Part shown: one piece after another, positions 1-43,179 of the stretch | Numbering within the stretch: position 1 is the stretch's first letter | Layout of the letters: every line of letters begins with the position of its first letter | From: a virus | Taxonomy: Duplodnaviria; Heunggongvirae; Uroviricota; Caudoviricetes | Reading direction: 5' to 3' (one strand) | DNA length: 43,179 nt | Virus record (IMG/VR): IMGVR_UViG_2561511241_000008 | Span: 1-43,179 of that record | Notes under the pieces: generated by a model | What the model saw: only the letters and a program-made list of their open reading frames with translations | Databases searched by the model: none | What the model was told of the DNA's origin: nothing | Position numbers and translations under genes: made by a program

Positions 1-933
1 ATGGACAACGACAAAATTGATCAACACAGCGACGAAATTGAAGTTGAGAGCGAAGAAAAAGAGCGCGGCAAAAAAATAGAAATAGATGAAGACCGACTCC
101 CCTCCCGGGCGATGGCAATTCATGAGCATATCCGCCAGGATGGTGAAAAAGAGCTGGAACGCGACGCAATGGCGCTACTGTGGTCAGCCATTGCGGCGGG
201 TCTGTCGATGGGCGCTTCGTTACTGGCAAAAGGGATATTTCATGTCGAACTGGAAGGTGTGCCGGGCAGCTTCTTGCTGGAGAATCTCGGTTATACCTTT
301 GGTTTTATTATCGTCATTATGGCCCGCCAGCAATTATTTACCGAAAATACCGTGACTGCGGTACTACCCGTCATGCAAAAACCGACAATGAGCAACGTCG
401 GCTTACTTATACGGTTATGGGGCGTCGTGCTGCTGGGTAATATTCTCGGGACAGGTATTGCGGCGTGGGCATTTGAATATATGCCTATCTTCAATGAAGA
501 AACTCGCGATGCATTTGTCAAAATCGGCATGGATGTGATGAAGAACACCCCCAGCGAGATGTTTGCCAACGCGATCATTTCCGGCTGGCTGATCGCCACT
601 ATGGTTTGGATGTTTCCTGCAGCGGGTGCGGCAAAGATTGTGGTGATTATATTGATGACCTGGCTTATTGCCCTGGGTGACACCACCCATATCGTGGTCG
701 GTTCTGTTGAAATCCTCTATCTGGTGTTTAACGGTACGCTGCACTGGAGCGATTTCATCTGGCCCTTCGCACTACCTACTTTAGCGGGGAACATCTGCGG
801 CGGCACCTTTATCTTCGCGTTAATGAGTCATGCACAGATTCGTAACGACATGAGCAATAAGCGTAAAGCAGAAGCACGCCAAAAAGCAGAACGTGCGGAA
901 AACATTAAGAAAAATTATAAAAACCCGGCATAA
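1..933 (+). CDS. yfdC: Formate/nitrite-transporter-family inner membrane protein YfdC (chromosomal flank)
   Basis: 310-aa ORF, multi-pass hydrophobic profile, recalled as E. coli YfdC which lies beside argW; stop TAA at 931-933. Confidence 0.8.
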   Translation: MDNDKIDQHSDEIEVESEEKERGKKIEIDEDRLPSRAMAIHEHIRQDGEKELERDAMALLWSAIAAGLSMGASLLAKGIFHVELEGVPGSFLLENLGYTFGFIIVIMARQQLFTENTVTAVLPVMQKPTMSNVGLLIRLWGVVLLGNILGTGIAAWAFEYMPIFNEETRDAFVKIGMDVMKNTPSEMFANAIISGWLIATMVWMFPAAGAAKIVVIILMTWLIALGDTTHIVVGSVEILYLVFNGTLHWSDFIWPFALPTLAGNICGGTFIFALMSHAQIRNDMSNKRKAEARQKAERAENIKKNYKNPA

Positions 934-1008
934 ATGGCGAGGGTTTAAGCAATCGAGCGGCAGCGTACTTACCCCGCACTCCATTAGCGGGTATACTCAT
1001 GCCGCATT

Positions 1009-1083
1009 GTCCTCTTAGTTAAATGGATATAACGAGCCCCTCCTAAGGGCTAATTGCAGGTTCGATTCCTGCAGGGGACACCA
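1009..1083 (+). tRNA. argW: tRNA-Arg (anticodon CCU)
   Basis: 75-nt cloverleaf read by eye: acceptor stem GTCCTCT/AGGGGAC, anticodon loop CTCCTAA, T-loop GGTTCGATTCC, 3' CCA. Confidence 0.9.
1054..1069. repeat. 16-bp segment of argW T-arm (TTGCAGGTTCGATTCC), copy 1 of 2
   Basis: exact 16/16 match to 42944-42959. Confidence 0.8.
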
Positions 1084-1244
1084 TTTATCAGTTCGCTCCC
1101 ATCCGTACCAGTCCGCAAAATCCCCTGAATATCAAGCCTTCCGTAGATTCACAGTTCGTAATGGTTCGCGTCAGATCGTTGACAGCCGCACTCCATGACG
1201 GGTAAAAAGTGGATAAAATAATTTTACCCACCGGATTTTTACCC

Positions 1245-2393
1245 ATGCTCACCGTTAAGCAGATTGAAGCAGCAAAGCCGAAAGAAAAACCATACCGCCT
1301 TCTCGATGGTAATGGCCTGTACCTTTATGTCCCTGTATCCGGGAAAAAGGTATGGCAGCTTCGCTACAAGATTGACGGTAAGGAGAAAATCCTTACCGTC
1401 GGAAAATATCCGCTTATGACTTTGCAGGAGGCAAGGGATAAAGCATGGACTGCGAGGAAAGACATCTCGGTTGGCATCGATCCGGTAAAAGCGAAAAAGG
1501 CTTCGTCTAACAACAACTCCTTTAGCGCCATTTACAAGGAATGGTACGAGCACAAGAAGCAAGTCTGGTCAGTAGGGTATGCGACTGAACTTGCAAAAAT
1601 GTTTGATGACGACATTTTACCTATCATCGGCGGCCTTGAAATTCAGGATATTGAGCCGATGCAACTGCTGGAAGTAATCCGCAGATTTGAAGATCGCGGT
1701 GCAATGGAGCGAGCAAATAAAGCCCGCAGAAGATGCGGTGAGGTTTTCCGTTACGCTATTGTCACTGGTAGGGCTAAATATAACCCGGCACCTGACCTTG
1801 CTGACGCCATGAAGGGATACCGCAAGAAGAACTTCCCGTTTCTTCCTGCAGACCAGATCCCGGCATTCAACAAAGCACTGGCTACATTTTCAGGAAGTAT
1901 CGTATCGCTCATTGCGACCAAAGTTTTACGCTACACAGCCCTCAGAACAAAAGAGCTTCGTTCCATGCAATGGAAGAACGTCGATTTTGAAAACAGGATT
2001 ATCACCATAGACGCCAATGTGATGAAGGGACGCAAGATTCATGTGGTTCCGATGTCGGACCAGGTAGTTGAACTTCTCACTACGCTAAGCTCCATCACTA
2101 AACCAGTATCAGAGTTTGTTTTTGCCGGACGCAACGATAAGAAGAAGCCAATCTGCGAGAACGCGGTATTGCTTGTGATCAAACAAATCGGCTATGAGGG
2201 TCTGGAAAGCGGTCACGGATTCAGGCATGAATTCAGCACGATTATGAACGAGCACGAATGGCCCGCTGATGCCATTGAGAAGCAACTGGCGCACGCTAAC
2301 AGCGGCTCCATTCGTGGGATATACAATCACGCTCAGTACATGGATAAGCGCCGGGAGATGATGCAGTGGTGGGCTGATTGGATTGATGAGTAG
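1245..2393 (+). CDS. intS: Tyrosine integrase, P4/KplE1 IntS-like
   Basis: ORF 1209-2393; N-terminus MLTVKQIEAAKPKEKPYRLLDGNGLYLYV typical of tRNA-associated P4-family integrases; ATG at 1245 preferred over GTG at 1209. Confidence 0.9.
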   Translation: MLTVKQIEAAKPKEKPYRLLDGNGLYLYVPVSGKKVWQLRYKIDGKEKILTVGKYPLMTLQEARDKAWTARKDISVGIDPVKAKKASSNNNSFSAIYKEWYEHKKQVWSVGYATELAKMFDDDILPIIGGLEIQDIEPMQLLEVIRRFEDRGAMERANKARRRCGEVFRYAIVTGRAKYNPAPDLADAMKGYRKKNFPFLPADQIPAFNKALATFSGSIVSLIATKVLRYTALRTKELRSMQWKNVDFENRIITIDANVMKGRKIHVVPMSDQVVELLTTLSSITKPVSEFVFAGRNDKKKPICENAVLLVIKQIGYEGLESGHGFRHEFSTIMNEHEWPADAIEKQLAHANSGSIRGIYNHAQYMDKRREMMQWWADWIDE

Positions 2394-2397
2394 ATTC

Positions 2398-4101
2398 TTA
2401 TACAACTTTCCATTGCGCATCGCCGATCAGCCACGCATCAAACAAGCTCATATATCGAGCTCGCAAACGACAGACCTTGTAATCTTCCCCTACACCATCC
2501 AATGAGATCGGTTTACCCAAAAATGTAAGAGAGGTTAAATTTCTTCCCCGTAATATCAACTCGATTTCCTGCCCGTCATAAGCCTGCCCCTGAGTGGTAA
2601 TGTTTGCCCCGTTGGTTACTGGGATGTAAAACGAACTATGGCCGCTTCTTACCGGAACTGGTGCTGGTAATGTAATTGTGCGAATGTCATTTTCCAGACC
2701 ACTCACTACAGCACCACTCACATCACCGATTAGGGCGGTTAGGCGGTCGCGCTTATGCTCAATTGTTAAGCCTGAGTTGCTGCTGTCTGCATCATAAAAG
2801 CCAGTTGAACGATCTCCGCGTAGGTTTACGTTCATCACACGGCAGCCTGATGTGTTTTTTGCTCTGATGCAAACAGTGCCGCTTGTAGATGAGTGATGAG
2901 AACTGCTTACTAAAGCTCCCCTGGATGATGATAGATTGATATCCGCAATTTTACATGCCTCGTAATATGTATTCCCCATTAGCTCTGTTCCTATGGCCCC
3001 GTGATCCATAGTTCCATATCGTTCACAGTTCTGTATAAAACCACCATCTAAAACTACCGCCGTAGTGTTAAACGTTGTCGAATTATCGACATCAATTCCA
3101 TTCAACCCGTTTCTTATCACTAGGCCATAGTCAGGGAGGACGCCGCCTGGGTCACTACTGTATAAATTGGGATTGAGGATCTTGCAGGCATTAGCGCCAT
3201 TCTGATAGATAAGCCTCGTAGAGGCTGTCCCACCATTCATTATTTCTGGATTGTCATTTTTAAGCCCGTAGCAAAGCAAGCCAACTCTCATGCCAACGCA
3301 GTCCCGGCCTAACTGCATATCTACCCACAATCCAAAAATGCCCGAGTTATTACGGCATTTGATTAAATCAATTCCGACAACTCCAGCCTTTCCGTTAAAA
3401 TCAATTCGAGGGTTATGCACCTGTATATTTCTAATATAATCAGTGCCAGCAACAGCTGGATCAGCTTTAAATAGCGTAATATTGTCTCTATTTGCATAAA
3501 AAATAGCGTCTCTTGACTGATGGATCGTTGTATTCCCGTAATAGTAATATGTTGCATCTACCGGATAAATTCCTGGCATGAAATAAATATCTCCACCAGA
3601 GCTCAGTAGCGACTGAATATCCGAGTGAGAATAACTTGGCTCAATGATAACGGCAGATCGGGTTAGTTTTTTTGGAGCGTAGTCATCATAGATGCTTTGC
3701 CCACCCCATGAACTCCCTACTAATTTGTCCCCTCCAGAAGATGCCAATCTCTTCTCAAACTGATCAGGATCATACTTCAGCACATTCGGAAAATAGAACT
3801 GCTGCACACCGTACGCATCATAAACAGCCATAGAATGGCCCTGTACAGTAACGAATTTGGCAATCTGCCCGTTATATACAGGATATCCAGCCGCATTGAT
3901 AACTATTGGCTGTGAGACGGCAATATGAGAACCGTCTTCGCTCCTTACATAAACCGGAATCTGGTTTTCTGAATTTACCGGATCAGTATCAATCTTTCCG
4001 ATATAAATTTTGCCATTAGCTACAGCTTTAAAAGAACGCGCCATAGTGAAGAGTTGCGAAGGCATACTCACTACAACATTGGCATTTATTGAATCTGTCA
4101 T
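2398..4101 (-). CDS. Tailspike protein (P22 gp9-like N-terminal head-binding domain, divergent receptor-binding body)
   Basis: N-terminus MTDxxANVVVSxP...[21 protein letters not shown]...VTVQGHSMA matches P22 tailspike head-binding domain; ATG at 4099-4101 preferred over 4137. Confidence 0.85.
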
Positions 4102-4158
4102 TTGATTTGCTCCAGATACAAGGAATGGCCGCAGCATGGCTACGGTGAATTTTGGGCA

Positions 4159-4183
4159 TAAAAAAACCCAGCCGAAGCTGGGT
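4159..4183 (-). terminator. Intrinsic terminator between ant and tailspike
   Basis: hairpin CCCAGC-CGAA-GCTGGG followed on minus strand by U-run (plus-strand A7). Confidence 0.6.
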
Positions 4184-4201
4184 CGTTGCGTTGGTTATCT
4201 G

Positions 4202-5104
4202 TCAGTAGTTATGTACTGAAGGAGGTAATTCTTTATTCTTAAGTCTTATCCATGCGGAAAGATTCGTTGGTCCGTCTGGCTCATTGATATCAACATCTCG
4301 TGTGTGATTAATTAAAACATCTCTCGCCATTCCGATAACATACGAGAATTCATGACCGTAGTCGTAGCATCTGCCGGAATAGTTCGATTGAATTTGTTTT
4401 AGCGCCGGATACAGTTCGCGGAATAATGCCTGTGAGCGGTTGGCATAATCCCATAACCATACAAGGCTGTTTGCTTCTTTTGCAGAAAGCTCGTTGGTTT
4501 TCTTCTCTTGTTTGCCGATGAATTCGCCTTCAAGCACTACCCTGTGGATGTACTCTACGGCTTGCGGTATCTGAGATGCATCAAGCTCTTCAATACTTTC
4601 CACATTGAAACGCTGATGAATCATTGCATAAGCTTCTGGGTACATTAGATGCTTTTTGCTGACCAGCATATTTACAGCATCACGAAGCGGAGTCCTGTCA
4701 TCAACAGATGTTTTCTTACGTGCATTTTCTGCCTCTCCCTTTGTCCAGTAGTCATGCAGCACAGTAAAGCATTCTTCCTGGTACTGAATCAGTTTATCGC
4801 GGATGTCAGCACGAACTTTCTCAGGGTTGATGCTGAACAGCCATCCATTTAACTTCTTCAAAGGAAGGCAGAGTAGCTTACGAAGCTTACCATCAGCGGC
4901 AACCATATTCATATGAATACAGTTGAACTTATCTAGTTGTTTCATAAGTTTCTGTTGCTGAGTACCCCAGCTCATTCCGAGGTTTTCAACGATTGGCTTC
5001 ATCGCAACATATGCAACTCCGGCAGCCATGGCGGTTAAAATCTGCTGACCATTGAAAGGCACGTAAGAGGTGTTCACTGCTTCTAAAATTGCTATACTAT
5101 TCAT
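4202..5104 (-). CDS. ant: Antirepressor Ant (P22 immI)
   Basis: [25 protein letters not shown]... matches P22 Ant N-terminus; sits downstream of arc. Confidence 0.85.
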
Positions 5105-5166
5105 GTTGGTTTTTCTCCACGGATTTACCGACAACCGAAGCCCTGACTGTTACCGCAGTTGGGGCT

Positions 5167-5388
5167 TCACTGTTTTTGTAAGTCACTGTAGCTATAAAGC
5201 CACTGACCACTCATTTTTGATTTGATTGACTCTACTGAGTCACGGCAAGGAATGATTCCGCCTGACATCATTCTGATCTCCGTAAATTCACCACTCCTTA
5301 TCGATTCAATGCCATCAATGTTAACTAAAGATTTACCTCTACCAAGTGCATTCTCATAGCCAATCTCATCAACCTCAATAAACCTCAT
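5167..5388 (-). CDS. Hypothetical 73-aa protein between arc and ant
   Basis: ORF start overlaps arc stop (ATGA); no recognised homolog. Confidence 0.4.
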   Translation of the reverse strand: MRFIEVDEIGYENALGRGKSLVNIDGIESIRSGEFTEIRMMSGGIIPCRDSVESIKSKMSGQWLYSYSDLQKQ

Positions 5389-5543
5389 ACCGTTATCCCC
5401 TCTCTCTTCAGGCTGTCCAACACTCGCTTGTAAATCTCAGAGTTAACAGATCGCCCGTTCTCTTCAGCTACCTTGCGCACCAAATCCAATACTTCTTTAG
5501 GCCACCGCAAATTGAACTGAGGCATTTTTCTTGCACCTTGCAT
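5385..5543 (-). CDS. arc: Arc repressor (ribbon-helix-helix)
   Basis: translation MQGARKMPQFNLRWPKEVLDLVRKVAEENGRSVNSEIYKRVLDSLKREGITV closely matches P22 Arc; below ORF-track length cutoff; alternative in-frame start at 5564. Confidence 0.8.
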   Translation of the reverse strand: MQGARKMPQFNLRWPKEVLDLVRKVAEENGRSVNSEIYKRVLDSLKREGITV

Positions 5544-5564
5544 ATTCAACTCCATTTCACTCAT

Positions 5565-5636
5565 TGATAGTACCGTGCTACTATTGAAAGCGTACTACTA
5601 CCGTTCTAGCATGTCAACAAATAAAAGGAGAACGAC
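5565..5636. promoter_or_regulatory. Divergent Pant/Pmnt region with Arc-operator-like palindrome
   Basis: imperfect palindrome ATAGTA-N6-TACTAT at 5567-5584; minus-strand TTGACA (5612-5617) 17 bp from TACGCT; plus-strand TTGAAA (5584-5589) 17 bp from TAGCAT (5607-5612). Confidence 0.5.
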
Positions 5637-5879
5637 GTGGCTAGAAATGATCCACAATTCAACGTAAGAATGCCTGATGAGATAAAACAGCAACTTACGC
5701 ATATTGCTGCAACAAATCGCCGCTCGATAAACGCAGAGATTATTTCAGCTATCGAACTATGGATAAAAATTCATAAAGGGCAGCTAATACCTTCAAGTAG
5801 TCGAATCCTGACAAAGTCTGAGCAAGAGGCGTTTGATGTAGCTATTGATGTGTTAAAACGTGTAAGAGATGGAGGATAA
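5637..5879 (+). CDS. mnt: Mnt repressor (ribbon-helix-helix)
   Basis: MARNDPQFNVRMP... resembles P22 Mnt N-terminus; GTG start with AGGAG 6 nt upstream. Confidence 0.75.
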   Translation: MARNDPQFNVRMPDEIKQQLTHIAATNRRSINAEIISAIELWIKIHKGQLIPSSSRILTKSEQEAFDVAIDVLKRVRDGG

Positions 5880-5881
5880 CC

Positions 5882-6115
5882 ATGGAGCAACAACAAGGGT
5901 CGCCATTATCATTGATTATTATGGTGATTTTTTTCGTTTTTATCTTTTTTATACCTGCGTTAAAAATATCCAAAAAGGCCGGGTTTGACTGGAAGATGGC
6001 TGTATGTTTAACAATCCCTGGCTTTAACGTGGTGGCGTGGCTCGCGCTTGCGTTCATGGATTGGCCAATTCACAAGTATCTACCAAAAGATGTGAATCGT
6101 AAGGATGCAAAATGA
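5882..6115 (+). CDS. Small membrane protein (two predicted TM helices), mnt operon
   Basis: 77 aa, hydrophobic stretches LIIMVIFFVFIFFIPAL and VVAWLALAFMDW; immediately follows mnt. Confidence 0.5.
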   Translation: MEQQQGSPLSLIIMVIFFVFIFFIPALKISKKAGFDWKMAVCLTIPGFNVVAWLALAFMDWPIHKYLPKDVNRKDAK

Positions 6116-6321
6116 ATAAAAAACAGTTTATTAAGTCAAAAACGTCAAGCAAGGAAGAATTAGAGAAGGAGCTAAACTCCCTGAAATATGCTCTGTGTCT
6201 GGTTTACTCAAGACTGCCAATGGAAGATAAAAACGCCATTTACAATGAAATGATTAGCAGCCTTGATTTTAACGATAGAGACCTAGCATCCCACCTCAAC
6301 AGCTTCCGCGTCCCTGAGTAA
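6112..6321 (+). CDS. Hypothetical 69-aa protein
   Basis: ORF overlapping the stop of the preceding gene (ATGA). Confidence 0.4.
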   Translation: MNKKQFIKSKTSSKEELEKELNSLKYALCLVYSRLPMEDKNAIYNEMISSLDFNDRDLASHLNSFRVPE

Positions 6322-6481
6322 TTCTGTTGCGGATTTGCTTCTTGCGGTGGTTTAAGCTGGAGAGCTTGGCTTCTGCTTCTGATATTTGCGCATCTAGATC
6401 TTTAAGCTCAAGATCTGAAAGTCGCTGGTCAAGCAGGGTTTGGTTCAACTCAATGTTGTTCAGGCGTTCTTCTATGGTCAT
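6296..6481 (-). CDS. Hypothetical small coiled-coil protein
   Basis: MTIEERLNNIELNQTLLDQRL... with AAGGAG 6 nt upstream of ATG at 6481. Confidence 0.4.
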   Translation of the reverse strand: MTIEERLNNIELNQTLLDQRLSDLELKDLDAQISEAEAKLSSLNHRKKQIRNRITQGRGSC

Positions 6482-6622
6482 GATTTCTCCTTGTTGAGGT
6501 TGATGTGAAACGATTGATTGTATACGCACTCTTTTGTTAGCTAGTAGCTTTGCTTAATCGCAAGATAAAGTTTCTGATTAATCCCTAAAAATCAAAAAAT
6601 AAAGTTAAAACAGGTACATGAT

Positions 6623-6826
6623 ATGGAATGGATCATAGGATTTGTTGTTCTTATCTTCATAGCCAGTATGTTTAAACCAAGAAGTTGCGATATCTGTGGT
6701 GCTGGATTTAAGAAAAAGTACTTCACATGGACTATCGATGGAAAGAAACAGCATCTTTGTCCGTACTGCAACAGTAAAATGGAGAGACGCAACAGCGATA
6801 GGCGCTTTAAGGATCGATTTGGTTAA
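6623..6826 (+). CDS. Small membrane-anchored zinc-ribbon protein
   Basis: N-terminal TM helix plus CDIC...CPYC (two CxxC pairs). Confidence 0.5.
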   Translation: MEWIIGFVVLIFIASMFKPRSCDICGAGFKKKYFTWTIDGKKQHLCPYCNSKMERRNSDRRFKDRFG

Positions 6827-6842
6827 CCATTTTATCTCCAAC

Positions 6843-6868
6843 AAAAAACCCACCTGACGGTGGGTTTT
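6843..6868. terminator. Bidirectional intrinsic terminator
   Basis: A6-ACCCACC-TGAC-GGTGGGT-T4 between convergent genes. Confidence 0.65.
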
Positions 6869-6869
6869 A

Positions 6870-7292
6870 TTAGTGCTTGTATAGCTTGAACTCCCTGTCG
6901 AGCCATAAGACATAAAAAGTGGCTCCTATCTTATAACCAACCATAGGTGCCTTAGAGCAAAATCTGAACGCAATGAAATCCACATCTTGAGTAACATGCT
7001 TAGGAATCGGAGCCTTTATCGCGTTTCTGGCAATTTTTTCCGTCCCAAGCCCGTGTTTATCAGATTTTCGTATCTCATCCCATGACATCTGACTTAACCT
7101 GAACAGCCTATCTGCAAATGCTGCCTTTTCATGCTTTTGGCAGCAATCTAGGCAATACCCCTTTTGTAGGTATCTAAGAGAAAATACAGGCGGACTTTTG
7201 TCTACATCATGAGATTCGTGATGGATAGAGAGGCCAACAGTAGCAGAGCTCTCTTTATCCCTCTGTTTTATTCTTCCCTTAACTCTAGACAT
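6870..7292 (-). CDS. Candidate toxin partner of the Panacea-domain gene
   Basis: 140 aa, starts 5 nt after upstream gene stop; C-terminal ...YVLWLDREFKLYKH; no confident family assignment. Confidence 0.5.
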   Translation of the reverse strand: MSRVKGRIKQRDKESSATVGLSIHHESHDVDKSPPVFSLRYLQKGYCLDCCQKHEKAAFADRLFRLSQMSWDEIRKSDKHGLGTEKIARNAIKAPIPKHVTQDVDFIAFRFCSKAPMVGYKIGATFYVLWLDREFKLYKH

Positions 7293-7297
7293 ACACG

Positions 7298-7741
7298 TCA
7301 GTTAATTAACGTTTTGAAAAAACCTTTCATAGAATCAAGTGTGATTTCTTGGCTAACCGCACCCTCAATGTAAGCATCTTTCCATGGCTGCTCTTCGTGA
7401 GTCATATTGCGCAGTTTCCAGGCAGAAAACTGACCATAAACTTTATACACCTCATCCAGCAATTCAATTTCATCTTCACTGAATTTTTTAGCGTCAAAGT
7501 TTTCTGGCGCAGGTAAAGCTCCGTTACCACAGTCCCTATATTTACGATACAATTCAGGAACTACTGGCCCATGCATCCAGGCTTCAATTTTCTCATTAAA
7601 TAGCGGCTTACCCAGAAGAACCAGAGAAAACCCTTGGGCATAATACGTCAACTTCTGAATTTTTAGGTTAGAGATAATGTCGCCACTTTCTTCATCGCAA
7701 TGCGCCAAGAAGTAGTCGGCGACATCAAAACAAGTGAGCAT
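7298..7741 (-). CDS. DUF4065/Panacea-domain protein (SocA/GepA-like antitoxin-type)
   Basis: motifs KIQKLTYYAQGFSL and WMHGPVVPELY characteristic of DUF4065; GGAGG 7 nt before ATG at 7741. Confidence 0.7.
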   Translation of the reverse strand: MLTCFDVADYFLAHCDEESGDIISNLKIQKLTYYAQGFSLVLLGKPLFNEKIEAWMHGPVVPELYRKYRDCGNGALPAPENFDAKKFSEDEIELLDEVYKVYGQFSAWKLRNMTHEEQPWKDAYIEGAVSQEITLDSMKGFFKTLIN

Positions 7742-8115
7742 AAACATACCTCCATCTTGATAGCCGCAGCTATGTATACAACTGTGTCAAGTTGCATTTA
7801 ATACCATAACAAAGCTGTCATCAATCCTTCAGAGGCTAACTTACAACCACTTTCTCGACACGTTTAAATCATTACGTTTCACATTTACTGCATTTTCGCC
7901 GAAGTTACCTATAAGGTAATGTCACATTTCCTGCAAGTTTCATGCAATGTTGAAAAGTGAGCTATTCACTTTTCTATGACACTAAACACCAAAAATAGCA
8001 CTTTTTGCTAAATCATTAGTCCAAGTTGTGGATGGTTTGTCGTTGACACGTTTTCACACACCACTCCACCAATACAGTATCATCTGGTATCCTGCTCAAA
8101 ACTAAGGAGGTTGGT

Positions 8116-8538
8116 GTGTTTGGTATATTAACGAGAAGCAAGATAAAAAAATTAAGGGCAGAACTCGCCGAAACACAAAAACTGGCTTCACATTTTTACA
8201 AAATGAAATACGACGCTGAAGAGCGTGCATTCGTTGAGTTATGCGATTTATCTATTCGTATGGGAGTAGAGCCAGATGTAGCGGCAAAAACTCAACAAGG
8301 CATTGATATACTTGCAGATGTTGTTTTAAACAGGCAATATGCGTTTTATCTAAACGAGAAGGCCATTCAGATTTACTCGCAAATCTTCCTCCTGGAAAAA
8401 AGAAGAGGAACTCACGATCGAGAAGAGTGGTTAAATGAAGTTGTTAAAAAATCTGGCTGGGAAGTTGTTTCATCAGAACTACCTCTTATTTGTGCTGATT
8501 TAATCGAAGAGGCAAAAGAGCGCCTATCCGATGGCTAG
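8116..8538 (+). CDS. Hypothetical 140-aa protein (position equivalent to P22 sieA region)
   Basis: GTG start with AGGAGG 5 nt upstream; convergent with gp16-like gene. Confidence 0.5.
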   Translation: MFGILTRSKIKKLRAELAETQKLASHFYKMKYDAEERAFVELCDLSIRMGVEPDVAAKTQQGIDILADVVLNRQYAFYLNEKAIQIYSQIFLLEKRRGTHDREEWLNEVVKKSGWEVVSSELPLICADLIEEAKERLSDG

Positions 8539-8562
8539 ACGAATCCATCCGTGGATTACTAA

Positions 8563-10719
8563 TTACTCCTGTGCCATTCCGCTTAGCGATGCCACAATTC
8601 CAGATCTTGCTAAACGCTGGAACTCTTCGTTTCCTAGTGCCTCGCGTATTGCTTTTACGGCGGCCTTATTTGCCATAAATCTGCGTTCCGCCGCCGCTAA
8701 TGCACCATCACTTGCCCCAACCTTAACTGCCTTTGTTGCCTCTTGAACAGCCTTTTCAATAGCGTAACGACCACTGCGGGATGCAGCTAACTTTTCTATC
8801 GTCCCTTTAGCTATAGATCCAGAAACAGCCCCTACAACACCGCCAACAATCCCTCCACCAGTAGTACCAACAATAGCCCCTGATGTTGAATTGCCTATTG
8901 CATTGAGAACTGTCATGACAGCTTTTGGCAGTCCTTGCTCAAGAGAGTTAATTGCCGGTATAGAGCGCCCCGTATGCTCTACATATCGCAGTGGTCTGGT
9001 TGCTGCTCTGGCAAGGTCGCTGTATGCCCTAGCAATCTTACCCATTTCTGGCGAGTGCCTACTAATGGCAGTAATGTTCTGCGGCGTAAGGATCGACGCT
9101 ATATGGAATACGCCAGCAGACTCTGATTTACCGCCACGCACCCCTTGCGATACCGCATCTTGTAATATTGATGCAATTGCAGGAGATCGCTCAGACTCTG
9201 GCAGCGCGCCAATAATCTGATGAAAATTTCCTGTCCCACTTTTTGATGAATTTTGCAAGGCTTTAATACCATCAGTGACTAACTGATCAGTTGCAAGGTT
9301 TCTAAACGCTGCTTCAGCCTGTTCTTGTGCTGTAAATCTTGCTTTTGACAGATCATTAGCTTTTTGCCAGTCATCAAGAAAACCGCCATTTTGAGCCATT
9401 ATGCGCATATCTTCCGTTGCTGCATCACGAAGCTCCGCCATGCGCCTTGCCGTATTTGCCTCACCAGACCTTATATACTTCTGCTCAGCGTCAGCAAGTT
9501 TACTTCGCCATGCCTTCATGGCATCAAACGTGATTCCTTTTTTACCAGTTTTAGCATAAGCAGATGCAAATTGTTTCATCTCAGGAGTTAGCGGCATACC
9601 AGCCAAAATATCACCCTGAATTGTAGCGTTCAGGTTTGACATTCTGGCCTTTGCGTCAGGCATCGTGGAGCGGACGCTATCCCATGCTTCCTTTTCTGAG
9701 TTCTTCATTTTATCAATACTTGCTAAAACCCTTTGTTTTATGGCTGCACTTTTTTCTGATGCAGATCCAGCCTCAGCACCAAGTTCATCAAGTGCTGAGT
9801 GGAATTTCGACTGTATTTCACTAAACGCCCTAGTATGTGCATCCTGAACAATTCCTGGTTCGGATGCCAATATCCCTTCAGCTTGTGCAATTCCACGACT
9901 TCCAGATCGCATTCCTGGTGTTAATGCGTTTATATCAATTCCAGCAGACTCAGCCGCTTTTGCTACATCTTCGGACACATTAGCGGCCTGACTGGCAATT
10001 GACTGACGCCCGGCACCTGACTTTGCCATCCTGGAAACATCATTAGCAGAATTCAGTGCTGCACCACCAAGAGCCTGTGAAACCCTTGGCGCAATAACGC
10101 GCCCGACACCTGAAAGAACGCCTTGAGCACCAATATTGATACCACCGTTAATGGCAGCATTTTGTGCAAAATCACCCTCCTGATTTGCAGCATCAGCAAG
10201 AGAACCGGCAATCATGTTTCCTGCGGAACCGATATCTCCAGCGAGCTTTGCTGTCGCTCCAGCAGCTTTTGCCGCTGTGCCAATTGGCAGGAGATACCCA
10301 CCAATTGTTTCACCGGCTTGCGCGTAAGGATCTGTCGGTCGGTCGACTGGACGATAGACATCATCCAATACTTTTGGCCCACCAAGCCCCTGACTGATTG
10401 CATTAATCAGGCTTGCGCCACCCTGCAATACGTCAAATGGTATGTTTACCAGACCACGACCAGCCTGTTCTGCAATTTGCCCTGCACTTTGACCACCTGT
10501 GAGCCAATCGCCAGCTTGTTGCATCAATGATGGTTCTTCTTTCTGCTGCTGAGGCGGAGGGTATGCTGCATAAAACTGATCTCTTGCTTCAGCCCATTTG
10601 TCACCAGCCTTAGGGGCAACAACCTCATCAAAATATTGCGCTTGAGCCTGTGCTTTCTGTTCTTCAGTTAACGCCTGATACTGTGGAGAGGCGATAACAT
10701 CTTTCCATGCTTTAGCCAT
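8563..10719 (-). CDS. Ejection (injection) protein, P22 gp16-like
   Basis: 718 aa, Gly/Ala-rich; last gene in P22-order 4-10-26-14-7-20-16. Confidence 0.75.
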
Positions 10720-12068
10720 TAATCACCCCATAAAGACGAGAAACCGGACTTATTGCTGTCGCTTCCTGATTTTCGCTCACTAACATATGTGTCATAACCT
10801 GATGAACTATATCCCATTGATTCAGCCTCCCTTGCTGCAACCTTTTGAAATACAGAATATTGCGATCGGATTTCAGATAACTGTTTTCTGACGACCTCTT
10901 CAGGCTGTGTTATATCGAGTTTCGCGATCAGGTTTTCCAGTTTTTGGCCTTCAGCATTGGAGAGGCTACCCATACCTCGCATAGTCTGCACGTTCTGGAC
11001 AAACGCACCCGACTTTAATTCTTCTATCGCATTACGGTTTGCAAGCCCTTCAGCACTTGTGAAGCCATCTATATTTCTTCCTTCGAAGCGACCGATACCT
11101 TCAAGCTCCTTCTTACCAAGCAAAGAATCAATTTTCTCTATCCCTCGCTCACCAGTAATCAACGCATTGTTGTAATTATTGTTGCCATCAAGCCATCTCT
11201 TAGCCTGAGACATTCTGGCTGACGTTGCAGCTTTACCGGTTAGAGGATCAATTCCCGTCGCTGCTATCTGTGAGTTAAGAGACAAAACATCCATATCCTG
11301 AAGTTGTCCTGCTCTTTCAAGGGCCGCCTGTGACTGCTTAAACACATACTTGTCGTGATTCAGTCTTGCCATTTGAGCCTTATAGGAAAGATCCTGCCCC
11401 CTAATAGCCCTCGCATTCGTCATGTCATTATTGCGAATGGTTTCGTTAATTCTTTGCTGCTCCTGCTGGCGACCAACCATCTTATCCTGAACAGCAAAAG
11501 CCTTTTCTGGCCCAAGTGCACCGAGAGACATAGTAGTCAGCATGTGTGATAGCTGCTCTGGATTCTGGATACCTGTCTGAATCATCCAGTCAGCATTAGC
11601 ACCAACGCGATTTAACCTGTCCTTGTTGTCAGTAATGAATTTACTGTAGGCTTCCGGTCCCTGAGAAAGAGCGACGTTAGCCCTCATGGCTAAATCGCCC
11701 ATATCGTTGCGTTGCTGCTCATTAAGACCGGAAAATGCCTGTTGTGCCTGTGCAACAAATGCTGGATTTTCCTGGGCAAACTTAAATAGTCCCGATGGAT
11801 CACCAGAAGCCCATGCATCAGCATGAACCTTATTGAACGCATTAATCGTTTTCTGTTGCTGTTCCTGCTTATAAATATCAGCAACTCCAGCCAGACCACG
11901 AAGACCTGTCAGAGCAACGTTATTTGCACCTGATCGAGCCAGTTCATTGTTTTCGCGGATCAGACCAAGCGTTGCGTTAATGTCGCTTGCCTTTGGCGCA
12001 TTCTCGTTTTGCGCACCAATGCCAGCCAGAAAACCACCAGAATTAATACCCTGTTGCCACGTAGCCAT
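10719..12068 (-). CDS. Ejection protein, P22 gp20-like
   Basis: 449 aa; synteny. Confidence 0.75.
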
Positions 12069-12078
12069 TGATTACCCC

Positions 12079-12750
12079 TTAAAACAGTGAACCAAGCAGA
12101 CCAAGACCAGCACCGATACCAGCACCCCACGGAGTTGATAGCGCGAGAGCACTGGCTATGCCACCACCCAAAAGCGCACCGGATGCAGCACCACTAACCC
12201 CCTGCTGCAATGCTGACGGTCGGTTGGCATTTGCCGCAGCCAGCGCCGCGCTTTGCTGTGAAATCTGACTCATGTTGTTGGCATATGTTTGCCCGGCGTT
12301 TGCCTGCCCCTGAAGAGCGCCAAGACCGATATTTGCCAGGTTGTTGTAATTGTTCATTTGTCCAGATAGCCATTGCTGACCAAGCGTTGGTGCGATTGTT
12401 GCTAACTGATTACTGGTTGCGGTGGAACCCAATCCACCTGTTGCTTCCGCTGCCGCAAGACTCTGATAGCGAGCCTGACCTGAAAGGTCTTTATACTGCT
12501 GAGAGTTGTAATACTGGTTAAGTGCCTGACCTTGCCCTTCCAGAGACGATAAGTTCTCGAGGCTGCCGACATACTTATCAGCCAGAGGAGTAAACGGCTT
12601 CAGGTTGTTCATGATGGTGTTGAACTGCTTATTTTGCAGGTCTGCGGCATACTTTGCACTTTTATCAGAACTGCCACCTTTCCCGCCTTTTTCAGGGTAA
12701 TAAGGTTCCTCGCCGCGCAGTTTTCTGCCCAGCTTAAATGCATATAACAT
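12079..12750 (-). CDS. Ejection protein, P22 gp7-like
   Basis: 223 aa, Gly-rich hydrophobic C-terminus; synteny. Confidence 0.7.
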   Translation of the reverse strand: MLYAFKLGRKLRGEEPYYPEKGGKGGSSDKSAKYAADLQNKQFNTIMNNLKPFTPLADKYVGSLENLSSLEGQGQALNQYYNSQQYKDLSGQARYQSLAAAEATGGLGSTATSNQLATIAPTLGQQWLSGQMNNYNNLANIGLGALQGQANAGQTYANNMSQISQQSAALAAANANRPSALQQGVSGAASGALLGGGIASALALSTPWGAGIGAGLGLLGSLF

Positions 12751-12752
12751 GG

Positions 12753-13208
12753 CTATCTCCCGTGATTCAGGAAGTCGATTAGTTCTTCGCGTGTGGCGCT
12801 GTAAAAAGTCACGTCATCCACGCCTTTGAAGTATTTCTTGATGGTTCCTACACGCTTAAGGCCAATCATTGCGCAGTACATCTGCCCGTGGCGGAATTTG
12901 CGTGCAGCGAACGATGTGACGCACTGAACGTTGGTGTTAGTCAGAATGTATCGCCAGAACGCCAGCCCGATTTCCTTGCTGAAGCCGCGAATCTCTGGCA
13001 GGTACATGGCGTGGCAATCGAATGTCAGCGGCTGAATCTCCTGATAGTAAACAATGCCGCCGAACTGCCCGTGCACGTTCACCTCAAAGTAACGGCAATC
13101 ATGTTTATAGTCGTATCCATCACCGTTGTTGCTCCCGGCAATAATGTCAGGGTGATTTCCGACTGCTTCGATCAAGTCGATGTTTCGCGTTGGTTTGAAC
13201 TGAATCAT
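12753..13208 (-). CDS. P22 gp14-like virion protein
   Basis: 151 aa; synteny between needle and gp7-like. Confidence 0.65.
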   Translation of the reverse strand: MIQFKPTRNIDLIEAVGNHPDIIAGSNNGDGYDYKHDCRYFEVNVHGQFGGIVYYQEIQPLTFDCHAMYLPEIRGFSKEIGLAFWRYILTNTNVQCVTSFAARKFRHGQMYCAMIGLKRVGTIKKYFKGVDDVTFYSATREELIDFLNHGR

Positions 13209-14161
13209 TACTGCTCCGCGATTATCTTGATGGTTGTGGCAGTAAACGCCGCCCCATTTGACTGAATAGTTAACGTACTGCCATTTGTGGCAAGAAAGCC
13301 GTCTTTATCCACGCTGAAGAACGTAGCTAACAGGATGTTGTCGGTTGTTGTCGCCGCATTACGACTGCTGACCAGTGTGTCAGGAACAGAGCCGGAAAAG
13401 GTTAGCTGCATTGACCTGTTTGCGGTTCCGCTGGGCCACGTCCCGACAATCGACAGCTTGATGAACAAGGTTTTGTTCTCGTTGAACACAACCATCTTGT
13501 TGTTAACGGTGTCGAAGAATGGTGCCAACGTGCCGGATGACGGCGTGAGCGTTTTCAGCAGGCTAACAAGGTTGGTCGGCGCTGTCGGGATGGTTACAGA
13601 TACTCCTGAGTAAACAACCTCTGATTTCTTGCGCGTGATGGCATACTCAAGCGCAGATATTCTTGTTGAGTGATCACCAACTGTGCCTTGTAGCGTCGAA
13701 ATACTTCCCTCTGCCGCTGTGAGCCTGGTATCAAGTGCGTCGATATCGGTTGTATTCTGAGTTATGAGCGCATCATGGTTTGCTAACTCAGATTCATTGG
13801 CAGCAATTCGCGTCTCGTGATCAGCCAGCTCTGTTTCAGCAGCCGTAATCCTTGTTTCATGATCTGCAAGAGTGCTTTCCGCTGCTGCAATTCTATGTTC
13901 ATGATTGATGAGAGTTGCTTCAGCAGCTTCAATTCTGGATTCATGGTCTGCAAGGGTGACATCCTGCTCATCGTTCCTGACCTGTGCATCATAAGCGCCC
14001 TGTCCGGCCTCGTTGGCCTTGTTAGCCACGTTACCAACATCAGTGCCCTGTGCGATAACGTAAAGCAGATACGACTGCGAGAAGATATTGCGTGGAAGGA
14101 TTGATGTATCGAGCCGCGTAGCCTGCACAATAACAGGGGTGTTGAGATTCGAATCAGCCAT
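13208..14161 (-). CDS. Tail needle (P22 gp26-like) with extended C-terminal knob
   Basis: N-terminus [43 protein letters not shown] matches P22 gp26; 317 aa versus roughly 233 aa in P22. Confidence 0.85.
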
Positions 14162-15579
14162 TACTCGATCCTTATCTGGCAGCCTGACAGAGTGACAGGT
14201 GACTTAGTGATAACGCGCAATTTGAAGCCGACATTTTTCCTGATGCGCCCGACACGCTTCCACAAAACACGTTTGTCGTAAATGAACGGTTCATTCTGCT
14301 CAATCATCTGCTCACGTCCGTAATTGATGCCGTCAGTGGTTGCAGAGAGAAAAAGGCGGTCAGCATACTGCGCAACGCCAGTTGACGACTCAACTTCAAG
14401 GTCGAAAACTCTGGCGTTATCCGCTTTGAACAGTGGAGTAAACAGCAGGTGTTCTTGCTGTAGCCCATACTGGCTGCTGATGTCGAACTGCAATTTGCCG
14501 GTAACCGATTCCAGCTTATCTCCGCACGTTATCTGATTGCCTTCGTAAATGAAGTCAATAGCGCGGTACACATCGTCATACAGGCCTGTTTTCAGCACAC
14601 ACCATTGCGGACCATTGGCGCTTGAAGATGCGTCGTACACGAGAACATGGCGCGGAAGGTGGATAATCAGCAACTCATGCGCATCAAACCGCAGCGATTC
14701 CATCACGCCATCAGCCAGTTCATCAGCAGTGTAGGAGCGTAGTATTTTCTCAATGCTCGCGCTGGCGATTGGTGATACCTGACCGGAGCCGATGATATAC
14801 ACAGACGGCGCACCTGTTGCCGGATTGCTGATAAACGCATAGGAATCAGCAAACGGCGTTTTGCAGTAAGTTCCGGCGATGCCTTTTTGCACCATCAGCG
14901 ATGGCTGTGCGACATATAAAGCGGCACCAACAGTGGTTGCGCCCGTCAGGGAGAAATATTCAATCGTCGATGAACCAAAGCAGACGATGAAGTCTCGCCA
15001 TGTTCCGATGCCGATGATACCGTCCGGCTGCGATTCTGCGCGATATTGTGCGCTGTAACGGTCAGGATGTGATTCGTCTTCAAGGTCAGTGATAAACCAT
15101 GAATCAGTTCCGTCTTTTGACCACGCATAACGCCCACGTAAGCGCGTAATGTCGCGAACTGAACCTAACTCATACTGCGTGAATCCGCTGTCCGCAGGCC
15201 AGTTTGAGACGGTTTTAACCGTGCCATCATAGCGATACTCGACCAGTTGACCATTAACGCCTACAGCCTGAGATGTCCGACCATGCGCCATTGATACACG
15301 ACCACTTCCGGCAACATCACCGACTTCGCTTTCGCCTTTGTAGAGCTTTCCACCACACACGCGATAAACAGCATTCTGCGCCATGTTGTACTCGACGCCG
15401 CGCGATATACCGTTCACATCAGAACGTTTTGCAATGCCCGGGAATGAGCGAAGATATCCGCTGCTGTTCAGGATTTCTTTGGGTGTAGCCAGCATATTCA
15501 CTGGCAGATAGTCGATATAGTCGGCATTTCGGAAGTCTTTGCCGACACCTTTCATAAGCGGAAGTTGCTGAATCGGCAT
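14161..15579 (-). CDS. Tail hub / head-completion protein, P22 gp10-like
   Basis: 472 aa; synteny. Confidence 0.8.
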
Positions 15580-15588
15580 TTATTCACC

Positions 15589-16050
15589 TCACGTACTCGG
15601 ATCATCTTTCTCGATGTAAAACCGATTCCACGTAAACGCGCTTTTGTTACCACTACCGCGAGGCATGTCATTTCGTCGCTCAAGTGGTGGTATTTTGGTT
15701 AAAGCGATACAGATTGTCTGATATGCACTGTCAGCAGCGGTCAGGAGAGCATCCGACGGCTGAATGACGTTATCCATGCACACTTGCACAGCGAGCTTCA
15801 AAGCGACGCCATCATTTGCCCATGCAGGGATACCTGAATCATCGTCAGGTAACGGCATGATGCCGTTTTCTGTATCCGCAAACTGATATCCAAGCTCGAT
15901 ACCTTTCGCCTGCCATGCTGCCATCATGTCTTCAAGGTCATTAATGGCATCTTCAATTGCCTGAGGGTCAGCATCTGTCAACGTGGCATTGGAATACAGC
16001 CCGGCTTTTCGTAAAGCCTTTAGAACGAGATCACCCTTCGTTTTCGCCAT
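15589..16050 (-). CDS. Tail adaptor / head-completion protein, P22 gp4-like
   Basis: 153 aa; synteny. Confidence 0.75.
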   Translation of the reverse strand: MAKTKGDLVLKALRKAGLYSNATLTDADPQAIEDAINDLEDMMAAWQAKGIELGYQFADTENGIMPLPDDDSGIPAWANDGVALKLAVQVCMDNVIQPSDALLTAADSAYQTICIALTKIPPLERRNDMPRGSGNKSAFTWNRFYIEKDDPST

Positions 16051-16219
16051 CTTCTTCCGCCTTAGCCACTTTTTGCTTCGTTGCGGTTTCTTCAGGAGTT
16101 TTTACCCAGCCTTTTTTCAGGTGAGATTTAACTTCTTCGTCATCAACAATGATGTAATCGACAGCAAACTGACCACAGGTGATCATGTTGCCCGGCTTAT
16201 AGAGCATTGTTCGTGCCAT
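16031..16219 (-). CDS. Hypothetical small protein between coat and gp4-like
   Basis: ORF 16031-16258, internal ATG at 16219 preferred. Confidence 0.35.
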   Translation of the reverse strand: MARTMLYKPGNMITCGQFAVDYIIVDDEEVKSHLKKGWVKTPEETATKQKVAKAEEDGENEG

Positions 16220-16260
16220 TGTCTTCTCCCAATAAAAATGGGGCCGAAGCCCCACCAAAA

Positions 16261-17514
16261 TTACTGCCCGGCAATAACGATGCCCGTATATTCAGGAACA
16301 AGTACAGAGCAACCGTACAGAGTGGTGAAACGAGCAGTGGTTACGCCTTTGATGTGGTCGAAGGCGTAAGACATGATCAGCGTAGCGCCCTGCTCGGTGG
16401 TTGCTGTCATTACCTGTGGACCCTGACCAGTCGGGAACGCTAGTTTGCCGTACATCAGCTCAACAGAACCATCAGCCCAGAACAGGTTAGCAGGTGCTGC
16501 GTTCTTGTTGAGAATGGTGATTGCTGCTGATTCTGCCGGTTTGGCATCGACGTTTGCATATGGACGACTCGCAACATCGGTATTTTCAACAGGGAGAATC
16601 TTTGGAGAGATTGTTACGGTAGTTCCGCTAACAGCCAGAACACGGAATACCTGCGGTTGCCCGGTGGTATCTTTTGTGATCTGGTGTACGGAATTCACAC
16701 CGGCAATGGTGAACGCATCACCAACCTGCAAGCCAGATGCAGATACCGTAATAGTCCCCTGTCGGTTATCAACTGGCATACCATTTGAATCTTTCGCTTC
16801 AACCTTGTGTTCAGGTTGGCCTGATACTGTCAAGGATTCAGCGCTTCCTTTCGGTAATCGACCAGAAATATCGGTCTTGTAGCTATCAAAGGAAGCAACC
16901 GGAGGGATCTGCGCTTTTTCGTATGCTGTCAGGGTTGCGCCCTGAGCGTAGGCACGGTGACCAAGCTCGCCAGCAAGGTCTTTGTAGTTGAAGGGGTTCC
17001 AGAAAGAGCGACGGTTGATACCCTGCGGTACACCAATCGCCGTCATGGTGGCATCAATACCTGCCGCACAGTTCCACAAATCACGGCCCTGTGTACCTGT
17101 GGTTGAGTCAGACATTGTGATCACGTTAGTAGCACGCTGCGTAACCATGGAAATCAGGTCAGAGTCAATCTGTGCAGCAAGGCGCATACCTGCGGCGCGA
17201 CCAGCTTCAGTTTTATGCTCAGGGTCACGCATTTCACGCGCATCCAGAGTGTACAGAATGTTTTTCGGCTCCTTGAACACAGAAGGAACAAGGCGCTGAA
17301 CCAGTGCTGTAGGCGTTTTGCTGCTGAGATCGAGGCCTTCCTCAATGTTCATGTGGTAATGCTGCGGACGATACAGAACATCACCTGCTCGCTGCATTGC
17401 TGTATCACCGGGACGGAATTTTTTAGCGTTACGGGAAACTACGCAGGCGGCCTCAAAGCCTTCAACGTAGTTTTCGAACATGATTTCAAGGTTTTTTGCT
17501 AATTGGTTAGCCAT
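16261..17514 (-). CDS. Major coat protein (P22 gp5-like)
   Basis: 417 aa; C-terminal region resembles P22 coat; synteny. Confidence 0.85.
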   Translation of the reverse strand: MANQLAKNLEIMFENYVEGFEAACVVSRNAKKFRPGDTAMQRAGDVLYRPQHYHMNIEEGLDLSSKTPTALVQRLVPSVFKEPKNILYTLDAREMRDPEHKTEAGRAAGMRLAAQIDSDLISMVTQRATNVITMSDSTTGTQGRDLWNCAAGIDATMTAIGVPQGINRRSFWNPFNYKDLAGELGHRAYAQGATLTAYEKAQIPPVASFDSYKTDISGRLPKGSAESLTVSGQPEHKVEAKDSNGMPVDNRQGTITVSASGLQVGDAFTIAGVNSVHQITKDTTGQPQVFRVLAVSGTTVTISPKILPVENTDVASRPYANVDAKPAESAAITILNKNAAPANLFWADGSVELMYGKLAFPTGQGPQVMTATTEQGATLIMSYAFDHIKGVTTARFTTLYGCSVLVPEYTGIVIAGQ

Positions 17515-17532
17515 GCTTAATGCTCCGATAGG

Positions 17533-18426
17533 TTATTTTTTTGCCTTTTTAGCGGCGAAATACGGCGTCCAGTCACCAGTTTCCAGCGCCCTGGCTTTCA
17601 ATTTGTCGAGGTTGTTGATTACTGCGCCGTTGCTCCCCTTAACTGTCGGGGTTGTGGCTGCCGTGGTTTTTGCTTTTGGCATGATTCTGGCCTTCGATTC
17701 GATACGTTCCAGCAGACGACCAATTGCTACGGGGTTTGTAGCTTCTGCCAGTTGCTTGCGCAGTTCAGCGTTGCGGCCGAGTGCCAGAACAACGATTTCC
17801 GGCTTCTCTGACTCAAACAGGATCGCGTTTTGTGTCTCGATGGGAACTTCCTCGAGTACGGCCTGCTCAGCTTCCTGATAGCCAGGAACTTTGAGAGCCT
17901 TAACACGTTGCTGATATTTGGATAATCGCTCTTGATAGGCAGCCTGAAGCTCCTGCTCCTTCTGCTTGCGAGCCATCTCCTGTTGCTGGTACTTGCCGTT
18001 ATCCTCTGCCCACTTAGCCATGCGTTGCTGGTAGATTTCTTCATCGAAACCGATGTCCTCATCATCCAGTTTTGGCATTCGCGGTGGTTGAGTGATTACC
18101 GGCTGCTGCTCGACGGGTTTCTGAGACTGACGCATCAGCTCTTTCAGCTCGCGGTATTTCTCTTTAATCGTCTTGCGCAGGTGTTTTACCAGTCCATGCT
18201 CTGCGCCATCTTCGCTGGTTGGCGAATCCAGCTTTTCGTCACCAAAGTAGAATTCCTGTTCTGATTCGTCGTCATCAGTTTCAGTAGCTTCCTCTGCATC
18301 ATTGCCGGAGGACTCACTGCCATCTTCTGTTTCGACTTCTTCAGCCAGTTCGACATCATCAGGAATCTGCTCTGACGCGTCGGTTTCGATTTCAACTTCT
18401 GGTGTGTTTTCTGCCATCTGGTCCAT
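17533..18426 (-). CDS. Scaffolding protein (P22 gp8-like)
   Basis: 297 aa, acidic N-terminus, coiled-coil, basic C-terminus. Confidence 0.8.
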   Translation of the reverse strand: MDQMAENTPEVEIETDASEQIPDDVELAEEVETEDGSESSGNDAEEATETDDDESEQEFYFGDEKLDSPTSEDGAEHGLVKHLRKTIKEKYRELKELMRQSQKPVEQQPVITQPPRMPKLDDEDIGFDEEIYQQRMAKWAEDNGKYQQQEMARKQKEQELQAAYQERLSKYQQRVKALKVPGYQEAEQAVLEEVPIETQNAILFESEKPEIVVLALGRNAELRKQLAEATNPVAIGRLLERIESKARIMPKAKTTAATTPTVKGSNGAVINNLDKLKARALETGDWTPYFAAKKAKK

Positions 18427-18516
18427 TTGTTACCCCTGTTTACTCGATGTTCAGCCCATCGGAAGGCAATAGGGTGCCAGGCCTCATAAAGACAGCCATT
18501 GCACGTTATGGGTTAA

Positions 18517-18735
18517 TTACTGCTGTGGTTGTTGCTGAGTTGATTTTTGCAGGATGCTGCTGATGTCCATGCGCTGCGCATGGCCTTGCGCCTGACTTTT
18601 CAGGACAAGCTCTGCATCAGCACGGGCATTATCTCCTTGCTGTTGCTGGAACTGTCCGAGCAGTTTCAGCGCCTCACGGATATCAGATTTTTGCTGGCTA
18701 TCGGCAGATGCGAGGATTTTCACAACATTTGCCGC
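18517..18735 (-). pseudogene. Portal protein C-terminal fragment displaced by IS insertion
   Basis: in-frame continuation AANVVKILASADSQQKSDIREALKLLGQFQQ... aligns with recalled P22 portal C-terminus. Confidence 0.75.
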
Positions 18736-18777
18736 TGAACCGCCCCGGGTTTCCTGGAGAGTGTTTTATCTGTGAAC

Positions 18778-19668
18778 TCAGGCTGCCAGATCATTGTTTC
18801 CGATGGAAGCATAATAAGCTTTTTCTGCTTCTGCCGGAGGAGTATGGCCCAGCCTTCCCAGCAATCGTCGATTGTTATACCAGTCCACCCACGTTAGTGT
18901 GGCCAGTTCCACTTCTGCACGGTTTTTCCAGCTCTTACGGTGTATTACCTCCGCTTTGTAAAGACCATTGATGCTCTCAGCCATCGCGTTGTCATACGAG
19001 TCGCCTGTACTCCCTGTTGATGCCAGTAATCCGGCTTCTTTTAGTCGCTCCGTATAGGCCAGTGACACATACTGAGAGCCTTTATCGCTGTAATGGATGG
19101 TGCCAGACGGACGACGGGCCCACAACGCCTGCTCCAGCGCATCCAGCACGAATGTCGTTTCCATAGACGATGAGACCCGCCCCCCCACGATGTATCCGGC
19201 AAACACATCAATGATAAACGCCACATAGACGAAGCCCTGCCATGTGCTGACGTAAGTAAAATCAGCCACCCACAGCTGGTCAGGACGTTCTGCCACGAAC
19301 TGACGGTTTACGCGGTCACCTGTGGCAACGGTTTTCCGGCTGACGGTAGTGCGGACCTTTTTACCCCGGAGAACACCGGCAAGTCCCATAACCGCCATGA
19401 GGCGCGCCACTGTACATCTGGCCACCCTGATTCCTTCCCGTAACAACTGACGCCAGACTTTACGCACACCGTACACCTGATGATTTTCATCGTATACGCG
19501 CTGTATCTCTCTCTTCAGCCAGTCATCGTGCTGCGCACGGGCACTGCGTTTATCCGGATGATGTCGCTGTTGCTGACAATGGTAATACGTTGACGGGGCA
19601 ATATGCAGTTCGCTGCATACCGGTCCGACCCCGTACTGCTCACGCAGCTTATCCAGCAGTGGCATCAT
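18778..19668 (-). CDS. IS3-family transposase OrfB (DDE catalytic domain)
   Basis: 296 aa with IS3-type motifs; ATGATG start overlapping orfA-frame end. Confidence 0.85.
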   Translation of the reverse strand: MMPLLDKLREQYGVGPVCSELHIAPSTYYHCQQQRHHPDKRSARAQHDDWLKREIQRVYDENHQVYGVRKVWRQLLREGIRVARCTVARLMAVMGLAGVLRGKKVRTTVSRKTVATGDRVNRQFVAERPDQLWVADFTYVSTWQGFVYVAFIIDVFAGYIVGGRVSSSMETTFVLDALEQALWARRPSGTIHYSDKGSQYVSLAYTERLKEAGLLASTGSTGDSYDNAMAESINGLYKAEVIHRKSWKNRAEVELATLTWVDWYNNRRLLGRLGHTPPAEAEKAYYASIGNNDLAA

Positions 19669-19746
19669 TTTTTCCAGAGGCGGTCGAACTCCGCCTTCGC
19701 AAAATAAGCGGAAGCCTGGCGAAGGATATCGTTACTGCGGCGCAGT

Positions 19747-19992
19747 TCACGATTTTTCACGTTCCAGCTCTTTCAGACGCTGACGTTCAGCGCTGGTGAG
19801 CCCACCATCACCGCCCCCGGTATCCCGCTCATGCTGGCGAACCCAGACACGCAGAGTCTCCGGCGTACAGCCAATCTTTGGGGCAATGGAACAAATTGCC
19901 GCCCACTGTGAGTCATATTCATCCTGACTTTCCAGAACCATACGAATCGCCCGCTGACGGACTTCGGGGGAAAAACGAGTATTTTTAGTCAT
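19747..19992 (-). CDS. IS3-family OrfA (helix-turn-helix), apparently truncated
   Basis: [21 protein letters not shown]... IS629-type OrfA N-terminus; ORF stops at 19747 while the OrfA-like tail continues in another frame. Confidence 0.75.
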
Positions 19993-20043
19993 CCTGTTTA
20001 CCTCTTTCTCAGGGAGTTTAGTCTCCAGGATTTCCGGGGCGGT

Positions 20044-22035
20044 TCACGCTGCAACCTGAGCATCCGTCTGTGCCTGGAATGCTTTAACCTGAATGGCTGC
20101 CTGCTCGTTCTGCGCTTTCTGCAATTCAGCCTGACCAGCAAGAAGCTGACCTTGCGCTGCAACCATAGCCGGATCTGGCTGACTGGCCTGTTGTTGTTTC
20201 GCCTGTTCAACCATCTGCTGTTCTTCAGGCGTTCTCGGCTTGATAACGCCAGACAGAAGCAACTGATTGCGGTTGTATTCTTTCAGGTCGTCCATCCCTT
20301 CGCCGTCCATATTGTCGAGAATCATCGACGATACAAGGTCGTGCTTCGGCGTTCCTGGTGGGATAAGTGCCAGCATGGAAAGTAACGACTTAACCGTTGC
20401 GTCACGGCGAGTAGCGAACGACTGACCGACATCGACAGTCACTTCATAGTTACCCTGCGAAAGGTCGTTAAGCGCGATAACCTGCCCTGTCTGACGGTCA
20501 ACCACTTCACCAGTCATCAGCGCCACGTCATCGCTGCCGTCCTCATTAACGATACGCATCGGCGTATCGCTGCCATAGACTTCACGCGCCATAGAAAGCC
20601 ACACAACGCCAGCGCGACGCATAGATTTAGCCATGTTGTCCATGTAGATATAGGACTGCGTGTCCATCCGGTTAAAAATGCTATCAACGGTATCAGTAGC
20701 GACGTTGCTCGGCATGTTCTCAAGCTGCGACGCACCTGTAATTTGCTGAATAGCCGTTCCGGTGTACTGCAATAGCCCGGCAAGAGCTGGAGGCATTTGT
20801 GTCGGAGGCGTATAACTGCTGACCTGAGCCTGCGCAGTAATATCTCCGTTTTTGTTTTTCAGACTGACCATCGGCAGGAACGCCGGGCGCTTTTTGTTGC
20901 GCTCCGCCCAATGAGTGGCGAGAGGACCAGGAATCATGTCAACATCAACTACAGGAATGCCATCACCGCCAGCCTGAGTAGCGTTATCTGCAATCATGGA
21001 AACCATCAGGTTCTCAAGACGCTGTGCATCCATCGCTTTTGCTGCGTGTCCTTCAATTCGCTCCTGATTATCAACAAATGAGCGACGCCCATATACCGGG
21101 ATGAGAGGAATATGTTCGCCCGGAATACGCTTCGGTTCTTCCAGCCATTCAGCGCCAGACAGAAGACCGCAATAAACTCGGCGTTTCTTCACTGTCCGCT
21201 CACCAATCAGTTCGAATGCACCATCGGTCAGCTCGTCGACAATATCTTTGATTTGCTCTTCATCATAGATTGCCGTTTCTCCGCTAACAGGGTTACGCCA
21301 TGCTGTGAGCTTCACCTTCTCTATGCGAACTTCGTAGTAGCGACCAACATAGATGGCATCGGTCGTTGACCAGTCATATTGAGTGCCAGTGTCATCACGA
21401 GAAAGGCTTGCCGCGGTGGAATCAGGGTATTCAGCCTCGAACGCTTTAGGCGTCATGGAGAACATTTCCATAGCCCACATAGCATCAGAGCGGTCATATT
21501 GCTTGCTGTCCTGATCGAAGAAGACGCATGTTGCTGGGTCGTAAACCGGGAGAAGGCTTATACGGCGTTGCTCGTTACTCGGATCCATTTCATCTTCGTA
21601 ATCGGCACACATGCGGAAACAACCGAATCCACCCGTTACAGCATCATCAAATGCGTTATCACACGCTTCGCCACCGGATGTTTCCTGATAATCAGCGCGG
21701 AATTTGCCGTTCATCTTTTCGGCTAACGCTTCCGATGCCTTATCGTCCTTCGGTCTGAATTTAACGCTGATGCGATTCTGTCGATACTCGCCAATGATGC
21801 GATCACATTCACGGGCAATCTTATTCAGTTCAAAACGCGGATAATGCTCAAACCTGCCTTCATCAAATGAGTAACCAGCGTTTGTGCTGCCTTCCCACTG
21901 TGCGCCGGATACCCGGACGAAACGTTGAGCCTCAATAATCTGCTCACGCATATCCTGCGTTGCTGACCAGGCATTATCAAAGTTGCACAGCACCTTGCGA
22001 TGCCAGTCAGTCATCTTTCTATCATCAGCCATCAT
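20044..22035 (-). pseudogene. Portal protein (P22 gp1-like), 3' end interrupted by IS; reading frame terminates at TGA inside the IS inverted repeat
   Basis: N-terminal ~663 codons intact; stop at 20044-20046 lies in IS terminal repeat. Confidence 0.8.
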
Positions 22036-23528
22036 CCAACTCCGCAAGGTATGTTGTAGCTTGAGTAATCAATATCTTTAGGATCTTTGATGTCTCGCAT
22101 CTGTATTGCAAAACGCCTCATCATGTAGCCATAGCGAACAGCAGAAAGGATGTCGTCATTTAGCTTGACGATCTTCCCGTTCTCATCGCGGTGATACAGG
22201 CGAAACTCTTCAAAGAATGGCTCGCAGGTGTTAAATACCTTGAAACGACCGTCGAGCATCATGTCGCGTATCTCTGCTATCCCGGGTTCGACCGCATTAC
22301 CTCCATCAGGCCATGTTGCATGATCTGGCAACATGTCGAACCCAGCTTCGGCGTATTGTTCCTTGAGCTGAGCGCCGCCTCCCTTTTCGTGCTGATGCCC
22401 GTCATGAGGCCAAGCCGTAGGGGTGTTTTTGCTCCATGCTTTAACAGCACTCCATGCCTCTGTCGCCTTCTTCTGTTTGGCCTTCCAGACGCGAGAAAGA
22501 TAAATCACGTCCTCGTCTTTATCCCACCAAAGCTGGATATGTGCCTGTGGGTGATCCCATCCGAAGTCCATTGCATTGATGACGTAGAAGTGATCAGGAC
22601 ACTCGAACGGCTGACACTTAATCGTCTCTTCCGGTATCTGGAAGATTCGACCGCTACCCATCGTAGGAATACCGCGAGCACGCGCCTCTCTCTCATGCTC
22701 GGGATAGGATGCGATGATTTGCTCTTTCTGTTCGTCTGTGTAGTGCTCAGCGTCATAGATGGTCATGTTGACCACTTTCTGCGACTTGCTGGGATTCTTC
22801 AGGAACTTGGTAACAACGTCAGACATCCCCATCAGCGGGGTAAACGTCAGAATTGAGAATTGCCCGTATTTGTTGGTACGGGTAAGACCTTCGCCATAAA
22901 TGCTGTATGGTGGCTCTTCGTCAAACCACACGCCGTGGATTGTGTCACCCTGCCAGCGAGCGCGGCCTTGCGAGTATGGTTTGAAGTAGCAGATTGAAAT
23001 GCCATCTTCAACGCCATCAGCCGTGTGATGCTTAACCAGAAGATGATCAACAAGGTTCGGAAAGAAAGGAGACTTCTTCCAGCTAATGATGTCTTCTTTA
23101 GGTATGGAACCGTAGCCTGGCTCATCATTCTCTTCGATACGACCACACAGGATGCGTTGAGTCGTTTTGGTTACAGTCTCGTTTGTCTCGCCGCCAATCC
23201 AGAAGACAACAGGCTCATAGAAACGCTTACCTTTCCACTCACCGCCATATTTACCATCAGCAGGATAGCCTTTTGTGCCCGGGTAACGCCCGGTAAGGTG
23301 AAACGCGACTTCAGCAGCACCAGTAAATGACTTACCAAGCTGGTTACCAGCCATAAAACATCGCTCTGGATAGTCATGCCCGGCGTCGATGAACTCACGC
23401 TGTTTGCTGTATGGCGTAAATTCATATAGCAGGTGTGTGTTACGGTAGTTCTCTTCTTCTTCGAGTAGCTCGAGCAATTCGATTTGCTCTTCGTCGCTCA
23501 AGTTATCAAGAATCGCGTCCAGTTCCAC
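22032..23528 (-). CDS. Terminase large subunit (P22 gp2-like)
   Basis: 498 aa, acidic N-terminus, ATPase-like motifs; synteny. Confidence 0.85.
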
Positions 23529-23994
23529 GGTTGAATAGCTCCTTGATACGAGAGCGCCGCTTATCGCGATCTCCCTTATCAGGTGTCACGTCTTCAACTT
23601 GCGACTGCTCTTTGAGGCCCAAATCACGGGCGATGATGTTAGCGTTGAGAAGGTCAGCGGCTGCGCCAGAGAATTTCTGGTCGTAGATGATGTCTTCCGC
23701 TCGTGATGTGACGTCAGAAAAACCTTCCATTGACCGGAAGGTTCCCCATGTTTGCCTGGTGATATCAAGGAAGGTACACAATCCTGAAATAGTCATGGCT
23801 CGCATCTTAGGGACATTAGCCTTAATTATTTCTCCCTGATATGAAAATACCTTACCCTCCCATAGCGGGTTATCATCAGCCCACTCGAAGTATTCACAAC
23901 AAGCAGCCCACAGCGCCTCAGGCGATTCGAATTTAGGATTTCGCCCATGACTACTGCGGGCCTCCCAAAATCGGTTGCCCTTTGGTGCTGCCAT
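23506..23994 (-). CDS. Terminase small subunit (P22 gp3-like)
   Basis: 162 aa; overlaps TerL start. Confidence 0.75.
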
Positions 23995-24073
23995 ATTGAT
24001 TATTTCCCTTCTGCTTGCTTATCCCATTCATCGCGGAATTTGGATGGGTTGTCGAAACCTTGAGTTGCCATGT

Positions 24074-24316
24074 TTATGCTCCGGTAGTGAACAGGTCTAA
24101 CGCTTCCTTCGATTTACGCACCGCTTCGATTGTGCGGGTCGTGATATCTGAATTAGCGCCGCCTGACTGGAAGTGAATTTTGAATAGCTCAAGCTTCAGC
24201 TCGTCAGTGCCAATGAACTGAAATGCTTCTTCTGCGGCTGCGTTCTGGTTCATGACCAGTTTGTAAATCTCTAGCTGGAATTTCTGTTCTTCAGTCATGG
24301 GAATAATCTCTGCCAT
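24074..24316 (-). CDS. Hypothetical 80-aa protein (moron locus)
   Basis: ORF only. Confidence 0.4.
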   Translation of the reverse strand: MAEIIPMTEEQKFQLEIYKLVMNQNAAAEEAFQFIGTDELKLELFKIHFQSGGANSDITTRTIEAVRKSKEALDLFTTGA

Positions 24317-24419
24317 TGTTGGCTCCGTTTATCCGTTAAAAGGGATATCAGTTAAGTTATCCCGTGTAGGGTATAAGCCATTATCAAAGCCACTCTGTAG
24401 GGAATGGCTTTTGTAATAA

Positions 24420-24800
24420 CTACTGTTCGCTTAGCTTCTGCTTCAGCAAGTAACCTTCGAGCATCCAGATTTTGTTTACAGCATTTTGCCGGGCAATCTT
24501 CCGACCAATTTCTGCATCAAAATTTTCAGGGCTTGCACAGGCACTCTCTCCGGTGACGGTGAAGCCATTCTTCAGCACCAGTACGCAGAAAGTGAGCAAC
24601 TTCAATGGTGATAAATCACGATCGCCTTCTTCTGGTTTTTCTCTGCCACAATATTCGTTGCTGGAAATGGCACCATTTCGTCCATCATAAGCAGTAAAGT
24701 AATGCTCGCTTTTAATCACGTCTTCGATGTGCTGCGGGGTGATTCGCGGTGCCGTTTTGCCTTTCTCAACGATTTCTTTTTCGATTTGCTGGTCGTTCAT
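24420..24800 (-). CDS. Hypothetical 126-aa protein (moron locus)
   Basis: ORF only. Confidence 0.45.
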   Translation of the reverse strand: MNDQQIEKEIVEKGKTAPRITPQHIEDVIKSEHYFTAYDGRNGAISSNEYCGREKPEEGDRDLSPLKLLTFCVLVLKNGFTVTGESACASPENFDAEIGRKIARQNAVNKIWMLEGYLLKQKLSEQ

Positions 24801-25034
24801 AATTATGTCCCTGTGGAGTGGTTGCTTGATTAGGATGTCTTTCCATCAGTCCGCCACCACAAAGAATCTTTTTTGCCATCAGGCTGGAGGTTCATCTTTC
24901 AGTGGCTGCCAGTGTTATTTCCCCACTTACTGGCTTGGGTTGTTTCGCTGTACTGCCGTTAATTAGTGACCAGAAATTAACTCCGGTTTCATTATCAAGC
25001 CCACCCGTAGATAGGCTTTGTAATGCCTACATGG

Positions 25035-25514
25035 TTAAATGATTTGCCAGTCTTCAGCCATCAGGTCGCCAATGGATGGAACCCATGTAGCAAGGCGGTT
25101 CTGTGAGTTTTTCAATACAAGCGTGTCATTGAAAGTTGGCTCGCCAACATATTCGCCAAAGCCATAACCCAACGCAGACGCTAATTTTTCCCCTTTCACG
25201 AGATAAACAAACTGGTCTTTCCCATTCCATCCTGCCCGCTGCAAACTTTTGCCCTGTTTTAACGCTTCCATGGCAAGGCCGAAACTTAACCCTGATACCG
25301 GACGATAAGCCTTTTCGAATACTTCTTTTGGACTCCAGCTAACGTAGCCATCAAAGCGATCGGTGTTAGGTTTTCCGCCATCCAGATATTCAACCAGATA
25401 GCCTTCATCCTCGCCGTTTTCTCCGGCAGGAAGCTGCCAGCCACGAAAATCGTTATATGCCTGTCTCGTCATCGGAAAGGCGTTAATCAGTTTTACGCCA
25501 ATATGCTGGGTCAT
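25035..25514 (-). CDS. DUF2829-domain protein (Tad2-like) with ~70-aa N-terminal extension
   Basis: C-terminal half has AMEALKQGKSLQRAGWNGK...FVYLV...DLMAEDWQII, matching the DUF2829 signature as I recall it. Confidence 0.55.
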   Translation of the reverse strand: MTQHIGVKLINAFPMTRQAYNDFRGWQLPAGENGEDEGYLVEYLDGGKPNTDRFDGYVSWSPKEVFEKAYRPVSGLSFGLAMEALKQGKSLQRAGWNGKDQFVYLVKGEKLASALGYGFGEYVGEPTFNDTLVLKNSQNRLATWVPSIGDLMAEDWQII

Positions 25515-25735
25515 AAAATTACCTATGGAGTTGGGAATAAAAAACCCCGCGAATGCGAAGCTAAATCCTGGTGTTTGTGATGACTGGCTCTTATCTCAAC
25601 GCTGCCCCTTACCGCGCGCCAGATGCTCAATATCAAGCATCAGCAATGAGATGTTTAATCTGGATTTACTCCAGAAGTGATCACCACCCTGTCTACAGAG
25701 CCAGATGTGAAGGATGATGAGTAAAATTATCGCTA

Positions 25736-26203
25736 TCATCGAAGGCATTGCGTCCTGATGTATTCCTGAAGCGTTCTCAGTGCTGTTTGGTCGCGGATAA
25801 TTCCGTCCCGGACACCGAGAACGTTTCGTCCAGCAACTGGAGAGAGTTCGACGGTGGCATCATTGCCCATGCCGGAGGCGCTGGAGGTTTCGGCTGAGGA
25901 TGGCACAGGGCATTTTCCTTTGACGAGCACCCTGCCACCATTATCAAGCTTGCGCCGAAGAGCATCATTTTCAGTTTTCGCATCAGCTAACTCCTTCGTG
26001 TATTTAGCATCGAGTGCATCAGCAGAACGCTGGCGCTGCTGCATGTCAGTAATGGTGGCGGTCGCCTGCTTCAGCTCACTGACTTTTTTATCGCGCTGTT
26101 CTTTGTAGGCGATGGCGTTATCACGGTAATGATTAACAGCCCATGACAGGCAGACGATGATGCAGATAACCAGAGCGGAGATAATCGCGGTGACTCTGCT
26201 CAT
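25736..26203 (-). CDS. Rz: Rz i-spanin
   Basis: N-terminus [30 protein letters not shown] matches lambda Rz; C-terminal half diverges. Confidence 0.85.
25777..25983 (-). CDS. Rz1: Rz1 o-spanin lipoprotein (embedded in Rz, +1 frame)
   Basis: lipobox MVAGCSS, proline-rich; embedded inside Rz. Confidence 0.7.
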
Positions 26204-26676
26204 ACCTCAATCTCTCTGACCGTTCCGCCAGCCTCTTTGAATTTTGCAATCAGGCTGTCAGCCTTATGCTCGAACTGGCCATAACCAGCGCCCGGCAGTG
26301 AAGCCCATATATTGCTGCAACGGTCGATAGCCTGACGGATATCACCGCGATCAATCATCGGCAAAGCGCCACGCTCCTTAATCTGCTGCAGCGCAACAGC
26401 GTCCTGGCTTTTGGGAGAGAAGTCTTTCAGGCCAAGCTGCTTACGGTAAGCATCCCACCAACGGGAAAGAAGCTGGTAACGTCCGGCTGCTGTTGATTTG
26501 AGTTTGGGGTTTAGCGTGACAAGTTTGCGAGGGTGATCGGAGTAATCAGTGAATAGCTCTCCGCCAACAATGACGTCATAACCGTGATTTCTGGTTTTCT
26601 GTCGTCCGTTATCTGTTCCCTCTGACCACGCCAGCATATCGAGGAACGCCTTACGTTGATTATTGATTTCCACCAT
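26200..26676 (-). CDS. R: Endolysin R (lambda-type lytic transglycosylase)
   Basis: [35 protein letters not shown]... near-identical to lambda R as recalled. Confidence 0.9.
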
Positions 26677-26983
26677 CTTCTACTCCGGCTTTTTTAGCAG
26701 CGAAGCGTTTGATAAGCGAACCAATCGAGTCAGTACCGATGTAGCCGATGAACACGCTCGTTATATAAGCGAGATTGCTACTTAGTCCGGCGAAGTCGAG
26801 AAGGTCACGAATGAACCAGGCGATAATGGCGCACATCGTTGCGTCGATTACTGTTTTTGTAAACGCACCGCCATTATATCTGCCGCGAAGGTACGCCATT
26901 GCAAACGCAAGGATTGCCCCGATGCCTTGTTCCTTTGCCGCGAGAATGGCGGCTAACAGGTCATGTTTTTCTGGCATCTTCAT
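26660..26983 (-). CDS. S: Holin S (lambda S107/S105 dual-start)
   Basis: [39 protein letters not shown]... matches lambda S. Confidence 0.9.
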
Positions 26984-27380
26984 GTCTTACCCCCAATAAG
27001 GGGATTTGCTCTATTTAATTAGGAATAAGGTCGATTACTGATAGAACAAATCCAGGCTACTGTGTTTAGTAATCAGATTTGTTCGTGACCGATATGCACG
27101 GGCAAAACGGCAGGAGGTTGTTAGCGCGACCTCCTGTCACCCGCTTTCACGAAGATCATGTGTAGAAGGCCGCAGCGTAACTATCACTGATGAATTCAGG
27201 ATAGCCAGTGGATACGGCTCAGTTTGGGTTGTGCTGTTGCTGGGCGGCGATGACGCCTGTACGCATTTGGTGATCCGGTTCTGCTTCCGGTATTCGCTTA
27301 ATTCAGCACAACGGAAAGAGCACTCAATGCATTTAAACCAAGCCCCATAAAGGAGAATGCTCTTACCTGTTGCACAGATA

Positions 27381-27440
27381 TAAAAAATCCCGAAACCGTT
27401 ATGCAGGCTCTAACTATTACCTGCGAACTGTTTCGGGATT
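27381..27440 (-). terminator. tR'-like late terminator (end of short pR' transcript)
   Basis: 10-bp stem ATCCCGAAAC/GTTTCGGGAT followed on minus strand by U6; matches lambda tR' context. Confidence 0.75.
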
Positions 27441-27574
27441 GCATTTTGCAGACCTCTCAGCCTGCGATGGTTGGAGTTCCAGACGATACGTCGAAGTGAC
27501 CAACTAGGCGGAATCGGTAGTAAGCGCCGCCTCTTTTTATCTCACTACCACAACGAGCGAATTAACCCATCGTT

Positions 27575-27609
27575 GGGTCAAATTTACCCAACTTTATTCA
27601 AAAAGTCAA
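27575..27609 (-). promoter_or_regulatory. Late promoter pR' (qut region)
   Basis: minus-strand TTGACT (27604-27609), 17-bp spacer, TAAATT (27581-27586), just downstream of Q stop. Confidence 0.75.
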
Positions 27610-27651
27610 TATCATGCCGTTAATATGTTGCCATCCGTGGCAATCATGCTG

Positions 27652-28275
27652 CTAACGTGTGACCGCATTCAAAATGTTGTCTGCGATTGACTCTTCTTTG
27701 TGGCATTGCACCACCAGAGCGTCATACAGCGGCTTAACAGTGCGTGACCAGGTGGGTTGGGTAAGATTTGGGATTAGCATCGTCACAGCGCGATATGCGG
27801 CGCTTGCTGGCATCCTTGAATAGCCGACACCTTTGCATCTTCCGCATTCTTTCTCAACAACTCTCCCCCACTGCTCTGTTTTTGCTATATCAACCGCACG
27901 GCCTGTACCGTGACAATCTCTGCATCTTGCGCCAGGCGTCGCGGCACTACGGCAATAATCCGCATAAGCGAATGTTGCGAGCACTTGCAGTACCTTTGCC
28001 TTAGTATTTCCTTCGAGCTTTGCCACACCACGGTATTTCCCCGATACCTTGTGTGCAAATTGCATCAGATAGTTGATAGCCTTTTGTTTGTCGTTCTGGC
28101 TGAGTTCGTGCTTACCACAGAATGCAGCCATTCCGAATCCGGCTTGTGATTGCGCCATCCCCATAGCAGCCATCACATCAGTACCGGAAAGAGAGTCAGA
28201 AGCCGTGGCCCGTGGTGAGTCACTCATCATCGGGCTTTTTGGCGAATGAAATTTAGCCACGCTTTCGAGTCTCAT
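27652..28275 (-). CDS. Q: Late antiterminator Q (lambda-type)
   Basis: 207 aa; cysteine cluster CRDCHGTG...CGRCKGVG; position upstream of pR'. Confidence 0.9.
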
Positions 28276-28937
28276 GCGCCTTCTCCCTGTACCTGAATCA
28301 ATGTGAGATTTCCGCAGAACACTGCCCCAGTATCGATATACATCTGGTTGGCAAATTTGAGTGGTTTCACTGCTGGCGTATGACCAAAGATGAACGTGTC
28401 CGCGCCTTTGATTTCTTTCACGATCCCGTCTTGTGAGTTGCTGATTCGTTCGCGGTTCCAGATTACCTGCTGATGATCAACTGGCTTTCCAAACTCGTAT
28501 TCGTCACAAGGATAATCGGCGTGGCAGATGACATATTTTTTATCTTTGCTCACCAGTTCGATGATTAACGGAAGTTCATCTGCTTTATGGGCAAGAGCTT
28601 TAGCCAGAATTTCTTTGTCGTAATCGAGATTAAAGAACCAGCCACCGCCATTAAGCATCCAGTGATTGACGTTTCCTCGCTCTGATAAGCCATCAATCAT
28701 CATTTGCTCATGGTTTCCACGTACAGCTCTGAACCAGGGGAATGTGATTAATTCCAGGCATTCGACGTTCTCTGTACCGCGATCGACCAAATCGCCAACC
28801 GAGATAAGCAGGTCTTTTTTGGTGTCGAATCCTATCGTCTCCAGTTTTTTCATCAGGTTCGTGTAGCATCCGTGCAGATCGCCAACTACCCAAATATTTC
28901 GGTATTTGCTGCCATCAATTCTTTCGTAATAGCGCAT
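28272..28937 (-). CDS. Ser/Thr protein phosphatase (lambda NinI-like)
   Basis: [24 protein letters not shown] and GNHE metallophosphatase motifs; ORF 28272-29012, internal start preferred. Confidence 0.85.
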
Positions 28938-29121
28938 CTCTTTCACTCCATCCGCGATGAACCATAAGAACGTCGTTGACGATGGCGTGCATTTTCCCGT
29001 CTTTATCATCAACGTATTTTCTGACCGTACAGCGACTACATTTCAGTCTGCGTGCTACTTCTGTCTGGTTTCCGTATGCTTCAACGAGCATGTCTGGAAT
29101 GGTTTTTACTGAGAACGTCAT
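28915..29121 (-). CDS. ninH: NinH
   Basis: 68 aa matching lambda NinH as recalled. Confidence 0.75.
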
Positions 29122-29729
29122 GCGGCCTCACTTCTGCTATTTCGCAGGTCTTTGAGTTTCTGTTGGTACTCTGCCTTGATCGCCTTGCACTCTTCGACAG
29201 TCCAGCGATGGCGGTTATGGTTTGATTCGATTTCGTCTACTGCTTCCTGCCCGATACGGCTAATCAGTTCGACGCGATACGGAACGAGATTTCCGCTTTT
29301 GTGCTGGTTGCACACCACGCATTGCTTGTGAATATTGCGTTCATCAAATCGGAGTTGAGGTGCCGCAGCAGTTGTCCGGTAATGTCCGGCATCCCACTGA
29401 GCAGACGTGATCGTTCCGCATGAGATACATGGTAAGTCGCGGTCTCTTTCTCTGATGAAGGCGTTTACGGCTTGTTGGACTTGTTTAATCCAGTAACTGC
29501 GGGGCTTTAAGGCGAGTTTTCGAATCTTAAGTTTATCTTTCTGTTTCTGCTCCTCTCGTCGTCGTTTCTTCTCTGCTGCTTTTTCCGCTTTTTCGCGTTC
29601 TTTGCTTCGTCGTTCGAGTGCTATCTTTGTTCCACACTCTGGAGAGCACCACCACTGATTAGCGAATGCAGGGTGAAACCATTCCCGACATTCTTCGTTT
29701 TTACATCGTCTTCGCGCTGGTTTAGCCAT
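29118..29729 (-). CDS. ninG: NinG (Rap-like recombination protein)
   Basis: [33 protein letters not shown]... matches lambda NinG; ATG at 29729 preferred. Confidence 0.85.
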
Positions 29730-29898
29730 CATCTTCTTCCTCGTACATTGAGCTATTCGGATCACTCATAAGTTCTGCGCAACAGTGCTCACACACGTGA
29801 ACTTCCAGTACATGCAGCTTCTGACCGCAGTTAGCACACGTTAAAGCTCGCTCGACGCTTTCTTTCTGGTATTGAAGGGATTGGGATGGGCTAAGCAT
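29722..29898 (-). CDS. ninF: NinF
   Basis: hand translation [58 protein letters not shown]; below ORF-track cutoff. Confidence 0.7.
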
Positions 29899-30263
29899 TA
29901 TTGGATTCTCTGCATCATGAGAAAGACAATCATGGCGGCGCGGAGGGGATTTTCATGTATAGCTCGCTTAGATTTACAGTAGGCCACACCGCGTGCACCC
30001 CACTCGTCTTCATCGAGATTGATAATGCTAATCCTGTATTTTTCAATAATCGGCCATGCGTCTGCTGGGTTTACGCATGGGTTAAATGATCCGCGCTCAA
30101 CTTCTACTTCAACTGCGTCTCCGTTTACAATGTCTCCCTCAAATGAGACAAACACCATATCGCCATTCTCACCTTCTTTGTAATCCGGTGATCCGTTATG
30201 AATGGCTTCGAATACCGCCACGTTAATTTCAAAATCACTTAACTGTGAATAATCCATTGTCAT
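29898..30263 (-). CDS. NinX-like protein
   Basis: 121 aa between ninE and ninF, the P22 ninX position; start ATG overlaps ninE stop. Confidence 0.5.
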
Positions 30264-30436
30264 TTCCTCGCACGATGTCTTAGCCACCGGATATCCCACA
30301 GGTGAGCCGTGTAGTTGAAGGTTTTTACGTCAGATTCTTTTGGGATTGGCTTGCGTTTATTTCTGGAGCGTTTCGTTGGAAGGTATTTGCAGTTTTCGCA
30401 GATGATGTCGGTGAAACTTCGTCGCTGTCGCCTCAT
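30260..30436 (-). CDS. ninE: NinE
   Basis: [52 protein letters not shown]... matches lambda NinE; start overlaps upstream stop (ATGA). Confidence 0.7.
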
Positions 30437-30960
30437 GCCGCCCTCCTGACGCCCTGCCCGATCGCCATCAATGCCGCTTTGGATACGGTAGTAAACATCC
30501 GTCGAGGACTGATAAACGGTCGCCAAATCAGCAGCATGGAGCCTTTGCTGTTTCCCTTCTTCTCCAGCCCCGTCGATGGTTCGATAAAATTAATCCGTCC
30601 ATCAGTGATAATGCGAACTTCGTCGACACTCTCCAGAGCCTTGCTGAACCATCCGACTGACATATCCTCTGGCACAAGCATCACTACCGTCTGTCGCTGT
30701 TGTATGCACTGCTCAGCGGCTTTTTCCACCCACGGCCTGATATTGCTGTACGGTGGGTTATTCCAGATTGCACCGTGGCTTATCCACTCAGAATTTAGCG
30801 CGTCGTCAGCCTCAGTTAGCCAGTGAGCGCACAGAGCGTTTTTGTCGCTCGCAGCTGAATCCAGCCAGAATCCAAACTCAATATCCAGTGCATCAAAAAG
30901 CCAAAGCGGCGTTTGCCAGCAGTCCTTGTCGTGTGCTGGCGTATTTGATTTGATAGTCAT
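30433..30960 (-). CDS. Phage-type DNA N6-adenine methyltransferase (orphan)
   Basis: NPPY motif (WNNPPYS); no adjacent restriction endonuclease; ATGA coupling to ninB. Confidence 0.7.
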
Positions 30961-31397
30961 GCAGCCCGATCTCCCCATCGCGCTTTCCATTCGAGAGCTA
31001 GTCGCGCTTCGTCTGACCACTTAACGCCACGCTCTGTACCGAATGCCTGTATAAGCTCTAATAGCTCCGCAAATTCGCTTACACGCATCCTGCTGGTTGA
31101 CTGGCCTATTACCACAAAGCCATTCCCGGCAAGGTTAGGAACAACGTCCTGCTGCTTTAATGCTGCTGTAAAAACGCACTTCCAGCTTTCTGCATCCAGC
31201 CAGCGACCATGCCATTCAACCTGACGAGAGACGTCACCTAAGCAGGCCCATAGCTTCCTGTTTTGGTCTAAGCTGCGGTTGCGTTCCTGAATGGTTACTA
31301 CGATTGGTTTGGTTGGGTCTGGAAGGATTTGCTGTACTGCGTGAATAGCGTTTTGCTGATGTGCTGGAGATCGAATTTCAAAGGTTAGTTTTTTCAT
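30957..31397 (-). CDS. ninB: NinB (Orf-family recombination mediator)
   Basis: MKKLTFEIRSPAHQQNAIHAVQQILPDPTKPIVVTIQERNRSLDQNRKLW... matches lambda NinB. Confidence 0.85.
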   Translation of the reverse strand: MKKLTFEIRSPAHQQNAIHAVQQILPDPTKPIVVTIQERNRSLDQNRKLWACLGDVSRQVEWHGRWLDAESWKCVFTAALKQQDVVPNLAGNGFVVIGQSTSRMRVSEFAELLELIQAFGTERGVKWSDEARLALEWKARWGDRAA

Positions 31398-31470
31398 GAC
31401 TTCCCTCTCCCCCAAATAAAAAGGCCTGCGATTACCAGCAGGCCTGTTATTAGCTCAGTGATGTAGATGG

Positions 31471-32847
31471 TCATACGTCAGCCCCTTGTGCATATCGTCT
31501 GCCACGCGCAGCAGGTGCATTTGATGCTGTGCAAATCTGTCTGGCTTCATCCTGGTCACATGCCACAAAGTGTCCGTTGCAGAACCGCTGGTAAACCGTA
31601 CCAAGCGAGCCAAAACGGTTTTTCGTCACGATGATTTCAGCAAATGGTGCGGCGCTACTGTTCTCGTCATATACCGCTTCCCGATAGAGCATGATGATTG
31701 AGTCTGCGTCCTGCTCAATGCTTCCTGAATCACGCAAATCTGCGTTTGTCGGGCGTTTGTTTGGTCGCTTCTCAACATCGCGCGAAAGCTGACTCAGGGA
31801 GATAACCGGTGTTTTCAGGTCTTTCGCCATCGCCTTCAGGCTTCCGGAGATGTGAGCAATTGCGAGGTCGTTGCGGTCTGCTTTCGGCTTCTCAATCAGG
31901 CCAAGATAATCCGCCATGATGAGTGACAGGTTTGGATTTTCCTGTTTGTGCCGTTCTGCGATTGAGCGTATTTCCTCGACCGATAACCGCGATGCATCGA
32001 CTACCCATACATCCAAATCCGCAAGCTGATTCATGCCGTTAGCAACGCGTGCCCAGCCCTCGTCATCCATTGATGCAGGATTTCGCAGTACGCTAACCGA
32101 CATCCTCCCGGCGTTGGCAATGCTTCGCTCTGCAATCTGCAATGCGCTCATTTCCATTGAGAAAATCAATACTCCGCGCCGGACGTCAGAACCAGGAATA
32201 ACGCGGCTTGCAACGCCTTCGGCAATCTTCAGCGCCAGTTCGGTTTTCCCCATACCAGGACGAGCAGCGATTATCACCAGGTCTTCCGCGTTCATCCCTC
32301 CGGTGATGGCATCAAGTTCTTCGATTCCGGTCTTCAGGGTATCTGACTCTTCTCCGTTCCTCAGACGCCTGTCAAGCGTGTCAGTGTAGTCAGTAATGAT
32401 TTCCCCTAACCGTACAGGTTTTACCTCGTCACGGGGCTTTCTGATGGCTGAGAGACGCTTTACAAGCTCATCCATCGCCTGACTCGATGCGTCGATGGTT
32501 CCGCTCTGAATTGGTTCACGCATTTCATCCATGATTTCCAGCACCAGACGGCGGTGATAGTTATCCGCGACCATTCCGGCATATCCCTTCAGGTTTGCGG
32601 CACTCGGGCAGTTTTTGCTGGTCATCAGGATTGACGTGAAATGCTCCTCTCCGCACGCCTCGGCAACCATCAGCGCGTCGATTAGGTTTCTGTTTCTCGC
32701 CTGCTTGCGGATAACCTCGAAGGCTTTCCGGTAGAGCGGAATTGAAAACGCTTCCGGCTCCAGCGTTGCCAGAACGTCACTGGCAGTTGGTGTTAATCCA
32801 CCAATCAGCAGGCCACCGATAACGCTCGCTTCGATATCCTGTCTCAT
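31471..32847 (-). CDS. Replicative DNA helicase, DnaB-like (P22 gp12-type)
   Basis: 458 aa; Walker A GMGKT, DnaB-like N-terminus. Confidence 0.85.
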
Positions 32848-33731
32848 GCTATCCCCCTGTCTGCAAACTTCCCTTCCCGTACTCCCGTTAACGAATCTTC
32901 CCTCAGCAGGTAATCAAAATCTGCCGTCCAGCCAGTGTCGTTGTCTCCGAAGTAAAACGGCTTGGCCTGATGTACAAACGCCCTGACATACGCTCTGAAA
33001 CCGTCCACGTTTGGCGTTTTCAGTTGCGGGATGATTTTCTTCAGGCGGCGTTTGCGTTTCTCGTTGACCGCAACAGCGTGTGGCAGTCTGTCACCGACTT
33101 CGGTGTTGTAGGCGTTCAGGAAGGATTCGTAGTCGATTCGTTCTGCCTTGCGACGTTCATGTTTAACCTGCCCATCGCCTCCCCCATTGGGGGGTAGGGG
33201 GGTATTATTTATATTCTTGTTAATACCTTCTTGTTCATGATGTGCGGTTGTTTGTGCGGCTTCATGTGCGCTTTCATGTGCGGCATGTACGCTGAAAGCC
33301 GCGCCATTACTGGCTTCATCATGTGCGGCATCATGTGCGGTTGTTTGTGCGGCTTCATGTGCGGGTGAATTGTCCATTTTTTGAGCATATTCATGGTAAT
33401 TTGTGATGGTGATCACACGACCTTTTTGCTTCTCTCCATCAATGGTGATCATCCCCTCTTTCACAAAAACCTGAAGCATCCGCTCAACCTGATCACGGCT
33501 TGCCGGCTTGCCATGCCTGTCGCATAACTGAAGACCTAAATCAGCTGCTGTCACAACCAGTTGACCGGGTTGCAGATGCCATTCATGACCTTTGAAATTC
33601 GCTTTGTATGGCTTTCTGGCGGCATTCAGGAGAAGGTTTTCCCACAGGGTGCGAAGATAAACATCTTTCGCCCATGACTGTTTCAGAATGCTCCGGTACA
33701 ACGGAATGTAACCAGTTTTCTGGTTCTCCAT
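32844..33731 (-). CDS. Replication initiator (lambda O / P22 gp18-like) containing ori
   Basis: ORF 32844-33791; AGGAG before internal ATG at 33731; internal iterons. Confidence 0.7.
33185..33370. repeat. Putative origin: iterons ([A/C]ATGTGCGG units) plus adjacent AT-rich tract and G/C-rich near-palindrome
   Basis: about eight tandem copies of a 9-10-bp unit (33236-33370) encoding His/Ala repeats in frame; AT-rich 33190-33235; CCCCCATTGGGGGG nearby. Confidence 0.6.
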
Positions 33732-33793
33732 CCTGTTGCTCCTGCGCTCGTGTGCGGCGCTGAAATCGTAGATTTTTGCTGTATTGCTCATAA

Positions 33794-34066
33794 CTACCTG
33801 CCTTGACGAAAGACCTTAAGAACATCGTTAAACTGACTTACGGATATGTCTTCTTTGAGCAGCTTTTCCAGAAATGCGTTTGGAATGAACGTATATCCCT
33901 CCTCTTTTGGTAGAGACGGGAGCAACGCCCTCGCCTCAGCCTTCAGAAGCTCAGTTCTGGCAACTTTCACAAAAGAGATTTGAGTTCTTTCATCAATGGA
34001 ACGAAGGAAGCGCAAACGCTTAGCTTCTTTGTGTGTATCAGGTGGATTAAAGCCTTTGTTTCGCAT
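33794..34066 (-). CDS. Hypothetical protein between cII and initiator
   Basis: ORF 33794-34234, internal start MRNKGF... preferred. Confidence 0.35.
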   Translation of the reverse strand: MRNKGFNPPDTHKEAKRLRFLRSIDERTQISFVKVARTELLKAEARALLPSLPKEEGYTFIPNAFLEKLLKEDISVSQFNDVLKVFRQGR

Positions 34067-34088
34067 ATAATTACCTCGTTGGATGTTG

Positions 34089-34388
34089 TTAAAATTCCAT
34101 TTGTATTTGATCAGAACGCTCGGTCTTGCACACCGGGCGTTTTTTATTGGTGAGTCCATCAAGCGCATACTTAAAAGCCCTGCTAATCGGACTGATGTCT
34201 GATGCCATTCCGAAAGCACACAAGACCGAAGCAATAAATCTCCAGTCCGTTCTGCTTATCTTCGATTCATGACAACCAATCATCTTTGCCAGACCGCGCT
34301 GGGTAAGCGTTGACAGGTTGATGAGTAAATCTGTTTCAGCGCGATCAACGTCGCGCTGTGATAGTTTGCTGTAACTTGTTTGTTCCAT
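34089..34388 (-). CDS. cII: CII-like transcriptional activator
   Basis: C-terminus ...TNKKRPVCKTERSDQIQMEF matches lambda CII tail. Confidence 0.8.
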   Translation of the reverse strand: MEQTSYSKLSQRDVDRAETDLLINLSTLTQRGLAKMIGCHESKISRTDWRFIASVLCAFGMASDISPISRAFKYALDGLTNKKRPVCKTERSDQIQMEF

Positions 34389-34452
34389 TTCTTACTATTT
34401 CCATAGGTAAATAATCACTAATACTCATCTTTCGATGAGTGCTTAATTAGTT

Positions 34453-34487
34453 ACCGCGTTGTCGGCGGTGCAGATTGATAAAGAGCG
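34453..34487 (-). promoter_or_regulatory. nutR candidate (boxA CGCTCTTTA, boxB hairpin with GACAA loop)
   Basis: minus-strand CGCTCTTTA at 34479-34487 immediately after cro stop; ACCGC-CGACAAC-GCGGT hairpin at 34453-34469. Confidence 0.45.
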
Positions 34488-34494
34488 GTGTTAC

Positions 34495-34704
<210 letters not shown>

Positions 34705-34721
34705 TTAGTACATGCAATCAT

Positions 34722-34785
34722 TATCACCGCTAGAGGTAAAATAGTCAACACGCACGGTGTTAGATATTTATCCCTTGCGGTGATA
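34722..34785. promoter_or_regulatory. Right operator OR1-OR2-OR3 with pR/pRM
   Basis: 17-mers at 34722-34738 (TATCACCGCTAGAGGTA), 34746-34762, 34769-34785; pR -35 TTGACT / -10 GATAAT on minus strand. Confidence 0.85.
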
Positions 34786-34792
34786 GATTTAA

Positions 34793-35509
<717 letters not shown>

Positions 35510-35624
35510 TTCCAATTGTGATTTATGAGCAGTCAATTCCGCCAGATTGGTGATGATGACAAGCCGCTATAGCTTAGCTTCAACATGAATACATTCATCG
35601 TAACCACAGCAGGGAGTTTAACGA

Positions 35625-36626
35625 ATGAATTCTATTGAAAATCATGATGTTTATGTGTATACAGGCGATATTCATCGTGATGGTTATCTTGATCTCACCA
35701 ATGAAATCAAGAAACGTAAGTCACAACATGGATTAAAAGAGAATGTTATCTTCTGTGTTGCTACTTATGGCGGTGATCCAAATGCAGGTTATCGTATAGG
35801 TAGAGCTCTACAACACCATTATGAAACGGTAACACTTTTAGTTGTTGGACCATGCAAAAGTGCTGGTACACTAATAGCTATAGCAGCCAATAAACTTGTT
35901 ATTGGTGACATGGGGGAGCTTGGGCCATTAGATATCCAACTGAAAAAAAACGATGAAATAGGTGAGATGAGTTCTGGTTTAGCTATCATGACAGCTCTTG
36001 ATGCTCTAAAGGAACGCTCTATTTCAGCGTTTAACTCACACCTTGTTAAGATAAGATACGAAAATCAGATAAGTACTAAAATGTCTGCTGATATCGCGAC
36101 CAGACTTACAGAAGCGTTGATAGCACCTATGGCCGCACAGATAGATCCAATAAAGCTTGGTGAACATCAGCGCGCAATGAGTATAGCTATCACTTATGGC
36201 CAACGATTAGCAGACAAACCAAGCAGCCTAAAAGAAGGGGCGTTAGGCAAACTAATAGCCTCATATCCTTCACATGGATTTGTTATAGACAGAAAAGAAG
36301 CCAAGGAACTTTTCAAGTGTGTTGAGCATCCTAAAGGTATAACAGAAATACTCTATAATCTTTTCTGTGACAAAATTCATAATGGTGACATTCCAACATT
36401 TGGAAAGCCGAGGGTTATTGATTGTACAACGTATCTACAAAAAGAGGAAAAAGCTAATGCCGAAGAATCTGCAACCGGAGATGGAAATTCTCAACAAGAT
36501 GTTGGAAAGCCAGATCCAAGAAGGTCACGATCTGGCAAAAAAAGCGGAACAACACCTGAACGAGATCAAGAAGGAATTGGAGCCGTATCAATTCAACCAC
36601 CAGATGAACAGCAACCTAATGCATGA
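35625..36626 (+). CDS. ClpP/SppA-fold serine peptidase-like protein in rexAB slot
   Basis: motifs TYGGDPNAGYRIGRAL and VVGPCKSAGTLIAIAA resemble ClpP/SppA-family active-site region; AGGGAG 8 nt before ATG; low-complexity C-terminal tail. Confidence 0.55.
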   Translation: MNSIENHDVYVYTGDIHRDGYLDLTNEIKKRKSQHGLKENVIFCVATYGGDPNAGYRIGRALQHHYETVTLLVVGPCKSAGTLIAIAANKLVIGDMGELGPLDIQLKKNDEIGEMSSGLAIMTALDALKERSISAFNSHLVKIRYENQISTKMSADIATRLTEALIAPMAAQIDPIKLGEHQRAMSIAITYGQRLADKPSSLKEGALGKLIASYPSHGFVIDRKEAKELFKCVEHPKGITEILYNLFCDKIHNGDIPTFGKPRVIDCTTYLQKEEKANAEESATGDGNSQQDVGKPDPRRSRSGKKSGTTPERDQEGIGAVSIQPPDEQQPNA

Positions 36627-36642
36627 TCTCTTTGCTCTGTAA
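36457..36642 (+). CDS. Small 61-aa ORF overlapping the 3' tail of the peptidase-like gene
   Basis: AAGAGGA 8 nt upstream of ATG at 36457; different frame from upstream gene. Confidence 0.4.
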   Translation: MPKNLQPEMEILNKMLESQIQEGHDLAKKAEQHLNEIKKELEPYQFNHQMNSNLMHDLFAL

Positions 36643-36654
36643 TTAATTCCTCAC

Positions 36655-36680
36655 AACCCGGCCTCAGCGCCGGGTTTTCT
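36655..36680 (+). terminator. tImm-like intrinsic terminator
   Basis: AACCCGGC-CTCAGC-GCCGGGTT-TT; same hairpin as recalled for lambda tImm. Confidence 0.65.
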
Positions 36681-36833
36681 TTGCCTCTCGCTCCCCTTTC
36701 CCAACAACACATAACCATTTGTATTTATTGGAAAACTAATAGATACAACTTGCTAAACAGTGCAATTCTGATCCCTCACCTACCTAACAATTCACCCCTG
36801 CAAAAAATAAATCCATATAAAAAACATACAGAT

Positions 36834-36896
36834 AACCATCTGCGGTGATAAATTATCTCTGGCGGTGTTGACACAAATACCACTAGCGGTGATACT
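36834..36896 (+). promoter_or_regulatory. Left operator OL3-OL2-OL1 with pL
   Basis: 17-mers at 36834-36850, 36854-36870, 36878-36894 (TACCACTAGCGGTGATA); -35 TTGACA 36868-36873, -10 GATACT 36891-36896. Confidence 0.85.
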
Positions 36897-36942
36897 AAAC
36901 ACATCAGCAGGAAGCTGGAAGCCAAACGGAACAGATTGGCAG

Positions 36943-36976
36943 GCTCTTTAACTTCGATGGGGCGCTGACAAAGCGC
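36943..36976 (+). promoter_or_regulatory. nutL (boxA GCTCTTTAA, boxB GCGCTGACAAAGCGC, P22-type)
   Basis: boxB hairpin with GACAA loop at 36962-36976, boxA-like 36943-36951, between pL and N. Confidence 0.6.
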
Positions 36977-37095
36977 AAACAGATACCAAACGAGATGGGT
37001 TTGGCGGTGATGTGAATTGCAGCAGCAACGACAGCAACCAGAAGATCAGCATCTGGCGCATTACCACCAAAGCCATTTCACATGAGGAAAATATC

Positions 37096-37404
37096 ATGAC
37101 GGTAATCGTGTACGGAAAATCAACATTTGCAGGAAATGCCAAAACTCGCCGTCATGAGCGGCGCAGAAAGCTGGCTATCGAGCGTGATGCTATATGCAAC
37201 ATCATCGATTCGATCTTCGGCACAGACAGTGAGGAACCTGTTCAGGAAGCCCCGAGAAAGCGTTTAAGCATTTCTGAAAAAGCAATATCACTCGGCATCA
37301 TTAGCAAATCAAATACAGATGCGAATAGCGGAAGCGTTTGTTTGCCTGAAGTTGCACTGTATGCTGCTGGTTACAGAAGGCAAAAACTAATTACAGCGAG
37401 GTAA
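37096..37404 (+). CDS. N: N antiterminator (P22 gp24-like, arginine-rich motif)
   Basis: MTVIVYGKSTFAGNAKTRRHERRRKLAIERD... matches P22 gene 24 product as recalled; GAGGA 7 nt upstream; ORF-track start at 37012 (GTG) rejected. Confidence 0.8.
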   Translation: MTVIVYGKSTFAGNAKTRRHERRRKLAIERDAICNIIDSIFGTDSEEPVQEAPRKRLSISEKAISLGIISKSNTDANSGSVCLPEVALYAAGYRRQKLITAR

Positions 37405-37406
37405 AA

Positions 37407-37685
37407 ATGAAGCCTAGCATAACAATCAAGCCAGCGAGAGATAATAGCAGGAACCGCCGCAGAGAGGCCAGGAAGGCAGAAAGAGCAGAGAAGGAAAACA
37501 AGAGCCGGGAGGAGAGAAAGGCAGAGATTTTGGAAAAAGGAGGATTGGCTGCCGTGAGGGGTGAAAAAGCAGCTGAATTAGCAGTAGCTCACGAAAAGAC
37601 AGAGATTGACAATAATTCTGGTGGAGATGCAATGTTTAAAGTTGTCAATCACGCCCATCAACGAAACCCCAAAAAGAAATGGTAA
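37407..37685 (+). CDS. Hypothetical highly charged 92-aa protein
   Basis: Lys/Glu/Arg-rich ORF directly after N. Confidence 0.4.
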   Translation: MKPSITIKPARDNSRNRRREARKAERAEKENKSREERKAEILEKGGLAAVRGEKAAELAVAHEKTEIDNNSGGDAMFKVVNHAHQRNPKKKW

Positions 37686-37688
37686 TCA

Positions 37689-37710
37689 ACCCGTCCAAGA
37701 CGGGTTTTTT
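37689..37710 (+). terminator. Intrinsic terminator (tL1-like)
   Basis: ACCCGTC-CAA-GACGGGT followed by T6. Confidence 0.65.
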
Positions 37711-37742
37711 ATTGCAAGCAAACCACTTATTTGAGGTGAGAT

Positions 37743-38213
37743 ATGACAAAATCATGGAGCGTACCTTTTCCTGAATCAGAAACTGAACATGAGGGAATGC
37801 CTGTTTTCTGGAGATTCCAAGCGACAGTTGAAGAAGATGGAATCAAAATATTCGCACTTCAATATATAGCTTTTCATCAGACAGAGCATTATGCATGGTT
37901 GGTTCCTGCGCATTGGATTGTTAATTTTAAACCAGCACCAAATCAGTGGTTACAGGAATGGAAACAAAGGAGAAATAGATATGCAATTAAGAAAGTAGCA
38001 AAAAATGCAGAAAGATCTTTTGCATTCCCAACGAAGAAACTTGCTATTGAAAGTTTATTGCGCCGGAAGAAATACCATTTAATGAGGATAAAACAAGATT
38101 TGGCTGTTGTATCAACTCTTGTTGATGGGATGAAAAATATTGATACATCAACACCAGATATTGAATATAACTTTGGACACAACCAAGAAACAGAAAATTG
38201 GGTATTCTACTAG
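37743..38213 (+). CDS. Hypothetical 156-aa protein (AT-rich moron)
   Basis: own RBS GAGGTGAG; AT-rich coding sequence. Confidence 0.5.
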   Translation: MTKSWSVPFPESETEHEGMPVFWRFQATVEEDGIKIFALQYIAFHQTEHYAWLVPAHWIVNFKPAPNQWLQEWKQRRNRYAIKKVAKNAERSFAFPTKKLAIESLLRRKKYHLMRIKQDLAVVSTLVDGMKNIDTSTPDIEYNFGHNQETENWVFY

Positions 38214-38259
38214 GCCGCATAGTCGGCCTTTATTTTTGGCACAAACAACAGAGGTGAAT

Positions 38260-38394
38260 ATGAACGCAGTTGAATTTACAAAATGGATGGCAGAGCAAGA
38301 TATCACAGGAGCCGACGAAAAGGCTGTGTACTACATGGCTCTGCTATGGATTCACAAAGCAAAAGAGGCTGCAAATGCTCTTGGAGATAAGTAA
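38260..38394 (+). CDS. Hypothetical 44-aa protein
   Basis: GAGGTGA before ATG at 38260; inside ORF 38140-38394. Confidence 0.3.
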   Translation: MNAVEFTKWMAEQDITGADEKAVYYMALLWIHKAKEAANALGDK

Positions 38395-38582
38395 TGAAAG
38401 TAAAAATAACTGCTTCTAATACCAGTTTTGTTAGTGCTGGTGATATTACAGAAGTAATAACAAACCATGATGGAACCCAAGTTATGTGGTCTGATTTTTG
38501 TAAAAGATATGAGCGAGTTAGTTGGTGTAAACTCGTATGGGGCGTCGAATACGAAGAATTACCTGAAATGCATGACGAATAA
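38394..38582 (+). CDS. Hypothetical 62-aa protein
   Basis: ORF only. Confidence 0.35.
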   Translation: MKVKITASNTSFVSAGDITEVITNHDGTQVMWSDFCKRYERVSWCKLVWGVEYEELPEMHDE

Positions 38583-38716
38583 GCACTGTGTATTCATTCC
38601 AACGAGTGAATACACGGAGCAATGTCGCTCGTAACCAAACAGGAGCCGACTTGTTCTGATTATTGGAAATCTTCTTTGCCCTCCGGTGTGAGGGCAATTT
38701 TTTTGACGGAGGATAT

Positions 38717-39685
38717 ATGAGTGAAGTAACAGATTTAGTTGTTATTGAAAAAGCAAATGCAATGACTGTATTTCAGTCTGCCGACCAGATTGAAGAAATC
38801 CTTCAAAAGGTTGAACGTGAAGTTATGTCCTTTGTGCCTGATATCACAACGGCAAAGGGCAGAAAGGAGATCGCTTCTCTGGCGTATAAAGTTGCGCAGA
38901 CGAAAACATATCTCGATGGTCTTGGAAAAGACCTTGTTGCTGAACTGAAGGAAATTCCAAAGCTAATTGATGCCAACCGCAAGACAGTGCGCGATCGCCT
39001 TGATGAGCTGAAAGCCAAGGCACGCCAGCCTCTTACTGATTATGAAGAGGAACAGGCGCGAATTAAAGCTGAAGAAGAAGCTAAGGCAGCAGCTGAAGCT
39101 CTCGCAAAGCAAATTGAGTCTGACCATGAAATAGCGATTTTGATGGATCGCGAATTTGACCGCCAAAGAGAAGAGGCAAGACTCAAAGCGGAGCAGGAAA
39201 AGCGAGAGCATGAAGAACGCTTAAAAAGAGAAGCTGAAGAGAAAGCCAGAGCTGAAGCCGAAGCAAAGGCAAAAGCCGAAATTGAAGCAGCAGCAAGGCG
39301 AGAAGCAGAAGCTAAGGCCGCAGCGGAACGTGCAGAGCGTGAACGCATTGAAGCCGAGCAACGAGCACAGCGCGAAACAAAAGAGGCAGCAGAACGAGCT
39401 GAAAGAGAAAAGCAGGCGGCAATTGAAGCAGAACGCCGAAAAGCACAGGAGGAGGCTGAACGAATCCGGCGCGAGGCTGAAGCAAAAGAGCAAGCCAGAA
39501 TAGCAGAAGAAAAAAGAATCAAGGAAGAAGAAGAGCGTAGAGCAAAGGATAAAGCTCACCGGAAAGAAGTAAATAACAAAATACTTGCTGACCTTATCAA
39601 GGTTGGCGCATCAGAAGATGTTGCTAAAAATATCATAACAGCCATCGTAAAAGGCGAAGTATTCGCAACAAAAATAACCTACTAA
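38717..39685 (+). CDS. Coiled-coil protein with Ala/Glu/Lys/Arg-rich repeat core
   Basis: ORF 38663-39685, ATG at 38717 after GGAGGA; central EAKAKAE-type repeats. Confidence 0.5.
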   Translation: MSEVTDLVVIEKANAMTVFQSADQIEEILQKVEREVMSFVPDITTAKGRKEIASLAYKVAQTKTYLDGLGKDLVAELKEIPKLIDANRKTVRDRLDELKAKARQPLTDYEEEQARIKAEEEAKAAAEALAKQIESDHEIAILMDREFDRQREEARLKAEQEKREHEERLKREAEEKARAEAEAKAKAEIEAAARREAEAKAAAERAERERIEAEQRAQRETKEAAERAEREKQAAIEAERRKAQEEAERIRREAEAKEQARIAEEKRIKEEEERRAKDKAHRKEVNNKILADLIKVGASEDVAKNIITAIVKGEVFATKITY

Positions 39686-39709
39686 TAAAACCAACATAAG
39701 GAACCACCC

Positions 39710-39841
39710 ATGATTTACGCAATCGCGGGAGGCGCTCGCATGGGTGCCTTCCAATTAAATGAATCTTTACTTGAACGAATCACCCGTAAATTACGTGACG
39801 GATGGAAAAGAGTTGAGGTCTTGTTATGCGCAATGAAATAG
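39710..39841 (+). CDS. cIII: CIII-like protein
   Basis: hand translation ...ESLLERITRKLRDGWKR... matches lambda CIII core; below ORF-track cutoff. Confidence 0.6.
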   Translation: MIYAIAGGARMGAFQLNESLLERITRKLRDGWKRVEVLLCAMK

Positions 39842-39978
39842 CCATTAATCACCAGATGCTTCGCGCTGCACAAAATAAAGCAGTAATAGCCAGATTTATT
39901 GGTGATTCCAAAATGTGGCTTGAAGCAAATAAAGAGATGAAATCAGCTATCAACCATCCGTGGTATCGCAGGAAATGA
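39826..39978 (+). CDS. kil: Kil-like protein
   Basis: hand translation MRNEIAINHQMLRAAQNKAVIARFIGDSKMWLEANKEMKSAINHPWYRRK; IARFIGDSKMW resembles lambda Kil as recalled. Confidence 0.55.
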   Translation: MRNEIAINHQMLRAAQNKAVIARFIGDSKMWLEANKEMKSAINHPWYRRK

Positions 39979-40145
39979 GTTTTACAGACAACTGGTCAGA
40001 CGAAGAATTCATTCGTCAGATGAAAGAATTAATCGGTAACGAAGGAGATATTCATGTCACTTGCAACCACAGTGAAGGAGAGCAAGTTACAGAGACGCAT
40101 GTACACGCAGCAGGCGTTAATGTATCGCCAGAAGGGAGATCGTGA
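39975..40145 (+). CDS. Hypothetical small protein coupled to kil (ATGA overlap)
   Basis: ORF 39960-40145, ATG at 39975. Confidence 0.3.
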   Translation: MSFTDNWSDEEFIRQMKELIGNEGDIHVTCNHSEGEQVTETHVHAAGVNVSPEGRS

Positions 40146-40234
40146 AGGTGTTCGCGTATTTTTAAATGCGGCAAAGACTGAAGTATTAAATCAGCGTTAT
40201 TTCCTTGGGCCGTGTCCATTCTGAGAACAATCAT

Positions 40235-40840
40235 ATGAGCAAAGAATTTTACGCAAGACTGGCAGCTATTCAGGAGAATCTGAACGCGCCAAAGAATCAG
40301 TACAACTCATTCGGTAAATATAAATACAGAAGCTGCGAAGACATTCTTGAAGGCGTTAAGCCGTTACTGAATGGCCTGTTTTTATCAATCAGCGATGAAG
40401 TTGTGTTGATTGGTGATCGGTATTACGTGAAAGCCACGGCAACTATTACCGATGGTGAAAACAGTCATACGGCAACCGCTCTTGCACGAGAGGAAGAAAG
40501 CAAGAAAGGAATGGATTCTGCACAAGTTACGGGAGCTACAAGCTCTTATGCACGCAAGTATTGCCTCAATGGTTTGTTCGGCATTGATGATGCGAAAGAT
40601 GCAGATACCGACGAGCATAAACATCAGCAGAACGCAGCAGCAAAGCAATCAAAGCCATCACATACACCTGAACAGGTTCTAAAAGCATTCACTGACGCAG
40701 CATTGCAGAAAAACACCGTAGAAGAGCTTAAACAGGCGTTCGCCAAAGCGTGGAAGATGCTCGAAGGCACACCGGAGCAGCACAAAGCGCAGGACGTTTA
40801 CAACATCAGACGAGACGAATTAGAAGGAGCGGCTGCTTAA
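40235..40840 (+). CDS. erf: Erf single-strand annealing protein (P22 Erf-like)
   Basis: MSKEFYARLAAIQENLNAPKNQYNSFGKYKYRSCEDILEGVKPLL... matches P22 Erf as recalled. Confidence 0.85.
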   Translation: MSKEFYARLAAIQENLNAPKNQYNSFGKYKYRSCEDILEGVKPLLNGLFLSISDEVVLIGDRYYVKATATITDGENSHTATALAREEESKKGMDSAQVTGATSSYARKYCLNGLFGIDDAKDADTDEHKHQQNAAAKQSKPSHTPEQVLKAFTDAALQKNTVEELKQAFAKAWKMLEGTPEQHKAQDVYNIRRDELEGAAA

Positions 40841-41223
40841 TGGCACATTCGATTACTGTAAGACTAAACAAACCCGCAAGAGAGTTTCAGGCCGGGGAAA
40901 ATATCGGATTCAACATCCGTGCTGGCGTTCAGTATTACGATCGCCAGACAAAAAAGAAAGAATGGACAAACTACAGCGCCGTTGTATTTGCCAAGCCGGG
41001 AGCGCAAGCGGATTACTACCGTAGTGTTCTTGTTGAAGGTGGCATTGTTGAAATTACCGGAGAAAACATCAGGGTTGATGTTTATCAGGGGCAAAATGGT
41101 CAATCAATCACTCTTGAATTACTGAATGCAAAGATTGGATTTGCAACTTCAGGAAACAGCCAACAGCAGCAAAGTAGCAATCATCAAAATCATCCTGAAT
41201 ACGACGATTCAATTCCCTTCTAA
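40840..41223 (+). CDS. ssb: Single-stranded DNA-binding protein (SSB-like)
   Basis: OB-fold-length protein with Gln/Ser-rich linker and acidic C-terminal tip DDSIPF; TAATG coupling to erf. Confidence 0.7.
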   Translation: MAHSITVRLNKPAREFQAGENIGFNIRAGVQYYDRQTKKKEWTNYSAVVFAKPGAQADYYRSVLVEGGIVEITGENIRVDVYQGQNGQSITLELLNAKIGFATSGNSQQQQSSNHQNHPEYDDSIPF

Positions 41224-41246
41224 AGTAGCAACATAAGGATTCCATT

Positions 41247-41540
41247 ATGCCAGCGCCTCTGTATGGTGCGGACGACGCGCGCCGCTGTTCCGGCAATTCC
41301 GTGTCGGAGGTGCTGGATAAATTCAGAAAAAACTACGATCGGATAATGTCGCTACCGCAGGAAACGAAAGAGGAAAAGGAATTTCGCCATTGTATATGGC
41401 TTGCAGAGAAAGAAGAACGCGAGCGAATTTACCAGACATCAATCCGACCATTCCGCAAAGCCACATATACCCACTTCCCTGAAATTGACCCGCGCCTGCG
41501 TAATTACCGCTCACGCTATGGCGCTATCAGTAATGACTGA
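41247..41540 (+). CDS. Hypothetical 97-aa protein
   Basis: ORF only. Confidence 0.4.
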
Positions 41541-41550
41541 GGAATTTACA

Positions 41551-41715
41551 ATGAGAGGACTTGCATACAATCCCGGCATTCTTCCGGCAGAAATGATTAT
41601 TCGCCAACGCGTAAAGCCAATGCCATCGAGAGAGGAATTGCTTAAGAGAAATTCTTTTCCATCAGTGAATCAAAACAAATATCTGAATGCGATGTTGCGG
41701 AGTGGGAAGAAATGA
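41551..41715 (+). CDS. Hypothetical 54-aa protein
   Basis: GAGG before ATG at 41551. Confidence 0.3.
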
Positions 41716-42404
41716 AACAAATGTCACTAATTGAGATGGATGGATTCCTGAAAGGTAAATGCATCCCACGAGATTTAAAGGTTAACGAAACAAACGCTGA
41801 ATATCTTGTCCGTAAGTTCGGTGAACTTGAATCAAAACTCAACGAGCAGCGTGAGTATTACGAGGGCGTTATCTCGGATGGGAGTAAGCGTATTGCTGAA
41901 CTGGAGAAAAGCGAAGAGCAACTCATCAACGAGCGTGACCATGCTGAGTATGCTTTAGCTGATATGTATTTTGCAGCAACCGGGAACAGGCCGGAATGGA
42001 GTAACTGTTTCAGTTTTTCAGATGCAGTAGATGCCGTAGTTGACAGAATTGCTGATTTAGAAGCTAAACAGCCATCGCCAGTAGTACCGGAAGAAAAACC
42101 AATGCCGAACCCTCCTAGCATGTATGCGGTTGATGCGGTTGCAGCTATTGCAGAGGTGAGAGGCTGGAACGCCTGTCGTGCCGCCATGCTTCATGGTGCC
42201 AAACCTGTAAGCCAGACTTACAAGTTGAACAAGCTGTCGGGCAACTCTCCGGAAACTCCGGATGGTTGGGTTATGGTGCCGAAGGAACCAACTCAGGCCA
42301 TGATTAAAGCGTGGCTATCAGAGATTGCTAACTTTCGCGGTCATGCTGCTGGTTACAGGGCTGCTCTTGAGGCAGCACCACAACTGGAGGTTAACCGTGG
42401 CTAA
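41712..42404 (+). CDS. Hypothetical 230-aa protein
   Basis: ATGA overlap with preceding ORF. Confidence 0.5.
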
Positions 42405-42681
42405 CCTACAGCTTGCTGTCAAAGGTGAATACTTCGATGCCATGATTCGCGGAGAGAAAACGGAAGAGTATCGCCTGTGTAATGACTACTGGAATAAGCG
42501 AATTATGTTCAGGGATTATGACCGACTGATTATCACAAAGGGATATCCGAAGCGCGACGATTCCAGCCGCAGAATTGATGTTCCGTATGACGGATATGAA
42601 ATCAAGACAATCACACATCCCCACTTCGGCGATAAACCGGTAAAGGTATACGCGATAAAGGTGAATATCGGCAATGAATAA
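42397..42681 (+). CDS. ASCH-like small protein
   Basis: GTG start after GGAGG; AVKGEYFDAMIRGEKTEEYR resembles ASCH-domain N-terminal motif. Confidence 0.4.
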   Translation: MANLQLAVKGEYFDAMIRGEKTEEYRLCNDYWNKRIMFRDYDRLIITKGYPKRDDSSRRIDVPYDGYEIKTITHPHFGDKPVKVYAIKVNIGNE

Positions 42682-42753
42682 CAATCCTCGCACTCGCGGG
42701 GATTTCTTTTATCTGAACTCGCTACGGCGAGTTTTGTTTTATGGAGATGATAA

Positions 42754-42921
42754 ATGCACTTCCGAGTCACAGGCGAATGGAATGGAGAGCCATTCAACAG
42801 AGTTATCGAAGCAGAGGACATCAATGACTGCTATAACCACTGGATGATATTGGCGCAGATAGCAAATGCAGACATAACCAATATTCGAATTGAAGAACTG
42901 AAAGAACACCAAGCCGCCTGA
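42754..42921 (+). CDS. Hypothetical 55-aa protein
   Basis: GGAG 7 nt before ATG; followed by short hairpin plus T6. Confidence 0.3.
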   Translation: MHFRVTGEWNGEPFNRVIEAEDINDCYNHWMILAQIANADITNIRIEELKEHQAA

Positions 42922-42943
42922 TTGCGGTTTTTTATTACCTGAT

Positions 42944-42959
42944 TTGCAGGTTCGATTCC
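42944..42959. repeat. 16-bp copy of argW T-arm segment (TTGCAGGTTCGATTCC), copy 2 of 2
   Basis: exact match to 1054-1069; flank does not continue into tRNA 3' end. Confidence 0.8.
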
Positions 42960-42978
42960 CTATTCGGAGATAGCACTC

Positions 42979-43179
42979 ATGCAACACGAACTACAGCCTG
43001 ATTCACTGGTTGATTTGAAATTCATCATGGCCGATACTGGCTTTGGTAAAACCTTCATCTACGACCGGATTAAGTCCGGCGACCTGCCAAAAGCCAAAGT
43101 TATCCACGGTCGAGCAAGATGGTTATATCGTGACCATTGTGAATTCAAAAATAAGCTCTTAAGCCGCGCCAATGGGTAA
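42979..43179 (+). CDS. torI: AlpA/TorI-like excisionase (recombination directionality factor) candidate
   Basis: 66 aa, small basic DNA-binding protein of AlpA type; resembles E. coli KplE1 TorI as I recall it; stop at window edge. Confidence 0.55.
   Translation: MQHELQPDSLVDLKFIMADTGFGKTFIYDRIKSGDLPKAKVIHGRARWLYRDHCEFKNKLLSRANG

Follow-up and report, generated by a model that had tools for sequence, protein, structure and literature searches.

A mosaic lambdoid element at Escherichia coli argW, with P22-order virion genes, lambda-type immunity, a P22-type N and an insertion sequence in its portal gene

The window (the whole stretch of DNA analysed, 43,179 nucleotides) opens on a chromosomal gene and a tRNA gene and closes on a recombination gene:

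1-933: yfdC, at whose start codon the window begins (100% aa identity to K-12)
1009-1083, + strand: argW, tRNA-Arg(CCU) (ARAGORN; Rfam tRNA, 63 bits)
1069-1084: attL core CTGCAGGGGACACCAT, 16 bp, in the argW 3' end (KplE1/HK620 core)
1236-2393, + strand: intS, tyrosine integrase of KplE1/CPS-53 type, 385 aa
42979-43179, + strand: torI, recombination directionality factor (100% aa to K-12 TorI, HK620 HkaC and Sf6 gp18)

The core CTGCAGGGGACACCAT is the one given for KplE1 (PMC2951348). IntS is 98% identical in amino acids to K-12 IntS and 97-98% to the CUS-3, HK620 and Sf6 integrases (tblastn), and carries the Pfam domains Arm-DNA-bind_3, Phage_int_M and Phage_integrase, which bears out the P4/KplE1-family integrase that an earlier note on this DNA had placed next to argW. 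The prophage extends from the core to the window end. Because the window stops on the torI stop codon, of which position 43179 is the final base, attR lies beyond it; we infer the right end from relatives, and in sister prophages a copy of the core lies 74 nt past torI. Three sister prophages at argW, in E. coli rl0044 (NZ_CP121356.1), ETEC1749 (NZ_CP122712.1) and ETEC4085 (NZ_CP122634.1), are compared below.

The left part of the window holds the virion genes, assigned by tblastn identities to CUS-3, HK620, Sf6 and P22, together with an immI region and an accessory cassette:

2398-4098, - strand: tailspike at the gene 9 position, a P22-type N-terminal head-binding domain joined to an unrelated receptor-binding domain
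4202-5879, both strands: immI region, made up of the next five features
4202-5104, - strand: ant (86% aa to P22 Ant)
5105-5171, + strand: sar antisense RNA (Rfam sar, 88.4 bits)
5167-5388, - strand: 73-aa ORF
5385-5543, - strand: arc (81% aa to P22 Arc)
5637-5879, + strand: mnt-like gene (45% aa to P22 Mnt, over the N-terminus)
6870-7747, - strand: two-gene accessory cassette, a Panacea/SocA-like antitoxin (7298-7747) and a 140-aa partner (6870-7292)
8563-18426, - strand: virion genes 16 to scaffold, in P22 order, as follows
8563-10719, - strand: gene 16
10719-12068, - strand: gene 20
12079-12750, - strand: gene 7
12753-13208, - strand: gene 14
13208-14161, - strand: gene 26, tail needle with knob (PHROG tail needle knob)
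14161-15579, - strand: gene 10
15589-16050, - strand: gene 4, then a small ORF before coat
16261-17514, - strand: coat (Pfam P22_CoatProtein)
17533-18426, - strand: scaffold
18517-18735, - strand: detached 3' fragment of the portal gene, last 71 residues (99% aa to the CUS-3 portal C-terminus; junction analysis)
18736-20046, - strand: IS3-family insertion sequence, 1311 bp, splitting the portal gene
20044-22032, - strand: 5' part of the portal gene, 662 of 733 codons, the reading frame closed by a TGA from the end of the IS (translation)
22032-23528, - strand: TerL, P22-type (91% aa to P22 gp2)
23506-23994, - strand: TerS, P22-type

The order 9, ant/arc/mnt, 16-20-7-14-26-10-4, coat, scaffold, portal, TerL, TerS is that of P22, as the earlier note had read it, and the structural genes lie on the minus strand. 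The note's description of the virion genes as P22-like needs a correction: coat, scaffold and portal are CUS-3-type (99% aa, vs 30-33% to P22 where alignable), and the terminase alone is truly P22-type. The terminase region (22075-24000) is 87-88% identical to P22 in nucleotides, with Pfam GP3_package and Terminase_6N/6C matches; BLAST comparisons of 22032-23994 gave no CUS-3, HK620 or Sf6 match, and the P22 pac 22-mer is not conserved in the window (7 mismatches). The tailspike matches Pfam Head_binding (E=4e-61) and its N-terminus is 72-85% identical in amino acids to those of P22, Sf6, HK620 and CUS-3; against solved tailspikes only residues ~4-118 match. In nucleotides its region is 99.6% identical to ETEC1749, as is 11370-18741 at 99.85%. 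The immI region has Pfam P22_AR_N and P22_AR_C matches. In the accessory cassette the antitoxin matches Pfam SocA_Panacea (87 bits; NCBIfam SocA_antitoxin lies under its cut-off) and its partner gives a weak MAG6450 match and PADLOC NsnC at E=1.8e-7.

Beyond the terminase lie a second accessory locus (tblastn; names from the sister prophages), the lysis genes and the late regulatory region:

24074-25748, - strand: accessory locus between lysis and packaging genes, made up of the next four features
24074-24316, - strand: DUF2560 gene
24420-24800, - strand: Gp49-family gene
25035-25514, - strand: protein with a Tad2-like domain (Pfam Tad2-like, 78 bits; E=3e-26 to solved SPO1 Tad2, 8SME/8WJE)
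25596-25748, - strand: 50-aa ORF
25736-26203, - strand: Rz (61% aa to lambda, 92% to HK620)
25777-25983, - strand: Rz1 (41% aa to lambda, 99% to HK620)
26200-26676, - strand: R (99% aa to lambda)
26660-26983, - strand: S (99% aa to lambda)
26984-31397, - strand: late regulation and nin region, with ninI, ninH, ninG, ninF, ninX, ninE, an N6-adenine methyltransferase gene and ninB
26984-27651, - strand: PR'/qut/tR'
27652-28275, - strand: Q (100% aa to lambda)

The window is collinear with lambda at 96% nucleotide identity over 25956-29864 (3.9 kb), from the 5' part of Rz through R, S, PR'/qut, Q, ninI, ninH and ninG into ninF. Amino acid identity to lambda is 96% for ninI, 99% for ninH, 97% for ninG and 99% for ninB; the methyltransferase and ninX have matches in HK544 and Sf6. 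The proposal that S/R/Rz/Rz1, Q and nin are lambda-like stood for S, R, Q, ninI, ninH, ninG and ninB (96-100% aa) and failed for Rz and Rz1, which are lambda/HK620 hybrids, the lambda match starting at 25956, within Rz.

The right part carries replication, immunity and early-left genes:

31471-34388, - strand: replication and cII block, made up of the next four features
31471-32847, - strand: DnaB-type helicase, P (100% aa to CUS-3, 90% to P22 gp12)
32844-33791, - strand: O-like initiator (99% aa to CUS-3)
33794-34066, - strand: 90-aa ORF
34089-34388, - strand: cII-like gene (only 40% aa to lambda; PHROG CII-like)
34453-34487, - strand: nutR, boxB ACCGCCGACAACGCGGT at 34453-34469 and boxA CGCTCTTTAT at 34478-34487
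34495-35509, both strands: lambda immunity core, made up of the next three features
34495-34695, - strand: cro (98% aa to lambda)
34722-34785: OR1-OR3 with PR/PRM (OR2 and OR3 exact vs lambda, OR1 one mismatch; PR-like promoter)
34796-35509, + strand: cI (95% aa to lambda)
35625-36676, + strand: gene for a 333-aa Clp-fold (SDH-type) serine-protease-like protein in the rexAB slot, with a terminator at its end (36655-36676)
36834-36896, + strand: OL3-OL1 with PL (OL2 and OL3 exact vs lambda, OL1 one mismatch)
36942-36976, + strand: nutL, boxA at 36942-36951 and boxB GCGCTGACAAAGCGC at 36962-36976
37096-37404, + strand: N antiterminator, P22 gp24-type, 102 aa (67% aa to P22 gp24; Pfam N_peptide, 131 bits)
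37407-37685, + strand: Nun-like gene, 92 aa, then an intrinsic terminator (37688-37706)
37743-42921, + strand: early-left genes (tblastn to CUS-3, HK544, Sf6, P22 and 933W), as follows
37743-38213, + strand: 933W p19-like gene, then a 62-aa ORF
38717-39685, + strand: Sf6 gp33-like gene
39710-39841, + strand: cIII
39826-39978, + strand: kil
40235-40840, + strand: erf, then an HK97 gp40-like gene
41247-41540, + strand: abc2, then a DUF2737 gene
41712-42404, + strand: Ea22-like gene
42397-42681, + strand: ASCH gene
42754-42921, + strand: 55-aa ORF

The lambda-like character of cro, cI and OR/OL was confirmed, with four operators exact and two carrying one mismatch; CI keeps the Ala-Gly cleavage site and the GNSM and FKKL motifs, and PL reads TTGACA-17-GATACT. 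N and the boxB hairpins proved to be P22-type, as had also been claimed: the arginine-rich motif GNAKTRRHERRRKLAIERD is identical to that of P22 gp24, and the nutL and nutR boxB sequences are identical to their P22 counterparts. O, the DnaB-type P and cII are not lambda-type. The early-left genes are 99.9-100% identical in nucleotides to rl0044 and ETEC4085. The protease-like protein belongs to a family of unknown function (PHROG 21683, E=8e-185), with a weak NCBIfam match and Pfam SDH_protease at 29.6 bits, under the 31.3 cut-off; in rl0044 the gene that occupies this position carries the PGAP name 'SDH family Clp fold serine proteinase'. The protease-like gene (rexAB slot), the Panacea antitoxin pair, the Tad2-like gene and the Nun-like gene all occupy usual moron slots.

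Apart from the corrections given here, the earlier note's description stands in nearly every detail; such assignments are judged by homology and not by chance, and here the homology is overwhelming. BLAST breakpoints support the three module boundaries that had been drawn at tailspike/int, TerS/moron locus and cI/N. Homology to the K-12, CUS-3, HK620 and Sf6 int genes ends at 2389-2396 and returns only at 3758, in the tailspike head-binding domain. CUS-3 homology stops at 22070 (portal/TerL) and resumes at 24067 (TerS/moron locus), and P22 fills 22075-24000. At cI/N, lambda homology ends at 36915 (PL start) and P22-like sequence runs from 36902; on the cro side lambda homology ends at 34481, just past the cro stop and ahead of the P22-type nutR.

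The sister prophages are the closest relatives. They cover 74-78% of the window, and identity reaches 99-100% over long stretches (99.93% to rl0044 over 29727-43179). They share the yfdC-argW ... torI-dsdC site, IntS/TorI, CUS-3-type capsid genes, the P22-type terminase, the Tad2-like/Gp49/DUF2560 locus, the N and Nun-like pair and the early-left genes, but differ in gene 16, the arc/mnt area and the needle C-terminus. Both rl0044 and ETEC1749 have lambda-type cI/cro with P22-type N (and rl0044 the protease-like gene) but another Q and a roi/rusA-type nin region in place of the window's lambda-type Q-ninI-ninH-ninG; ETEC4085 has another immunity region and lambda-type O/P. The lambda-immunity/P22-N junction is common to argW sister prophages of pig E. 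coli. CUS-3 (CP000711, E. coli K1 RS218), also at argW with the same gene order and a 98% identical IntS-type integrase, matches 54% of the window, with nucleotide identity averaging 94%; its coat, scaffold, portal, gp4, gp10, O and helicase are 99-100% identical in amino acids, but it has an endosialidase tailspike, neuO, an Sf6/HK620-type terminase, its own cI/cro and N, and another Q and nin set, and its record ends at a 16-bp repeat ahead of torI. The P22-like podophages HK620 and Sf6 (~32% coverage) share the KplE1-type IntS/TorI, the attP core CTGCAGGGGACACCAT, the ejection and tail accessory genes, S and R, and in HK620 Rz/Rz1. Their coat is of the Sf6 type (no BLAST match), and they also differ in terminase, immunity, N/nut and replication genes. 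KplE1/CPS-53, the K-12 cryptic prophage, has the same insertion site, core, IntS and TorI and likewise places int at attL and the directionality factor at attR, but it is a remnant of 10 kb that has no immunity, virion or lysis genes, and beyond the two ends matches only over ~105 bp at 72% identity. Lambda matches only 15% of the window (92-97% nt), in cI, cro, OR, OL, PR, PL, PRM, Q, PR'/qut, S, R and ninB/G/H/I; its virion genes, int/xis, red/gam, rexAB, N/nut and O/P are absent and cII reaches no more than the 40% given above. P22 shares virion gene order, TerL, TerS, Ant/Arc/sar, the N arginine-rich motif, both boxB hairpins and the gp12-type helicase, but the window lacks gtrABC, P22 int/xis, c2 immunity and sieA. 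The P22 integration site is thrW.

Near-identity to characterised genes suggests how the prophage would work. Recombination at the 16-bp core, for both integration and excision, would depend on IntS (left end) and TorI (right end), with promoters uncoupled as in KplE1. CI of lambda specificity, acting on lambda-type OR/OL, would keep the prophage silent and should be RecA-cleavable; after induction, P22-type N on the P22-type boxB hairpins would antiterminate the PL and PR transcripts. The DnaB-type helicase and CUS-3-type O would replicate the DNA, the lambda-identical Q would turn on the late operon from the lambda-type PR'/qut, and S, R and Rz/Rz1 would lyse the cell. The P22-type terminase would package by the headful mechanism into a CUS-3-type capsid bearing P22-type tail accessory and ejection proteins, a knobbed needle and the tailspike. 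The prophage also has an Ant/Arc/Mnt/sar immI region.

We are highly confident that the element is a mosaic lambdoid P22-like (Lederbergvirus-type) prophage in the 3' end of E. coli argW. It very probably belongs to an argW population (CUS-3, HK620, Sf6, Kapi1 and the pig E. coli prophages) that exchanges modules at conserved boundary sequences. Although one or another of eleven reference sequences accounts for 96.4% of the window at 90% identity or better, the exact module combination is absent from the collections searched, because coverage by any phage record stops at 56% of either half (phiv205-1, 56% and 40% of the two halves) and coverage by any complete E. coli genome at 78% of the window. 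The single collinear phage that the earlier note named as a refutation was therefore not found. Lambdoid phages are normally mosaic to this degree, so the mosaic is unremarkable even though no single phage matches it. It is an ordinary one, with modules already known from other phages, and the combination is not special, because lambda immunity with P22-type N occurs in rl0044 and ETEC1749 and the KplE1 module in P22-like CUS-3, HK620 and Sf6 was already described by Panis et al. (PMC2951348). We consider it very unlikely that the window represents a distinct new phage type whose combination is functionally significant, for example in coupling lambda immunity to P22-type N. Cro-cI-OL occurs together with this N in no phage record (at most 43% coverage), and among 5426 complete genomes the lambda-OL/P22-type-nutL-N junction is found at at least 99% identity over at least 93% of the query in only six (in a seventh, 97% of the query matches at 90.7% identity). 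However, the same N and nutL are joined to other operators in ~40 further genomes, 45 genomes cover at least 80% of the junction query, most beginning exactly at the P22-like part, and lambda-specificity immunity regions lie beside many different neighbours; N/nut and CI/operator systems are independent in lambdoid phages. That the mosaic is an assembly artefact, with reads of several lambdoid prophages in one genome joined at shared sequences, is barely credible. Lambdoid prophages do share long near-identical segments and E. coli genomes hold several (median 3-4 matching places per genome), but no module junction lacks an independent complete genome or phage that runs across it (rl0044, 29727-43179 and 20047-27233; ETEC1749, 1-4534 and 11370-18741; ETEC4085, 25977-28286 and 6290-8118; HK544, 27552-29956; HK620, 8542-13208), and both the chromosomal site and the ends of the element are those expected.

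The earlier note had overlooked the IS3-family element and the loss of 71 residues from the portal. Its boundaries, set by comparing the junctions with the intact CUS-3 portal, show terminal inverted repeats beginning TGAACCGCCCCGG and a 3-bp CGC target duplication at the flanks; it matches the NCBIfam IS3 transposase (304 bits) and the Rfam ALIL frameshift pseudoknot (121 bits), and its ends are presumably like those of IS629/IS1203. A second copy, 99.1% identical, lies in a nin-region gene of the ETEC4085 prophage. The insertion is recent. The IS truncates the portal and breaks up the late operon, which probably impairs virion production. The prophage might still be fully viable, if the portal loses no more than the tip of its C-terminal helical barrel and Q-modified late transcription passes through the IS so that infectious particles are made. 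We regard this as possible but do not favor it. In the truncated portal (99% aa to CUS-3) the Pfam P22_portal domain is still matched from end to end; the other virion, lysis, replication and regulatory genes all have full-length counterparts, and P22 portals without the barrel still assemble and package DNA. Against this, the portal is intact, at 732-733 aa and free of the IS, in all relatives compared (CUS-3, rl0044, ETEC4085 and ETEC1749), a 1.3-kb IS ahead of scaffold and coat may be polar, and the intact target duplication shows a recent insertion and nothing more.

The one unusual item of the prophage is the unannotated Nun-like gene. It matches PHROG 5632 'Nun-like transcription termination factor' (E=1.5e-29), and its C-terminus, VVNHAHQRNPKKKW, is nearly identical to the RNA-polymerase-binding segment of HK022 Nun, VVNHAHQRNPNKKWS, with N97, H98, H100, Q101, R102, K106, K107 and W108 all kept. 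The arginine-rich motifs differ, HK022 Nun has 109 aa rather than 92, and HK022 has no N, whereas the Nun-like gene of the window sits alongside a functional-looking N. It lies directly 3' of N, and the N-nun pair is conserved in other prophages.

We compared 71 candidate genes (tblastn) and the whole window (blastn) with CUS-3, lambda, P22, HK620, Sf6, HK544, and the CPS-53 region of K-12. The prophage begins after two chromosomal genes and occupies the remainder of the window, whose first position is the start codon of yfdC.

1–933, yfdC (100% amino acid identity to K-12)
1009–1083, argW, encoding tRNA-Arg(CCU)
1069–1084, attL core, at the 3' end of argW

The attL core, CTGCAGGGGACACCAT, is the 16-bp core published for KplE1 (PMC2951348), and the HK620 and Sf6 records annotate the same sequence as the attP core. 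In the three sister prophages, which lie at argW in E. coli rl0044 (NZ_CP121356.1), ETEC1749 (NZ_CP122712.1), and ETEC4085 (NZ_CP122634.1), a second copy of the core is found 74 nt beyond torI and is followed by dsdC. Because the window ends on the final base of the torI stop codon, attR falls outside it. IntS and TorI were 98% and 100% identical in amino acids to their K-12 counterparts (tblastn), in agreement with the claim of the earlier note that a P4/KplE1-family integrase sits beside argW. The IntS-type integrase gene adjoins attL and the gene for TorI, the recombination directionality factor (RDF), lies at the opposite end, so that int and RDF are uncoupled; this is the layout of the KplE1 module, whose presence in the P22-like phages CUS-3, HK620, and Sf6 is already published (PMC2951348). 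We also considered, as the true att core, the exact 16-bp repeat TTGCAGGTTCGATTCC (from the T-arm of argW), which occurs at 1054–1069 and 42944–42959. Its second copy, 20 nt upstream of torI, is conserved at that position in K-12, HK620, Sf6, and the sister prophages. Taken together, the repeat and the core at 1069–1084 equal the final 31 nt of argW, with torI dividing them. The CUS-3 GenBank record takes TTGCAGGTTCGATTCC as its att core and therefore stops before torI. We rejected this candidate because the core is CTGCAGGGGACACCAT, on the downstream side of torI, according to HK620, Sf6, K-12, and the KplE1 papers.

The earlier note had also read P22-order structural genes from the sequence (9, ant/arc/mnt, 16-20-7-14-26-10-4, coat, scaffold, portal, and terminase). 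This order was reproduced by tblastn against P22, CUS-3, HK620, and Sf6, which gave the Lederbergvirus arrangement TerS-TerL-portal-scaffold-coat-4-10-26-14-7-20-16 ... tailspike, with Pfam matches to GP3_package, P22_portal, P22_CoatProtein, and Head_binding. The tailspike, ant/arc, 16, 20, 7, 14, 26, 10, 4, coat, scaffold, portal, TerL, and TerS genes are on the minus strand and mnt is on the plus strand. Close kinship to P22 itself was confined to the P22-type TerL (91% amino acid identity) and TerS; coat, scaffold, portal, and gp4 are of CUS-3 type, with 99–100% amino acid identity to CUS-3 and only 30–41% to P22 where alignable. The immI region of P22 is represented by Ant (86% identical in amino acids to P22), Arc (81%), a Mnt-like Arc-family protein (45% over the N terminus; all by tblastn), and a sar antisense RNA at 5105–5171 (Rfam, 88 bits; gathering score, 43). 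Conservation does not extend to the P22 pac site, whose best counterpart in TerS has mismatches at 7 of 22 positions. When compared by sequence with solved structures, the tailspike (2398–4098) matched in its head-binding domain only, with no detectable relative for the receptor-binding domain. The tail needle (13208–14161) has an Sf6-type C-terminal knob (79% amino acid identity to Sf6 gp9), not one of P22/CUS-3 type.

Comparison with the intact portal gene of CUS-3 revealed an insertion that the earlier note had overlooked.

18736–20046, IS3-family insertion sequence (IS), 1311 bp, within the portal gene

The terminal inverted repeats of the IS begin TGAACCGCCCCGG, a 3-bp target duplication (CGC) is present on both sides, and the element encodes IS3-family transposase ORFs together with an ALIL frameshift pseudoknot (Rfam, 121 bits). 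The portal reading frame runs for 662 of its 733 codons before a TGA belonging to the IS end stops it, and the last 71 codons form a detached fragment (18517–18735); the portal gene was intact in every relative examined. Since the Pfam P22_portal domain is wholly kept, the truncated portal may still assemble, and our literature search gave no direct data on the effect of truncating the portal barrel. The IS also precedes scaffold and coat within the late operon. The insertion probably impairs the prophage. A copy of the IS with 99.1% identity is found in a nin-region gene of the ETEC4085 prophage.

The immunity region has the sequence features of lambda specificity. CI and Cro were 95% and 98% identical in amino acids to lambda, with three substitutions in the N-terminal domain of CI, and of the six 17-bp operators around PR/PRM and PL, OR2, OR3, OL2, and OL3 are exact matches and OR1 and OL1 have one mismatch each. 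The Ala-Gly cleavage site of CI is retained, as are its catalytic Ser and Lys motifs. Nucleotide matches to lambda extend over cro-OR-cI (34481–35505, 93%) and OL/PL (36655–36915, 90%); no lambda match was found over 35512–36654, and the place of rexA-rexB between cI and OL is taken by a 333-aa Clp-fold protease-like gene. N and its sites are of P22 type, as the earlier note had proposed: the arginine-rich motif of N is that of P22 gp24 over 19 residues, the protein matches Pfam N_peptide, and the GACAA-loop boxB hairpins in nutL and nutR are both identical to those of P22, each preceded by a boxA. The nutL boxB of the Stx phage 933W is the same as that of this prophage, and the arginine-rich motif of 933W N differs from the P22-type motif found here.

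Late control and lysis follow lambda, with Q at 100% and S and R each at 99% amino acid identity. The match is collinear at 96% over 25956–29864 and comprises the 5' part of Rz, R, S, PR'/qut, Q, ninI, ninH, ninG, and part of ninF. The proposed lambda match of S/R/Rz/Rz1, Q, nin, cro, cI, and the OR/OL operators held, except that Rz and Rz1 match lambda only in part; they are hybrids in which the lambda match begins inside Rz and the C-terminal parts are of HK620 type (92% and 99% amino acid identity). The nin region lacks ninC and ninD and has a methyltransferase gene and ninX, as in HK544 and Sf6. Replication genes encode a CUS-3-type O and a DnaB-type helicase, and cII is just 40% identical to lambda.

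The three module boundaries placed by the earlier note (tailspike/int, TerS/moron locus, and cI/N) agree with breakpoints in the blastn matches, which added further ones.

2393/2398, int stop / tailspike stop
about 3758, inside the tailspike gene, at the end of the head-binding domain
22070/22075, portal / TerL
24000/24067, TerS / DUF2560
25956, inside Rz
29864, inside ninF
34481, cro stop / nutR
36902–36915, PL transcript start

We found no single phage matching the whole window collinearly: among phage records none covers more than 56% of either half (phiv205-1, 56% and 40%; CUS-3 covers 54% overall), and among complete E. coli genomes in RefSeq none covers more than 78% of the window. The prophages of rl0044, ETEC1749, and ETEC4085, all pig E. 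coli, lie at the same chromosomal site and share long stretches at 99–100% identity. That of rl0044 is 99.93% identical over 29727–43179 (cro, cI, the protease-like gene, OL, and N, onward to torI), and that of ETEC1749 is 99.85% identical over 11370–18741 and 99.6% over 1–4534. Eleven reference sequences together match 96.4% of the window at 90% identity or more, and the two gaps that are left (5170–6289 and 8119–8541) were found in other E. coli genomes. Six complete genomes have the junction of lambda OL with the P22-type nutL and N at 99% identity or more, and about 40 further genomes join this N to other operators. Each module junction is covered by one or more independent sequences, which makes an assembly chimera very unlikely. 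We conclude that the mosaic noticed earlier is confirmed and that its interpretation, with the corrections described, is supported: the element belongs to the population of P22-like prophages at argW and is ordinary among them, probably with IS damage. It adds one more case of lambdoid and P22-like phages exchanging modules at a well-studied attachment site, and the value of the mosaic description is mainly correct annotation.

Given its near-identity to characterized genes, we expect the element to act as a standard temperate lambdoid phage. It would recombine at argW by means of IntS and TorI, be repressed with lambda specificity (and should confer lambda-type immunity), and be induced by the SOS response. 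The P22-type N would antiterminate at its own nut sites and the lambda-type Q would control the late operon, while the P22-type terminase would package headfuls into a CUS-3-type capsid, lysis would proceed via S/R/Rz/Rz1, and immI would supply an antirepressor circuit.

Several accessory genes lie among these modules, and three of them, a Tad2-like sponge, a Panacea toxin–antitoxin pair, and the protease-like gene in the rexAB slot, are candidate defence or counter-defence cargo.

5882–6115, 77-aa ORF directly after the mnt-like gene
6870–7747, Panacea/SocA-like antitoxin, then a 140-aa partner, in the variable region between immI and gene 16
8116–8538, orphan 140-aa ORF, convergent with gene 16, at the position of sieA in P22
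25035–25514, 159-aa protein between the lysis and packaging genes
35625–36676, plus strand, protease-like gene (333 aa) with its own terminator

The 159-aa protein resembles the anti-Thoeris sponge Tad2 in its C-terminal 85 residues (Pfam Tad2-like, 78 bits; E=3e-26 to the solved SPO1 Gp34.65). The 140-aa partner of the Panacea antitoxin gave weak MAG6450 and weak NsnC (PADLOC) hits, and the two genes are likely a toxin–antitoxin cassette. The protease-like gene is named "SDH family Clp fold serine proteinase" by PGAP in rl0044; it falls below the Pfam and NCBIfam cut-offs, and comparing the protein by sequence with solved structures gave nothing usable. Because it lies with its terminator between cI and OL, it is presumably cotranscribed with cI in lysogens. 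The orphan ORF, which E. coli UMNF18 and ET245 also carry with 99% identity, had no PHROG, Pfam, or NCBIfam hit and no predicted membrane helix. PADLOC returned nothing for the protease-like gene, the Panacea antitoxin, the Tad2-like protein, the orphan ORF, or the ORFs after N. The 77-aa ORF has two hydrophobic segments and belongs to PHROG 32536, a family without assigned function; it may encode a small membrane protein expressed in the lysogen.

The sole item that could open a question is a gene directly after N (37096–37404, plus strand), which is a modest lead and lies outside the original finding.

37407–37685, plus strand, 92-aa Nun-like ORF, with a 2-nt gap from the N stop to its ATG and a strong terminator next (37407–37706 together)

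Along its full length the ORF matches PHROG 5632, "Nun-like transcription termination factor" (E=1.5e-29). Its overall identity to HK022 Nun is 30%, with the C-terminal segment nearly the same (VVNHAHQRNPKKKW versus VVNHAHQRNPNKKWS in HK022 Nun). This segment corresponds to the RNA polymerase-arresting part of HK022 Nun and includes H98, K106/K107, and W108. The HK022 Nun mutants H98A, K106A/K107A, and W108A are reported to be defective in vivo (PMC5386594). The ORF also has an arginine-rich motif, RDNSRNRRRE.R, which differs in sequence from the one in HK022 Nun, resembles the N motifs of HK620 (10–11 of 17 residues) and 933W (9 of 17), and is constant across Nun-like homologues at 45–86% identity. 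We found no promoter-like site between PL and the gene.

A big protein database contains only eleven relatives of the ORF, and of 5426 complete E. coli genomes 31 carry the gene; each of the 14 full-length matches listed bears the annotation "hypothetical protein". A "distant" blastn search of the phage collection detected the gene, at the sensitivity of blastn, in none of the deposited phages. The papers that our literature search returned do not use the terms "Nun-like" or "Nun homolog", and within the literature found Nun has been studied only in HK022, which is without N. Four independent contexts place the gene 2–8 nt after an N gene with a terminator downstream. There, N has a different motif and its boxB a different type (GGCTGAAAAGCC; GAAAA loop, versus the GACAA loop in the window), and RDNSRNRRRE.R is unchanged. 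Together, these comparisons suggest a Nun-type exclusion factor that has a different target and coexists with N. The fuller reading, which we put forward tentatively and rate at a little under an even chance, is that the ORF encodes a functional transcription-arrest factor of the Nun type whose RNA specificity is new, and that a group of lambdoid prophages carries N and nun as a conserved gene pair. Such a protein would arrest the transcription of competing lambdoid phages, possibly of HK620 or Stx-phage type, while the resident keeps its own N system. If it is active, Nun-type exclusion would be a family with several RNA specificities, able to coexist with N.

An HK620-type boxB was not found in the window, even allowing three mismatches. 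In an Enterobacter contig (GCA_049238165.1, just after 4279), an HK620-type boxB, GATGGGATTGTCCCGCCGAAATGCGGGA, directly follows the terminator of the Nun-like gene, and the resident N uses the GGCTGAAAAGCC-type boxB; the HK620-type site may be a hint to the RNA target or the origin of the Nun-like protein. The next gene after the Nun-like ORF in the window (37743–38213) is 99% identical in amino acids to the gene after N in 933W.

Follow-up and report, generated by a model that had tools for sequence, protein, structure and literature searches.

A small soluble cargo protein encoded at the sieA locus of a P22-like Escherichia coli phage

The 140-codon open reading frame (ORF) that faces the gene-16-type ejection gene of this phage is an uncharacterised, interchangeable accessory gene of the P22 gene 16-9 locus. 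At this site, which holds sieA in P22 and is called here the sieA socket, unrelated cargo genes are swapped freely, and the swap is precise to the start codon. We regard the reading of the ORF as a cassette with an accessory function as highly probable. A fuller explanation, in which this socket cargo is expressed from the prophage and probably acts as a cytoplasmic anti-phage factor, draws on genomic context, and we give it an even chance. The sequence analysed is a stretch of 43,179 nucleotides, referred to as a whole as the window. It belongs to a P22-like (Lederbergvirus-type) E. coli phage or prophage whose closest relatives are E212, CUS-3, phiv205-1 and Kapi1, and P22-like synteny holds across all close loci. 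The features discussed are listed in Table 1.

Table 1. Features of the gene 16-9 region, in window coordinates
Feature	Position	Strand	Details
140-aa partner of the Panacea gene	6870-7292	-	Weak NsnC and MAG6450 similarity
Panacea/SocA-domain antitoxin-like gene	7298-7747	-	Pfam PF13274, E = 2.2e-24
Panacea-linked part of the gap	7748-7887	-	Shine-Dalgarno sequence and probable promoter of the Panacea gene
Conserved non-coding module	7888-8079, continuing into the adaptor (7888-8115, 228 bp)		Perfect 9-bp palindrome, TCAC-type repeats
Candidate -10 elements	8078-8083; 8085-8093	+	TATCAT; extended -10-like TGgTATCCT; relaxed hexamer scan
5′ adaptor of the sieA socket	8080-8118	+	TCATCT-GGTATCCTGCTCAAAACTAAGGAGGTTGGT-GTG, including AGGAGG at 8105-8110
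140-aa ORF	8116-8538	+	GTG start at 8116-8118, AGGAGG at 8105-8110, spacing 5 nt
3′ junction, cargo stop to gene-16 stop	8539-8562		Holds CCATCCGTGG at 8545-8554
gp16-type DNA transfer (ejection) protein	8563-10719	-	phrog_770, E = 6.9e-214; end of the late operon

The open reading frame and its protein family

The initial annotation had described a plus-strand ORF of 140 codons with a GTG start and an AGGAGG motif, convergent with a gp16-like gene of the late operon. All of these elements were recovered. The Shine-Dalgarno sequence is strong with an ideal spacing, and 24 nt separate the ORF from the gp16-type gene. Alleles that are 94% identical to the ORF at the DNA level showed 19 synonymous but only 6-7 non-synonymous changes, and dN/dS is therefore about 0.07 (0.06-0.09). 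The GTG start is confirmed because homologs open with ATG/GTG-TTT-GG (MFG) at the aligned position. The product is identical to or near WP_000467047.1, labelled hypothetical protein; WP_000467047 was mentioned in no paper returned by a literature search. The ORF was present in 29 of 5,426 complete E. coli genomes. In strain Ecol_AZ146 (locus L002), it is intact and 98.8% identical, and gene 20 of the same prophage is broken by ISEc52. Many further complete genomes also carry the ORF at 98.8% identity, the prophage state having been covered for the Ecol_AZ146 locus.

Homologs were searched for at several depths. A word-indexed search of 5.8 billion proteins returned near-identical sequences only. 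Using HMMER with a representative library of 1.84 billion sequences, 11 full-length homologs of 138-146 residues were obtained at 33-47% identity (33-52% over all searches), and all 11 open with MF where the ORF has its GTG. After a profile search, the family comprised 17 clusters among the 5.8 billion proteins. The named sources of these clusters all belong to the Enterobacterales (E. coli, Serratia, Citrobacter and Pantoea). Since the family numbers only 17 clusters, contextual statistics are thin. Its alignment contains 14 invariant columns, with VVLNRQYAFYLNExAIQ as the core.

Nothing meaningful was found in Pfam, PHROGs or NCBIfam. The best matches there, to DUF6435 (E = 0.19) and to a dihydroorotase (E = 0.21), were rejected as noise. 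PADLOC-DB 2.0 profiles gave no match at E up to 1, and tblastn against 50,697 phage records gave none either. Searches of PDB sequences with phmmer and with the family profile produced nothing below E = 0.089. When the 11 family members were all scanned with Pfam, no Pfam family was found in more than one of them, and no helix-turn-helix or other DNA-binding signature was found. With Foldseek, the best E values were 0.2 against the PDB, where the query was the weaker single-sequence model, and 0.5 against BFVD. The protein had initially been called an orphan. This is correct with respect to Pfam, PHROGs, NCBIfam, PADLOC and the PDB; the term is too strong with respect to protein sequences at large, where a small family exists. 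The remote homology search that the initial annotation had proposed was thereby run. No confident match to a characterised protein emerged, and neither sequence nor fold searches linked the protein to a characterised protein or activity.

The protein (16.2 kDa, pI 5.5) is soluble, all-helical and probably cytoplasmic. Its solubility had been anticipated, and indeed the maximum Kyte-Doolittle mean over 19 residues is 0.75, so that no hydrophobic segment is predicted. The AlphaFold2 model, obtained with the 11-sequence alignment (pLDDT 94.6, pTM 0.82), consists of helices only: residues 2-49 and 60-95 form a long helical hairpin, after which come three short helices. T59, R73, Q74, Y78, N80, E81 and Q85 are invariant or near-invariant polar residues, spaced along the long third helix so as to fall on one side of it. 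From the alignment and the model, this helical periodicity suggests that the conserved polar face of the third helix is a candidate binding face.

An ORF that is unannotated, lacks a known domain, is rare and is AT-rich could also be a chance open frame or a decaying, functionless remnant. The dN/dS value argues against this, as do the full-length homologs, which keep the start and the invariant residues down to 33% identity, the high confidence of the structural model, and the quality and placement of the Shine-Dalgarno sequence. The probability of a chance or remnant frame is negligible, and as far as sequence analysis reaches it is refuted. Overall, the data indicate that the 140-aa ORF is a genuine gene and that purifying selection on it is strong.

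The region upstream of the gene

The gap between the minus-strand gene at 7298-7747 and the ORF (positions 7748-8115) measures 368 bp. It had been presented as about 370 bp of AT-rich non-coding DNA forming a long leader of the ORF. Its non-coding nature is borne out: no plus-strand ORF of at least 40 aa is present, and at a threshold of 20 aa only short junk ORFs appear, none of them credible. With a GC content of 38.6%, it is however no more AT-rich than the ORF (39.2%; window, 47.1%). The neighbour on the far side is, as annotated, a Panacea-type pair, with PHROG matches to phrog_1281 and phrog_8366.

The gap is composed of two parts. Its left 140 bp contain a weak minus-strand candidate promoter of the Panacea gene, detected in a hexamer scan (-10 TATGGT near 7808, -35 near 7832). 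Like the Panacea gene itself, they have diverged, being about 85% identical to their counterparts in Emek and phiv205-1, and they are absent from the E. coli locus L157. The right-hand part is the 228-bp module, whose palindrome lies at 7952-7974 and whose TCAC-type words are found for instance at 7879-7892 and 7922-7935. This module is at least 98% identical in the window, EC.P3, E212, Emek, phiv205-1 and three E. coli loci (L157, L158 and L159), whereas the Panacea gene beside it is only about 83% identical. The module stands without Panacea in L157 and is also found in the myovirus-like prophage of L159. In every copy found, these two loci included, identity is at or above 98%; the module thus moves separately, and a recent spread, as opposed to constraint, may account for its uniformity.

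We considered whether the stretch could nevertheless be a long regulatory leader, with a promoter and a long 5′ untranslated region serving the ORF. The right-hand 228 bp are highly conserved and always directly upstream of the socket, they carry the palindrome and the repeated words, and RNA folding of the upstream region is mildly better than that of shuffles (z = -1.8; a second score of -2.2 is likewise modest). Against this stands first of all the distribution of the two elements. Among the 5,426 complete E. coli genomes, 29 contain the ORF and 84 the leader (7760-8060), with zero overlap. The leader is thus absent beside the ORF in 29 of 29 E. coli genomes, as well as in all IMG/VR copies and in the P22-like loci with distant homologs. 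On the upstream side, ORF copies elsewhere match the window over only about 26-53 nt (the E. coli matches begin at about 8063-8100), and the E. coli carriers have other upstream neighbours, P63C or PIN-domain genes. The 228-bp module, for its part, accompanies many other cargos, and the left 140 bp follow the Panacea gene in their divergence. Nor do structural data favour a leader: the two palindrome substitutions in L159 are non-compensatory, and Rfam covariance models gave no match at E up to 1 on either strand of 7600-8700. Finally, the plus strand contains no promoter-like site upstream of 8050. A long leader is therefore quite improbable, and this part of the initial annotation had to be abandoned. 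The stretch of about 370 bp is the control region of the Panacea operon plus the separately mobile 228-bp module; it is not the leader of the ORF.

Expression signals were sought with strict and relaxed scans. The strict promoter scan of the region yielded 0 promoters. In a relaxed hexamer scan of the plus strand from 7700 to 8125, the best sigma-70-like candidates all fell within 8051-8093, with poor -35 hexamers. The P22 record assigns PsieA to the 31 nt that immediately precede the adaptor, a position equivalent to that of the 8078-8093 candidates. A strict terminator scan found one terminator-like hairpin, located within the ORF and on the wrong strand, and predicted none after the ORF.

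The possibility that the ORF is a third component of a Panacea (PanA) toxin-antitoxin module was rejected for want of conserved co-occurrence: the ORF and the Panacea-linked leader did not occur together in the 5,426 E. coli genomes or in the loci examined. The Panacea pair is a neighbouring module with no functional tie to the ORF. PADLOC was also applied to the variable neighbours in P22-like loci (P63C, the PIN pair, the YafO pair, a ClpP-like gene and small window ORFs) and gave no match.

The sieA socket and its cargos

The position of the ORF had been equated with that of sieA, and the sequences flanking the two genes bear this out. The adaptor ahead of P22 sieA, catGGTATCCTGCACAAAACTAAGGAGGTTGGT-GTG, is the same but for a single base within the variable pair of positions (CA versus CT), and CC[AG]TCCNTGG is found near the end of gene 16 in P22. 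The piece common to the socket loci is TCAT(CT)GGTATCCTGNNCAAAACTAAGGAGGTTGGT-GTG. The window contains a single exact copy of its 30-nt core, located at 8086-8115, where 0 would be expected. We assembled a set of 128 adaptor matches from a scan for this core, which returned at least 119 IMG/VR viral-contig stretches, and from loci gathered earlier. Among the matches listed, the adaptor precedes at least 12 unrelated cargo families, among them SieA, whose lengths range from 62 to 164 aa; the start codon is GTG in 127 of the 128 loci. Cargos and upstream contexts are reassorted. P22-type upstream sequence is found with at least 10 cargo lengths, one cargo is found with many contexts, and one prophage contains two such sockets.

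The 5′ boundary of the exchange is sharply defined. Homology of the window with EC.P3 and E212 (99.8%) and with Emek and phiv205-1 (83%) covers the Panacea gene and the whole gap, and in all four it ends with the start codon, at 8118. Other cargos occupy the same point in EC.P3, E212, Emek, phiv205-1, epsilon34 and P22. On the other side, positions 8542-8598 are 96.5% identical in HK620, 94.7% in SEN22 and 89.5% in CUS-3. Among the matches listed, CC[AG]TCCNTGG follows the stop codon within 25 nt in 48 of 125 loci and in 7 of 12 cargo families; the families that bear it include SieA, and all six 140-aa copies have it. The adaptor region and the 3′ junction were matched in 245 complete E. coli genomes as compared to 29 for the ORF, showing that most related phages are without it.

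Overall, the data show that unrelated cargos are freely swapped at the sieA socket. The P22 gene 16-9 region has already been described as an 'ant moron' in rapid flux (Villafane et al. 2008, PMC2629481); in the literature searched, neither the shared adaptor nor an exchange with start-codon precision was found to be described. The 140-aa gene is placed, precisely at its start codon, in the expression socket that holds sieA in P22, and recombination at the conserved 5′ adaptor (about 40 nt) and at the 3′ motif CCATCCGTGG would swap unrelated cargos in and out. These boundaries offer plain homology over about 40 nt and about 10 nt, respectively, which makes recombination of the ordinary or short-homology kind the likely mechanism. 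With regard to the usual marks of a moron, presence at the same position is patchy among close relatives (29 of 5,426 E. coli genomes) and base composition deviates (39.2% GC in the ORF versus 47.1% in the window). As candidate signals of its own, only the weak -10-like elements at 8078-8093 were found, the strict scans giving neither a promoter nor a terminator for it.

The cargos were also compared at the protein level. Searched with the family profile, neither the remaining socket cargos nor any further protein of the window proved related, the best non-family match having an E value of 0.25. Among the matches listed, 10 of the 11 other cargo families have a clearly hydrophobic stretch of transmembrane or signal-like type, mostly located at the N-terminus or close to it; the 99-aa family was counted as hydrophobic by eye from its N-terminus, its maximum 19-residue mean being only 1.01. 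The 140-aa protein is the only cargo among these matches without a hydrophobic stretch, and the analogy with a membrane blocker of the SieA type may therefore fail.

Homologs more distant from the ORF product (35-52% identical) were found in Serratia, Citrobacter and metagenomic P22-like phages. There, the gene is located between the tailspike gene and gp16, mostly abutting gp16, and the accompanying gp16 homologs are only 25-59% identical. A Citrobacter copy (L129) still has CTAAGGAGGTTGGT-GTG. Judging from these sequence divergences, the position of the family beside gp16 in P22-like phages appears to be old. In lambda-like siphoviruses, homologs lie upstream of the tape measure gene, in the opposite orientation, among small accessory genes. 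This cluster contains small ORFs predicted by eye to be lipoprotein-like, with LxxC following a hydrophobic segment, and one example also encodes a Fic/Doc protein. In a P2-like phage, the homolog follows gpA, directly beside PARIS AriA/AriB. Proximity to defence or toxin-antitoxin modules could mean functional antagonism or cooperation. One more homolog was found in a degraded Pantoea prophage. The family thus resides in accessory islands of three phage architectures. A location in such islands also fits counter-defence or host-modulating roles.

Possible function and comparison with known systems

We propose that the gene carries an accessory (moron) function that would benefit the lysogen. 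By analogy with sieA, a weak promoter within the final 60 bp or so before the gene would most likely drive transcription, and PsieA-equivalent signals would allow expression from the prophage. In the case of sieA, the P22 gene with 85 bp of upstream sequence and the HS1 gene with 106 bp cause phage exclusion in single copy (PMC10883804). Most plausibly, the 140-aa protein would then disturb a superinfecting phage at a cytoplasmic step, by binding a protein through the polar face of its third helix, with T59, R73, Q74, Y78, N80, E81 and Q85 as putative contact residues. Such a mode of action would be distinct from that of SieA, which blocks at the membrane. An anti-phage function for this protein specifically is a tentative assignment, which we place slightly below an even chance. 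That the family is a new cytoplasmic single-gene anti-phage (exclusion or abortive) family distributed over P22-, lambda- and P2-like hotspots, with the sieA locus as a general plug-and-play socket, is possible though somewhat unlikely.

The same protein could alternatively be a counter-defence or host-modulating factor, that is, a small helical binder or inhibitor of a host or rival-element system. Small size, solubility, a helical fold and a conserved polar face are typical of protein-binding inhibitors, and the protein is without any defence-model match. Moreover, the gene adjoins PARIS (L144), Panacea in the window, and elsewhere genes that RefSeq describes as PIN-domain and YafO-family toxin genes. 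However, early anti-defence genes are not usually located in a prophage-expressed locus opposing the late operon, which is where this gene lies. Its neighbours vary freely, indicating that it has no fixed partner, and the only characterised socket cargo, SieA, is an exclusion protein that protects the lysogen (PMC10883804). Taken together, these considerations make a counter-defence role clearly unlikely.

A third possibility is that the gene serves its own phage, for example by regulating the immunity-I region or late read-through into the tailspike gene, or by helping the ejection proteins. In P22-like phages it is always beside gp16 and in siphoviruses beside the tape measure gene, both of which encode DNA-delivery proteins, and the region has been thought to affect P22 tailspike expression (PMC2629481). 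This explanation is difficult to reconcile with a gene found in 29 of 5,426 genomes and for which at least 11 unrelated cargos can stand in. In addition, the P2-like copy adjoins neither gp16 nor a tape measure gene, and the scans for helix-turn-helix and other DNA-binding signatures were negative. The gp16 C-termini beside the ORF are 99.7%, 95% or 76% identical, or not detectably similar; a link of the ORF to one gp16 C-terminal type was rejected on the same values. We consider a role in the phage's own cycle very unlikely, and retain an accessory gene benefiting the lysogen as the preferred reading.

Should the protein protect lysogens, the locus would offer, besides the membrane protein SieA, an alternative that is compact and soluble, and with it a second, mechanistically different handle on how P22-like prophages exclude rivals. 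The practical value is moderate. Among the cargos listed, the protein is unusual in that it is soluble. More generally, a 30-nt search string gives access to at least 12 unrelated genes as candidates for exclusion or conversion functions, testable side by side in the single-copy assay established for sieA. The anatomy of the socket shows how accessory genes can be exchanged without disturbing expression signals, and also that the long upstream region should not be assigned to the 140-aa gene.

Comparison with P22 SieA shows a shared setting for two different proteins. Like sieA, the 140-aa gene is a single-gene module of low GC content that sits between genes 16 and 9, convergent with gene 16, and it has the same adaptor apart from one variable base, the GTG start and the 3′ CC[AG]TCCNTGG. 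In contrast, the proteins have no sequence similarity (BLASTP E = 15), and the FxRYPxEAxxFNK motif of the SieA types is absent from the 140-aa protein. The Kyte-Doolittle maximum of SieA is 2.51, with three hydrophobic segments, as compared to 0.75 with none. With respect to SieA types A, B and C, the 140-aa protein therefore shares the location but neither the sequence similarity nor the multi-helix inner-membrane character. The initial annotation had called it unrelated to SieA in size; this is true of sequence and membrane character rather than of length, at 140 versus 164 aa.

The other socket cargos are HK620 hkcB and epsilon34 gp14 (107-109 aa), an Sf6 gp38-like gene (129 aa), an orf62-type gene of 62 aa, and genes of 68, 75, 99, 103/106, 116 and 149 aa. 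Phage L is reported to carry orf62 at the socket position, which we take to be a candidate counterpart of the orf62-type 62-aa cargo. These cargos resemble the 140-aa ORF in adaptor, position and reassortment. Their products are unrelated to the 140-aa protein in sequence and, unlike it, mostly have a hydrophobic transmembrane or signal-like start. They too are uncharacterised accessory genes of the 'ant moron' (PMC2629481).

P2-like defence hotspots (tin/old, PARIS) and lambdoid morons likewise offer a fixed slot to interchangeable accessory genes. Homologs of the 140-aa family themselves sit in the P2-like slot beside AriA/AriB and in the moron cluster before the tape measure gene. The socket differs from these slots in that its cargo is one small ORF, and in that the swap boundary is formed by a shared 5′ untranslated region, ribosome-binding site and start codon rather than by flanking core genes. 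Integron cassettes provide a further parallel, by analogy only since the socket has neither an integrase nor an attC-like structured site: in both, promoter-less or minimal cargos are traded at a fixed site and resident signals drive their expression.

Proposed boundaries of the cassette

Directly 5' of the socket, the exchange site next to gene 16 in which unrelated cargo genes follow a conserved adaptor and a GTG start, the window carries a 228-bp non-coding module. Among E. coli and Salmonella phages, this module was at least 98% identical and was far better kept than the adjoining Panacea-domain gene, for which identity was 83%. In one locus (L157), the module was present without the Panacea gene. 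In another (L159), it was observed in a myovirus-like prophage, flanked by baseplate and SLT-domain genes. The module contains a perfect palindrome, GAAAAGTGA-n5-TCACTTTTC, and TCAC words recur within it.

The 3' junction of the window was surveyed alongside 125 other loci. Across 48 of the 125 loci, belonging to 7 of the 12 cargo families (that of P22 sieA among them), a CC[AG]TCCNTGG motif was found 3' of the stop codon. Because no convincing terminator hairpin was formed at this motif, it looks like a 3' recombination boundary of the cassette.

An IMG/VR prophage (L078) carries two socket adaptors about 1.8 kb apart. As the two copies differ in their upstream contexts and in their cargos (129-aa type versus 149-aa type), sockets can be stacked.

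Features discussed in this section, with positions in the window or in the compared loci
Feature	Locus	Position	Strand	Remarks
Small ORFs 3' of the mnt-like gene	window	5882-6826	+	several: 77, 69 and 67 aa
Partner of the Panacea-domain gene	window	6870-7292	-	140 aa, phrog_8366
228-bp module	window	7888-8115		
Palindrome in the module	window	7952-7974		
3' junction with motif	window	8539-8562		
Module copy	L157	3501-3730		
Module copy	L159	3600-3830		
Socket adaptors	L078	2340-2369; 4105-4134		
Gene 20 with ISEc52	L002	9139-10308		
ORF homolog region	L144	4178-7314		
Accessory-gene cluster	L161	6222-9045		

The 140-aa ORF in other prophages and phages

In strain Ecol_AZ146, the ORF is intact within a P22-like prophage (L002) that is itself likely defective, since ISEc52 splits its gene-20 ejection gene. 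In a P2-like phage (L144), a homolog with 39% identity lies right behind the gpA nickase gene and adjoins a PARIS-like pair (AriB, 5.4e-14; AriA, 3.6e-31). Prophages of lambda-like siphoviruses from Pantoea and relatives (L161, with equivalents in L146, L149 and L150) carry a homolog within a cluster of small accessory genes in opposite orientation. This cluster sits between the tail-chaperone (DUF6246) and tape measure genes and also contains predicted lipoprotein-like ORFs and, in L150, a Fic/Doc protein.

Neighbouring genes in the window

For the partner of the Panacea-domain gene, which presumably acts as the pair's toxin, similarity was weak both to NsnC in PADLOC (1.8e-7) and to the MAG6450 family of NCBIfam (1.9e-5, under the cut-off). 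Among the small ORFs 3' of the mnt-like gene, the 77-aa product is hydrophobic and the 67-aa product has a CxxC...CxxC motif; PADLOC gave no match to the 77-, 69- or 67-aa ORFs. These three are additional cargo of the ORF's variable region, the first two agreeing in position and length with Emek orf77 and orf69.

Follow-up and report, generated by a model that had tools for sequence, protein, structure and literature searches.

The window analysed here, a stretch of 43,179 nucleotides, contains a P22-like (Lederbergvirus) prophage inserted at argW in the porcine ETEC strain E. coli UMNK88 (CP002729.1). On the minus strand the gene order is TerL, portal, scaffold and coat, which is the expected position of the portal gene in P22-like phages, and it is this portal gene that is split by an insertion sequence of the IS3 family (Table 1). 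Including the insertion sequence (IS) the prophage measures about 42.2 kb, compared with 41.7 kb for P22 and 38.7 to 45.9 kb for the Lederbergvirus genome records.

Table 1. Coordinates of the insertion sequence, the two parts of the portal gene and the surrounding late genes in the window.
Feature	Position	Strand	Remarks
Coat gene	16261..17514	-	late operon, after scaffold
Scaffolding protein gene	17533..18426	-	Pfam Phage-scaffold; full-length, 99.7% identity to ETEC1749; next late gene after the insertion
Displaced portal 3' end	18517..18732	-	codons 663-733 and stop, in phase with the portal
Target duplication, copy 2	18733..18735		CGC
IS629/IS1203-group element (IS3 family)	18736..20046	-	1311 bp; transposase genes co-oriented with the portal and the late operon
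IRR (right terminal inverted repeat)	18736..18760	+	matches IRL
orfB, catalytic DDE (rve)	18778..19668	-	296 aa, frame intact; rve PF00665, HTH_21 PF13276, rve_3 PF13683
ALIL pseudoknot, RF01497	19594..19710	-	121.5 bits (gathering score 50), E = 1.4e-32, full-length
A6 slippery run	19668-19673	-	inside the ALIL pseudoknot span, at the orfA/orfB overlap
orfA (HTH_Tnp_1, PF01527)	19747..19992	-	81 aa, 108 aa in intact copies; the source record likewise has an 81-aa gene
A5 run (T5 on the + strand)	19753..19757	-	copies of 1310 bp have A4; the added base shifts the orfA frame by +1
IRL (left terminal inverted repeat)	20022..20046	-	begins TGAACCGCCCCGG; adjoins the truncated portal
Truncated portal CDS	20044..22032	-	662 aa, MADDRK...DAQVAA; TGA 20046-20044 is the first three IS bases
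Target duplication, copy 1	20047..20049		CGC on the + strand, GCG Ala662 codon of the portal
TerL (large terminase)	22032..23528	-	Terminase_6N and Terminase_6C (Pfam); full-length, 99.8% identity to rl0044; directly upstream of the portal
Q	27652-28275		intact

Outside the portal gene the prophage is complete. The other CDSs are full-length when compared to the two closest intact relatives, mostly with 98-100% identity, and in the mosaic modules (Q, NinG, the phosphatase, Ant and the ejection proteins) the ORFs are unbroken and the family matches are full-length. Holin, endolysin, Rz, Q, the O/P-type replication genes and the integrase are all intact, as are the accessory genes, which include a Panacea-type TA module, a Clp-fold protease adjoining cI and a superinfection immunity gene. 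The set of genes for integration, immunity, replication, lysis, head, tail and ejection is thus interrupted by the split portal alone.

The two ends of the element, TGAACCGCCCCGG...CCGGGGCGGTTCA, have the form TG...CA and are identical over 13 of 13 positions, and over 22 of 25 when 25 bp are considered. The 13-mer TGAACCGCCCCGG occurs at two sites in the window, which are the two IS ends, and was absent from all 100 shuffles. The triplet CGC is doubled around the element and present as a single copy at the empty site of relatives. The original prediction of a 1311-bp IS3-family element with terminal repeats and a 3-bp CGC target duplication is therefore borne out by the repeat match, by the IS3 profiles and by the two copies of the triplet. 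Because TGA forms the first three bases of the IS and the element has landed in frame, translation of the portal stops exactly at the junction, as had been proposed, and the junction adds no foreign residue to the product. The presence of an IS in the portal gene, with its repeats, its duplication and the in-frame stop, is confirmed.

Removal in silico of the IS and of one CGC yields an unbroken portal ORF of 733 amino acids. The portal matches the Pfam family P22_portal (PF16510) with E = 3.3e-170 and a score of 567.9 bits (cut-off 26.1), residues 16-640 covering positions 2-594 of the 594 of the profile. The best matches among solved structures are Sf6 gp3 (7sfs, E = 2.4e-249) and P22 gp1 (3lj5/5gai, E ~1e-119; 2e-119 for 3lj5 with the truncated product), and in the alignment to P22 gp1 the reconstructed portal takes part with residues 13-732. 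As start codon the ATG at 22032-22030 (MADDRK), which overlaps the TerL stop as TGATG and is the one annotated in relatives, is likelier than the start at 22035 chosen originally. The 662-amino acid product is deposited in exactly this form as "portal protein, partial [Escherichia coli]" in two separate NCBI protein records. The interpretation given earlier, i.e. an IS629-group insertion truncating a portal of the P22 family, is supported.

As the comparison with IS-free relatives suggested at the outset had anticipated, the site without the IS was recovered from many complete genomes of E. coli, the match being 2387 bp long (3701 - 1311 - 3); one example is ETEC1747, where a portal of 733 amino acids is annotated. 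Near-identical intact portals are found in the Lederbergvirus members Escherichia phage JEP4 and Shigella phage Sf101, whereas translation of the split gene in the window can reach residue 662 only. The reconstructed portal is 99.7% identical to that of the isolated phage JEP4 over residues 1-600 and 100% over residues 601-733, and 99.0% identical to that of Sf101. More distant is Sf6 gp3 (7sfs), whose core is 56.7% identical to that of the window portal, while the distal tail of the latter is closer to P22 (46.5%) than to Sf6 (30.4%). The IS-in-portal arrangement at this site was found neither among 50,697 phage records nor among 5,426 complete genomes of E. coli.

Downstream of the IS, the displaced 3' part encodes residues 663-733 of the JEP4 and ETEC1747 portals with 100% identity and shares 46.5% identity with residues 648-725 of P22, in keeping with the earlier view of an in-phase remnant aligning with the P22 portal tail. 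That view had counted about 72 removed codons. The C-terminal loss stands and amounts to 71 residues (663-733), the count over 18520-18735 being one too high because it includes the duplicated Ala codon. No family match was found for the displaced fragment, and a scan of positions 18300-20300 for promoter-like sites found none. Separate expression of the fragment, which would give a portal in two pieces, is unsupported, its only in-frame start being a GTG at 18723 with no Shine-Dalgarno sequence before it. Strong polarity on the downstream late genes was also considered and set aside: among terminator-like sites on the relevant (minus) strand there is one weak hairpin, not above chance, and the operon is Q-antiterminated with Q intact. 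Judged from the sequence, any polar effect would be minor.

The truncation point corresponds to A647 of P22 gp1 and to Q659 of Sf6 gp3. The P22 core (residues 1-602) has been crystallised in ring form together with gp4, the barrel being made up of residues 603-725 (PMC5290284). A complete C-terminal helical barrel would extend about 110-130 residues past the crown; the UMNK88 product ends at residue 662 and retains about 62 barrel residues (601-662). The truncation of the barrel, already recognised in the original prediction, can thus be refined to its distal part. In Sf6 virions the barrel helix is ordered from residue 600 to 671 (PMC9728967), so that the cut takes about 12 ordered helical residues in addition to the flexible tail. 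In virions about half of the barrel seen in the crystal structure is reportedly disordered, and the propensity of the last 70 residues of P22 to form coiled coils is low (PMC4992974). Procapsids and the protein in solution have an unfolded barrel, which folds only with DNA packed around it (PMC5290284). Barrel and lumen have been described as the storage place of the ejection proteins (bioRxiv 10.64898/2026.09.03.749273).

The nearest functional precedent is P22 dif1, which like the window portal has a C-terminal truncation of the barrel with core and proximal barrel kept in an otherwise complete phage genome. According to PMC4992974, which cites Eppler et al. 1991, dif1 (deletion of 676-725) is viable and its particles still contain the ejection proteins; dispensability is known for residues 676-725 only, and the sites for the ejection proteins are proposed to lie N-terminal to 676. 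While dif1 loses 50 residues, the window portal loses the equivalent of P22 648-725, 29 more, and its cut, unlike that of dif1, enters both the proposed ejection-protein-binding segment and the helix ordered in virions of Sf6. Portal function is uncertain because the cut falls inside this ordered helix and by those 29 residues exceeds the viable dif1 deletion. A full-text literature search for barrel truncations deeper than dif1 found no experimental data, and the literature searched likewise gave no account of infectious virions from induced UMNK88.

IS3-family elements transpose by a copy-out-paste-in mechanism via a circular intermediate. A copy of the IS629/IS1203 group transposed into a CGC target in the portal gene, leaving the 3-bp duplication usual for it and limiting the prophage to a 662-amino acid portal that comprises the whole core (wing, stem, clip and crown) and the stump of the barrel. 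Ring formation, incorporation into the procapsid, terminase docking and gp4 binding should persist, since it is the core that these steps use. The steps attributed to the barrel, which are retention of the last-packaged DNA, positioning of the ejection proteins and ordered ejection, would likely be impaired. On balance we lean, with some reserve, towards a prophage that the insertion and the resulting 662-amino acid portal have left crippled or of reduced fitness rather than fully productive. The original wording, which left undecided whether assembly and genome delivery are possible with the truncated product, claims as much as is warranted.

The main alternative is that the insertion is functionally silent, so that the 662-amino acid portal supports assembly, packaging and infection and the prophage is a viable temperate phage with an IS as cargo. 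A barrel of half length could suffice because the dif1 truncation is tolerated with ejection proteins present and roughly the distal half of the barrel has been suggested to lack order in virions (PMC4992974), the barrel being moreover unfolded in procapsids and in solution and folding only upon DNA packing (PMC5290284). The intactness of all other phage genes fits a recent or tolerated event, and with the IS included the genome stays within the size range of Lederbergvirus. Plaque-forming temperate phages from pigs, annotated with transposase genes, have been described as "99% identical" to a UMNK88 prophage that may be the present one or another (PMC11267873). Several observations speak against a silent insertion. 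The cut removes the equivalent of P22 648-675, the proposed place of the ejection-protein contacts (PMC4992974), together with the dozen or so residues of Sf6-ordered helix. The lost segment is better conserved between the window portal and P22 (46.5% identity) than the core (31.6%). None of the 50,697 phage records has the same IS in a P22-like portal. The portals of seven viable phages of the P22-like family, a small sample of natural portal lengths, have 687-796 amino acids, i.e. at least 687 in every case, and none comes down to 662. A silent insertion is for these reasons possible but rather doubtful, and a fully functional 662-amino acid portal in an IS-carrying prophage that is itself a viable temperate phage is a little more doubtful again. 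If it were so, nothing beyond the A647 equivalent of P22 would be needed, neither the conserved distal tail nor the segment 648-675 proposed to bind the ejection proteins, and the minimal barrel of P22-like phages would be shorter than known so far; the viable phage might even be among the plaque-formers resembling a UMNK88 prophage and carrying transposase genes of PMC11267873.

The finding is of use mainly for annotation: the otherwise complete 42-kb prophage of a reference porcine ETEC genome deserves a flag for its split portal gene, and a call of "intact" by prophage prediction would overstate its capacity to spread. In the second place the gene is a natural allele for testing how much of the barrel is required in headful sensing, ejection-protein positioning and DNA delivery, cut 29 residues deeper than dif1, the sole viable truncation published. 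As the same truncation can be made by design, the finding is convenient rather than surprising.

IS3-family insertions were found also in head genes of other P22-like prophages at argW. In CS5L the IS lies in the portal 156 codons before its end; in GF66.2 it lies in the middle of the portal and upstream phage DNA is lost; in the O111:H8 strain TW05614 it is in the coat gene. The IS variants of CS5L and GF66.2 are each 95.3% identical to the copy in the window. These sisters share with the window the argW site, the type of prophage, the IS family and the inactivation of a head-morphogenesis gene, but the insertion points and IS variants differ, and the insertions are independent events. Recurrence of this kind would be expected if the insertion had been positively selected as a domestication, loss of the portal locking in the accessory genes of benefit to the host at no risk of lytic killing, and the presence of the IS-bearing allele in at least 4-6 sequenced isolates and the intact state of the accessory genes would agree with this. 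Recurrent IS hits are, however, equally expected under neutral decay in IS-rich strains, and IS629 is found in many different genes of Stx prophages. A portal defect moreover leaves induction, replication and lysis running: with the lysis, replication, Q and integrase genes intact, it would not protect the induced cell. Selection for domestication is hence quite improbable, and the portal insertion is an ordinary kind of prophage damage.

The possibility that an IS copy was misplaced in the portal during repeat resolution, suggested by the multicopy nature of IS629-type elements, which often break or confuse assemblies, and by the source record being the only one in which the complete IS is contiguous with both flanks, is effectively refuted and has next to no chance of being right, given the perfect 3-bp duplication, the exact restoration of the frame upon removal, the two separate protein records of the exact 662-amino acid product and the same portal-to-IS junction in three independent public assemblies. 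These assemblies (GCA_012928645.1, SRR10947394 and ERR8651867), which derive from other samples, agree at the junction over 30 to 1238 bp of the IS and have flanks that are 100% identical. They cover the portal-to-IS side; the other junction, from the IS through the portal fragment to the scaffold gene, is represented by CP002729.1 only.

The assignment to IS629 made at first holds, as indicated by the ALIL pseudoknot, the domains of orfA and orfB and the full-length identity of 98.6-98.9% to the IS629 copies annotated by depositors in Stx phages of O157:H7, including Stx2 phage 1717, and of 98.9% to a copy named IS1203 by PGAP, the reference being such depositor- and PGAP-named copies. The NCBIfam model transpos_IS3 matches with 303.9 bits. 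A match to the IS is present in 4250 of 5426 complete E. coli genomes. The sequence variant is one of O26:H11 and O103 strains, which PGAP labels "IS3 family" only, and a 1310-bp copy in the O26:H11 strain 11368 has the same sequence save for one extra A in the window. The closest IS system is that of IS629 (isoforms IS1203/IS1203v and IS3411) in EHEC prophages, e.g. the Stx2-converting phage 1717 and the Stx2a_F/WGPS series, with which the element shares its size of about 1310 bp, the TG...CA ends, the TGAACCGCCCCGG repeat, the 3-bp duplication, the 0/-1 arrangement of orfA and orfB and the ALIL pseudoknot; the insertions in Stx phages likewise split a phage gene, many being annotated there as an N-terminal and a C-terminal pseudogene. 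Unlike the EHEC cases, the phage hit here is a P22-like podovirus in porcine ETEC and not a lambdoid Stx phage, and unlike a typical IS629 the present copy has 1311 bp and a +1 frameshift in orfA.

It is the extra A, a new point beyond the original prediction, that accounts for the length of 1311 bp instead of the canonical 1310 bp. It is a single indel at about position 290 of the IS, as seen in pairwise alignments and by comparison of the orfA frames with four other copies; orfB lies in the -1 frame relative to orfA, as read from the 1310-bp copies. The element falls short of an autonomous one, with orfA ending at codon 81 and two stops between orfA and orfB. The extra A is known from one deposited assembly and lies within a homopolymer, so that a sequencing error is possible. 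Assembly L005, the only other one crossing the IS, lacks it and has 100% identical flanks, but its IS combines two IS629 variants, owing to an assembly path through other copies or to gene conversion, and so speaks neither for nor against the extra A. The transposase of this group is OrfAB, made by -1 frameshifting, and excision requires the transposase and the IS-excision enhancer IEE (bioRxiv 10.1101/2023.06.07.543989, PMC9943667). It is already well documented that IS629 inserts into prophage genes and that transposase together with IEE can reverse this. Since the orfA stop lies upstream of the programmed frameshift site, OrfAB is probably not made, and the copy is by its sequence probably unable to produce its own transposase. 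Repair of the portal by excision of the IS would then depend on the transposase of other copies and on the enhancer.

An IS629-group element has inserted into the portal gene of a P22-like (Lederbergvirus) prophage with duplication of three bases, and translation of the portal ends at the junction. The whole prophage lies inside the window, which corresponds to positions 2,813,317-2,856,495 of CP002729.1 according to an exact search with the scaffold protein; this is the record of the porcine ETEC strain UMNK88 (PMC4358887). Direct reading of 18400-22200 and a script both returned the boundaries, inverted repeats and CGC duplication of the original prediction: the ends carry TGAACCGCCCCGG, matched at 13 of 13 positions and at 22 of 25 over 25 bp. 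This 13-mer has no further occurrence in the 43-kb window and appeared in 0 of 100 shuffles. The element encodes orfA (HTH_Tnp_1 domain) and orfB (HTH_21 and rve domains, Pfam), matches NCBIfam transpos_IS3 with 304 bits and, where orfA and orfB overlap, contains the ALIL frameshift pseudoknot in full length (RF01497, 121.5 bits). At the nucleotide level one extra base is its sole difference from a 1310-bp copy in O26:H11 str. 11368, and it shares 98.9% identity with a copy named IS1203 by PGAP and 98.6-98.9% with depositor-annotated IS629 in O157:H7 Stx phages; the label "IS629-like" is therefore correct.

Coordinates of the portal gene, the inserted element and other prophage features in the window
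Feature	Coordinates	Strand	Remarks
tRNA-Arg(CCT)	1009-1083		left end, with yfdC and intS
att core	1069-1084		CTGCAGGGGACACCAT, 16 bp; 3' end of tRNA-Arg(CCT); also 23528-23543 in comparison locus L007
140-aa ORF	6870-7292	minus	phrog_8366; adjoins Panacea gene
Panacea-domain gene	7298-7747	minus	SocA/PanA antitoxin-like
140-aa ORF	8116-8538	plus	antiparallel to neighbouring late genes
Reconstructed portal	18517-22032		IS and one CGC deleted in silico
Displaced portal 3' end	18517-18732	minus	in frame with truncated CDS after deletion of IS and one CGC; 733 aa in total
CGC	18733-18735
IS3-family element, IS629-like	18736-20046	orfA on minus	1311 bp
orfA	19747-19992	minus	premature stop (codon 81, not 108), before the slippery site
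T5 run in orfA	19753-19757	plus	A5 in orfA
CGC	20047-20049
Truncated portal CDS	ATG 22032 to TGA 20046-20044	minus	662 aa; MADDRK start as in annotated relatives
Clp-fold serine protease gene	35625-36626	plus	SDH family; 333 aa; phrog_21683

The portal ATG overlaps the terminase stop as TGATG, and from the stop codon of TerL the long minus-strand ORF continues into the IS. As predicted, and as ORF list and script agree, it stops within the terminal repeat; since this TGA is the repeat's first three bases, no IS-encoded residues are appended. The portal matches PF16510 over the whole profile (E = 3e-170), and its best matches among solved structures are Sf6 gp3 (7sfs, E = 2e-249) and P22 gp1 (3lj5/5gai, E about 1e-119), the latter alignment reaching the last residues of the reconstructed protein. 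Sequence similarity assigns the interrupted gene to the P22 portal family. The claim that the displaced fragment is in phase and resembles the P22 tail also held: it completes the 733-aa frame, is 46.5% identical to P22 and is 100% identical to residues 663-733 of the isolated phage JEP4. This lost part is better conserved relative to P22 than the core (31.6%). The reconstructed portal looks mosaic, its core being nearer Sf6 (56.7%) than P22 and its distal 71 residues nearer P22 than Sf6 (30.4%), a pattern suggestive of either recombination in the stretch encoding the barrel or a more strongly constrained tail.

In a five-way alignment residue 662 lies opposite P22 A647 and Sf6 Q659. The P22 portal is divided into core (1-602) and barrel (603-725) (PMC5290284), and the barrel helix of Sf6 is ordered in virions over 600-671, with 672-708 invisible (PMC9728967). 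The 662-aa portal thus keeps all of the core and about 62 residues of the barrel; missing are roughly 12 residues at the end of the ordered helix and all of the flexible tail beyond them. It should still assemble into rings, undergo scaffold-dependent incorporation, dock the terminase and bind gp4, because these functions map to the core; P22 1-602 crystallises with gp4 (PMC5290284). At risk would be the functions associated with the barrel: holding back the DNA packaged last, storing and positioning the ejection proteins, and ejecting in the proper order. We judge it fairly probable that the phage is impaired or defective. Essentially normal function seems to us possible and rather unlikely: the P22 portal mutant dif1, in which 676-725 is deleted, is viable, and the distal half of the barrel has been argued to be disordered in virions (PMC4992974). 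However, the ejection-protein binding sites have been argued to sit N-terminal to 676 (PMC4992974); the cut is 29 residues deeper than in dif1, the only viable barrel truncation found in the literature; portals of viable phages of the family measure 687-796 aa in a small sample (n=7), and this IS was not found in a P22-like portal in any of 50,697 phage records. Little weight falls on other readings. Polarity on late genes is probably minor, since Q is intact and the relevant strand has a single weak terminator-like site.

That the interruption is an assembly artefact is effectively excluded. Many complete E. coli genomes, for example ETEC1747, have the site uninterrupted, as a 2387-bp match (3701 - 1311 - 3) with the portal annotated in one piece of 733 aa; isolated phages possess the intact allele (JEP4, 99.7%; Sf101, 99.0%); the exact 662-aa protein is deposited at NCBI as "portal protein, partial [Escherichia coli]"; and the portal-to-IS junction recurs unchanged, with flanks 100% identical, in three independent assemblies (GCA_012928645.1, SRR10947394, ERR8651867). 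Of the two predicted junctions it is this one that is independently confirmed, that between IS and displaced fragment being seen in CP002729.1 only. In the SRR10947394 contig (L005, 3621-4857) the truncated portal is identical and the IS differs from ours at 13 positions, mixing O26-type and IS1203-type variants, either because the assembly path ran through IS copies elsewhere or because the copies underwent gene conversion.

A detail absent from the original prediction is an extra A in orfA, where the A4 run of 1310-bp copies is A5, leaving two stop codons before orfB. The transposase of IS629/IS1203v is OrfAB, made by -1 frameshifting, and precise excision requires it together with the IS-excision enhancer IEE (bioRxiv 10.1101/2023.06.07.543989; PMC9943667). 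Since OrfA stops upstream of the slippery site, OrfAB synthesis would be blocked and this copy would be non-autonomous. The extra A, a base in a homopolymer of a repeat read in a single assembly, could be either a real inactivating mutation or a sequencing error; the consensus quality is arguably good, as the ~60 phage genes of the window contain no second frameshift.

IS629 insertions splitting prophage genes are abundantly documented, and IS3-family elements have independently entered the portal or coat genes of sister P22-like prophages at argW. IS-mediated decay of these prophages is recurrent, and ours is a further case of a familiar process, already annotated at NCBI as a partial portal beside an IS3 transposase; it is of modest value as a naturally occurring truncation that reaches further into the barrel than dif1. 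In E. coli CS5L (L001) the portal insertion lies 156 codons from the end, in GF66.2 (L002) the portal is likewise hit and upstream phage DNA is deleted, and in O111:H8 TW05614 (L009) IS1203 interrupts the coat gene.

The two closest intact relatives have 65 CDS in all, and on mapping these to the window every one with a counterpart proved full length, mostly at 98-100% identity; the replaced mosaic modules (Q, NinG, NinI-like phosphatase, Ant, gp20-like, gp16-like) consist of unbroken ORFs that match their profiles over the full length. By this comparison the IS is the sole visible lesion. After intS the order is tailspike, immI/ant, moron region, ejection-protein genes, gp14, needle, gp10, gp4, coat, scaffold, split portal, TerL, TerS, lysis genes, Q, nin, replication genes, cII/cro/cI, recombination region and TorI-like excisionase; comparison with rl0044 predicts attR ~74 bp beyond the end of the window. 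The prophage measures ~42.18 kb with the IS and ~40.87 kb without it, and in a phage that packages by the headful the additional 1.3 kb would come at the expense of terminal redundancy. Samples from pigs have yielded plaque-forming temperate phages, annotated with integrases and transposases, that are reported to have 99% identity at 99% coverage to an unspecified "prophage in UMNK88" (PMC11267873).

The Panacea gene and its adjoining ORF, which has a weak PADLOC NsnC match (1.8e-7), lie between immI and the ejection-protein genes and may constitute a toxin-antitoxin or defence moron. The ORF at 8116-8538, between this module and the gp16-like gene, has no match in Pfam, PHROG or PADLOC and may not be a gene. 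The Clp-fold protease gene matched no defence-system profile; it lies directly downstream of cI in the same orientation and is likely expressed from the lysogen.

Follow-up and report, generated by a model that had tools for sequence, protein, structure and literature searches.

Here we report that a gene in the late operon of a P22-like prophage probably encodes a two-module phage counter-defence protein, in which a Tad2-family domain, the predicted sponge for an immune signalling nucleotide, is joined to a conserved N-terminal domain that accompanies several kinds of phage sponges. Together with an adjoining gene of the Acb4 family, it would form a compact sponge cassette directed against Thoeris-type and CBASS-type signalling immunity, and the locus can be described as a predicted two-gene anti-Thoeris/anti-CBASS cassette in an Escherichia coli P22-like prophage. 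Sponges that soak up immune second messengers are a main phage route past the Thoeris, CBASS, and Pycsar defences, and searches for the fusion partners of known sponges have lately brought new sponge families to light. The gene is a new member of a known family, and its two-domain architecture is an uncharacterised variant, which is touched on in the searchable literature only by a passing remark.

The window, that is, the whole stretch of DNA analysed, comprises 43,179 nucleotides (IMGVR_UViG_2561511241_000008:1-43179) and represents a complete P22-like (Lederbergvirus-type) prophage. Its minus-strand late operon carries, in order, the genes for the Q antiterminator, holin, endolysin, and Rz, a 50-aa ORF, the Tad2 gene, the PF13876 gene, the DUF2560 gene, and the terminase genes. 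The features that define this setting are as follows:

1009-1083, tRNA-Arg(CCT) gene adjoining the prophage
1209-2393, integrase gene
27652-28275, minus strand, Q antiterminator gene at the start of the late operon
25736..26203, minus strand, Rz spanin gene, upstream boundary of the variable region (Pfam PF03245, E=1.3e-28)
25596..25748, minus strand, small hydrophobic ORF of 50 aa flanked by Rz and the Tad2 gene, in the slot that Kapi1_042 occupies in its phage (ORF list)
25035..25514, minus strand, coding sequence of the two-domain protein (N-domain and Tad2 domain), 159 aa, stop included (ORF list)
24420..24800, minus strand, gene for a 126-aa homologue of the Acb4-family (PF13876) anti-CBASS sponges, on the strand of the Tad2 gene and 234 bp downstream of it (Pfam)
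24074..24316, minus strand, DUF2560 gene, downstream boundary of the variable region (Pfam PF10834, E=1.1e-43)
23506-23994, minus strand, small terminase gp3 gene, next after the DUF2560 gene and followed by the large terminase gene (PF16677, E=8.3e-31)

The gene under study is an ATG-initiated ORF of 159 codons plus stop, and its whole product matches the PHROGs family phrog_872 over the full length (E=1.9e-69). An identical copy in E. coli 90-9280 (WP_000191869.1) is labelled 'DUF2829 domain-containing protein', a RefSeq annotation shared by the listed copies from complete E. coli genomes. Of 5,426 such genomes, 4 carry the exact nucleotide sequence and 44 an allele with 90% identity or more, every copy being chromosomal. 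Neither PADLOC nor NCBIfam gave a significant match for the gene, for its neighbour, or for the accessory ORFs. The small ORF at 25596..25748, whose counterpart in phage Kapi1 is annotated with a signal peptide, had no match in a Pfam search and may not belong to the cassette.

The product of the two-domain gene is divided as follows:

25293..25514, minus strand, N-domain, residues 1-74, an autonomous sponge-associated domain with a beta-beta-alpha-beta-beta-alpha arrangement (AF2 model and homologues)
25038..25292, minus strand, residues 75-159, Tad2 domain (PF11195), predicted to sequester an ADPR-type signal of TIR origin

A preliminary description of the locus had assigned the C-terminal part to the DUF2829 family from signature motifs and had proposed a profile search as a check. 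That search returned a match far beyond chance, in which residues 77-159 align to the Pfam family PF11195 (formerly DUF2829, now 'Tad2-like') and cover positions 2-73 of the 73 in the profile (E=6.4e-22; 78.3 bits, where the gathering cut-off is 25 bits). Each of the signature motifs can be read in the protein, as ALKQGK (84-89), GWNGK (95-99), FVYLV (102-106), and DLMAEDWQII (150-159). Among solved structures compared by phmmer, the best match is Tad2 of phage SPO1 (8SME/8WJE), which aligns ungapped over 85 residues at 48% identity (E~3e-26), followed by ModTad2 (1.6e-18), and HgmTad2/AcrIIA7 (8KBI, 9KZR) matches weakly, over residues 76-111 only (E about 1e-5 to 1e-6). An AF2 model built from 38 homologues reached a pLDDT of 90.5, and all 24 of its significant Foldseek matches in the PDB are Tad2 structures, the best being SPO1 Tad2 chains with a target-normalised TM of 0.81-0.94. 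The modelled helices (78-86, 108-114, and 148-152) and strands (91-93, 102-106, 131-135, 141-143, and 156-158) reproduce the Tad2 fold, with its helix alpha1, antiparallel beta-sheet, and short helices alpha2 and alpha3. By sequence and by model, the C-terminal half is almost certainly a Tad2-family domain. The assignment is already implicit in the public annotation and, for a sister allele, in the literature, and the call itself is an ordinary one.

A different function is suggested by the homologue in phage Huey, CDS0064, which is annotated as an 'anti-CRISPR protein'; AcrIIA7 is a DUF2829 protein of the same Pfam family, and the weak matches to 8KBI and 9KZR point the same way. That the query is an AcrIIA7-type anti-CRISPR is nevertheless highly improbable. 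Only the first ~35 residues of the domain align with 8KBI, as against the whole domain for SPO1 Tad2 at 1e-26, and the Foldseek target TM is 0.62-0.65 compared with up to 0.94 for SPO1 Tad2. The CRISPR-Cas systems of E. coli are of type I, not type II. HgmTad2, which has a long CDN-binding insertion absent from the query, showed no inhibition of SpyCas9 when re-tested and is a gcADPR/CDN sponge, and the Cas9 inhibition ascribed to AcrIIA7 is disputed. The label on the Huey protein is not credible, because AcrIIA7 activity was not reproduced and because the Acb4 homologue of Huey is also labelled 'anti-CRISPR', a term that appears to be generic and automated.

The pocket of the Tad2 half also fits a sponge function. 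SPO1 Tad2 (Gp34.65; 8SME/8SMF/8SMG/8WJE) is the founding Thoeris anti-defence 2 sponge. In its structure with gcADPR, W25 and W73 form a van der Waals sandwich around the ligand, N26 and D79 contact the phosphates and hydroxyls, T78, I63, and T65 contact the adenine, and N26, D67, H71, W73, S76, and D79 coordinate water. With an offset of +71 between SPO1 Tad2 and the query, residues W25, N26, W73, D79, and S76 correspond to W96, N97, W144, D150, and S147, all of which are kept and are invariant in 38 of the 38 two-domain homologues. The two proteins have in common the fold, these core W, N, W, D, and S residues, and a short beta2-beta3 insertion (GYGFGEYVGEP in the query, GFGFGEYINEP in SPO1), and the query lacks the long cyclic-dinucleotide-pocket insertion of HgmTad2 and SptTad2. 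In the set of adenine and water contacts, S147 is kept and L134 is conservative for I63, while four residues differ (T78 to G149, T65 to N136, D67 to Q138, and H71 to A142) at positions that are variable within the family; F44 of SPO1 Tad2 is likewise replaced by leucine. The four substitutions are compatible with an altered ligand specificity. Further differences from SPO1 Tad2 lie in the architecture, since the SPO1 protein is a single domain of 89 aa and the query adds a 74-aa domain on helix alpha1, and in the host, which is Bacillus for SPO1 and E. coli for the query, a late-operon prophage gene.

By homology with SPO1 Tad2, the C-terminal module would form a homotetramer whose inter-protomer pockets enclose the TIR-made, ADP-ribose-derived alarm molecule. 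W96 and W144 would flank the ligand on both sides, N97 and D150 would hold it in place, and the Thoeris effector would never be activated; tetramer formation, ligand identity, and anti-Thoeris activity are what we infer here. Given the family membership established by sequence and fold, and the invariance of the residues that hold gcADPR, the earlier proposal of a 'candidate anti-defence nucleotide sponge' is a fair reading, and the domain is likely to be a sponge for a TIR-derived signal and thereby an anti-Thoeris factor. The most likely ligand would be 3'cADPR (1''-3' gcADPR), the signal of type I Thoeris. Experiments have shown the Tad2 family to be very plastic, its members acting variously against Thoeris of type I, II, or IV, against CBASS, or against Pycsar. 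Since a change of ligand to His-ADPR, N7-cADPR, cyclic dinucleotides, or cUMP/cCMP is known among Tad2 homologues, the ligand here may differ from 3'cADPR.

Such plasticity also bears on the idea that the domain sequesters a non-Thoeris signal, such as the cyclic dinucleotides of CBASS or the cUMP/cCMP of Pycsar, instead of or besides a TIR product. In some Tad2 homologues, the V-dimer interface holds a second pocket that takes up cGG, cGAMP, or cUMP/cCMP, and F44, which occludes this pocket in SPO1 Tad2, corresponds to L115 in the query, at a position variable in the family. Against this stands the SPO1-like shortness of the insertion that contributes to the cyclic-dinucleotide pocket, and SPO1 Tad2 binds no cyclic nucleotides; the long insertion belongs to the Kapi1_043 allele, not to the query, and a homologue of a dedicated anti-CBASS sponge, Acb4, is encoded next door. 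We regard a non-Thoeris ligand as improbable, and a TIR-derived signal remains the preferred target of the Tad2 half.

The N-terminal region was described at first as an extension of unknown function. That it is an additional region without known function holds, as residues 1-74 have no sequence match in Pfam, NCBIfam, or the PDB and a PADLOC scan was also without match; 'extension' gives way to an autonomous, widespread, and highly conserved sponge-associated domain. The AF2 model of the N-domain has a pLDDT of 94.5. In PHROGs, phrog_9467 and phrog_32732 match the N-terminus only, and the N-domain is found recombined with other C-termini. Within the two-domain family it is the more conserved half, with a mean pairwise identity of 66.7% against 55.5% for the Tad2 half, and with at least 90% conservation in 29 of 74 columns against 17 of 85. 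Seven homologues and Kapi1_043 are 93-100% identical to the query in the N-domain and only 39-48% identical in the Tad2 domain. The identity switches at the domain junction, as in a unit-wise swap, which indicates that the Tad2 module has been exchanged while the N-domain was held constant. This pattern in the alignments fits an arms-race module joined to a module with an invariant role or target.

The family proved to be large. A profile of 41 standalone sequences, searched against a library of 1.84 billion proteins, retrieved 2,725 representative clusters at 50% identity (1,319 at E<=1e-10), with proteins of 76-354 aa. With no Pfam entry, it would have escaped existing discovery pipelines. 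We surveyed the fusion partners in 143 newly retrieved representatives among the best 150. The N-domain is N-terminal in 110 of these, C-terminal in 13, internal in 13, and alone in 7. Their Pfam partners include Tad2 (45), PF21825 (41), PF13876 (15), and an Acb2/Tad1-type hairpin domain (1), 102 in total; the other Pfam partners are three singletons, namely WDGH in one protein and AP2 together with HNH_3 in another. PF21825 corresponds to Sequestin, which sequesters 3'cADPR and came to light through its own fusions to Tad2 and Acb4. Mixed arrays occur in any order (N-Sequestin-Tad2, Acb4-N-Sequestin, and N-Sequestin-Acb4), the N-domain is also fused to the RyR Tad sponge, and about 40 unclassified domains are fused to it as well. 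Standalone homologues of 73-90 aa are numerous; one is found in the complete genome of Erwinia phage phiEaP8, beside the virion RNA polymerase gene and with no sponge gene adjoining. In INPHARED, 137 phage records contain the domain, from phages of Escherichia, Vibrio, Klebsiella, and Pseudomonas, crAss-like phages, phages of Clostridium, and others. Judged by these architectures, the N-domain travels almost exclusively with immune-signal sponges of several unrelated families.

The closest described relative is the N-terminal domain of RyR Tad. A 2026 preprint reports that RyR Tad, gp68 of Pectobacterium phage CB1, is a gcADPR sponge whose C-terminal half resembles Repeat12 of the ryanodine receptor. 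A profile of the N-domain matches gp68 residues 5-69 with E=3e-11, and the model has a fold match in BFVD to a RyR-domain protein of Yersinia phage TG1 (TM 0.75, E=1.9e-4); on this profile and fold evidence, we assign the N-domain to the same family as the N-terminal domain of gp68. The latter is a divergent member that lacks the DGGKPN loop and is likewise placed upstream of a gcADPR sponge, but the sponge half of RyR Tad is all-helical and Repeat12-like, not Tad2. According to the same preprint, the N-terminal domain of gp68 forms in the crystal a beta1 strand-swapped dimer with a five-stranded sheet, and gp68_N alone (residues 1-86) has no activity against type I Thoeris.

These observations lead us to propose, tentatively, that the N-domain is an assembly or dimerisation module. 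The inactivity of gp68_N fits a scaffold role and is silent on other targets. In SPO1 Tad2, helix alpha1 mediates tetramerisation, and the N-domain is joined directly to this helix, so the oligomeric state of the query could differ from that of SPO1 Tad2. In the proposed role, residues 1-74 would dimerise by strand swapping or otherwise serve assembly, so as to couple sponge oligomers or make them more stable, and might also contain a separate binding site. A pure scaffold role explains neither the standalone genes nor the many conserved polar loop residues.

The N-domain could alternatively be a sponge or ligand-binding module for another immune signal or a conserved metabolite, which would make the protein a dual-specificity inhibitor. 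Several features favour such a module: Sequestin was found by the same guilt-by-fusion logic; the Pfam partners of the N-domain are, save the three singletons, four sponge families, to which RyR Tad is added; it occupies N-terminal, internal, or C-terminal slots like any unit of multi-sponge arrays; and it occurs as a standalone gene in anti-signalling hotspots. Conservation reaches 90% or more at about 30 of its 74 positions, among them aromatic, Arg/Lys, and Ser/Asn residues as in nucleotide pockets, and the dimer seen for gp68 would be in keeping with the homo-oligomers formed by known sponges. The arrangement is also analogous to the fusions of Tad2 with Acb4 (Pasteurella phage Pm86), Acb4 with Sequestin (Pseudomonas phage Ab09), and Tad2 with Sequestin, which show the same modular concatenation of small homo-oligomeric anti-signalling domains; unlike the N-domain, each module in those fusions has a demonstrated ligand. 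The inactivity of gp68_N against type I Thoeris weighs against a sponge, as does the extreme conservation of the domain, which is unlike the diversifying pockets of real sponges, and we consider a second sponge possible but doubtful. That the N-domain constitutes a large new counter-defence family with a target of its own, whether as an undescribed sponge or as a binder of a component shared by signalling defences, is in our view also rather unlikely. The assembly module is the reading that we carry forward.

A protein target is a further alternative, in which the N-domain would be an inhibitor or adaptor that docks on a TIR or cyclase sensor or effector, as Tad3-Tad8 do, or that neutralises Panoptes or PanDA, the host guard systems that detect sponges. 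Its two long loops (25-37 and 44-56) contain acidic and polar residues that are conserved and are reminiscent of Tad3-6, which inhibit by loop insertion, and a target common to all sponge users would explain the association with every sponge type. Yet the domain accompanies both anti-Thoeris and anti-CBASS sponges, though the two defences have no protein component in common. Phage N4 carries the N-domain in gp49 and is still restricted by PanDA through its Acb4, which disfavours a counter-Panoptes or counter-PanDA role. The authors who annotated Tad3 in the same hotspot named the N-domain a 'fold with unknown function'. Taken together, a protein-binding role has only a slight probability, and assembly remains our preferred role for the domain.

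Several known families were also compared with the N-domain and set aside. Identity with Tad3 is not supported, as the published annotation just mentioned sets the two apart. Lockin forms beta-rich hexamers, belongs to Bacillus-like hosts, and is absent from INPHARED, where the N-domain has its 137 records; TadIV-1 is a two-helix dimer confined to Straboviridae. DUF1653 (PF07866) gave no Pfam match to the N-domain even at E<=10, and its structure 3BE3 is 7% identical to the domain; DUF1653 is itself without known function. A cryptic second Tad2 repeat would be expected to resemble the Tad2 domain, and profile-profile comparison found no such similarity. The N-domain is acidic, with a median net charge of -3, but SPO1 Tad2 is acidic too, and net charge was uninformative as a discriminator between sponges and non-sponges.

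By the fusion criterion, the N-domain, which has no database entry, is among the most consistent sponge partners, being combined in any order with sponges of five or more unrelated families. The phages concerned infect Proteobacteria, Bacteroidota (crAss-like phages), and Clostridium and include the model phage N4. If it is a sponge or inhibitor itself, a large new counter-defence family would be added; if it is an assembly module, multivalent sponges would turn out to be built on a common design principle. In both cases, anti-defence islands could be annotated cheaply with its help, and sponge families could be predicted from its unclassified partners. The about 40 unclassified fusion partners are candidate new sponges and may mark further sponge families.

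The neighbourhood of the gene had been proposed to be a cargo hotspot, and comparison with P22-like relatives supports this view. The gene lies between Rz and the DUF2560/small terminase genes, where the flanks are constant and the interior varies among Huey, Kapi1, Sf6, HK620, and E. coli 90-9280: Huey carries the same gene pair, Kapi1 only a variant Tad2 gene, and Sf6, HK620, and 90-9280 other genes. As the flanks are kept and the genes between them differ in related phages, we regard the region as a real cargo hotspot. The downstream partner at 24420-24800 is assigned to PF13876, the Acb4 anti-CBASS sponge family, with E=3.4e-35 and 120.8 bits against a 27-bit cut-off; its direct match to the SPO1 Acb4 structure 9E4W is weak (E=0.007). 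Among 80 IMG/VR loci with the N-domain, a sample biased to close relatives of the query and of little bearing on standalone N-domain genes, 36 encode Acb4 or Sequestin separately, on the same strand and no more than 3 kb away, in most cases immediately next to the N-domain gene or overlapping it, and 29 of these have N-Tad2 beside Acb4 in either order. The pair is found in phages N4 (gp48/gp49) and Huey as well. Because Acb4 adjoins N-Tad2 in many viral loci, the genes at 25035-25514 and 24420-24800 are taken to be a recurrent two-gene cassette of predicted sponges placed in a lysis-to-terminase hotspot.

Two relatives illustrate how the parts of this arrangement vary. The gp49 protein of N4 has the same architecture (E=2.3e-33 for the N-domain profile and 8e-24 for Tad2) and adjoins the Acb4 gene gp48, but N4 is a lytic schitovirus, and its pair lies in a primase-vRNAP hotspot, unlike the query locus. 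Kapi1_043 has the same architecture, upstream region, and genomic slot as the query and an N-domain that is 100% identical, but it carries a different Tad2 allele with a long insertion and about 45% identity in the Tad2 half, and it has no Acb4 neighbour.

The region upstream of the gene contains one terminator-like feature:

25537..25562, minus strand, hairpin with an 8-bp stem and a T6 run, with about 22 nt left between its end and the ATG (consensus scan)

This hairpin is kept in both the MFE and the centroid folds and is conserved in Kapi1 and Huey; the region is no stabler than its shuffles (z=-0.16). No sigma-70-type promoter was found upstream of the gene on the coding strand, by scan or by eye. 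Over the 250 nt that precede the gene and over its first 81 codons, Kapi1 and the query are about 99-100% identical. A published study, which proposed a Tad2-like identity for Kapi1_043, reported that no other prophage gene was expressed more highly in lysogen cultures of the host MP1, a strain that has no Thoeris. In that study, scaffold and capsid genes were also among the top-expressed genes, which makes late transcripts from spontaneously induced cells a plausible source of the Kapi1_043 mRNA. Late-operon placement is unusual for an anti-defence gene. Two Thoeris types have been linked to structural proteins, type IV to a capsid vertex protein and type II to a tail fibre, and expression from the late operon, which would coincide with the synthesis of structural proteins, may be timed accordingly.

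In the window, the next gene downstream of the Tad2 gene (25035-25514, minus strand) encodes a homologue of an anti-CBASS sponge, and two further features lie upstream of the Tad2 gene:

24420-24800 (-), Acb4-family (PF13876) anti-CBASS sponge homologue (Pfam E=3.4e-35)
25537-25562 (-), terminator-like hairpin followed by T6, just 5' of the Tad2 gene start codon
25596-25748 (-), 50-aa hydrophobic ORF overlapping the Rz end, the counterpart of Kapi1_042

The Tad2 and Acb4-family genes of the window represent a recurrent two-gene sponge cassette, and the same gene pair is common to phages N4, Huey and 29 of the 80 IMG/VR loci. In the phage N4 genome (GenBank EF056009), the pair is arranged as follows:

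2109-2480 and 2480-2962, genes of the PF13876 (Acb4) protein gp48 and of gp49, which combines the Tad2 domain with the N-domain, the ~73-aa domain that precedes it

The Pfam name of PF13876 is 'N4 Gp49/Sf6 gene 66', and this mismatch with the gp48/gp49 numbering in EF056009 could mislead annotation.

No sigma-70-like promoter was found on the coding strand upstream of the Tad2 gene (25515-25735), where the terminator-like hairpin is located, yet its orthologue in Kapi1, whose upstream region is 99% identical, was reported as the top-expressed prophage gene in lysogen cultures. The 50-aa ORF had no Pfam match; its counterpart Kapi1_042 is annotated with a signal peptide.

The Kapi1 orthologue, Kapi1_043 (1821-2342 of the Kapi1 locus), is 100% identical to the window protein through residue 81 and diverges after it, and, unlike the window protein, contains a long insertion within the Tad2 domain. 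The switch in identity places a recombination breakpoint where the two domains meet: alternative Tad2 alleles follow a constant N-domain.

In the N-domain protein P0312 (354 aa), a homing-endonuclease-like segment (HNH_3 + AP2) separates the N-domain from a Tad2 domain detected as two stretches, which suggests that a mobile endonuclease has invaded the gene at the junction of the two domains or close to it. Two IMG/VR loci (L054, 639-3645; L057, 2989-5995) each encode an N-domain-Tad2 fusion, a standalone Sequestin and a second ORF of 107 aa with the N-domain as its only domain; therefore, a single phage can hold two N-domain copies. Among the fusion partners of the N-domain, approximately 40 regions, 45-157 aa long (for example, in P0372, P0279, P0378, P0379, and P0252), matched no Pfam family and did not cluster with anything else and, by the logic of fusion, are candidates for undescribed sponge families.

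Elsewhere in the prophage, two ORFs in the early/immunity region, neither matched by PADLOC, may be uncharacterised accessory (moron) genes:

35625-36626 (+), 333-aa ORF with a weak, sub-threshold match to ClpP-like SDH proteases
38663-39685 (+), 340-aa ORF with no Pfam match

One prophage end is marked, within positions 1-2393, by a host gene of the formate/nitrite transporter family together with two features:

1009-1083, tRNA-Arg(CCT)
1209-2393, tyrosine integrase

The prophage likely has a tRNA attachment site at this end.

Follow-up and report, generated by a model that had tools for sequence, protein, structure and literature searches.

A prophage cassette carrying a Clp-fold protease-like gene and a candidate gene embedded in its disordered tail

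The interval between the repressor gene cI and the antiterminator gene N is occupied by nun in phage HK022 and by stk in phage 933W. It is also a hotspot holding rexA and rexB of lambda and bstA of BTP1, and has through these genes already been a source of exclusion systems (PMC8585504). The cassette described here lies in the same slot of a P22-like prophage and shares the layout of lambda rexA/rexB and BTP1 bstA, being placed on the cI strand ahead of a terminator that precedes pL (PMC8585504). In other E. coli prophages, rexAB is found at exactly the position of this cassette, adjoining a cI that is about 90% identical at the DNA level to the one studied here and followed by the same right flank. 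The contents of the two differ: rexAB comprises a sensor and a membrane protein, whereas the cassette comprises a Clp-fold protease-like protein and an embedded helical protein, and the sequences are unrelated.

The closest precedents for this coding arrangement come from other functions of double-stranded DNA (dsDNA) phages. The lambda gene Rz1 is read from Rz in the +1 frame, with products that cooperate, and in the sieB-esc pair of P22 and lambda, SieB is restrained by the internal product esc. Like these, the cassette places a second gene inside a gene of a dsDNA phage; its proteins and functions are unrelated to theirs, and its overlap covers a disordered tail.

The fold of the larger protein is likewise familiar from elsewhere. 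ClpP, the NfeD 1510-N protease and SppA are self-compartmentalizing proteases of the Clp/crotonase fold. Their sequence identity to the cassette protein is only 13–19%, and neither an AAA+ partner nor a stomatin nor a membrane anchor was found near the gene or in the protein. Here we set out the boundaries and exchange of the cassette, the probable nature of its protease-like product, the comparative evidence for a conserved second reading frame within the protease gene and a conditional model of what the pair may do for the prophage.

A cargo cassette between cI and pL

The window, by which we mean the whole stretch of 43,179 nucleotides that was analysed, is one complete prophage, P22-like and with a lambda-type cI, that is integrated at tRNA-Arg/intS in E. 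coli UMNK88 and is 100% identical to the chromosome of that strain. A pL-like promoter and the N gene define the slot as the cI-to-pL/N interval (Table 1). Positions 35510–36651 (1.14 kb) form a self-contained cassette of cargo that occupies the cI-to-pL slot of this lambdoid (P22-like) prophage, lying on the cI strand between cI and a terminator of its own. These approximate bounds come from comparison with E. coli prophages that share cI and the right flank but carry other cargo. On the right the cassette is bounded by the terminator, whose hairpin has a folding energy of −14.6 kcal/mol (z = −2.6) and which is part of the conserved flank shared with prophages that have other cargo. At the left, cI is the upstream gene of the operon and lies outside the swapped cassette, and the leader between the two genes moves together with the cassette, being 96% identical in the variant locus L094, whose cI is only 66% identical. 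The G+C content of the cassette is 39.6%, compared with 47.1% for the window.

Table 1 Features of the cassette and of its flanks (positions are those of the window)
Feature	Position	Strand	Basis or detail
cI-type repressor gene	34796–35509	+	Pfam Peptidase_S24 (E = 5e-28), plus HTH_3
Cassette-specific leader, 115 nt	35510–35624	+	GGGAG 8 nt 5′ of the protease ATG
333-aa ClpP-fold serine-protease-like protein, WP_001084325.1	35625–36626	+	ORF, profile, model
Putative nucleophile codon, Ser79	35859–35861	+	Motif C77-K78-S79-A-G81-T82
Shine–Dalgarno-like AAGAGGA	36442–36448	+	8 nt 5′ of the ATG of the 61-aa ORF
Candidate embedded 61-aa gene, MPKNLQPEMEILNKMLESQIQEGHDLAKKAEQHLNEIKKELEPYQFNHQMNSNLMHDLFAL	36457–36642	+	+1 frame of the 333-aa ORF
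Candidate dual-coding stretch, ~167 nt	36457–36623	+	Main frame, disordered tail; +1 frame, helical protein
Intrinsic terminator, AACCCGGC-CTCAGC-GCCGGGTT + T-run	36655–36684	+	Hairpin 36655–36676, G+C-rich
pL-like promoter, TTGACA-17-GATACT	36868–36896	+	Just upstream of the N gene
N antiterminator gene	37096–37404	+	After the pL-like promoter

An earlier note on this DNA had assigned the 333-aa ORF to the slot that holds rexAB in lambda, on the cI strand, and this placement is borne out: the cassette lies between cI and the terminator that precedes pL, and no terminator-like site was found on the + strand between cI and the 333-aa ORF, leader included. All elements that the note had described were recovered where it had put them, among them both of the motifs that it quoted from the larger protein. 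Its interval ended at 36680, a coordinate that includes the terminator. An Rfam search of positions 35300–37200 returned no known RNA family.

Many E. coli prophages combine a cI that is about 90% identical with the same terminator/oL flank and hold something else in the slot. The alternative cargo includes rexAB, PIN and NYN genes, a HicA pair, a P63C protein, a DUF1828 pair (itself a weak match to the PADLOC candidate PDC-M24) and hypothetical genes. This comparison of flanks shows that the cI-to-pL slot exchanges its cargo, in agreement with PMC8585504.

The cassette of the window matches E. coli UMNK88 at every position (100% identity) and was found in 28 of the 5426 complete genomes of E. 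coli. Its larger protein belongs to a wider family, with 1574 database relatives ranging from Enterobacterales to Bartonella and Neisseria. The arrangement is thus no accident of a single sequence. The upstream neighbour on the same strand is an S24 (cI-type) repressor gene in 22 of 55 distinct loci, and this repressor-adjacent arrangement recurs in Bartonella and in a Klebsiella Rac-like prophage. Elsewhere the gene neighbours an integrase or sits at the edge of a prophage, and some homologs stand alone in the chromosome, without phage or defence neighbours. No conserved partner gene was found on either side of the cassette, and no gene for an unfoldase or AAA+ partner was found among its neighbours.

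The 333-residue Clp-fold protein

An AlphaFold2 model of the 333-aa protein, built on 79 homologs, reached a pLDDT of 82 and a pTM of 0.73 overall and is confident over residues 1–280; a loop (residues 105–118) and the tail (residues 281–333) are its low-confidence parts. The layout comprises a Clp fold (residues 1 to about 117), a helical domain (residues 118–280) and a disordered tail (residues 281–333). Hydrophobic residues make up 7.5% of the tail compared with 30% of the core, and the pLDDT of the tail is about 42–54, in keeping with the low-complexity tail that had been noticed at the outset. The best matches in the viral structure library BFVD are 'serine dehydrogenase proteinases' of giant viruses (E = 8e-8, TM 0.41–0.46, 230–280 aligned columns). 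Crotonases rank lower among the structure matches, and the protein has the features of the Clp/crotonase fold.

Profile searches gave weak matches, all of which span the nucleophile region and are partial and below the curated cut-offs. Pfam SDH_protease (PF01972) scored 29.6 bits against a cut-off of 31.3 (residues 44–108); Pfam CLP_protease scored 19.0 bits against a gathering cut-off of 20.2 and over residues 38–90 only; NCBIfam Clp_like_SDH (NF047768) scored 36.7 bits against a cut-off of 250; and Pfam NfeD1b_N also matched weakly. The Peptidase_S49 profile gave no match. The description of the protein as 'ClpP/SppA-like' is loose and upheld in part: the profile search and structure prediction that the earlier note had proposed both support a Clp fold, but the scores stay below the CLP_protease and SDH_protease cut-offs and the SppA side finds no Peptidase_S49 match. 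A membrane SppA is ruled out by that missing match together with the lack of a membrane anchor. No transmembrane helix or membrane anchor is apparent in the protein; its sole hydrophobic 19-mer (Kyte–Doolittle 1.7) is, in the model, the buried strand–helix around Ser79. A remnant of a phage head-maturation (prohead) protease or scaffold was likewise rejected, the relevant profile (NF045542) scoring 34.4 against 120 and the head genes lying about 15 kb from the gene, which sits in the immunity region of the P22-like prophage, away from the head module.

The two quoted motifs are TYGGDPNAGYRIGRAL at residues 47–62 and VVGPCKSAGTLIAIAA at residues 72–87. Ser79, within the second, is aligned to Ser97, which is the nucleophile in the NfeD 1510-N protease. 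Among the 79 homologs, C77, K78, G81 and T82 are invariant and S79 is present in at least 90%; further invariant residues of the family are D103, H181, H217 and D222-R223. Taken as a whole, the 333-aa product is a cytoplasmic Clp-fold protein, probably an active serine protease, for which no partner gene was found.

The family that comes nearest is the serine dehydrogenase proteinase (SDH) family (PF01972, NF047768), which shares with the 333-aa protein its RefSeq name, its best profile matches and its best viral structure matches. Precomputed PF01972 matches exist in many homologs, and RefSeq applies the SDH-family name to WP_001084325.1; the protease family is named in RefSeq without an assigned function. 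The alignment to the SDH family (PF01972/NF047768) is restricted to residues 43–114, and the C-terminal helical domain, disordered tail and embedded gene of the 333-aa family are not described for the SDH family. An end-to-end match was obtained to PHROG 21683 (E = 8e-185), a group of unknown function. In PADLOC-DB 2.0.0, no family matched either the 333-aa or the 61-aa protein at E ≤ 1, and a literature search on the family (SDH, serine dehydrogenase proteinase, PF01972, DUF114, SppA and ClpP-like names) found nothing relevant. Identity to an already characterized defence gene, which would have undercut the novelty that had been suggested for the locus, was thus not found in PADLOC or in the literature searched.

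A second reading frame in the disordered tail

Whether the 333-aa and 61-aa ORFs are overlapping genes or the result of a frameshift had been left undecided. Comparative evidence answers this in favour of a conserved embedded gene. A scan of viral contigs yielded 67 non-redundant homologous loci (39–100% identity), almost every one of which has a +1 ORF of some 55–70 codons that opens with an ATG, overlaps the tail and terminates shortly past the protease stop codon; in the window it ends 16 nt past that codon. The +2 frame across the tail is open in none of the 67 loci. The same +1 arrangement occurs in six further genomes, namely Klebsiella, Malonomonas, Bartonella, Mannheimia, Neisseria and one metagenome-assembled genome. 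A sequencing or mutational frameshift is ruled out, given that the two-frame arrangement is found in essentially all homologs. The tails themselves are hydrophilic, about 55–70 residues long and variable in sequence.

An open +1 frame could nevertheless be a by-product of composition, in which case the 333-aa protease would be the only protein made. When the codons of the tail were resampled synonymously as a control for +1 openness, the +1 frame stayed open in about 44% of trials; a hydrophilic tail without T at codon position 2 rarely produces +1 stop codons. With a resampling probability of about 0.44, openness alone is weak evidence, and tests of periodicity and conservation were used instead. 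In the core of the enteric clade, nucleotide diversity at main-frame codon positions 1, 2 and 3 is 0.16, 0.07 and 0.51, as against 0.39, 0.26 and 0.24 in the overlap. A codon of the +1 frame has its wobble position at position 1 of the main frame. The difference between positions 1 and 3 moves from −0.34 in the core, through −0.22 in the linker just upstream, to +0.15 in the overlap (bootstrap confidence interval 0.075–0.227), with the switch falling at about codon 280 and the ATG of the small ORF in codon 278. This shift in periodicity was repeated in three other clades, so that in four clades the signal turns to the +1 frame at the ATG.

Conservation of the two products points the same way. 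In pairs of loci with a core identity of at least 60%, the same bases encode a better conserved protein in the +1 frame than in the tail of the main frame; at a core identity of 80–90%, the +1 protein is 60% identical and the tail 46%, with the +1 protein higher in 41 of 41 pairs. In the converse resampling the +1 protein was preserved, and about 94% of the synonymous trials left the main frame closed (its median probability of remaining open was 0.01), whereas the main frame is observed open in 67 of 67 loci. From periodicity, protein conservation and the maintenance of an open main frame together, we conclude that the tail region is genuinely dual-coding. At the level of sequence comparison, a second ORF in another frame is present and both frames are shown to be maintained by selection across a large, mostly prophage-borne family.

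The small ORF has several further properties. Its ATG is invariant and, within the clade, an LEPYQ motif is conserved, and in most loci the +1 frame is shut shortly 5′ of the ATG. The product is predicted to form one long helix (residues 3–60, pLDDT 84), and 31% of its residues are hydrophobic, which sets it apart from a random frame. It includes the peptides AEQHLNEIK and ELEPYQFNHQMNSNLMHDLFAL. Upstream of the chosen ATG, a Shine–Dalgarno-like core occurs in 47 of 61 loci, a count that the G/A-rich context and the choice of the best ATG for each locus have raised. The AAGAGGA of the window forms part of K-E-E-K codons in the main frame, and Shine–Dalgarno-like motifs are expected often in G/A-rich tail codons.

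The 61-aa protein is nearly absent from databases, with 8 clusters among 5.8 billion and 5 matches among 1.84 billion representatives, none of them named. Such scarcity would fit a by-product of composition, but missing annotation is also to be expected if, as we infer, gene callers skip genes that are so deeply embedded. The same explanation could draw on the cross-clade profile search of the small proteins, which gave nothing significant (E > 0.1 between distant clades), and conservation of the small protein is therefore claimed within clades only; the weak cross-clade matches fall in the +1 frame in 21 of 24 cases. The small proteins evolve fast. Set against the turn in periodicity, the 41 of 41 pairs, the invariant ATG with its LEPYQ motif and the confident helix, a mere by-product of composition is improbable, and the 61-aa +1 ORF is very probably a real embedded gene. 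Programmed ribosomal frameshifting or transcriptional slippage, which would give the protease a helical C terminus instead of or besides its disordered tail, could use the roughly 170 nt over which both frames are open and an A7 run inside the overlap (~36534–36540), but it is highly improbable and is not supported, as the A-run is not conserved (homologs have LARKAEQ for the LAKKAEQ of the window) and no conserved slippery site is present, the ATG is conserved and often preceded by the Shine–Dalgarno-like core, stops close the +1 frame 0–45 nt 5′ of the ATG in many loci, and the deletion variant L094 retains a separate 61-aa ORF.

The embedded gene appears to be undescribed and would add a clean new example to the overprinted genes of dsDNA phages. 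Because it lies within the protease gene, a knock-out or clone of 'the gene' alters two proteins, and the hidden gene changes experimental design for the whole family.

Proposed function and competing explanations

From the position of the cassette in the slot and from what other prophages hold there, we infer a role in exclusion or abortive infection. The cassette may be a lysogen-operon element in which the dual-coded protease and helical protein act as an exclusion, abortive-infection or addiction module, with the small protein as modulator; we hold this reading tentatively. In such a two-component module, the cassette would be co-transcribed with cI from pRM/pRE in the lysogen and the protease would be the effector. 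As no unfoldase partner was found, the substrates of the protease would be peptides, or proteins that are unstructured or labile. Its cognate modulator would be the helical protein of the embedded gene, most likely as an inhibitor or a factor for self-immunity, and the overlap would tie synthesis of the small protein to that of the protease. Infection might then unbalance the pair and so release proteolysis. The more specific form of this proposal, in which a prophage immune module consists of a partner-less ClpP-fold abortive-infection effector and an inhibitor or self-immunity helix overprinted in the +1 frame on its disordered tail, is somewhat unlikely. Were a protease-based defence with a built-in antidote to prove true, it would represent both a new effector class and a new genetic architecture for phage immunity, with effector and antidote hard-wired in one dual-coding stretch and spread jointly through prophage repressor operons across Proteobacteria.

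Natural variants bear on this proposal and on its nearest competitor. The protease has been inactivated with the small ORF kept in three independent events: an in-frame deletion of codons 3 to about 228, carried by at least ten contigs (L094/L095), a nonsense mutation at codon 142 (L017) and a nonsense mutation at codon 31 (L041), the small ORF being intact in each. Loss of the protease with retention of the small ORF would be the pattern expected of an enzyme-plus-antidote pair, and the three events do not differ significantly from the expectation set by target size alone. The same variants would suit an addiction (toxin–antitoxin-like) or lysogenic-conversion element that serves host physiology or prophage maintenance and has no antiphage role. 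The combination of a small partner with an enzyme fits that architecture, the slot elsewhere holds a HicA toxin pair, and the low G+C content is moron-like, as in accessory prophage genes. Many of the toxin–antitoxin-like modules of this slot also exclude phages, however, with rexAB as the paradigm (PMC8585504), and an element devoid of any antiphage role is unlikely.

The exclusion or abortive-infection reading has also to be weighed against a role in the lysogeny circuit of the prophage itself. The protease lies beside a self-cleaving repressor and adjoins cI/LexA-type repressors in the 22 of 55 loci described above, Bartonella and Klebsiella included, and it might turn over repressor fragments, labile regulators of the CII or N kind, or an antirepressor, rather than exclude phages. 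We consider this quite unlikely. Against it stand the family members that neighbour integrases, sit at the edges of prophages or stand alone in the chromosome. The same cI is carried elsewhere with unrelated cargo or with rexAB, and therefore does not need the cassette, and the cassette protease has been lost by deletion or nonsense mutation in immunity regions that are otherwise intact.

Immunity-region mosaicism and cargo exchange

The cI gene is of the lambda type, its DNA being ~90% identical to that of cI adjoining rexAB, and the virion genes of the same prophage are P22-like; the immunity region is therefore mosaic. Its cargo is swapped at two borders, the cI stop codon and the terminator. 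In other E. coli, this slot between cI and pL holds genes for a hypothetical protein and a DUF1828 protein, a pair that is also found in Nissle 1917 (match H81) and that weakly matches the PADLOC candidate system PDC-M24 A/B (E values of 5e-4 and 5e-10).

Coordinates of the features discussed; L084, L094 and L097 are compared loci or contigs
Feature	Window	Other coordinates	Strand	Location
Panacea-domain protein gene	7298-7747	L084 7615-8064	minus	ant/arc (immI-like) region
Portal gene with IS3-family transposase	~18517-22035	L084 18834-22352		
cI	34796-35509			immunity region
340-aa ORF	38663-39685		plus	pL operon
Hypothetical and DUF1828 protein genes		L097 651-1954		cI-pL slot, E. coli SSGw1
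In-frame protease deletion		L094 2736-3186		

Natural deletion of the protease

Two Logan contigs, SRR15416671_268 (L094) and SRR20643101_156 (L095), show a naturally occurring in-frame deletion whose junction, at a short microhomology, joins protease codons 1-2 to approximately codon 229 onward. The protease tail and the 61-aa ORF are retained, here 3′ of a different S24 repressor. The deletion is present in at least 10 contigs.

Portal gene and other loci

The portal gene of the UMNK88 prophage is interrupted by an IS3-family transposase annotated as frameshifted. Virion formation by this prophage is probably impossible; the immunity region and the protease/61-aa cassette are still intact. 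The gene for the Panacea-domain protein, carrying an antitoxin-type domain, may constitute a second accessory locus, one for a toxin-antitoxin system or for defence. The product of the 340-aa ORF (RefSeq WP_000005787.1, hypothetical, with a later start) has a very long, charged stretch of E/A/K/R repeats, coiled coil-like in appearance.

A metagenome-assembled prophage, L103 (9838-10791), carries a 44%-identical protease homolog, with an integrase and a TIR-like gene (weak CAP12-PCTIR_TIR match) within 4 kb of it.

Follow-up and report, generated by a model that had tools for sequence, protein, structure and literature searches.

Introduction

Precedents for the locus described here include the laboratory lambda–P22 hybrids (lambda immP22) of Botstein and Herskowitz (1974) and of Hilliker and Botstein (1976), which reportedly show that the immunity and N/nut modules can be exchanged and that N has to fit its nut sites. 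In these hybrids, gene 24 and the nut sites are said to have moved together with the P22 immC region. The locus analysed here differs from them in that its natural crossover splits N/nut from immunity, giving the opposite composition.

In Salmonella, the P22-type gene 24 has been found with four repressor specificities, represented by the P22, L, ST104, and Scho1 types (PMC2629481, Table 1). Phages L and P22 share the N-terminus of gp24 and boxB, while their immC regions are different (bioRxiv 10.1101/2020.10.05.325894), and cI and Cro were shown to transfer together as one unit (PMC9836094). Among the wild coliphages of lambda immunity, those with a non-lambda N are already present in GenBank (mEp234, HK106, and HK97). 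That N and repressor specificities assort independently is on record from the comparison of P22 with L and from HK97 and mEp234 with their lambda immunity.

Here, we describe a stretch of 43,179 nucleotides from a virus of the class Caudoviricetes (IMG/VR record IMGVR_UViG_2561511241_000008), which is called the window below. With a probability of about 90%, judged from its sequence, its early-regulation core belongs to an intact P22-like (Lederbergvirus-type) prophage of Escherichia coli that combines an immunity cassette of lambda specificity with an N-antitermination system of P22 specificity. This is a new pairing of already known modules and an everyday case of lambdoid phage mosaicism; the combination is present in approximately six complete E. 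coli genomes and absent from every phage record searched. The principle is the same as that separating phage L and ST64T from P22, where one N/boxB specificity occurs with different repressor/operator specificities, although in that case the repressors are of Salmonella types, whereas here a lambda repressor is found in an E. coli prophage.

Results

The similarity to lambda is confined to two blocks, cro-oR-cI (34481–35505) and Timm-oL-pL (36655–36915); it ends at the cI stop codon and restarts at 36655, and a non-lambda gene fills the rexAB slot between them. The original prediction of lambda-like pL and operators and of a lambda-type immunity region is confirmed by a 90% match to lambda over 36655–36915 and by the lambda type of cI, cro, and oR. 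The repressor gene cI (34796..35509, plus strand; 237 aa, Pfam HTH_3 and Peptidase_S24) has 12 amino acid changes relative to lambda and shows 93% nucleotide identity to lambda, HK97, mEp234, and others. The cro gene (34495..34695, minus strand; 66 aa, Pfam PF09048, 2.5e-34) has a single change, V55I.

The right operator region (34720..34785, no strand assigned) includes oR1 (34722–34738), oR2 (34746–34762), and oR3 (34769–34785), all matching lambda operators, and the promoter scan places pR on the minus strand with the −35 element at 34743–34748 and the −10 element at 34720–34725. The left region (36834..36903, plus strand) includes oL3 (36834–36850), oL2 (36854–36870), and oL1 (36878–36894), together with pL (plus strand; −35 TTGACA at 36868–36873, −10 GATACT at 36891–36896, 10/12 in the promoter scan). 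The start of the pL transcript, A36903, was set by alignment to annotated lambda-type starts. Four of the six operators (oR2, oR3, oL2, and oL3) are identical to those of lambda; oL1 and oR1 have one change each, and both changes are also found in wild lambda-immunity phages, the C-to-T change of oR1 being shared with five of them. We considered the cI change T3A and the operator C-to-T change as a new co-variation and dropped this idea because wild lambda-immunity phages already carry the two changes. Judging from the sequences, exact co-immunity with lambda is likely, given one substitution each in oL1 and oR1 and 12 in cI.

The cI operon is closed by a Timm-like intrinsic terminator (36655..36676, plus strand, terminator scan), which lies within the second lambda-like block and whose counterpart is labelled “Timm” in the GenBank records of wild lambda-immunity phages. 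The rexA/rexB slot is occupied by a 333-aa ORF (35625..36626, plus strand) with a putative ClpP/SDH-like serine-protease fold, suggested by weak Pfam and NCBIfam matches below the cut-off. This ORF matches phrog_21683 (unknown function), has no match in PADLOC, and is not part of the antitermination system.

The cassette was compared with those of the wild lambda-immunity coliphages HK97, mEp234, HK106, CL707, HK244, HK542, HK544, and mEp332 (GenBank EF120455-61, Degnan et al. 2007). They share with the window the cI/cro/operator cassette at approximately 93% nucleotide identity, including cI T3A and the oR1 C-to-T change, and the arrangement of a conserved Timm-oL-pL block with a variable rexAB slot. 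The lambda cassette of mEp234 and HK106 also adjoins a non-lambda N, and both junction sequences are those found in the window. The difference is in N itself: the P22 gp24 type is found in none of these phages, five of which have lambda N and nut sites, while mEp234 and HK106 have another N type. HK542 and HK544, whose records carry a classification, belong to the long-tailed Hendrixvirinae, whereas the window has P22-type virion genes.

The first gene of the pL operon, located downstream of nutL, is N (37096..37404, plus strand; 102 aa, ATG at 37096). Its assignment to the P22 type, made in the original prediction, is upheld by 67% identity to P22 gp24, with residues 6–31 identical, and by matches to Pfam PF25694 N_peptide (1.9e-38; 131 bits against a cut-off of 27.9) and phrog_271 (2e-35). 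Identity to lambda N is only 27% over a stretch of 52 residues from the arginine-rich motif onward (E 0.009). The RNA-binding motif NAKTRRHERRRKLAIER, residues 14–30, is inside the block identical to gp24, and the C-terminal motif LP.VALYAAG.R..K.ITAR is shared with P22. Since the middle third of the protein (residues about 43–80) is diverged from gp24, the partner interactions of N could differ from those in P22. In the NMR structure of the P22 N–boxB complex (PDB 1A4T), a flipped-out loop C lies against the side chains of His and Arg (PMC12550061), both of which are present in the window N. A phmmer search of N against PDB chains gave nothing meaningful, probably because P22 N is represented there by a peptide of roughly 20 residues.

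The nutL site (36942..36976, plus strand) consists of boxA GGCTCTTTAA (36942–36951), a spacer, and boxB GCGCTGACAAAGCGC (36962–36976). The latter is identical to the P22 nutL boxB, in line with the P22 type claimed for it, and folds into a 5-bp stem with a GACAA loop (−8.5 kcal/mol, z −2.8); the first base of boxA is G, not C, and the same variant is found in CL707, mEp332, and HK544. The candidate nutR with a GACAA-loop hairpin, proposed after cro at 34453–34487, was also recovered; it is located on the minus strand between cro and cII. Its boxA is CGCTCTTTA (34479..34487, with the core CGCTCTTT at 34480–34487), and its boxB is ACCGCCGACAACGCGGT (34453..34469), identical to the annotated P22 nutR boxB. 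The nutR boxB hairpin also forms (−6.7 kcal/mol, z −2.9), with a 5-bp stem and a 7-nt loop CGACAAC in which GACAA is closed by a C–C mismatch, the same structure as in P22.

In the 43-kb window, the composite pattern GCTCTTTA-N(8-14)-SCGCYGACAAMGCGS has exactly two matches, one per early operon in the transcribed orientation, against none in 100 shuffles, and its presence is not due to chance. A variable gap is needed for this pattern: the spacers of nutL and nutR differ by 1 nt, and a pattern of fixed spacing matches nothing. A search of Rfam gave no family within 33500–38500 at E up to 1.

The window and P22 have in common the RNA-binding motif of N, both boxB sequences, near-identical boxA sequences, the boxA–boxB spacing, the first place of N in the pL operon, and the position of nutR just after cro. 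They differ in the leader between boxB and N, which is shorter in the window, in the interval between the nut sites, which contains c2/cro in P22 and the lambda cassette in the window, and in the genes that follow, sieB/esc after gene 24 in P22 and a Nun-like ORF after N in the window.

The whole N leader folds with −66.7 kcal/mol (z −4.2) and includes a long-range stem (36992..37079, plus strand), in which 36992–37014 pairs with 37057–37079. When the lambda, P22, mEp234, and Stx2a-phage leaders are folded independently, these two segments pair in each of them as well, with arms that differ in sequence and are mutually complementary. According to these models, the stem, kept in the lambda, P22, and HK97-type leaders, probably puts nutL beside the ribosome-binding site of N, as in lambda.

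On the left, the terminator scan revealed a predicted intrinsic terminator directly after the Nun-like ORF (37688..37706, plus strand; −14 kcal/mol, z −3.0), an analogue of tL1, and a second terminator-like site at 38212–38229. The right side is less clear, with only a stable hairpin between nutR and cII (34417..34451, minus strand), which has the core ACUCAUC-GAAA-GAUGAGU followed by a U-rich stretch and folds with −15.5 kcal/mol (z −3.9). It falls below the criteria of the terminator scan. The DH5alpha-labelled prophage, phiKp_30, and the Stx2a phage, which have the same nutR, conserve this hairpin downstream of it; we suggest the hairpin as a candidate for a role in the tR1 region.

The P22-like background is evident from blastn of the window against P22, which gave 77–88% identity across segments corresponding to the P22 terminase, head-completion, and injection genes, and also from erf/abc and the argW-side location. 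The prophage of strain rl0044, with blocks 96–99.9% identical to the window, is annotated with the P22 coat, scaffold, portal, gp4, and gp10; together with the blastn matches, this places the window among the P22-like phages of the Lederbergvirus type. The rl0044 annotation also contains contiguous replication, nin, Q, lysis, and head genes and early-left genes down to torI. As a statement on layout only, and not on the direction of exchange, a lambda immunity cassette within a P22-like phage would be a more natural description than a P22 N within a lambda-like phage.

The label “hypothetical protein”, which RefSeq gives to N in most genomes, would suit a decaying non-functional prophage remnant in which the pairing is without functional meaning. 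This explanation is quite improbable, since the cII, cro, cI, and N ORFs are all intact, as are the six operators, both promoters, and both nut sites, the rl0044 prophage retains the contiguous genes listed above, and the module is 99–100% conserved across strains.

It is marginally less probable still that the N/nut set belongs functionally to the HK97/H-19B type, as phages of that type also use boxB GCGCTGACAAAGCGC and can carry lambda immunity. The nutL boxB of mEp234, a wild phage of lambda immunity, is identical to that of the window, and the C-terminus of mEp234 N, CLPNVALYAAGYRKSKQLTAR, resembles that of the window N, CLPEVALYAAGYRRQKLITAR; the mEp234 protein is of the type which we take to be that of HK97 and H-19B. 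However, the RNA-binding motifs are different, mEp234 N starting with MTRRTQFKGNSRSRRRERLKAKALANG and the window N with GNAKTRRHERRRKLAIER, as in P22. Moreover, the nutR boxB of the window is CCGCCGACAACGCGG of P22 and not TCGCTGACAAAGCGA of mEp234, and both the boxA–boxB spacing and the spacer sequence follow P22, in favour of P22 specificity for the N-antitermination system.

The junction between this P22-type system and the lambda cassette had been placed within roughly 60 bp of pL. This was right, and alignment of the pL–N interval with lambda and P22 sharpened it to 14 shared bases, CATCAGCAGGAAGC (36902..36915, plus strand; −1 to +13 of the pL transcript), the last lambda-specific base being 36901 and the first P22-specific base 36916. 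A second, right crossover lies inside the nutR boxA core, where the window has the mEp234/lambda-type sequence up to boxA and the P22-type sequence from boxA onward. Both junctions are found in short sequences common to many lambdoid phages, which are nt 1–13 of the pL transcript and the nutR boxA. The lambda cassette therefore takes up nearly all of the DNA between the nut sites, leaving only a few bases on the right and approximately 27 bases on the left.

The same nutL/nutR pair surrounds at least four different immunity cassettes, which are those of the window, of the DH5alpha-labelled prophage and phiKp_30, of the Stx2a phage, and of P22; four different operator sets converge on the left crossover sequence 36902–36915. 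The identification of the N-bearing prophage in the DH5alpha-labelled assemblies as phi80 was dropped, as phi80 does not appear among its best listed phage matches; the cI/cro region of this prophage is similar to that of other coliphages, for example Dewey and vB_EcoP-683R2. Of the 1,416 E. coli records with a match, 60 were sampled at even spacing, and almost every partial match among them is either of the lambda type, ending at 36912–36915, or of the nutL type, beginning at 36900–36904.

The full pL-to-N interval is found with 98.9–100% identity in five independent complete chromosomes from different hosts, with 90.7% identity in a sixth, and in one 2.2-kb record. Because it recurs in independent complete chromosomes, the junction is genuine rather than a product of assembly. 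An assembly chimera, in which reads of two co-resident lambdoid prophages were mis-joined at short conserved sequences, has a negligible probability: both junctions are indeed in sequences common to many prophages, where assemblers can switch, but several complete chromosomes that were sequenced independently, from pig, beef, human, and bird isolates, have the identical junction, the match is 100% inside a coherent 40-kb prophage of strain rl0044, and the shared sequences are only 8–14 bp, far below read length.

Discussion

For a P22-like prophage with a lambda immunity cassette and a P22-type N, the course of early transcription may be proposed by analogy with lambda and P22. Inactivation of cI would let pL and pR fire, and the nascent RNAs would carry boxA, binding NusB/NusE, and the boxB hairpin. 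N, produced from the first gene of the pL operon, would bind the GACAA-loop boxB with its residues 14–30 as in 1A4T and, together with NusA and NusG, would make RNA polymerase resistant to termination. This should permit read-through of 37688–37706 and 38212–38229 on the left and of the nutR-proximal region on the right; transcription from pL would have to pass the terminator at 37688–37706 in order to reach kil, cIII, and erf. We infer the antitermination, the Nus dependence, and the lambda-type immunity of the prophage from its sequence.

In such a scheme, N has to match its two RNA sites but is indifferent to the specificity of the repressor, and therefore any cI/cro/operator cassette fitting between the nut sites is exchangeable. 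The free exchange of cassettes between the nut sites explains the positions of the junctions.

A separate observation, less ordinary than the mosaicism, concerns the 92-aa ORF right after N (37407..37685, plus strand), a homologue of the HK022 Nun transcription-arrest protein. It begins 2 nt past the N stop, has its own GAGG ribosome-binding site, and ends with the C-terminus MFKVVNHAHQRNPKKKW. The ORF matches phrog_5632, “Nun-like transcription termination factor” (1.5e-29), HK022 Nun (BLASTP, 1e-10), and chain N of PDB 6ALG (5e-5), while no NCBIfam, Pfam, or PADLOC model was found for it. A tblastn search against the phage collection gave no match, probably due to low-complexity masking, as an unmasked local tblastn recovers HK022 Nun.

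The motif VVNHAHQRNP.KKW of this ORF keeps all the RNA polymerase and nucleic-acid contacts seen by cryo-EM in HK022 Nun (N97, H98, H100, R102, K106, K107, and W108) except H93 and R94, which are replaced by F and K, and the C-terminal motif is invariant in an alignment of 18 Nun-family members. A terminator located immediately downstream is another feature in common with HK022 nun. In contrast to HK022, which has no N, the window ORF follows an N gene, and the aromatic residues W33 and Y39 of Nun are both K in the window ORF. The arginine-rich N-terminal motif RDNSRNRRRE, nearly invariant among nine aligned sequences, is without the aromatic residues of Nun and lambda N. This motif is found beside two different N/boxB types, and no covariation of the Nun-like motif with the neighbouring N motif or boxB was seen by eye.

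A profile search of 1.84 billion representative proteins revealed only 24 clusters of Nun-type proteins, which have highly variable N-terminal motifs and an invariant VNHAH.R..KW C-terminus. The Nun-type gene comes immediately after the N gene in all three of the lineages examined, and these N genes represent two boxB specificities. The start of the Nun-like ORF 2–7 nt after N in all three suggests its co-transcription with N from pL; the promoter scan found no sigma-70-like promoter inside N. In the literature on Nun homologues, we found only the HK022 work and none on N-linked relatives.

One can suggest, tentatively and at somewhat less than an even chance, that the window contains an antitermination module with two proteins bearing arginine-rich motifs, N and a Nun-type arrest factor. 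Nun would then represent a small N-linked and probably pL-expressed family that arrests transcription on rival lambdoid phages or on co-induced prophages of other nut specificity, and HK022 would be a special case that lost N.

The mosaic finding itself changes very little, being a clean and precisely mapped case of lambdoid modular exchange. The positions of the junctions illustrate how N and its two RNA sites stay together, while the repressor cassette that they enclose can be exchanged freely. This phage might be of use for teaching or engineering as a natural imm-lambda member of the P22-like group. If the Nun-like protein arrests transcription on a defined boxB, the single known example of Nun becomes a family with varied RNA specificities, and this would suggest transcription-level competition among co-resident prophages.

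Results

The window, whose map orientation is the reverse of the standard lambda map, carries an N gene of P22 type at 37096-37404 (plus strand), as the original prediction had proposed. Its product shares 67% identity with gp24, the P22 N antiterminator, and residues 6-31, which span the motif NAKTRRHERRRKLAIER, are identical, whereas BLASTP against lambda N gives 27% identity over 52 residues from the arginine-rich motif onward (E 0.009). The ORF, which starts at 37096, falls into Pfam N_peptide (1.9e-38) and matches phrog_271, “anti-termination protein N-like”. In nutL (36942-36976), boxB (36962-36976) equals the annotated P22 boxB base for base and folds into a hairpin of 5 bp with a GACAA loop. 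The nutR site after cro (34453-34487, minus strand), earlier only a candidate, is real: its boxB (34453-34469, minus strand) equals the annotated P22 nutR boxB base for base and forms a hairpin of 5 bp plus CGACAAC, as in P22 nutR. The composite boxA-spacer-boxB pattern has exactly two matches in the 43 kb, one per early operon and each in the transcribed orientation, and none in 100 shuffles. Every element predicted from the sequence was found, with displacements of at most 2 bases.

The immunity region enclosed by these sites is of lambda type. The assignment of pL and its operators to lambda holds: the block with the Timm-like terminator (36655-36676), oL3-oL1 and pL (36834-36896) is 90% identical to lambda over 36655-36915, and four operators (oL2, oL3, oR2, and oR3) show no difference. 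The block from cro (34495-34695, minus strand) through oR1-3 with pR/pRM (34720-34785) to cI (34796-35509, plus strand) is 93% identical over 34481-35505; Cro differs from its lambda counterpart in 1 residue and cI in 12 of 237. oL1 (36878-36894) and oR1 (34722-34738) each differ at one base, an identical C-to-T substitution adjacent to the operator centre. Of six wild lambda-immunity phages compared, five have both the oR1 change and T3A in the N-terminal arm of cI (codon 3); lambda and HK544 have neither. The two changes belong to the natural variation within lambda-type immunity.

Between cI and the Timm-like terminator, a 333-aa ORF (35625-36626, plus strand) exactly fills the rexA/rexB slot. 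It belongs to phrog_21683 (unknown function) and gives a weak ClpP/SDH-protease-fold signal, and a PADLOC search returned no match for it. Its co-expression with cI would be expected in a lysogen, and it is a candidate lysogenic-conversion or exclusion gene. The cII gene (34089-34388, minus strand) encodes a protein of the CII family. For most of its length it is divergent from lambda cII as well as from P22 c1; the 3' end of the gene, with the oop-type terminator that converges on it (34113-34143, plus strand), matches lambda at 87%.

Three-way alignments of the window, lambda and P22, together with whole-genome blastn, resolved the block boundaries. On the left, 36901 is the last base common to lambda-type phages but not P22, and 36916 is the first common to P22 but not lambda; therefore, the crossover lies within CATCAGCAGGAAGC (36902-36915), that is, at -1 to +13 of the pL transcript, which starts at A36903. 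A junction within about 60 bp of pL had been anticipated. On the right, the window equals mEp234, a wild lambda-immunity coliphage, exactly from cro through GCATAAGTAACACCGCTCTTT, and from CGCTCTTTA on it follows P22 almost base for base, with an identical boxB, which places this crossover inside the nutR boxA (34480-34487). Thus, the lambda-type cassette spans the nut-to-nut interval and does not extend beyond it. The original observation and its interpretation were both correct and are now resolved to the base.

Four settings share this nutL/nutR pair and a matching N but differ in the promoter/operator set between the sites: the window; a prophage found in DH5alpha-labelled assemblies, grouped here with Klebsiella phage phiKp_30; an Stx2a phage; and P22. 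All four converge at CATCAGCAGGA on the left and CGCTCTTTA on the right, and both junctions are recurrent module boundaries. The interval 36790-37404, used as a query, is partly matched in 1,411 of 5,426 complete E. coli genomes. Among 60 evenly spaced records out of 1,416 matching ones, 22 have lambda-type oL/pL matches ending at query 123-126 (window 36912-36915), and nearly all the rest start at query 111-115 (window 36900-36904). Among the complete E. coli genomes searched, chromosomes with both halves joined as in the window number only about six, the pig isolate rl0044 (a 100% match) among them, and one 2.2-kb record has the joined form too; the 50,697 records of the phage collection include none. 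In phiKp_30 (LC768498.2, 657-1258), a mere 540 bp or so separates nutR from nutL, and this interval holds a cro-like gene but no annotated repressor gene; the “complete genome” may derive from a temperate P22-like phage by deletion of the repressor.

In blastn, the window aligns to P22 at 71-96% identity over the terminase, head-completion, injection, ant/tailspike, nin, and erf/abc segments. The rl0044 prophage matches most of 15299-43179 in blocks of 96-99.9% identity with two short gaps, and its annotation lists the coat, scaffold, portal, gp4, and gp10 proteins of P22. This prophage terminates beside torI/dsdC, the argW-side region that serves Sf6/HK620-type phages as attachment site. “P22-like coliphage with lambda immunity” is the most fitting description of the element. 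A further stretch of the mosaic also derives from lambda: the 3.9 kb at 25956-29864 (nin region, Q, and lysis genes) share 96% identity with lambda 42297-46213, a much closer match than that of the P22-like sequence on either side.

The 193-nt N leader folds with z = -4.2 and contains a long-range stem of 36992-37014 with 37057-37079 (arms GGUGAUGUG and CGCAUUACC). When the lambda (GGGUGUGUG with CACACACC), P22 (ACUGGCG with CGCCAGU), mEp234, and Stx2a-phage leaders are folded independently, these two segments again pair; the arm sequences vary between phages and their mutual complementarity is retained. The stem probably corresponds to the one that RNase III processes in the leader of lambda N and that places nutL beside the N ribosome-binding site.

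A 92-aa ORF (37407-37685, plus strand) starts 2 nt past the N stop codon, has its own GAGG ribosome-binding site, and is directly followed by an intrinsic terminator (37688-37706). Judged by sequence, it is a homologue of the HK022 transcription-arrest factor Nun: it matches phrog_5632, “Nun-like transcription termination factor” (1.5e-29), HK022 Nun (BLASTP 1e-10) and the Nun chain of PDB 6ALG (5e-5). Its C-terminus, MFKVVNHAHQRNPKKKW, with the invariant motif VVNHAHQRNPKKKW, retains Nun N97, H98, H100, R102, K106, K107, and W108, residues that contact the beta-prime rudder, RNA and DNA in cryo-EM and whose mutation impairs arrest (PMC5386594). The N-terminal arginine-rich motif SRNRRREARKAERAEK aligns with SRDRRRIARWEKRIAY of Nun, but lacks both aromatic residues of the latter. 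Downstream, a 156-aa ORF (37743-38213, plus strand; phrog_1636, unknown function) has a terminator-like site on either side (37688-37706 and 38212-38229), as “moron” genes acquired by insertion typically do.

A word-indexed protein search with the Nun-like ORF gave 11 clusters (two named, both hypothetical), and a full HMM search of 1.84 billion representative proteins gave just 24, in which the N-terminal motifs are very different and the D..VNHAH.R..KW end is invariant. This allele is present in 32 of 5,426 E. coli genomes. The same N and Nun-like module occurs in the lambdoid prophage of two DH5alpha-labelled assemblies (for example, NZ_CP026085.1, 2300-4300), where it is unexpected for K-12, and of E. 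coli W; phi80 is not among the best phage matches to the cI/cro region of the DH5alpha-labelled prophage.

Discussion

Independent assortment of N/nut and repressor specificities is documented. P22 and L share the N-terminal 75 residues of gp24 and an apparently identical boxB and differ in immC (bioRxiv 10.1101/2020.10.05.325894), P22-type gene 24 is tabulated with the P22, L, ST104, and Scho1 repressor types (PMC2629481), and cI and Cro are reported to be transferred as a unit (PMC9836094). Among the wild lambda-immunity phages (GenBank records of Degnan et al. 2007), five have lambda N and nut; mEp234 has an N of a different type, with the same nutL boxB GCGCTGACAAAGCGC as in the window, and the HK106 immunity record (4,202 bp) has the same layout as mEp234. 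The sole new aspect is that a lambda cassette is paired with a gp24-type N in a phage whose virion background is P22-like.

The sequence provides the parts, and their working can be suggested from the established lambda and P22 systems. Upon repressor inactivation, pL and pR would fire, boxA RNA would recruit NusB/NusE, and the arginine-rich helix of N would bind the boxB hairpin. In 1A4T, the NMR structure of the P22 N-boxB complex, the GACAA loop has its C extruded and in contact with peptide His7 and Arg11 (PMC12550061), which correspond to protein His20 and Arg24 in our numbering and are both kept in the window N. Once modified, the polymerase would no longer stop at the two intrinsic terminators, 37688-37706 and 38212-38229, nor in the region 3' of nutR; a conserved hairpin of high stability in that region (34417-34451, z -3.9) may belong to a counterpart of tR1.

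A promoter scan inside N found none for the Nun-like ORF, whose expression may therefore come from pL, jointly with that of N. For HK022 nun, King et al. (2000) reportedly described a constitutive promoter of its own. Two more distant relatives (54% and 45% identity) are also located directly 3' of an N gene; both the N proteins there (MTRRT...GRRRERRA) and their boxB sequences (GAAA loops) belong to a different type. Therefore, the Nun-like motif does not follow the neighbouring N/boxB specificity, which argues that the target of the protein is not the nut of its own phage. One 124-aa family member (P0025) has N-like N-terminal and middle parts, with the arginine-rich motif SRGRRRLKRKALQ and ...ERAAILFANEFN, and ends in the Nun motif DAMYKVVNHAHQRNPKKKW; it looks like an N-type body fused to a Nun C-terminus, and suggests interconversion of N and Nun through exchange of their C-termini. 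A literature search for work on Nun homologues found none beyond that on HK022 itself.

The phenomenon as a whole is textbook lambdoid mosaicism, and the Nun-like gene, a putative transcription-arrest factor, is the sole element that a specialist might wish to test.

Follow-up and report, generated by a model that had tools for sequence, protein, structure and literature searches.

The closest described system is the IntS-TorI recombination module of the Escherichia coli K-12 prophage KplE1 (CPS-53) and of the phages HK620 and Sf6, for which, as for Kapi1, the 16-nt sequence CTGCAGGGGACACCAT is given as the attachment core (PMC2951348; PMC8787464); the same sequence carries the label 'attP core' in the HK620 record. 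Control in KplE1 is of the lambda type, acting at promoters that overlap the attachment sites: IntS and TorI repress PintS, and excision is controlled by the expression of torI, the promoter of which is described as uncharacterised (PMC2951348).

The window, that is, the whole 43,179-nt stretch of DNA analysed here, holds a P22-like (Lederbergvirus-type) prophage inserted in argW by means of the KplE1/HK620/Sf6 IntS-TorI module with the core CTGCAGGGGACACCAT, and a close relative is likewise annotated with such a prophage, located between yfdC-argW and dsdC. The window is a mosaic relative of the ETEC4085 genome, the sequence of which it matches, at 99.95%, over its last 6,087 nt (37093-43179) only. 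Coordinates refer to the window, and every feature located below is on the plus strand, with the P' arm-type sites given as unstranded. The argW gene, a tRNA-Arg(CCT) at 1009-1083, is the sole tRNA found by ARAGORN and is annotated as tRNA-Arg in relatives; it is intact, its 3' end having been regenerated by the prophage. The attL core occupies 1069-1084 and is the only copy of CTGCAGGGGACACCAT in the window. The intS gene (1245-2393), which adjoins argW in the same orientation, encodes a P4-type tyrosine integrase with 98% identity to the integrases of HF4s and Kapi1 and is annotated as intS in relatives. Five TorI sites were transferred from PMC2951348 to the DNA between the core and intS, namely I1 AGTTCGCT and I2 AGTCCGCA, which lie 12 nt apart at 1090-1117 and were positioned relative to the intS ATG, and I3 AGTTCGTA, I4 GGTTCGCG and I5 AGATCGTT at 1153-1180; the cores of I1 to I5 in the window read GTTCG, GTCCG, GTTCG, GTTCG and GATCG, respectively. 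Sites I3-I5 abut the -35 element TTGACA of PintS (1179-1184), assigned from PMC2951348 and the sequence. The IntS arm-type P' sites, which contain TAAA according to PMC2951348, are GGGTAAAA (1200-1207), TTTTACCC (1222-1229) and TTTTTACCC (1236-1244), and their positions are conserved across the modules compared.

The right end of the prophage, opposite to intS, contains the excisionase gene and a second segment of argW. An ORF of 66 aa at 42979-43179, the stop codon of which forms the last three bases of the window, encodes a protein with 100% identity to the HK620, Sf6 and K-12-type proteins and is named torI in the annotation of the closest genomes; judged by this identity, it is TorI, the excisionase (recombination directionality factor, RDF) of KplE1/CPS-53, HK620 and Sf6. 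The 16-mer TTGCAGGTTCGATTCC occurs in exact copies within argW (1054-1069, the reference copy) and at 42944-42959, the latter ending 19 nt upstream of the torI ATG. A search of the whole window with two mismatches allowed detected no third copy, and two copies were found vs. 0.02 expected from shuffles; the 16-mer is exact in 75 of 80 E. coli-type loci. In argW the 16-mer starts with the two final bases of the variable loop, runs through GCAGG, the 5' strand of the T-stem, and TTCGATT, the T-loop, and takes in 2 nt that begin the 3' T-stem strand. Past 42959 the sequence continues as CTATTCGG instead of the TGCAGGGG found at the same point of the tRNA, thus the right copy is not a regenerated tRNA end. 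The copy contains the 13-nt core CAGGTTCGATTCC at 42947-42959, a block in the xis/torI leader that is followed, 6 nt further on, by the Shine-Dalgarno sequence GGAG of torI (42966-42969). Upstream of it, an intrinsic terminator at 42911-42936 closes the early-left gene block; it is named tL4 terminator in the HK022 record, and the homology to HK022/933W-type phages ends there.

The position of the right attachment site was read from relatives; the window stops at torI and is itself mosaic. One genome matches the final 880 bases of the window without a difference; in it, about 74 nt separate the torI stop codon from CTGCAGGGGACACCAT, and dsdC comes next. The same 74-nt spacing between torI and the core is present in K-12 and in phiv205-1, where the core is annotated as attR, and the torI-core layout was found in every IMG/VR locus that reaches far enough, with at least six different right flanks joined to the core. 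The HF4s virion genome presents the 16-mer (2348-2363), xis (2383-2583), the core (2657-2672) and int (starting at 2833) as one uninterrupted series, and the virion genomes of HK620 and Sf6, in which the attP core is annotated, have the same order of 16-mer, xis, core and int. By comparison with these relatives, the attR core is predicted 74-89 nt past the last base of the window, at window-equivalent 43253-43268. The first IntS arm-type P site of attR, GGGTAA.., begins at 43174 and runs off the end of the window; the second attR arm site and an IHF-like site are likewise placed by the relatives outside the window. The initial annotation, made from the letters of the window alone, had described the exact repeat at 42944-42959, its lack of a flanking tRNA 3' end and an AlpA/TorI-like excisionase gene to its right at the window edge, and all three observations are borne out by the whole-window search, the CTATTCGG flank and the assignment of the 66-aa ORF to TorI. 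It had also expected an attachment core at the tRNA 3' end (1069-1084) and again past the excisionase gene, to be sought by extending the sequence rightward; the repeat of the argW 3' end is indeed present past torI in all relatives examined. The true junction is predictable at 74 nt after torI, and gene-boundary prophage calls that end at the torI stop codon, as do this window and 28 of 80 IMG/VR contigs, miss attR.

A different reading of the right end is found in the record of CUS-3 (CP000711.1), a P22-like prophage that lies in argW like the window, is listed as sharing the KplE1 module (PMC2951348) and has the same right-end sequence up to 42959. This record annotates the 16-mer as 'attL core' (1-16) and 'attR core' (40192-40207) and stops exactly at window-equivalent 42959, so that, unlike in the window, the 16-mer is taken as the core and both torI and the true attR are left out. 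The reading behind this annotation, in which the 16-mer serves as attachment core, either the genuine one or an alternative, we consider extremely improbable. It is an exact direct repeat with one copy at each prophage end, and the CUS-3 record does end with it; however, a crossover at the 16-mer would truncate argW and leave torI behind in the chromosome, the virion genomes carry xis and join at the core CTGCAGGGGACACCAT, and genomes with a right end identical to that of CUS-3 continue past the 'attR core' into torI and then dsdC. The deletion junction argW-16-mer-torI occurs in none of 5,426 complete E. coli genomes, and a contiguous junction of terminator, 16-mer, tRNA end and int was found neither in these genomes nor in 50,697 phage records; the two matches at 80% coverage or more are two-piece joins about 385 bp apart and represent the normal torI-containing layout. 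Thus, no excision junction mapping to 42944-42959, which would have contradicted the initial annotation, was seen in either collection. An excision product of the CUS-3 type would read terminator-16-mer-TGCAGGGGACACCATTTATC, without torI. The biochemistry points the same way: the in vitro attR substrate of the Ansaldi laboratory has 135 bp, and the reaction works without the 16-mer (PMC3509656). Mapped onto the window, the attL substrate covers 1049-1268 (220 bp), whereas the minimal attR substrate starts at 43156 (primer attR-IHF2, 43156-43175), takes up 43156-43179 and extends 111 bases past the window, which leaves the 16-mer about 200 bp to the left of its start. Because both recombinant junctions are missing, virions join elsewhere and the attR substrate excludes the 16-mer, we rejected the latter as a crossover site, and the att cores of CUS-3 appear to be misassigned. 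The exact repeat at both ends of argW prophages is the wrong one for a reader or a repeat-based tool to rely on, and a boundary set by the 16-mer, as in the CUS-3 record, takes both the excisionase gene and the true attR out of the phage.

To see what else the 16-mer represents, we compared modules with diverged TorI proteins gathered from species-representative genomes, public assemblies and phage records; a scan of IMG/VR for divergent modules returned only loci identical to E. coli, which were used for polymorphism and boundary statistics. The block CAGGTTCGATTCC recurs upstream of xis, 18-19 nt from the ATG and usually 6-7 nt from the Shine-Dalgarno sequence, in modules of E. coli, Enterobacter, Citrobacter, Serratia, two Pantoea, Edwardsiella, Hafnia and Cedecea, as well as in Salmonella phage g341c and Erwinia phage phiEt88, with TorI proteins that are 51% and 39% identical, respectively. 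The 16-mer represents this tRNA-T-arm-derived block of the xis/torI leader as it occurs in E. coli. Aligned over 12 divergent modules, TTCGATT shows no variation, and the mean pairwise identity of AGGTTCGATTCC, 0.92, compares with values of 0.86 (arm sites), 0.85 (core), 0.56 (third codon positions of torI), 0.52-0.59 (spacers) and 0.30 (DNA just upstream); the compared modules are phylogenetically related, so these conservation statistics are descriptive. The xis genes of phiEt88, g341c, Hafnia and Edwardsiella have a nucleotide identity to that of E. coli of 0.50-0.70. All block-bearing modules have an argW-type core. In a search for IntS-like modules directed at other tRNAs, relatives down to about 60% identity all proved to target argW, and the genes are ordered differently in the remoter P4 and F116. 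Roughly half of the divergent lineages sampled lack the block, namely the modules of Klebsiella, Cronobacter, Mixta, Rahnella, Dryocola, Tatumella, Arsenophonus and Proteus, in which another gene abuts xis. Since several lineages do without it, any function must be accessory. This pattern of conservation and loss indicates that purifying selection acts on the block across Enterobacterales, dispensable though it is.

The same comparison bears on whether the 16-mer is a functionless relic, either of an older tRNA-derived att site or of the joining of the module to the early-left operon. Such an origin would fit the location of the 16-mer, 8 nt past the end of the HK022/933W-type homology and inside the 'boundary sequence' of the Sf6 record, the many lineages that lost the block and kept the module, and the dispensability of the block for excision in vitro (PMC3509656). 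It would also fit the copies in Serratia and in one Pantoea, which match the tRNA 2 nt further (GATTCCTG); this suggests that the ancestral tRNA-derived fragment was longer. However, 13 nt are near-invariant next to an xis gene that is only 50-70% identical and neighbouring non-coding DNA that is 30-59% identical, and in Erwinia phage Midgardsormr38 the block is present in two tandem copies, a duplication seen in this one phage. Moreover, copies in different genera share a base that is not that of the tRNA (TTCCC, with a third C, not TTCCT), which argues for one preserved ancestral copy and against repeated capture. We therefore hold a relic without function to be unlikely. A relic origin and a present function are compatible. 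The initial annotation had left open either a recombinase or excisionase binding element or a relic of an earlier insertion; of these, the pure relic is disfavoured by the conservation, and a site essential for recombination is excluded by the minimal attR, which would leave an accessory element that may be bound by integrase or another factor.

One protein that might bind such an element is TorI itself. The TorI sites of attL have GTTCG, GATCG or GTCCG cores, and TorI represses intS through such sites (PMC2951348). By way of the recognition pentamer GTTCG, the block could act as a TorI operator for autoregulation: GGTTCGAT at 42949-42956, an RGWYCG-type motif, resembles site I4, and a further GTTCG or GTCCG stands 12 nt on, beside the Shine-Dalgarno sequence, in the leaders of Enterobacter, Pantoea stewartii and Edwardsiella. 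However, every copy of a T-loop includes GTTCG, so the match is not independent evidence; the conserved block, at 13 nt, is longer than the 8-nt TorI site, and the second motif is not conserved. PhiEt88 keeps the block unchanged with a P' arm that lacks GWYCG and has CGATGTAAC repeats instead, Hafnia keeps it unchanged with an unrelated P' arm that lacks GTTCG-type sites, and Mixta has five GTTCG sites and no block. The arm sites of phiEt88 and g341c are also changed (GGGCATA), with the block kept. Across these alignments, then, the block behaves as independent of changes in both the RDF sites and the integrase arm sites. A TorI operator was accordingly set aside as a candidate, since the motif fits but the block does not co-vary with the RDF sites, and we regard it as improbable.

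Regulation at the level of transcription was also considered, because the records of related phages place a promoter here. The lambda cII site has the form TTGC-N6-TTGC, the repeats lying on either side of a -35 region. The HK620 record annotates a 'promoter, phage integration' at 1664-1702 and a binding site of 'cII protein' at 1689-1701 (TTGCCTGATTTGC), the second TTGC of which (TTGC-CTGAT-TTGC) is formed by the first 4 nt of the 16-mer, and the Sf6 record has 'pI; possible integrase expression promoter'. The block might thus lie within a pI promoter, possibly activated by CII/C1, that drives transcription through xis, attP and int; PtorI is described as uncharacterised, and yet the defective KplE1 still excises once torI is expressed (PMC2951348). 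Several details do not agree with this reading. The spacing of the cII-type repeats is N5 vs. the N6 of lambda, and the first repeat in the window is TTAC, not TTGC, at a position that is polymorphic among E. coli phages. In other genera the TTGC repeats and all upstream DNA are unconserved (0.30), whereas the would-be spacer is the conserved part. A consensus scan detected no sigma-70-like promoter on either strand. Finally, a promoter in front of xis would make Xis together with Int and is ill-suited to integration, and intS has its own mapped promoter (PMC2951348). Taken together, a role of the block within pI seems quite unlikely.

The block might also act at the level of the torI mRNA, by mimicking the T-loop or by serving as a short anti-Shine-Dalgarno element in which UUCC pairs with GGAG. 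In favour of this, the distance from the block to the Shine-Dalgarno sequence and the ATG is nearly fixed; a pairing of UUCC with GGAG is predicted by RNAalifold for 9-10 of 10 leaders, and in the Edwardsiella copy a GACAGG/CCTGTC pairing is possible around the loop. However, the RNAalifold consensus structure of these 10 leaders has 4 bp and -0.83 kcal/mol, with no compensatory change, and E. coli and most other copies lack the 3' strand of the T-stem, hence a T-arm hairpin would not form. Rfam and ARAGORN gave no match at the leader block, and ARAGORN finds argW only. An RNA mimic of the T-arm was rejected on these grounds, that is, no conserved 3' stem strand, no covariation and no Rfam or ARAGORN match, and we consider an action of the block in the mRNA very improbable.

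We favour a reading in which the block acts as DNA and resembles the target site of the integrase. In argW, TTCGATTCC lies directly left of TGCAGGG, and the block carries TTCGATTCC too. The attP of most relatives has TTCGATGTA in the same register, with the T-loop-like TTCGATGT to the left of TGCAGGG, and in E. coli the attP sequence, GTAGATGTC-TGCAGGG-GACACCATT, forms an inverted repeat that is imperfect and has a 7-bp centre. TGCAGGG is probably the 7-bp overlap, flanked by GATGTC and GACACC. The attP register and the argW target common to the block-bearing modules lead us to infer that integrase uses the T-loop as its left core-type half-site. The block would then be a copy of the left half-site of attB, which integrase would bind via its core-binding and catalytic domains, possibly with a bridge to the pair of arm-type sites located at the torI stop codon. 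The bound integrase might modulate the expression of torI or keep integrase beside torI, and integrase occupancy would thereby be coupled to the production of the directionality factor. A mimic of the attB left half-site that is bound by integrase and modulates torI is our best guess from these sequence comparisons, held with low confidence; the conclusions on structure are secure. The more elaborate version, in which the block is a decoy attB half and integrase loops out the approximately 200-bp torI to reach the arm sites, thereby setting the RDF level, is doubtful. For the whole explanation taken jointly, i.e., the att assignment, the conserved leader block and the half-site mimic, we put the chance at somewhat below even.

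Some observations bear on how such a half-site would work. Core-type sites alone usually bind integrase weakly. Neither an overlap nor a right half-site adjoins the block. Conservation runs on leftward past the proposed half-site by 4 nt (CAGG), and the C-site of attP is without these conserved positions; because CAGG lies outside the half-site, the half-site idea fails to cover the whole block. The footprinting papers, in the parts covered here, report IntS and TorI sites solely within attL and attR. If the decoy version is correct, argW-targeting phages from E. coli to Erwinia would share a conserved feedback from integrase to the RDF, and a decoy half-site would supply the missing control of torI, the expression of which alone decides excision.

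Compared with the described systems, the main content is already known: the module is of the KplE1/HK620/Sf6 type, with identical TorI and core, and the att result will not surprise a specialist. KplE1 of K-12 shares with the window an identical TorI, the core, all five TorI sites and the arm-type sites of attL, and its right end is built in the same way, as 16-mer, 19 nt, torI, 74 nt and core. However, KplE1 is a 10-kb defective remnant, whereas the window contains a P22-like prophage of about 42 kb, and the DNA upstream of the 16-mer is unrelated, with yfdT/ypdJ in K-12 and an ASCH/ea gene block followed by the terminator in the window. The module is shared at 94-100% nucleotide identity with the virion genomes of HK620, Sf6, HF4s and Kapi1, where the 16-mer precedes xis and the attP core separates xis from int; unlike the TTGC of the HK620 record, the first cII-type repeat in the window is TTAC. 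The 16-mer itself is annotated in conflicting ways, as att core in CUS-3, as putative pI with a cII site in the HK620 and Sf6 records, and additionally as 'boundary sequence' in Sf6, and a search of the accessible literature, including the work on KplE1, found no paper on the 16-mer upstream of torI. What the present analysis adds is evidence that the att-core reading is wrong, that selection acts on the block across genera, and that it follows neither RDF nor arm-site specificity. A 13-nt block directly before torI that is as conserved as the integrase sites is a candidate control element of torI, and offers a concrete handle on that control.

As in P4-type integration into tRNA genes, the attP of this module carries the tRNA's 3' end, and because the identity block covers the tRNA 3' end, argW is intact after insertion. 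Unlike in the P4-type scheme, a second tRNA segment, derived from the T-arm, lies about 290 bp off, across xis, and has no part in the regeneration of the tRNA. The proposed role of this segment would resemble the control of PintS, in that a recombination protein bound beside a recombination gene would set the expression of that gene; the two differ in that the target here would be the RDF gene and the candidate site lies about 200 bp outside the minimal attR.

The attachment core annotated for the CUS-3 prophage in CP000711.1, for both attL and attR, is the T-arm 16-mer, at 2049-2064 of locus L002 and 1-16 of locus L003, which correspond to window positions 42944-42959 and 1054-1069, respectively. 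In genomes whose right end is identical to that of CUS-3, the 16-mer is followed by torI and then by dsdC. Because the record takes the T-arm 16-mer as the core, the deposited CUS-3 'complete genome' contains neither the excisionase gene nor the true attR. Truncation of another kind affects viral contigs from IMG/VR. Among the 80 contigs that carry this torI (loci L026-L105), 28 end exactly at the torI stop codon, and the window likewise ends there (43177-43179). Since attR lies 74-89 nt beyond this stop codon, prophage calls made at gene boundaries systematically lose attR.

In K-12, the tRNA fragment at attR (L006 985-999) is the pseudogene pawZ in RefSeq, and the RefSeq feature 'cryptic prophage CPS-53' stops one base short of it. 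A small putative ORF is annotated in HK620 (hkaB, 1324-1464) and in Sf6 (gene 17), equivalent to about 43172-43312 in window coordinates; it begins at the stop region of xis, spans the attP core, and would be split by integration in the prophage.

The P arm contains the heptamer CCCCTGC (L001 3425-3461, window-equivalent about 43224-43260), with an IHF-like ATCAA motif on its 5' side. This heptamer is the reverse complement of GCAGGGG in the core, lies ~19 nt upstream of it, and is kept across genera with an identity of 0.87 over all aligned modules; it might serve as an additional integrase site or form a transcript hairpin across the crossover point. Comparison of the left flanks of attP and attR (alignment columns 334-342; loci L013, L014, L016, L129, and L130) revealed TTCGATGTA immediately left of the identity block in most relatives, whereas the tRNA has TTCGATTCC. 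The attP site is therefore tRNA-like over about 26 nt, and a 3-nt substitution block confines the perfect tRNA identity to 15-16 nt. In E. coli, the left flank of attP reads GTAGATGTC and is more degenerate than in most relatives.

The leader block, which is the conserved form of the T-arm 16-mer in the torI leader, is present as a tandem duplicate with a 16-nt period in the Erwinia phage Midgardsormr38 (L130 1753-1785; copies CAGGTTCGATTCCCGT and CAGGTTCGATTCCCAC), and a degenerate second copy, GCTCGATTCAT, is located upstream of it in an Enterobacter module (L011, about 2165-2195). In a Dryocola module (L015, about 2470-2500), comparison with L012 and L014 places the apparent deletion point between ..TTGCCTGG and AGGAAAGCATG, and the block looks to have been lost by a 27-nt deletion between two short CTGG repeats; if so, this case represents one route by which the leader block disappears.

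The prophage of the window is probably defective. An IS3-family element of 1,311 bp (18736-20046), whose terminal inverted repeats of 25 nt (TGAACCGCCCCGGG...) lie at 18736-18760 and 20022-20046, interrupts DNA that is unbroken in the relative ETEC4085, where it is part of the portal gene; in ETEC4085, the same IS occupies another site, within an antirepressor gene.

The P' arm of phiEt88 (L129) carries CGATGTAAC/GTTAC repeats at the positions of the E. coli GTTCG TorI sites, and its arm sites are GGGCATA in place of GGGTAAA; the Hafnia P' arm (L107) is unrelated. Thus, the RDF-site and arm-site specificities have been swapped inside a family that retains the same argW core. The geometry in Proteus hauseri is unlike that of the E. 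coli attR side: some 1.3 kb downstream of the TorI homologue, the opposite strand carries a tRNA-Arg(CCT) gene (L023 3995-4067).
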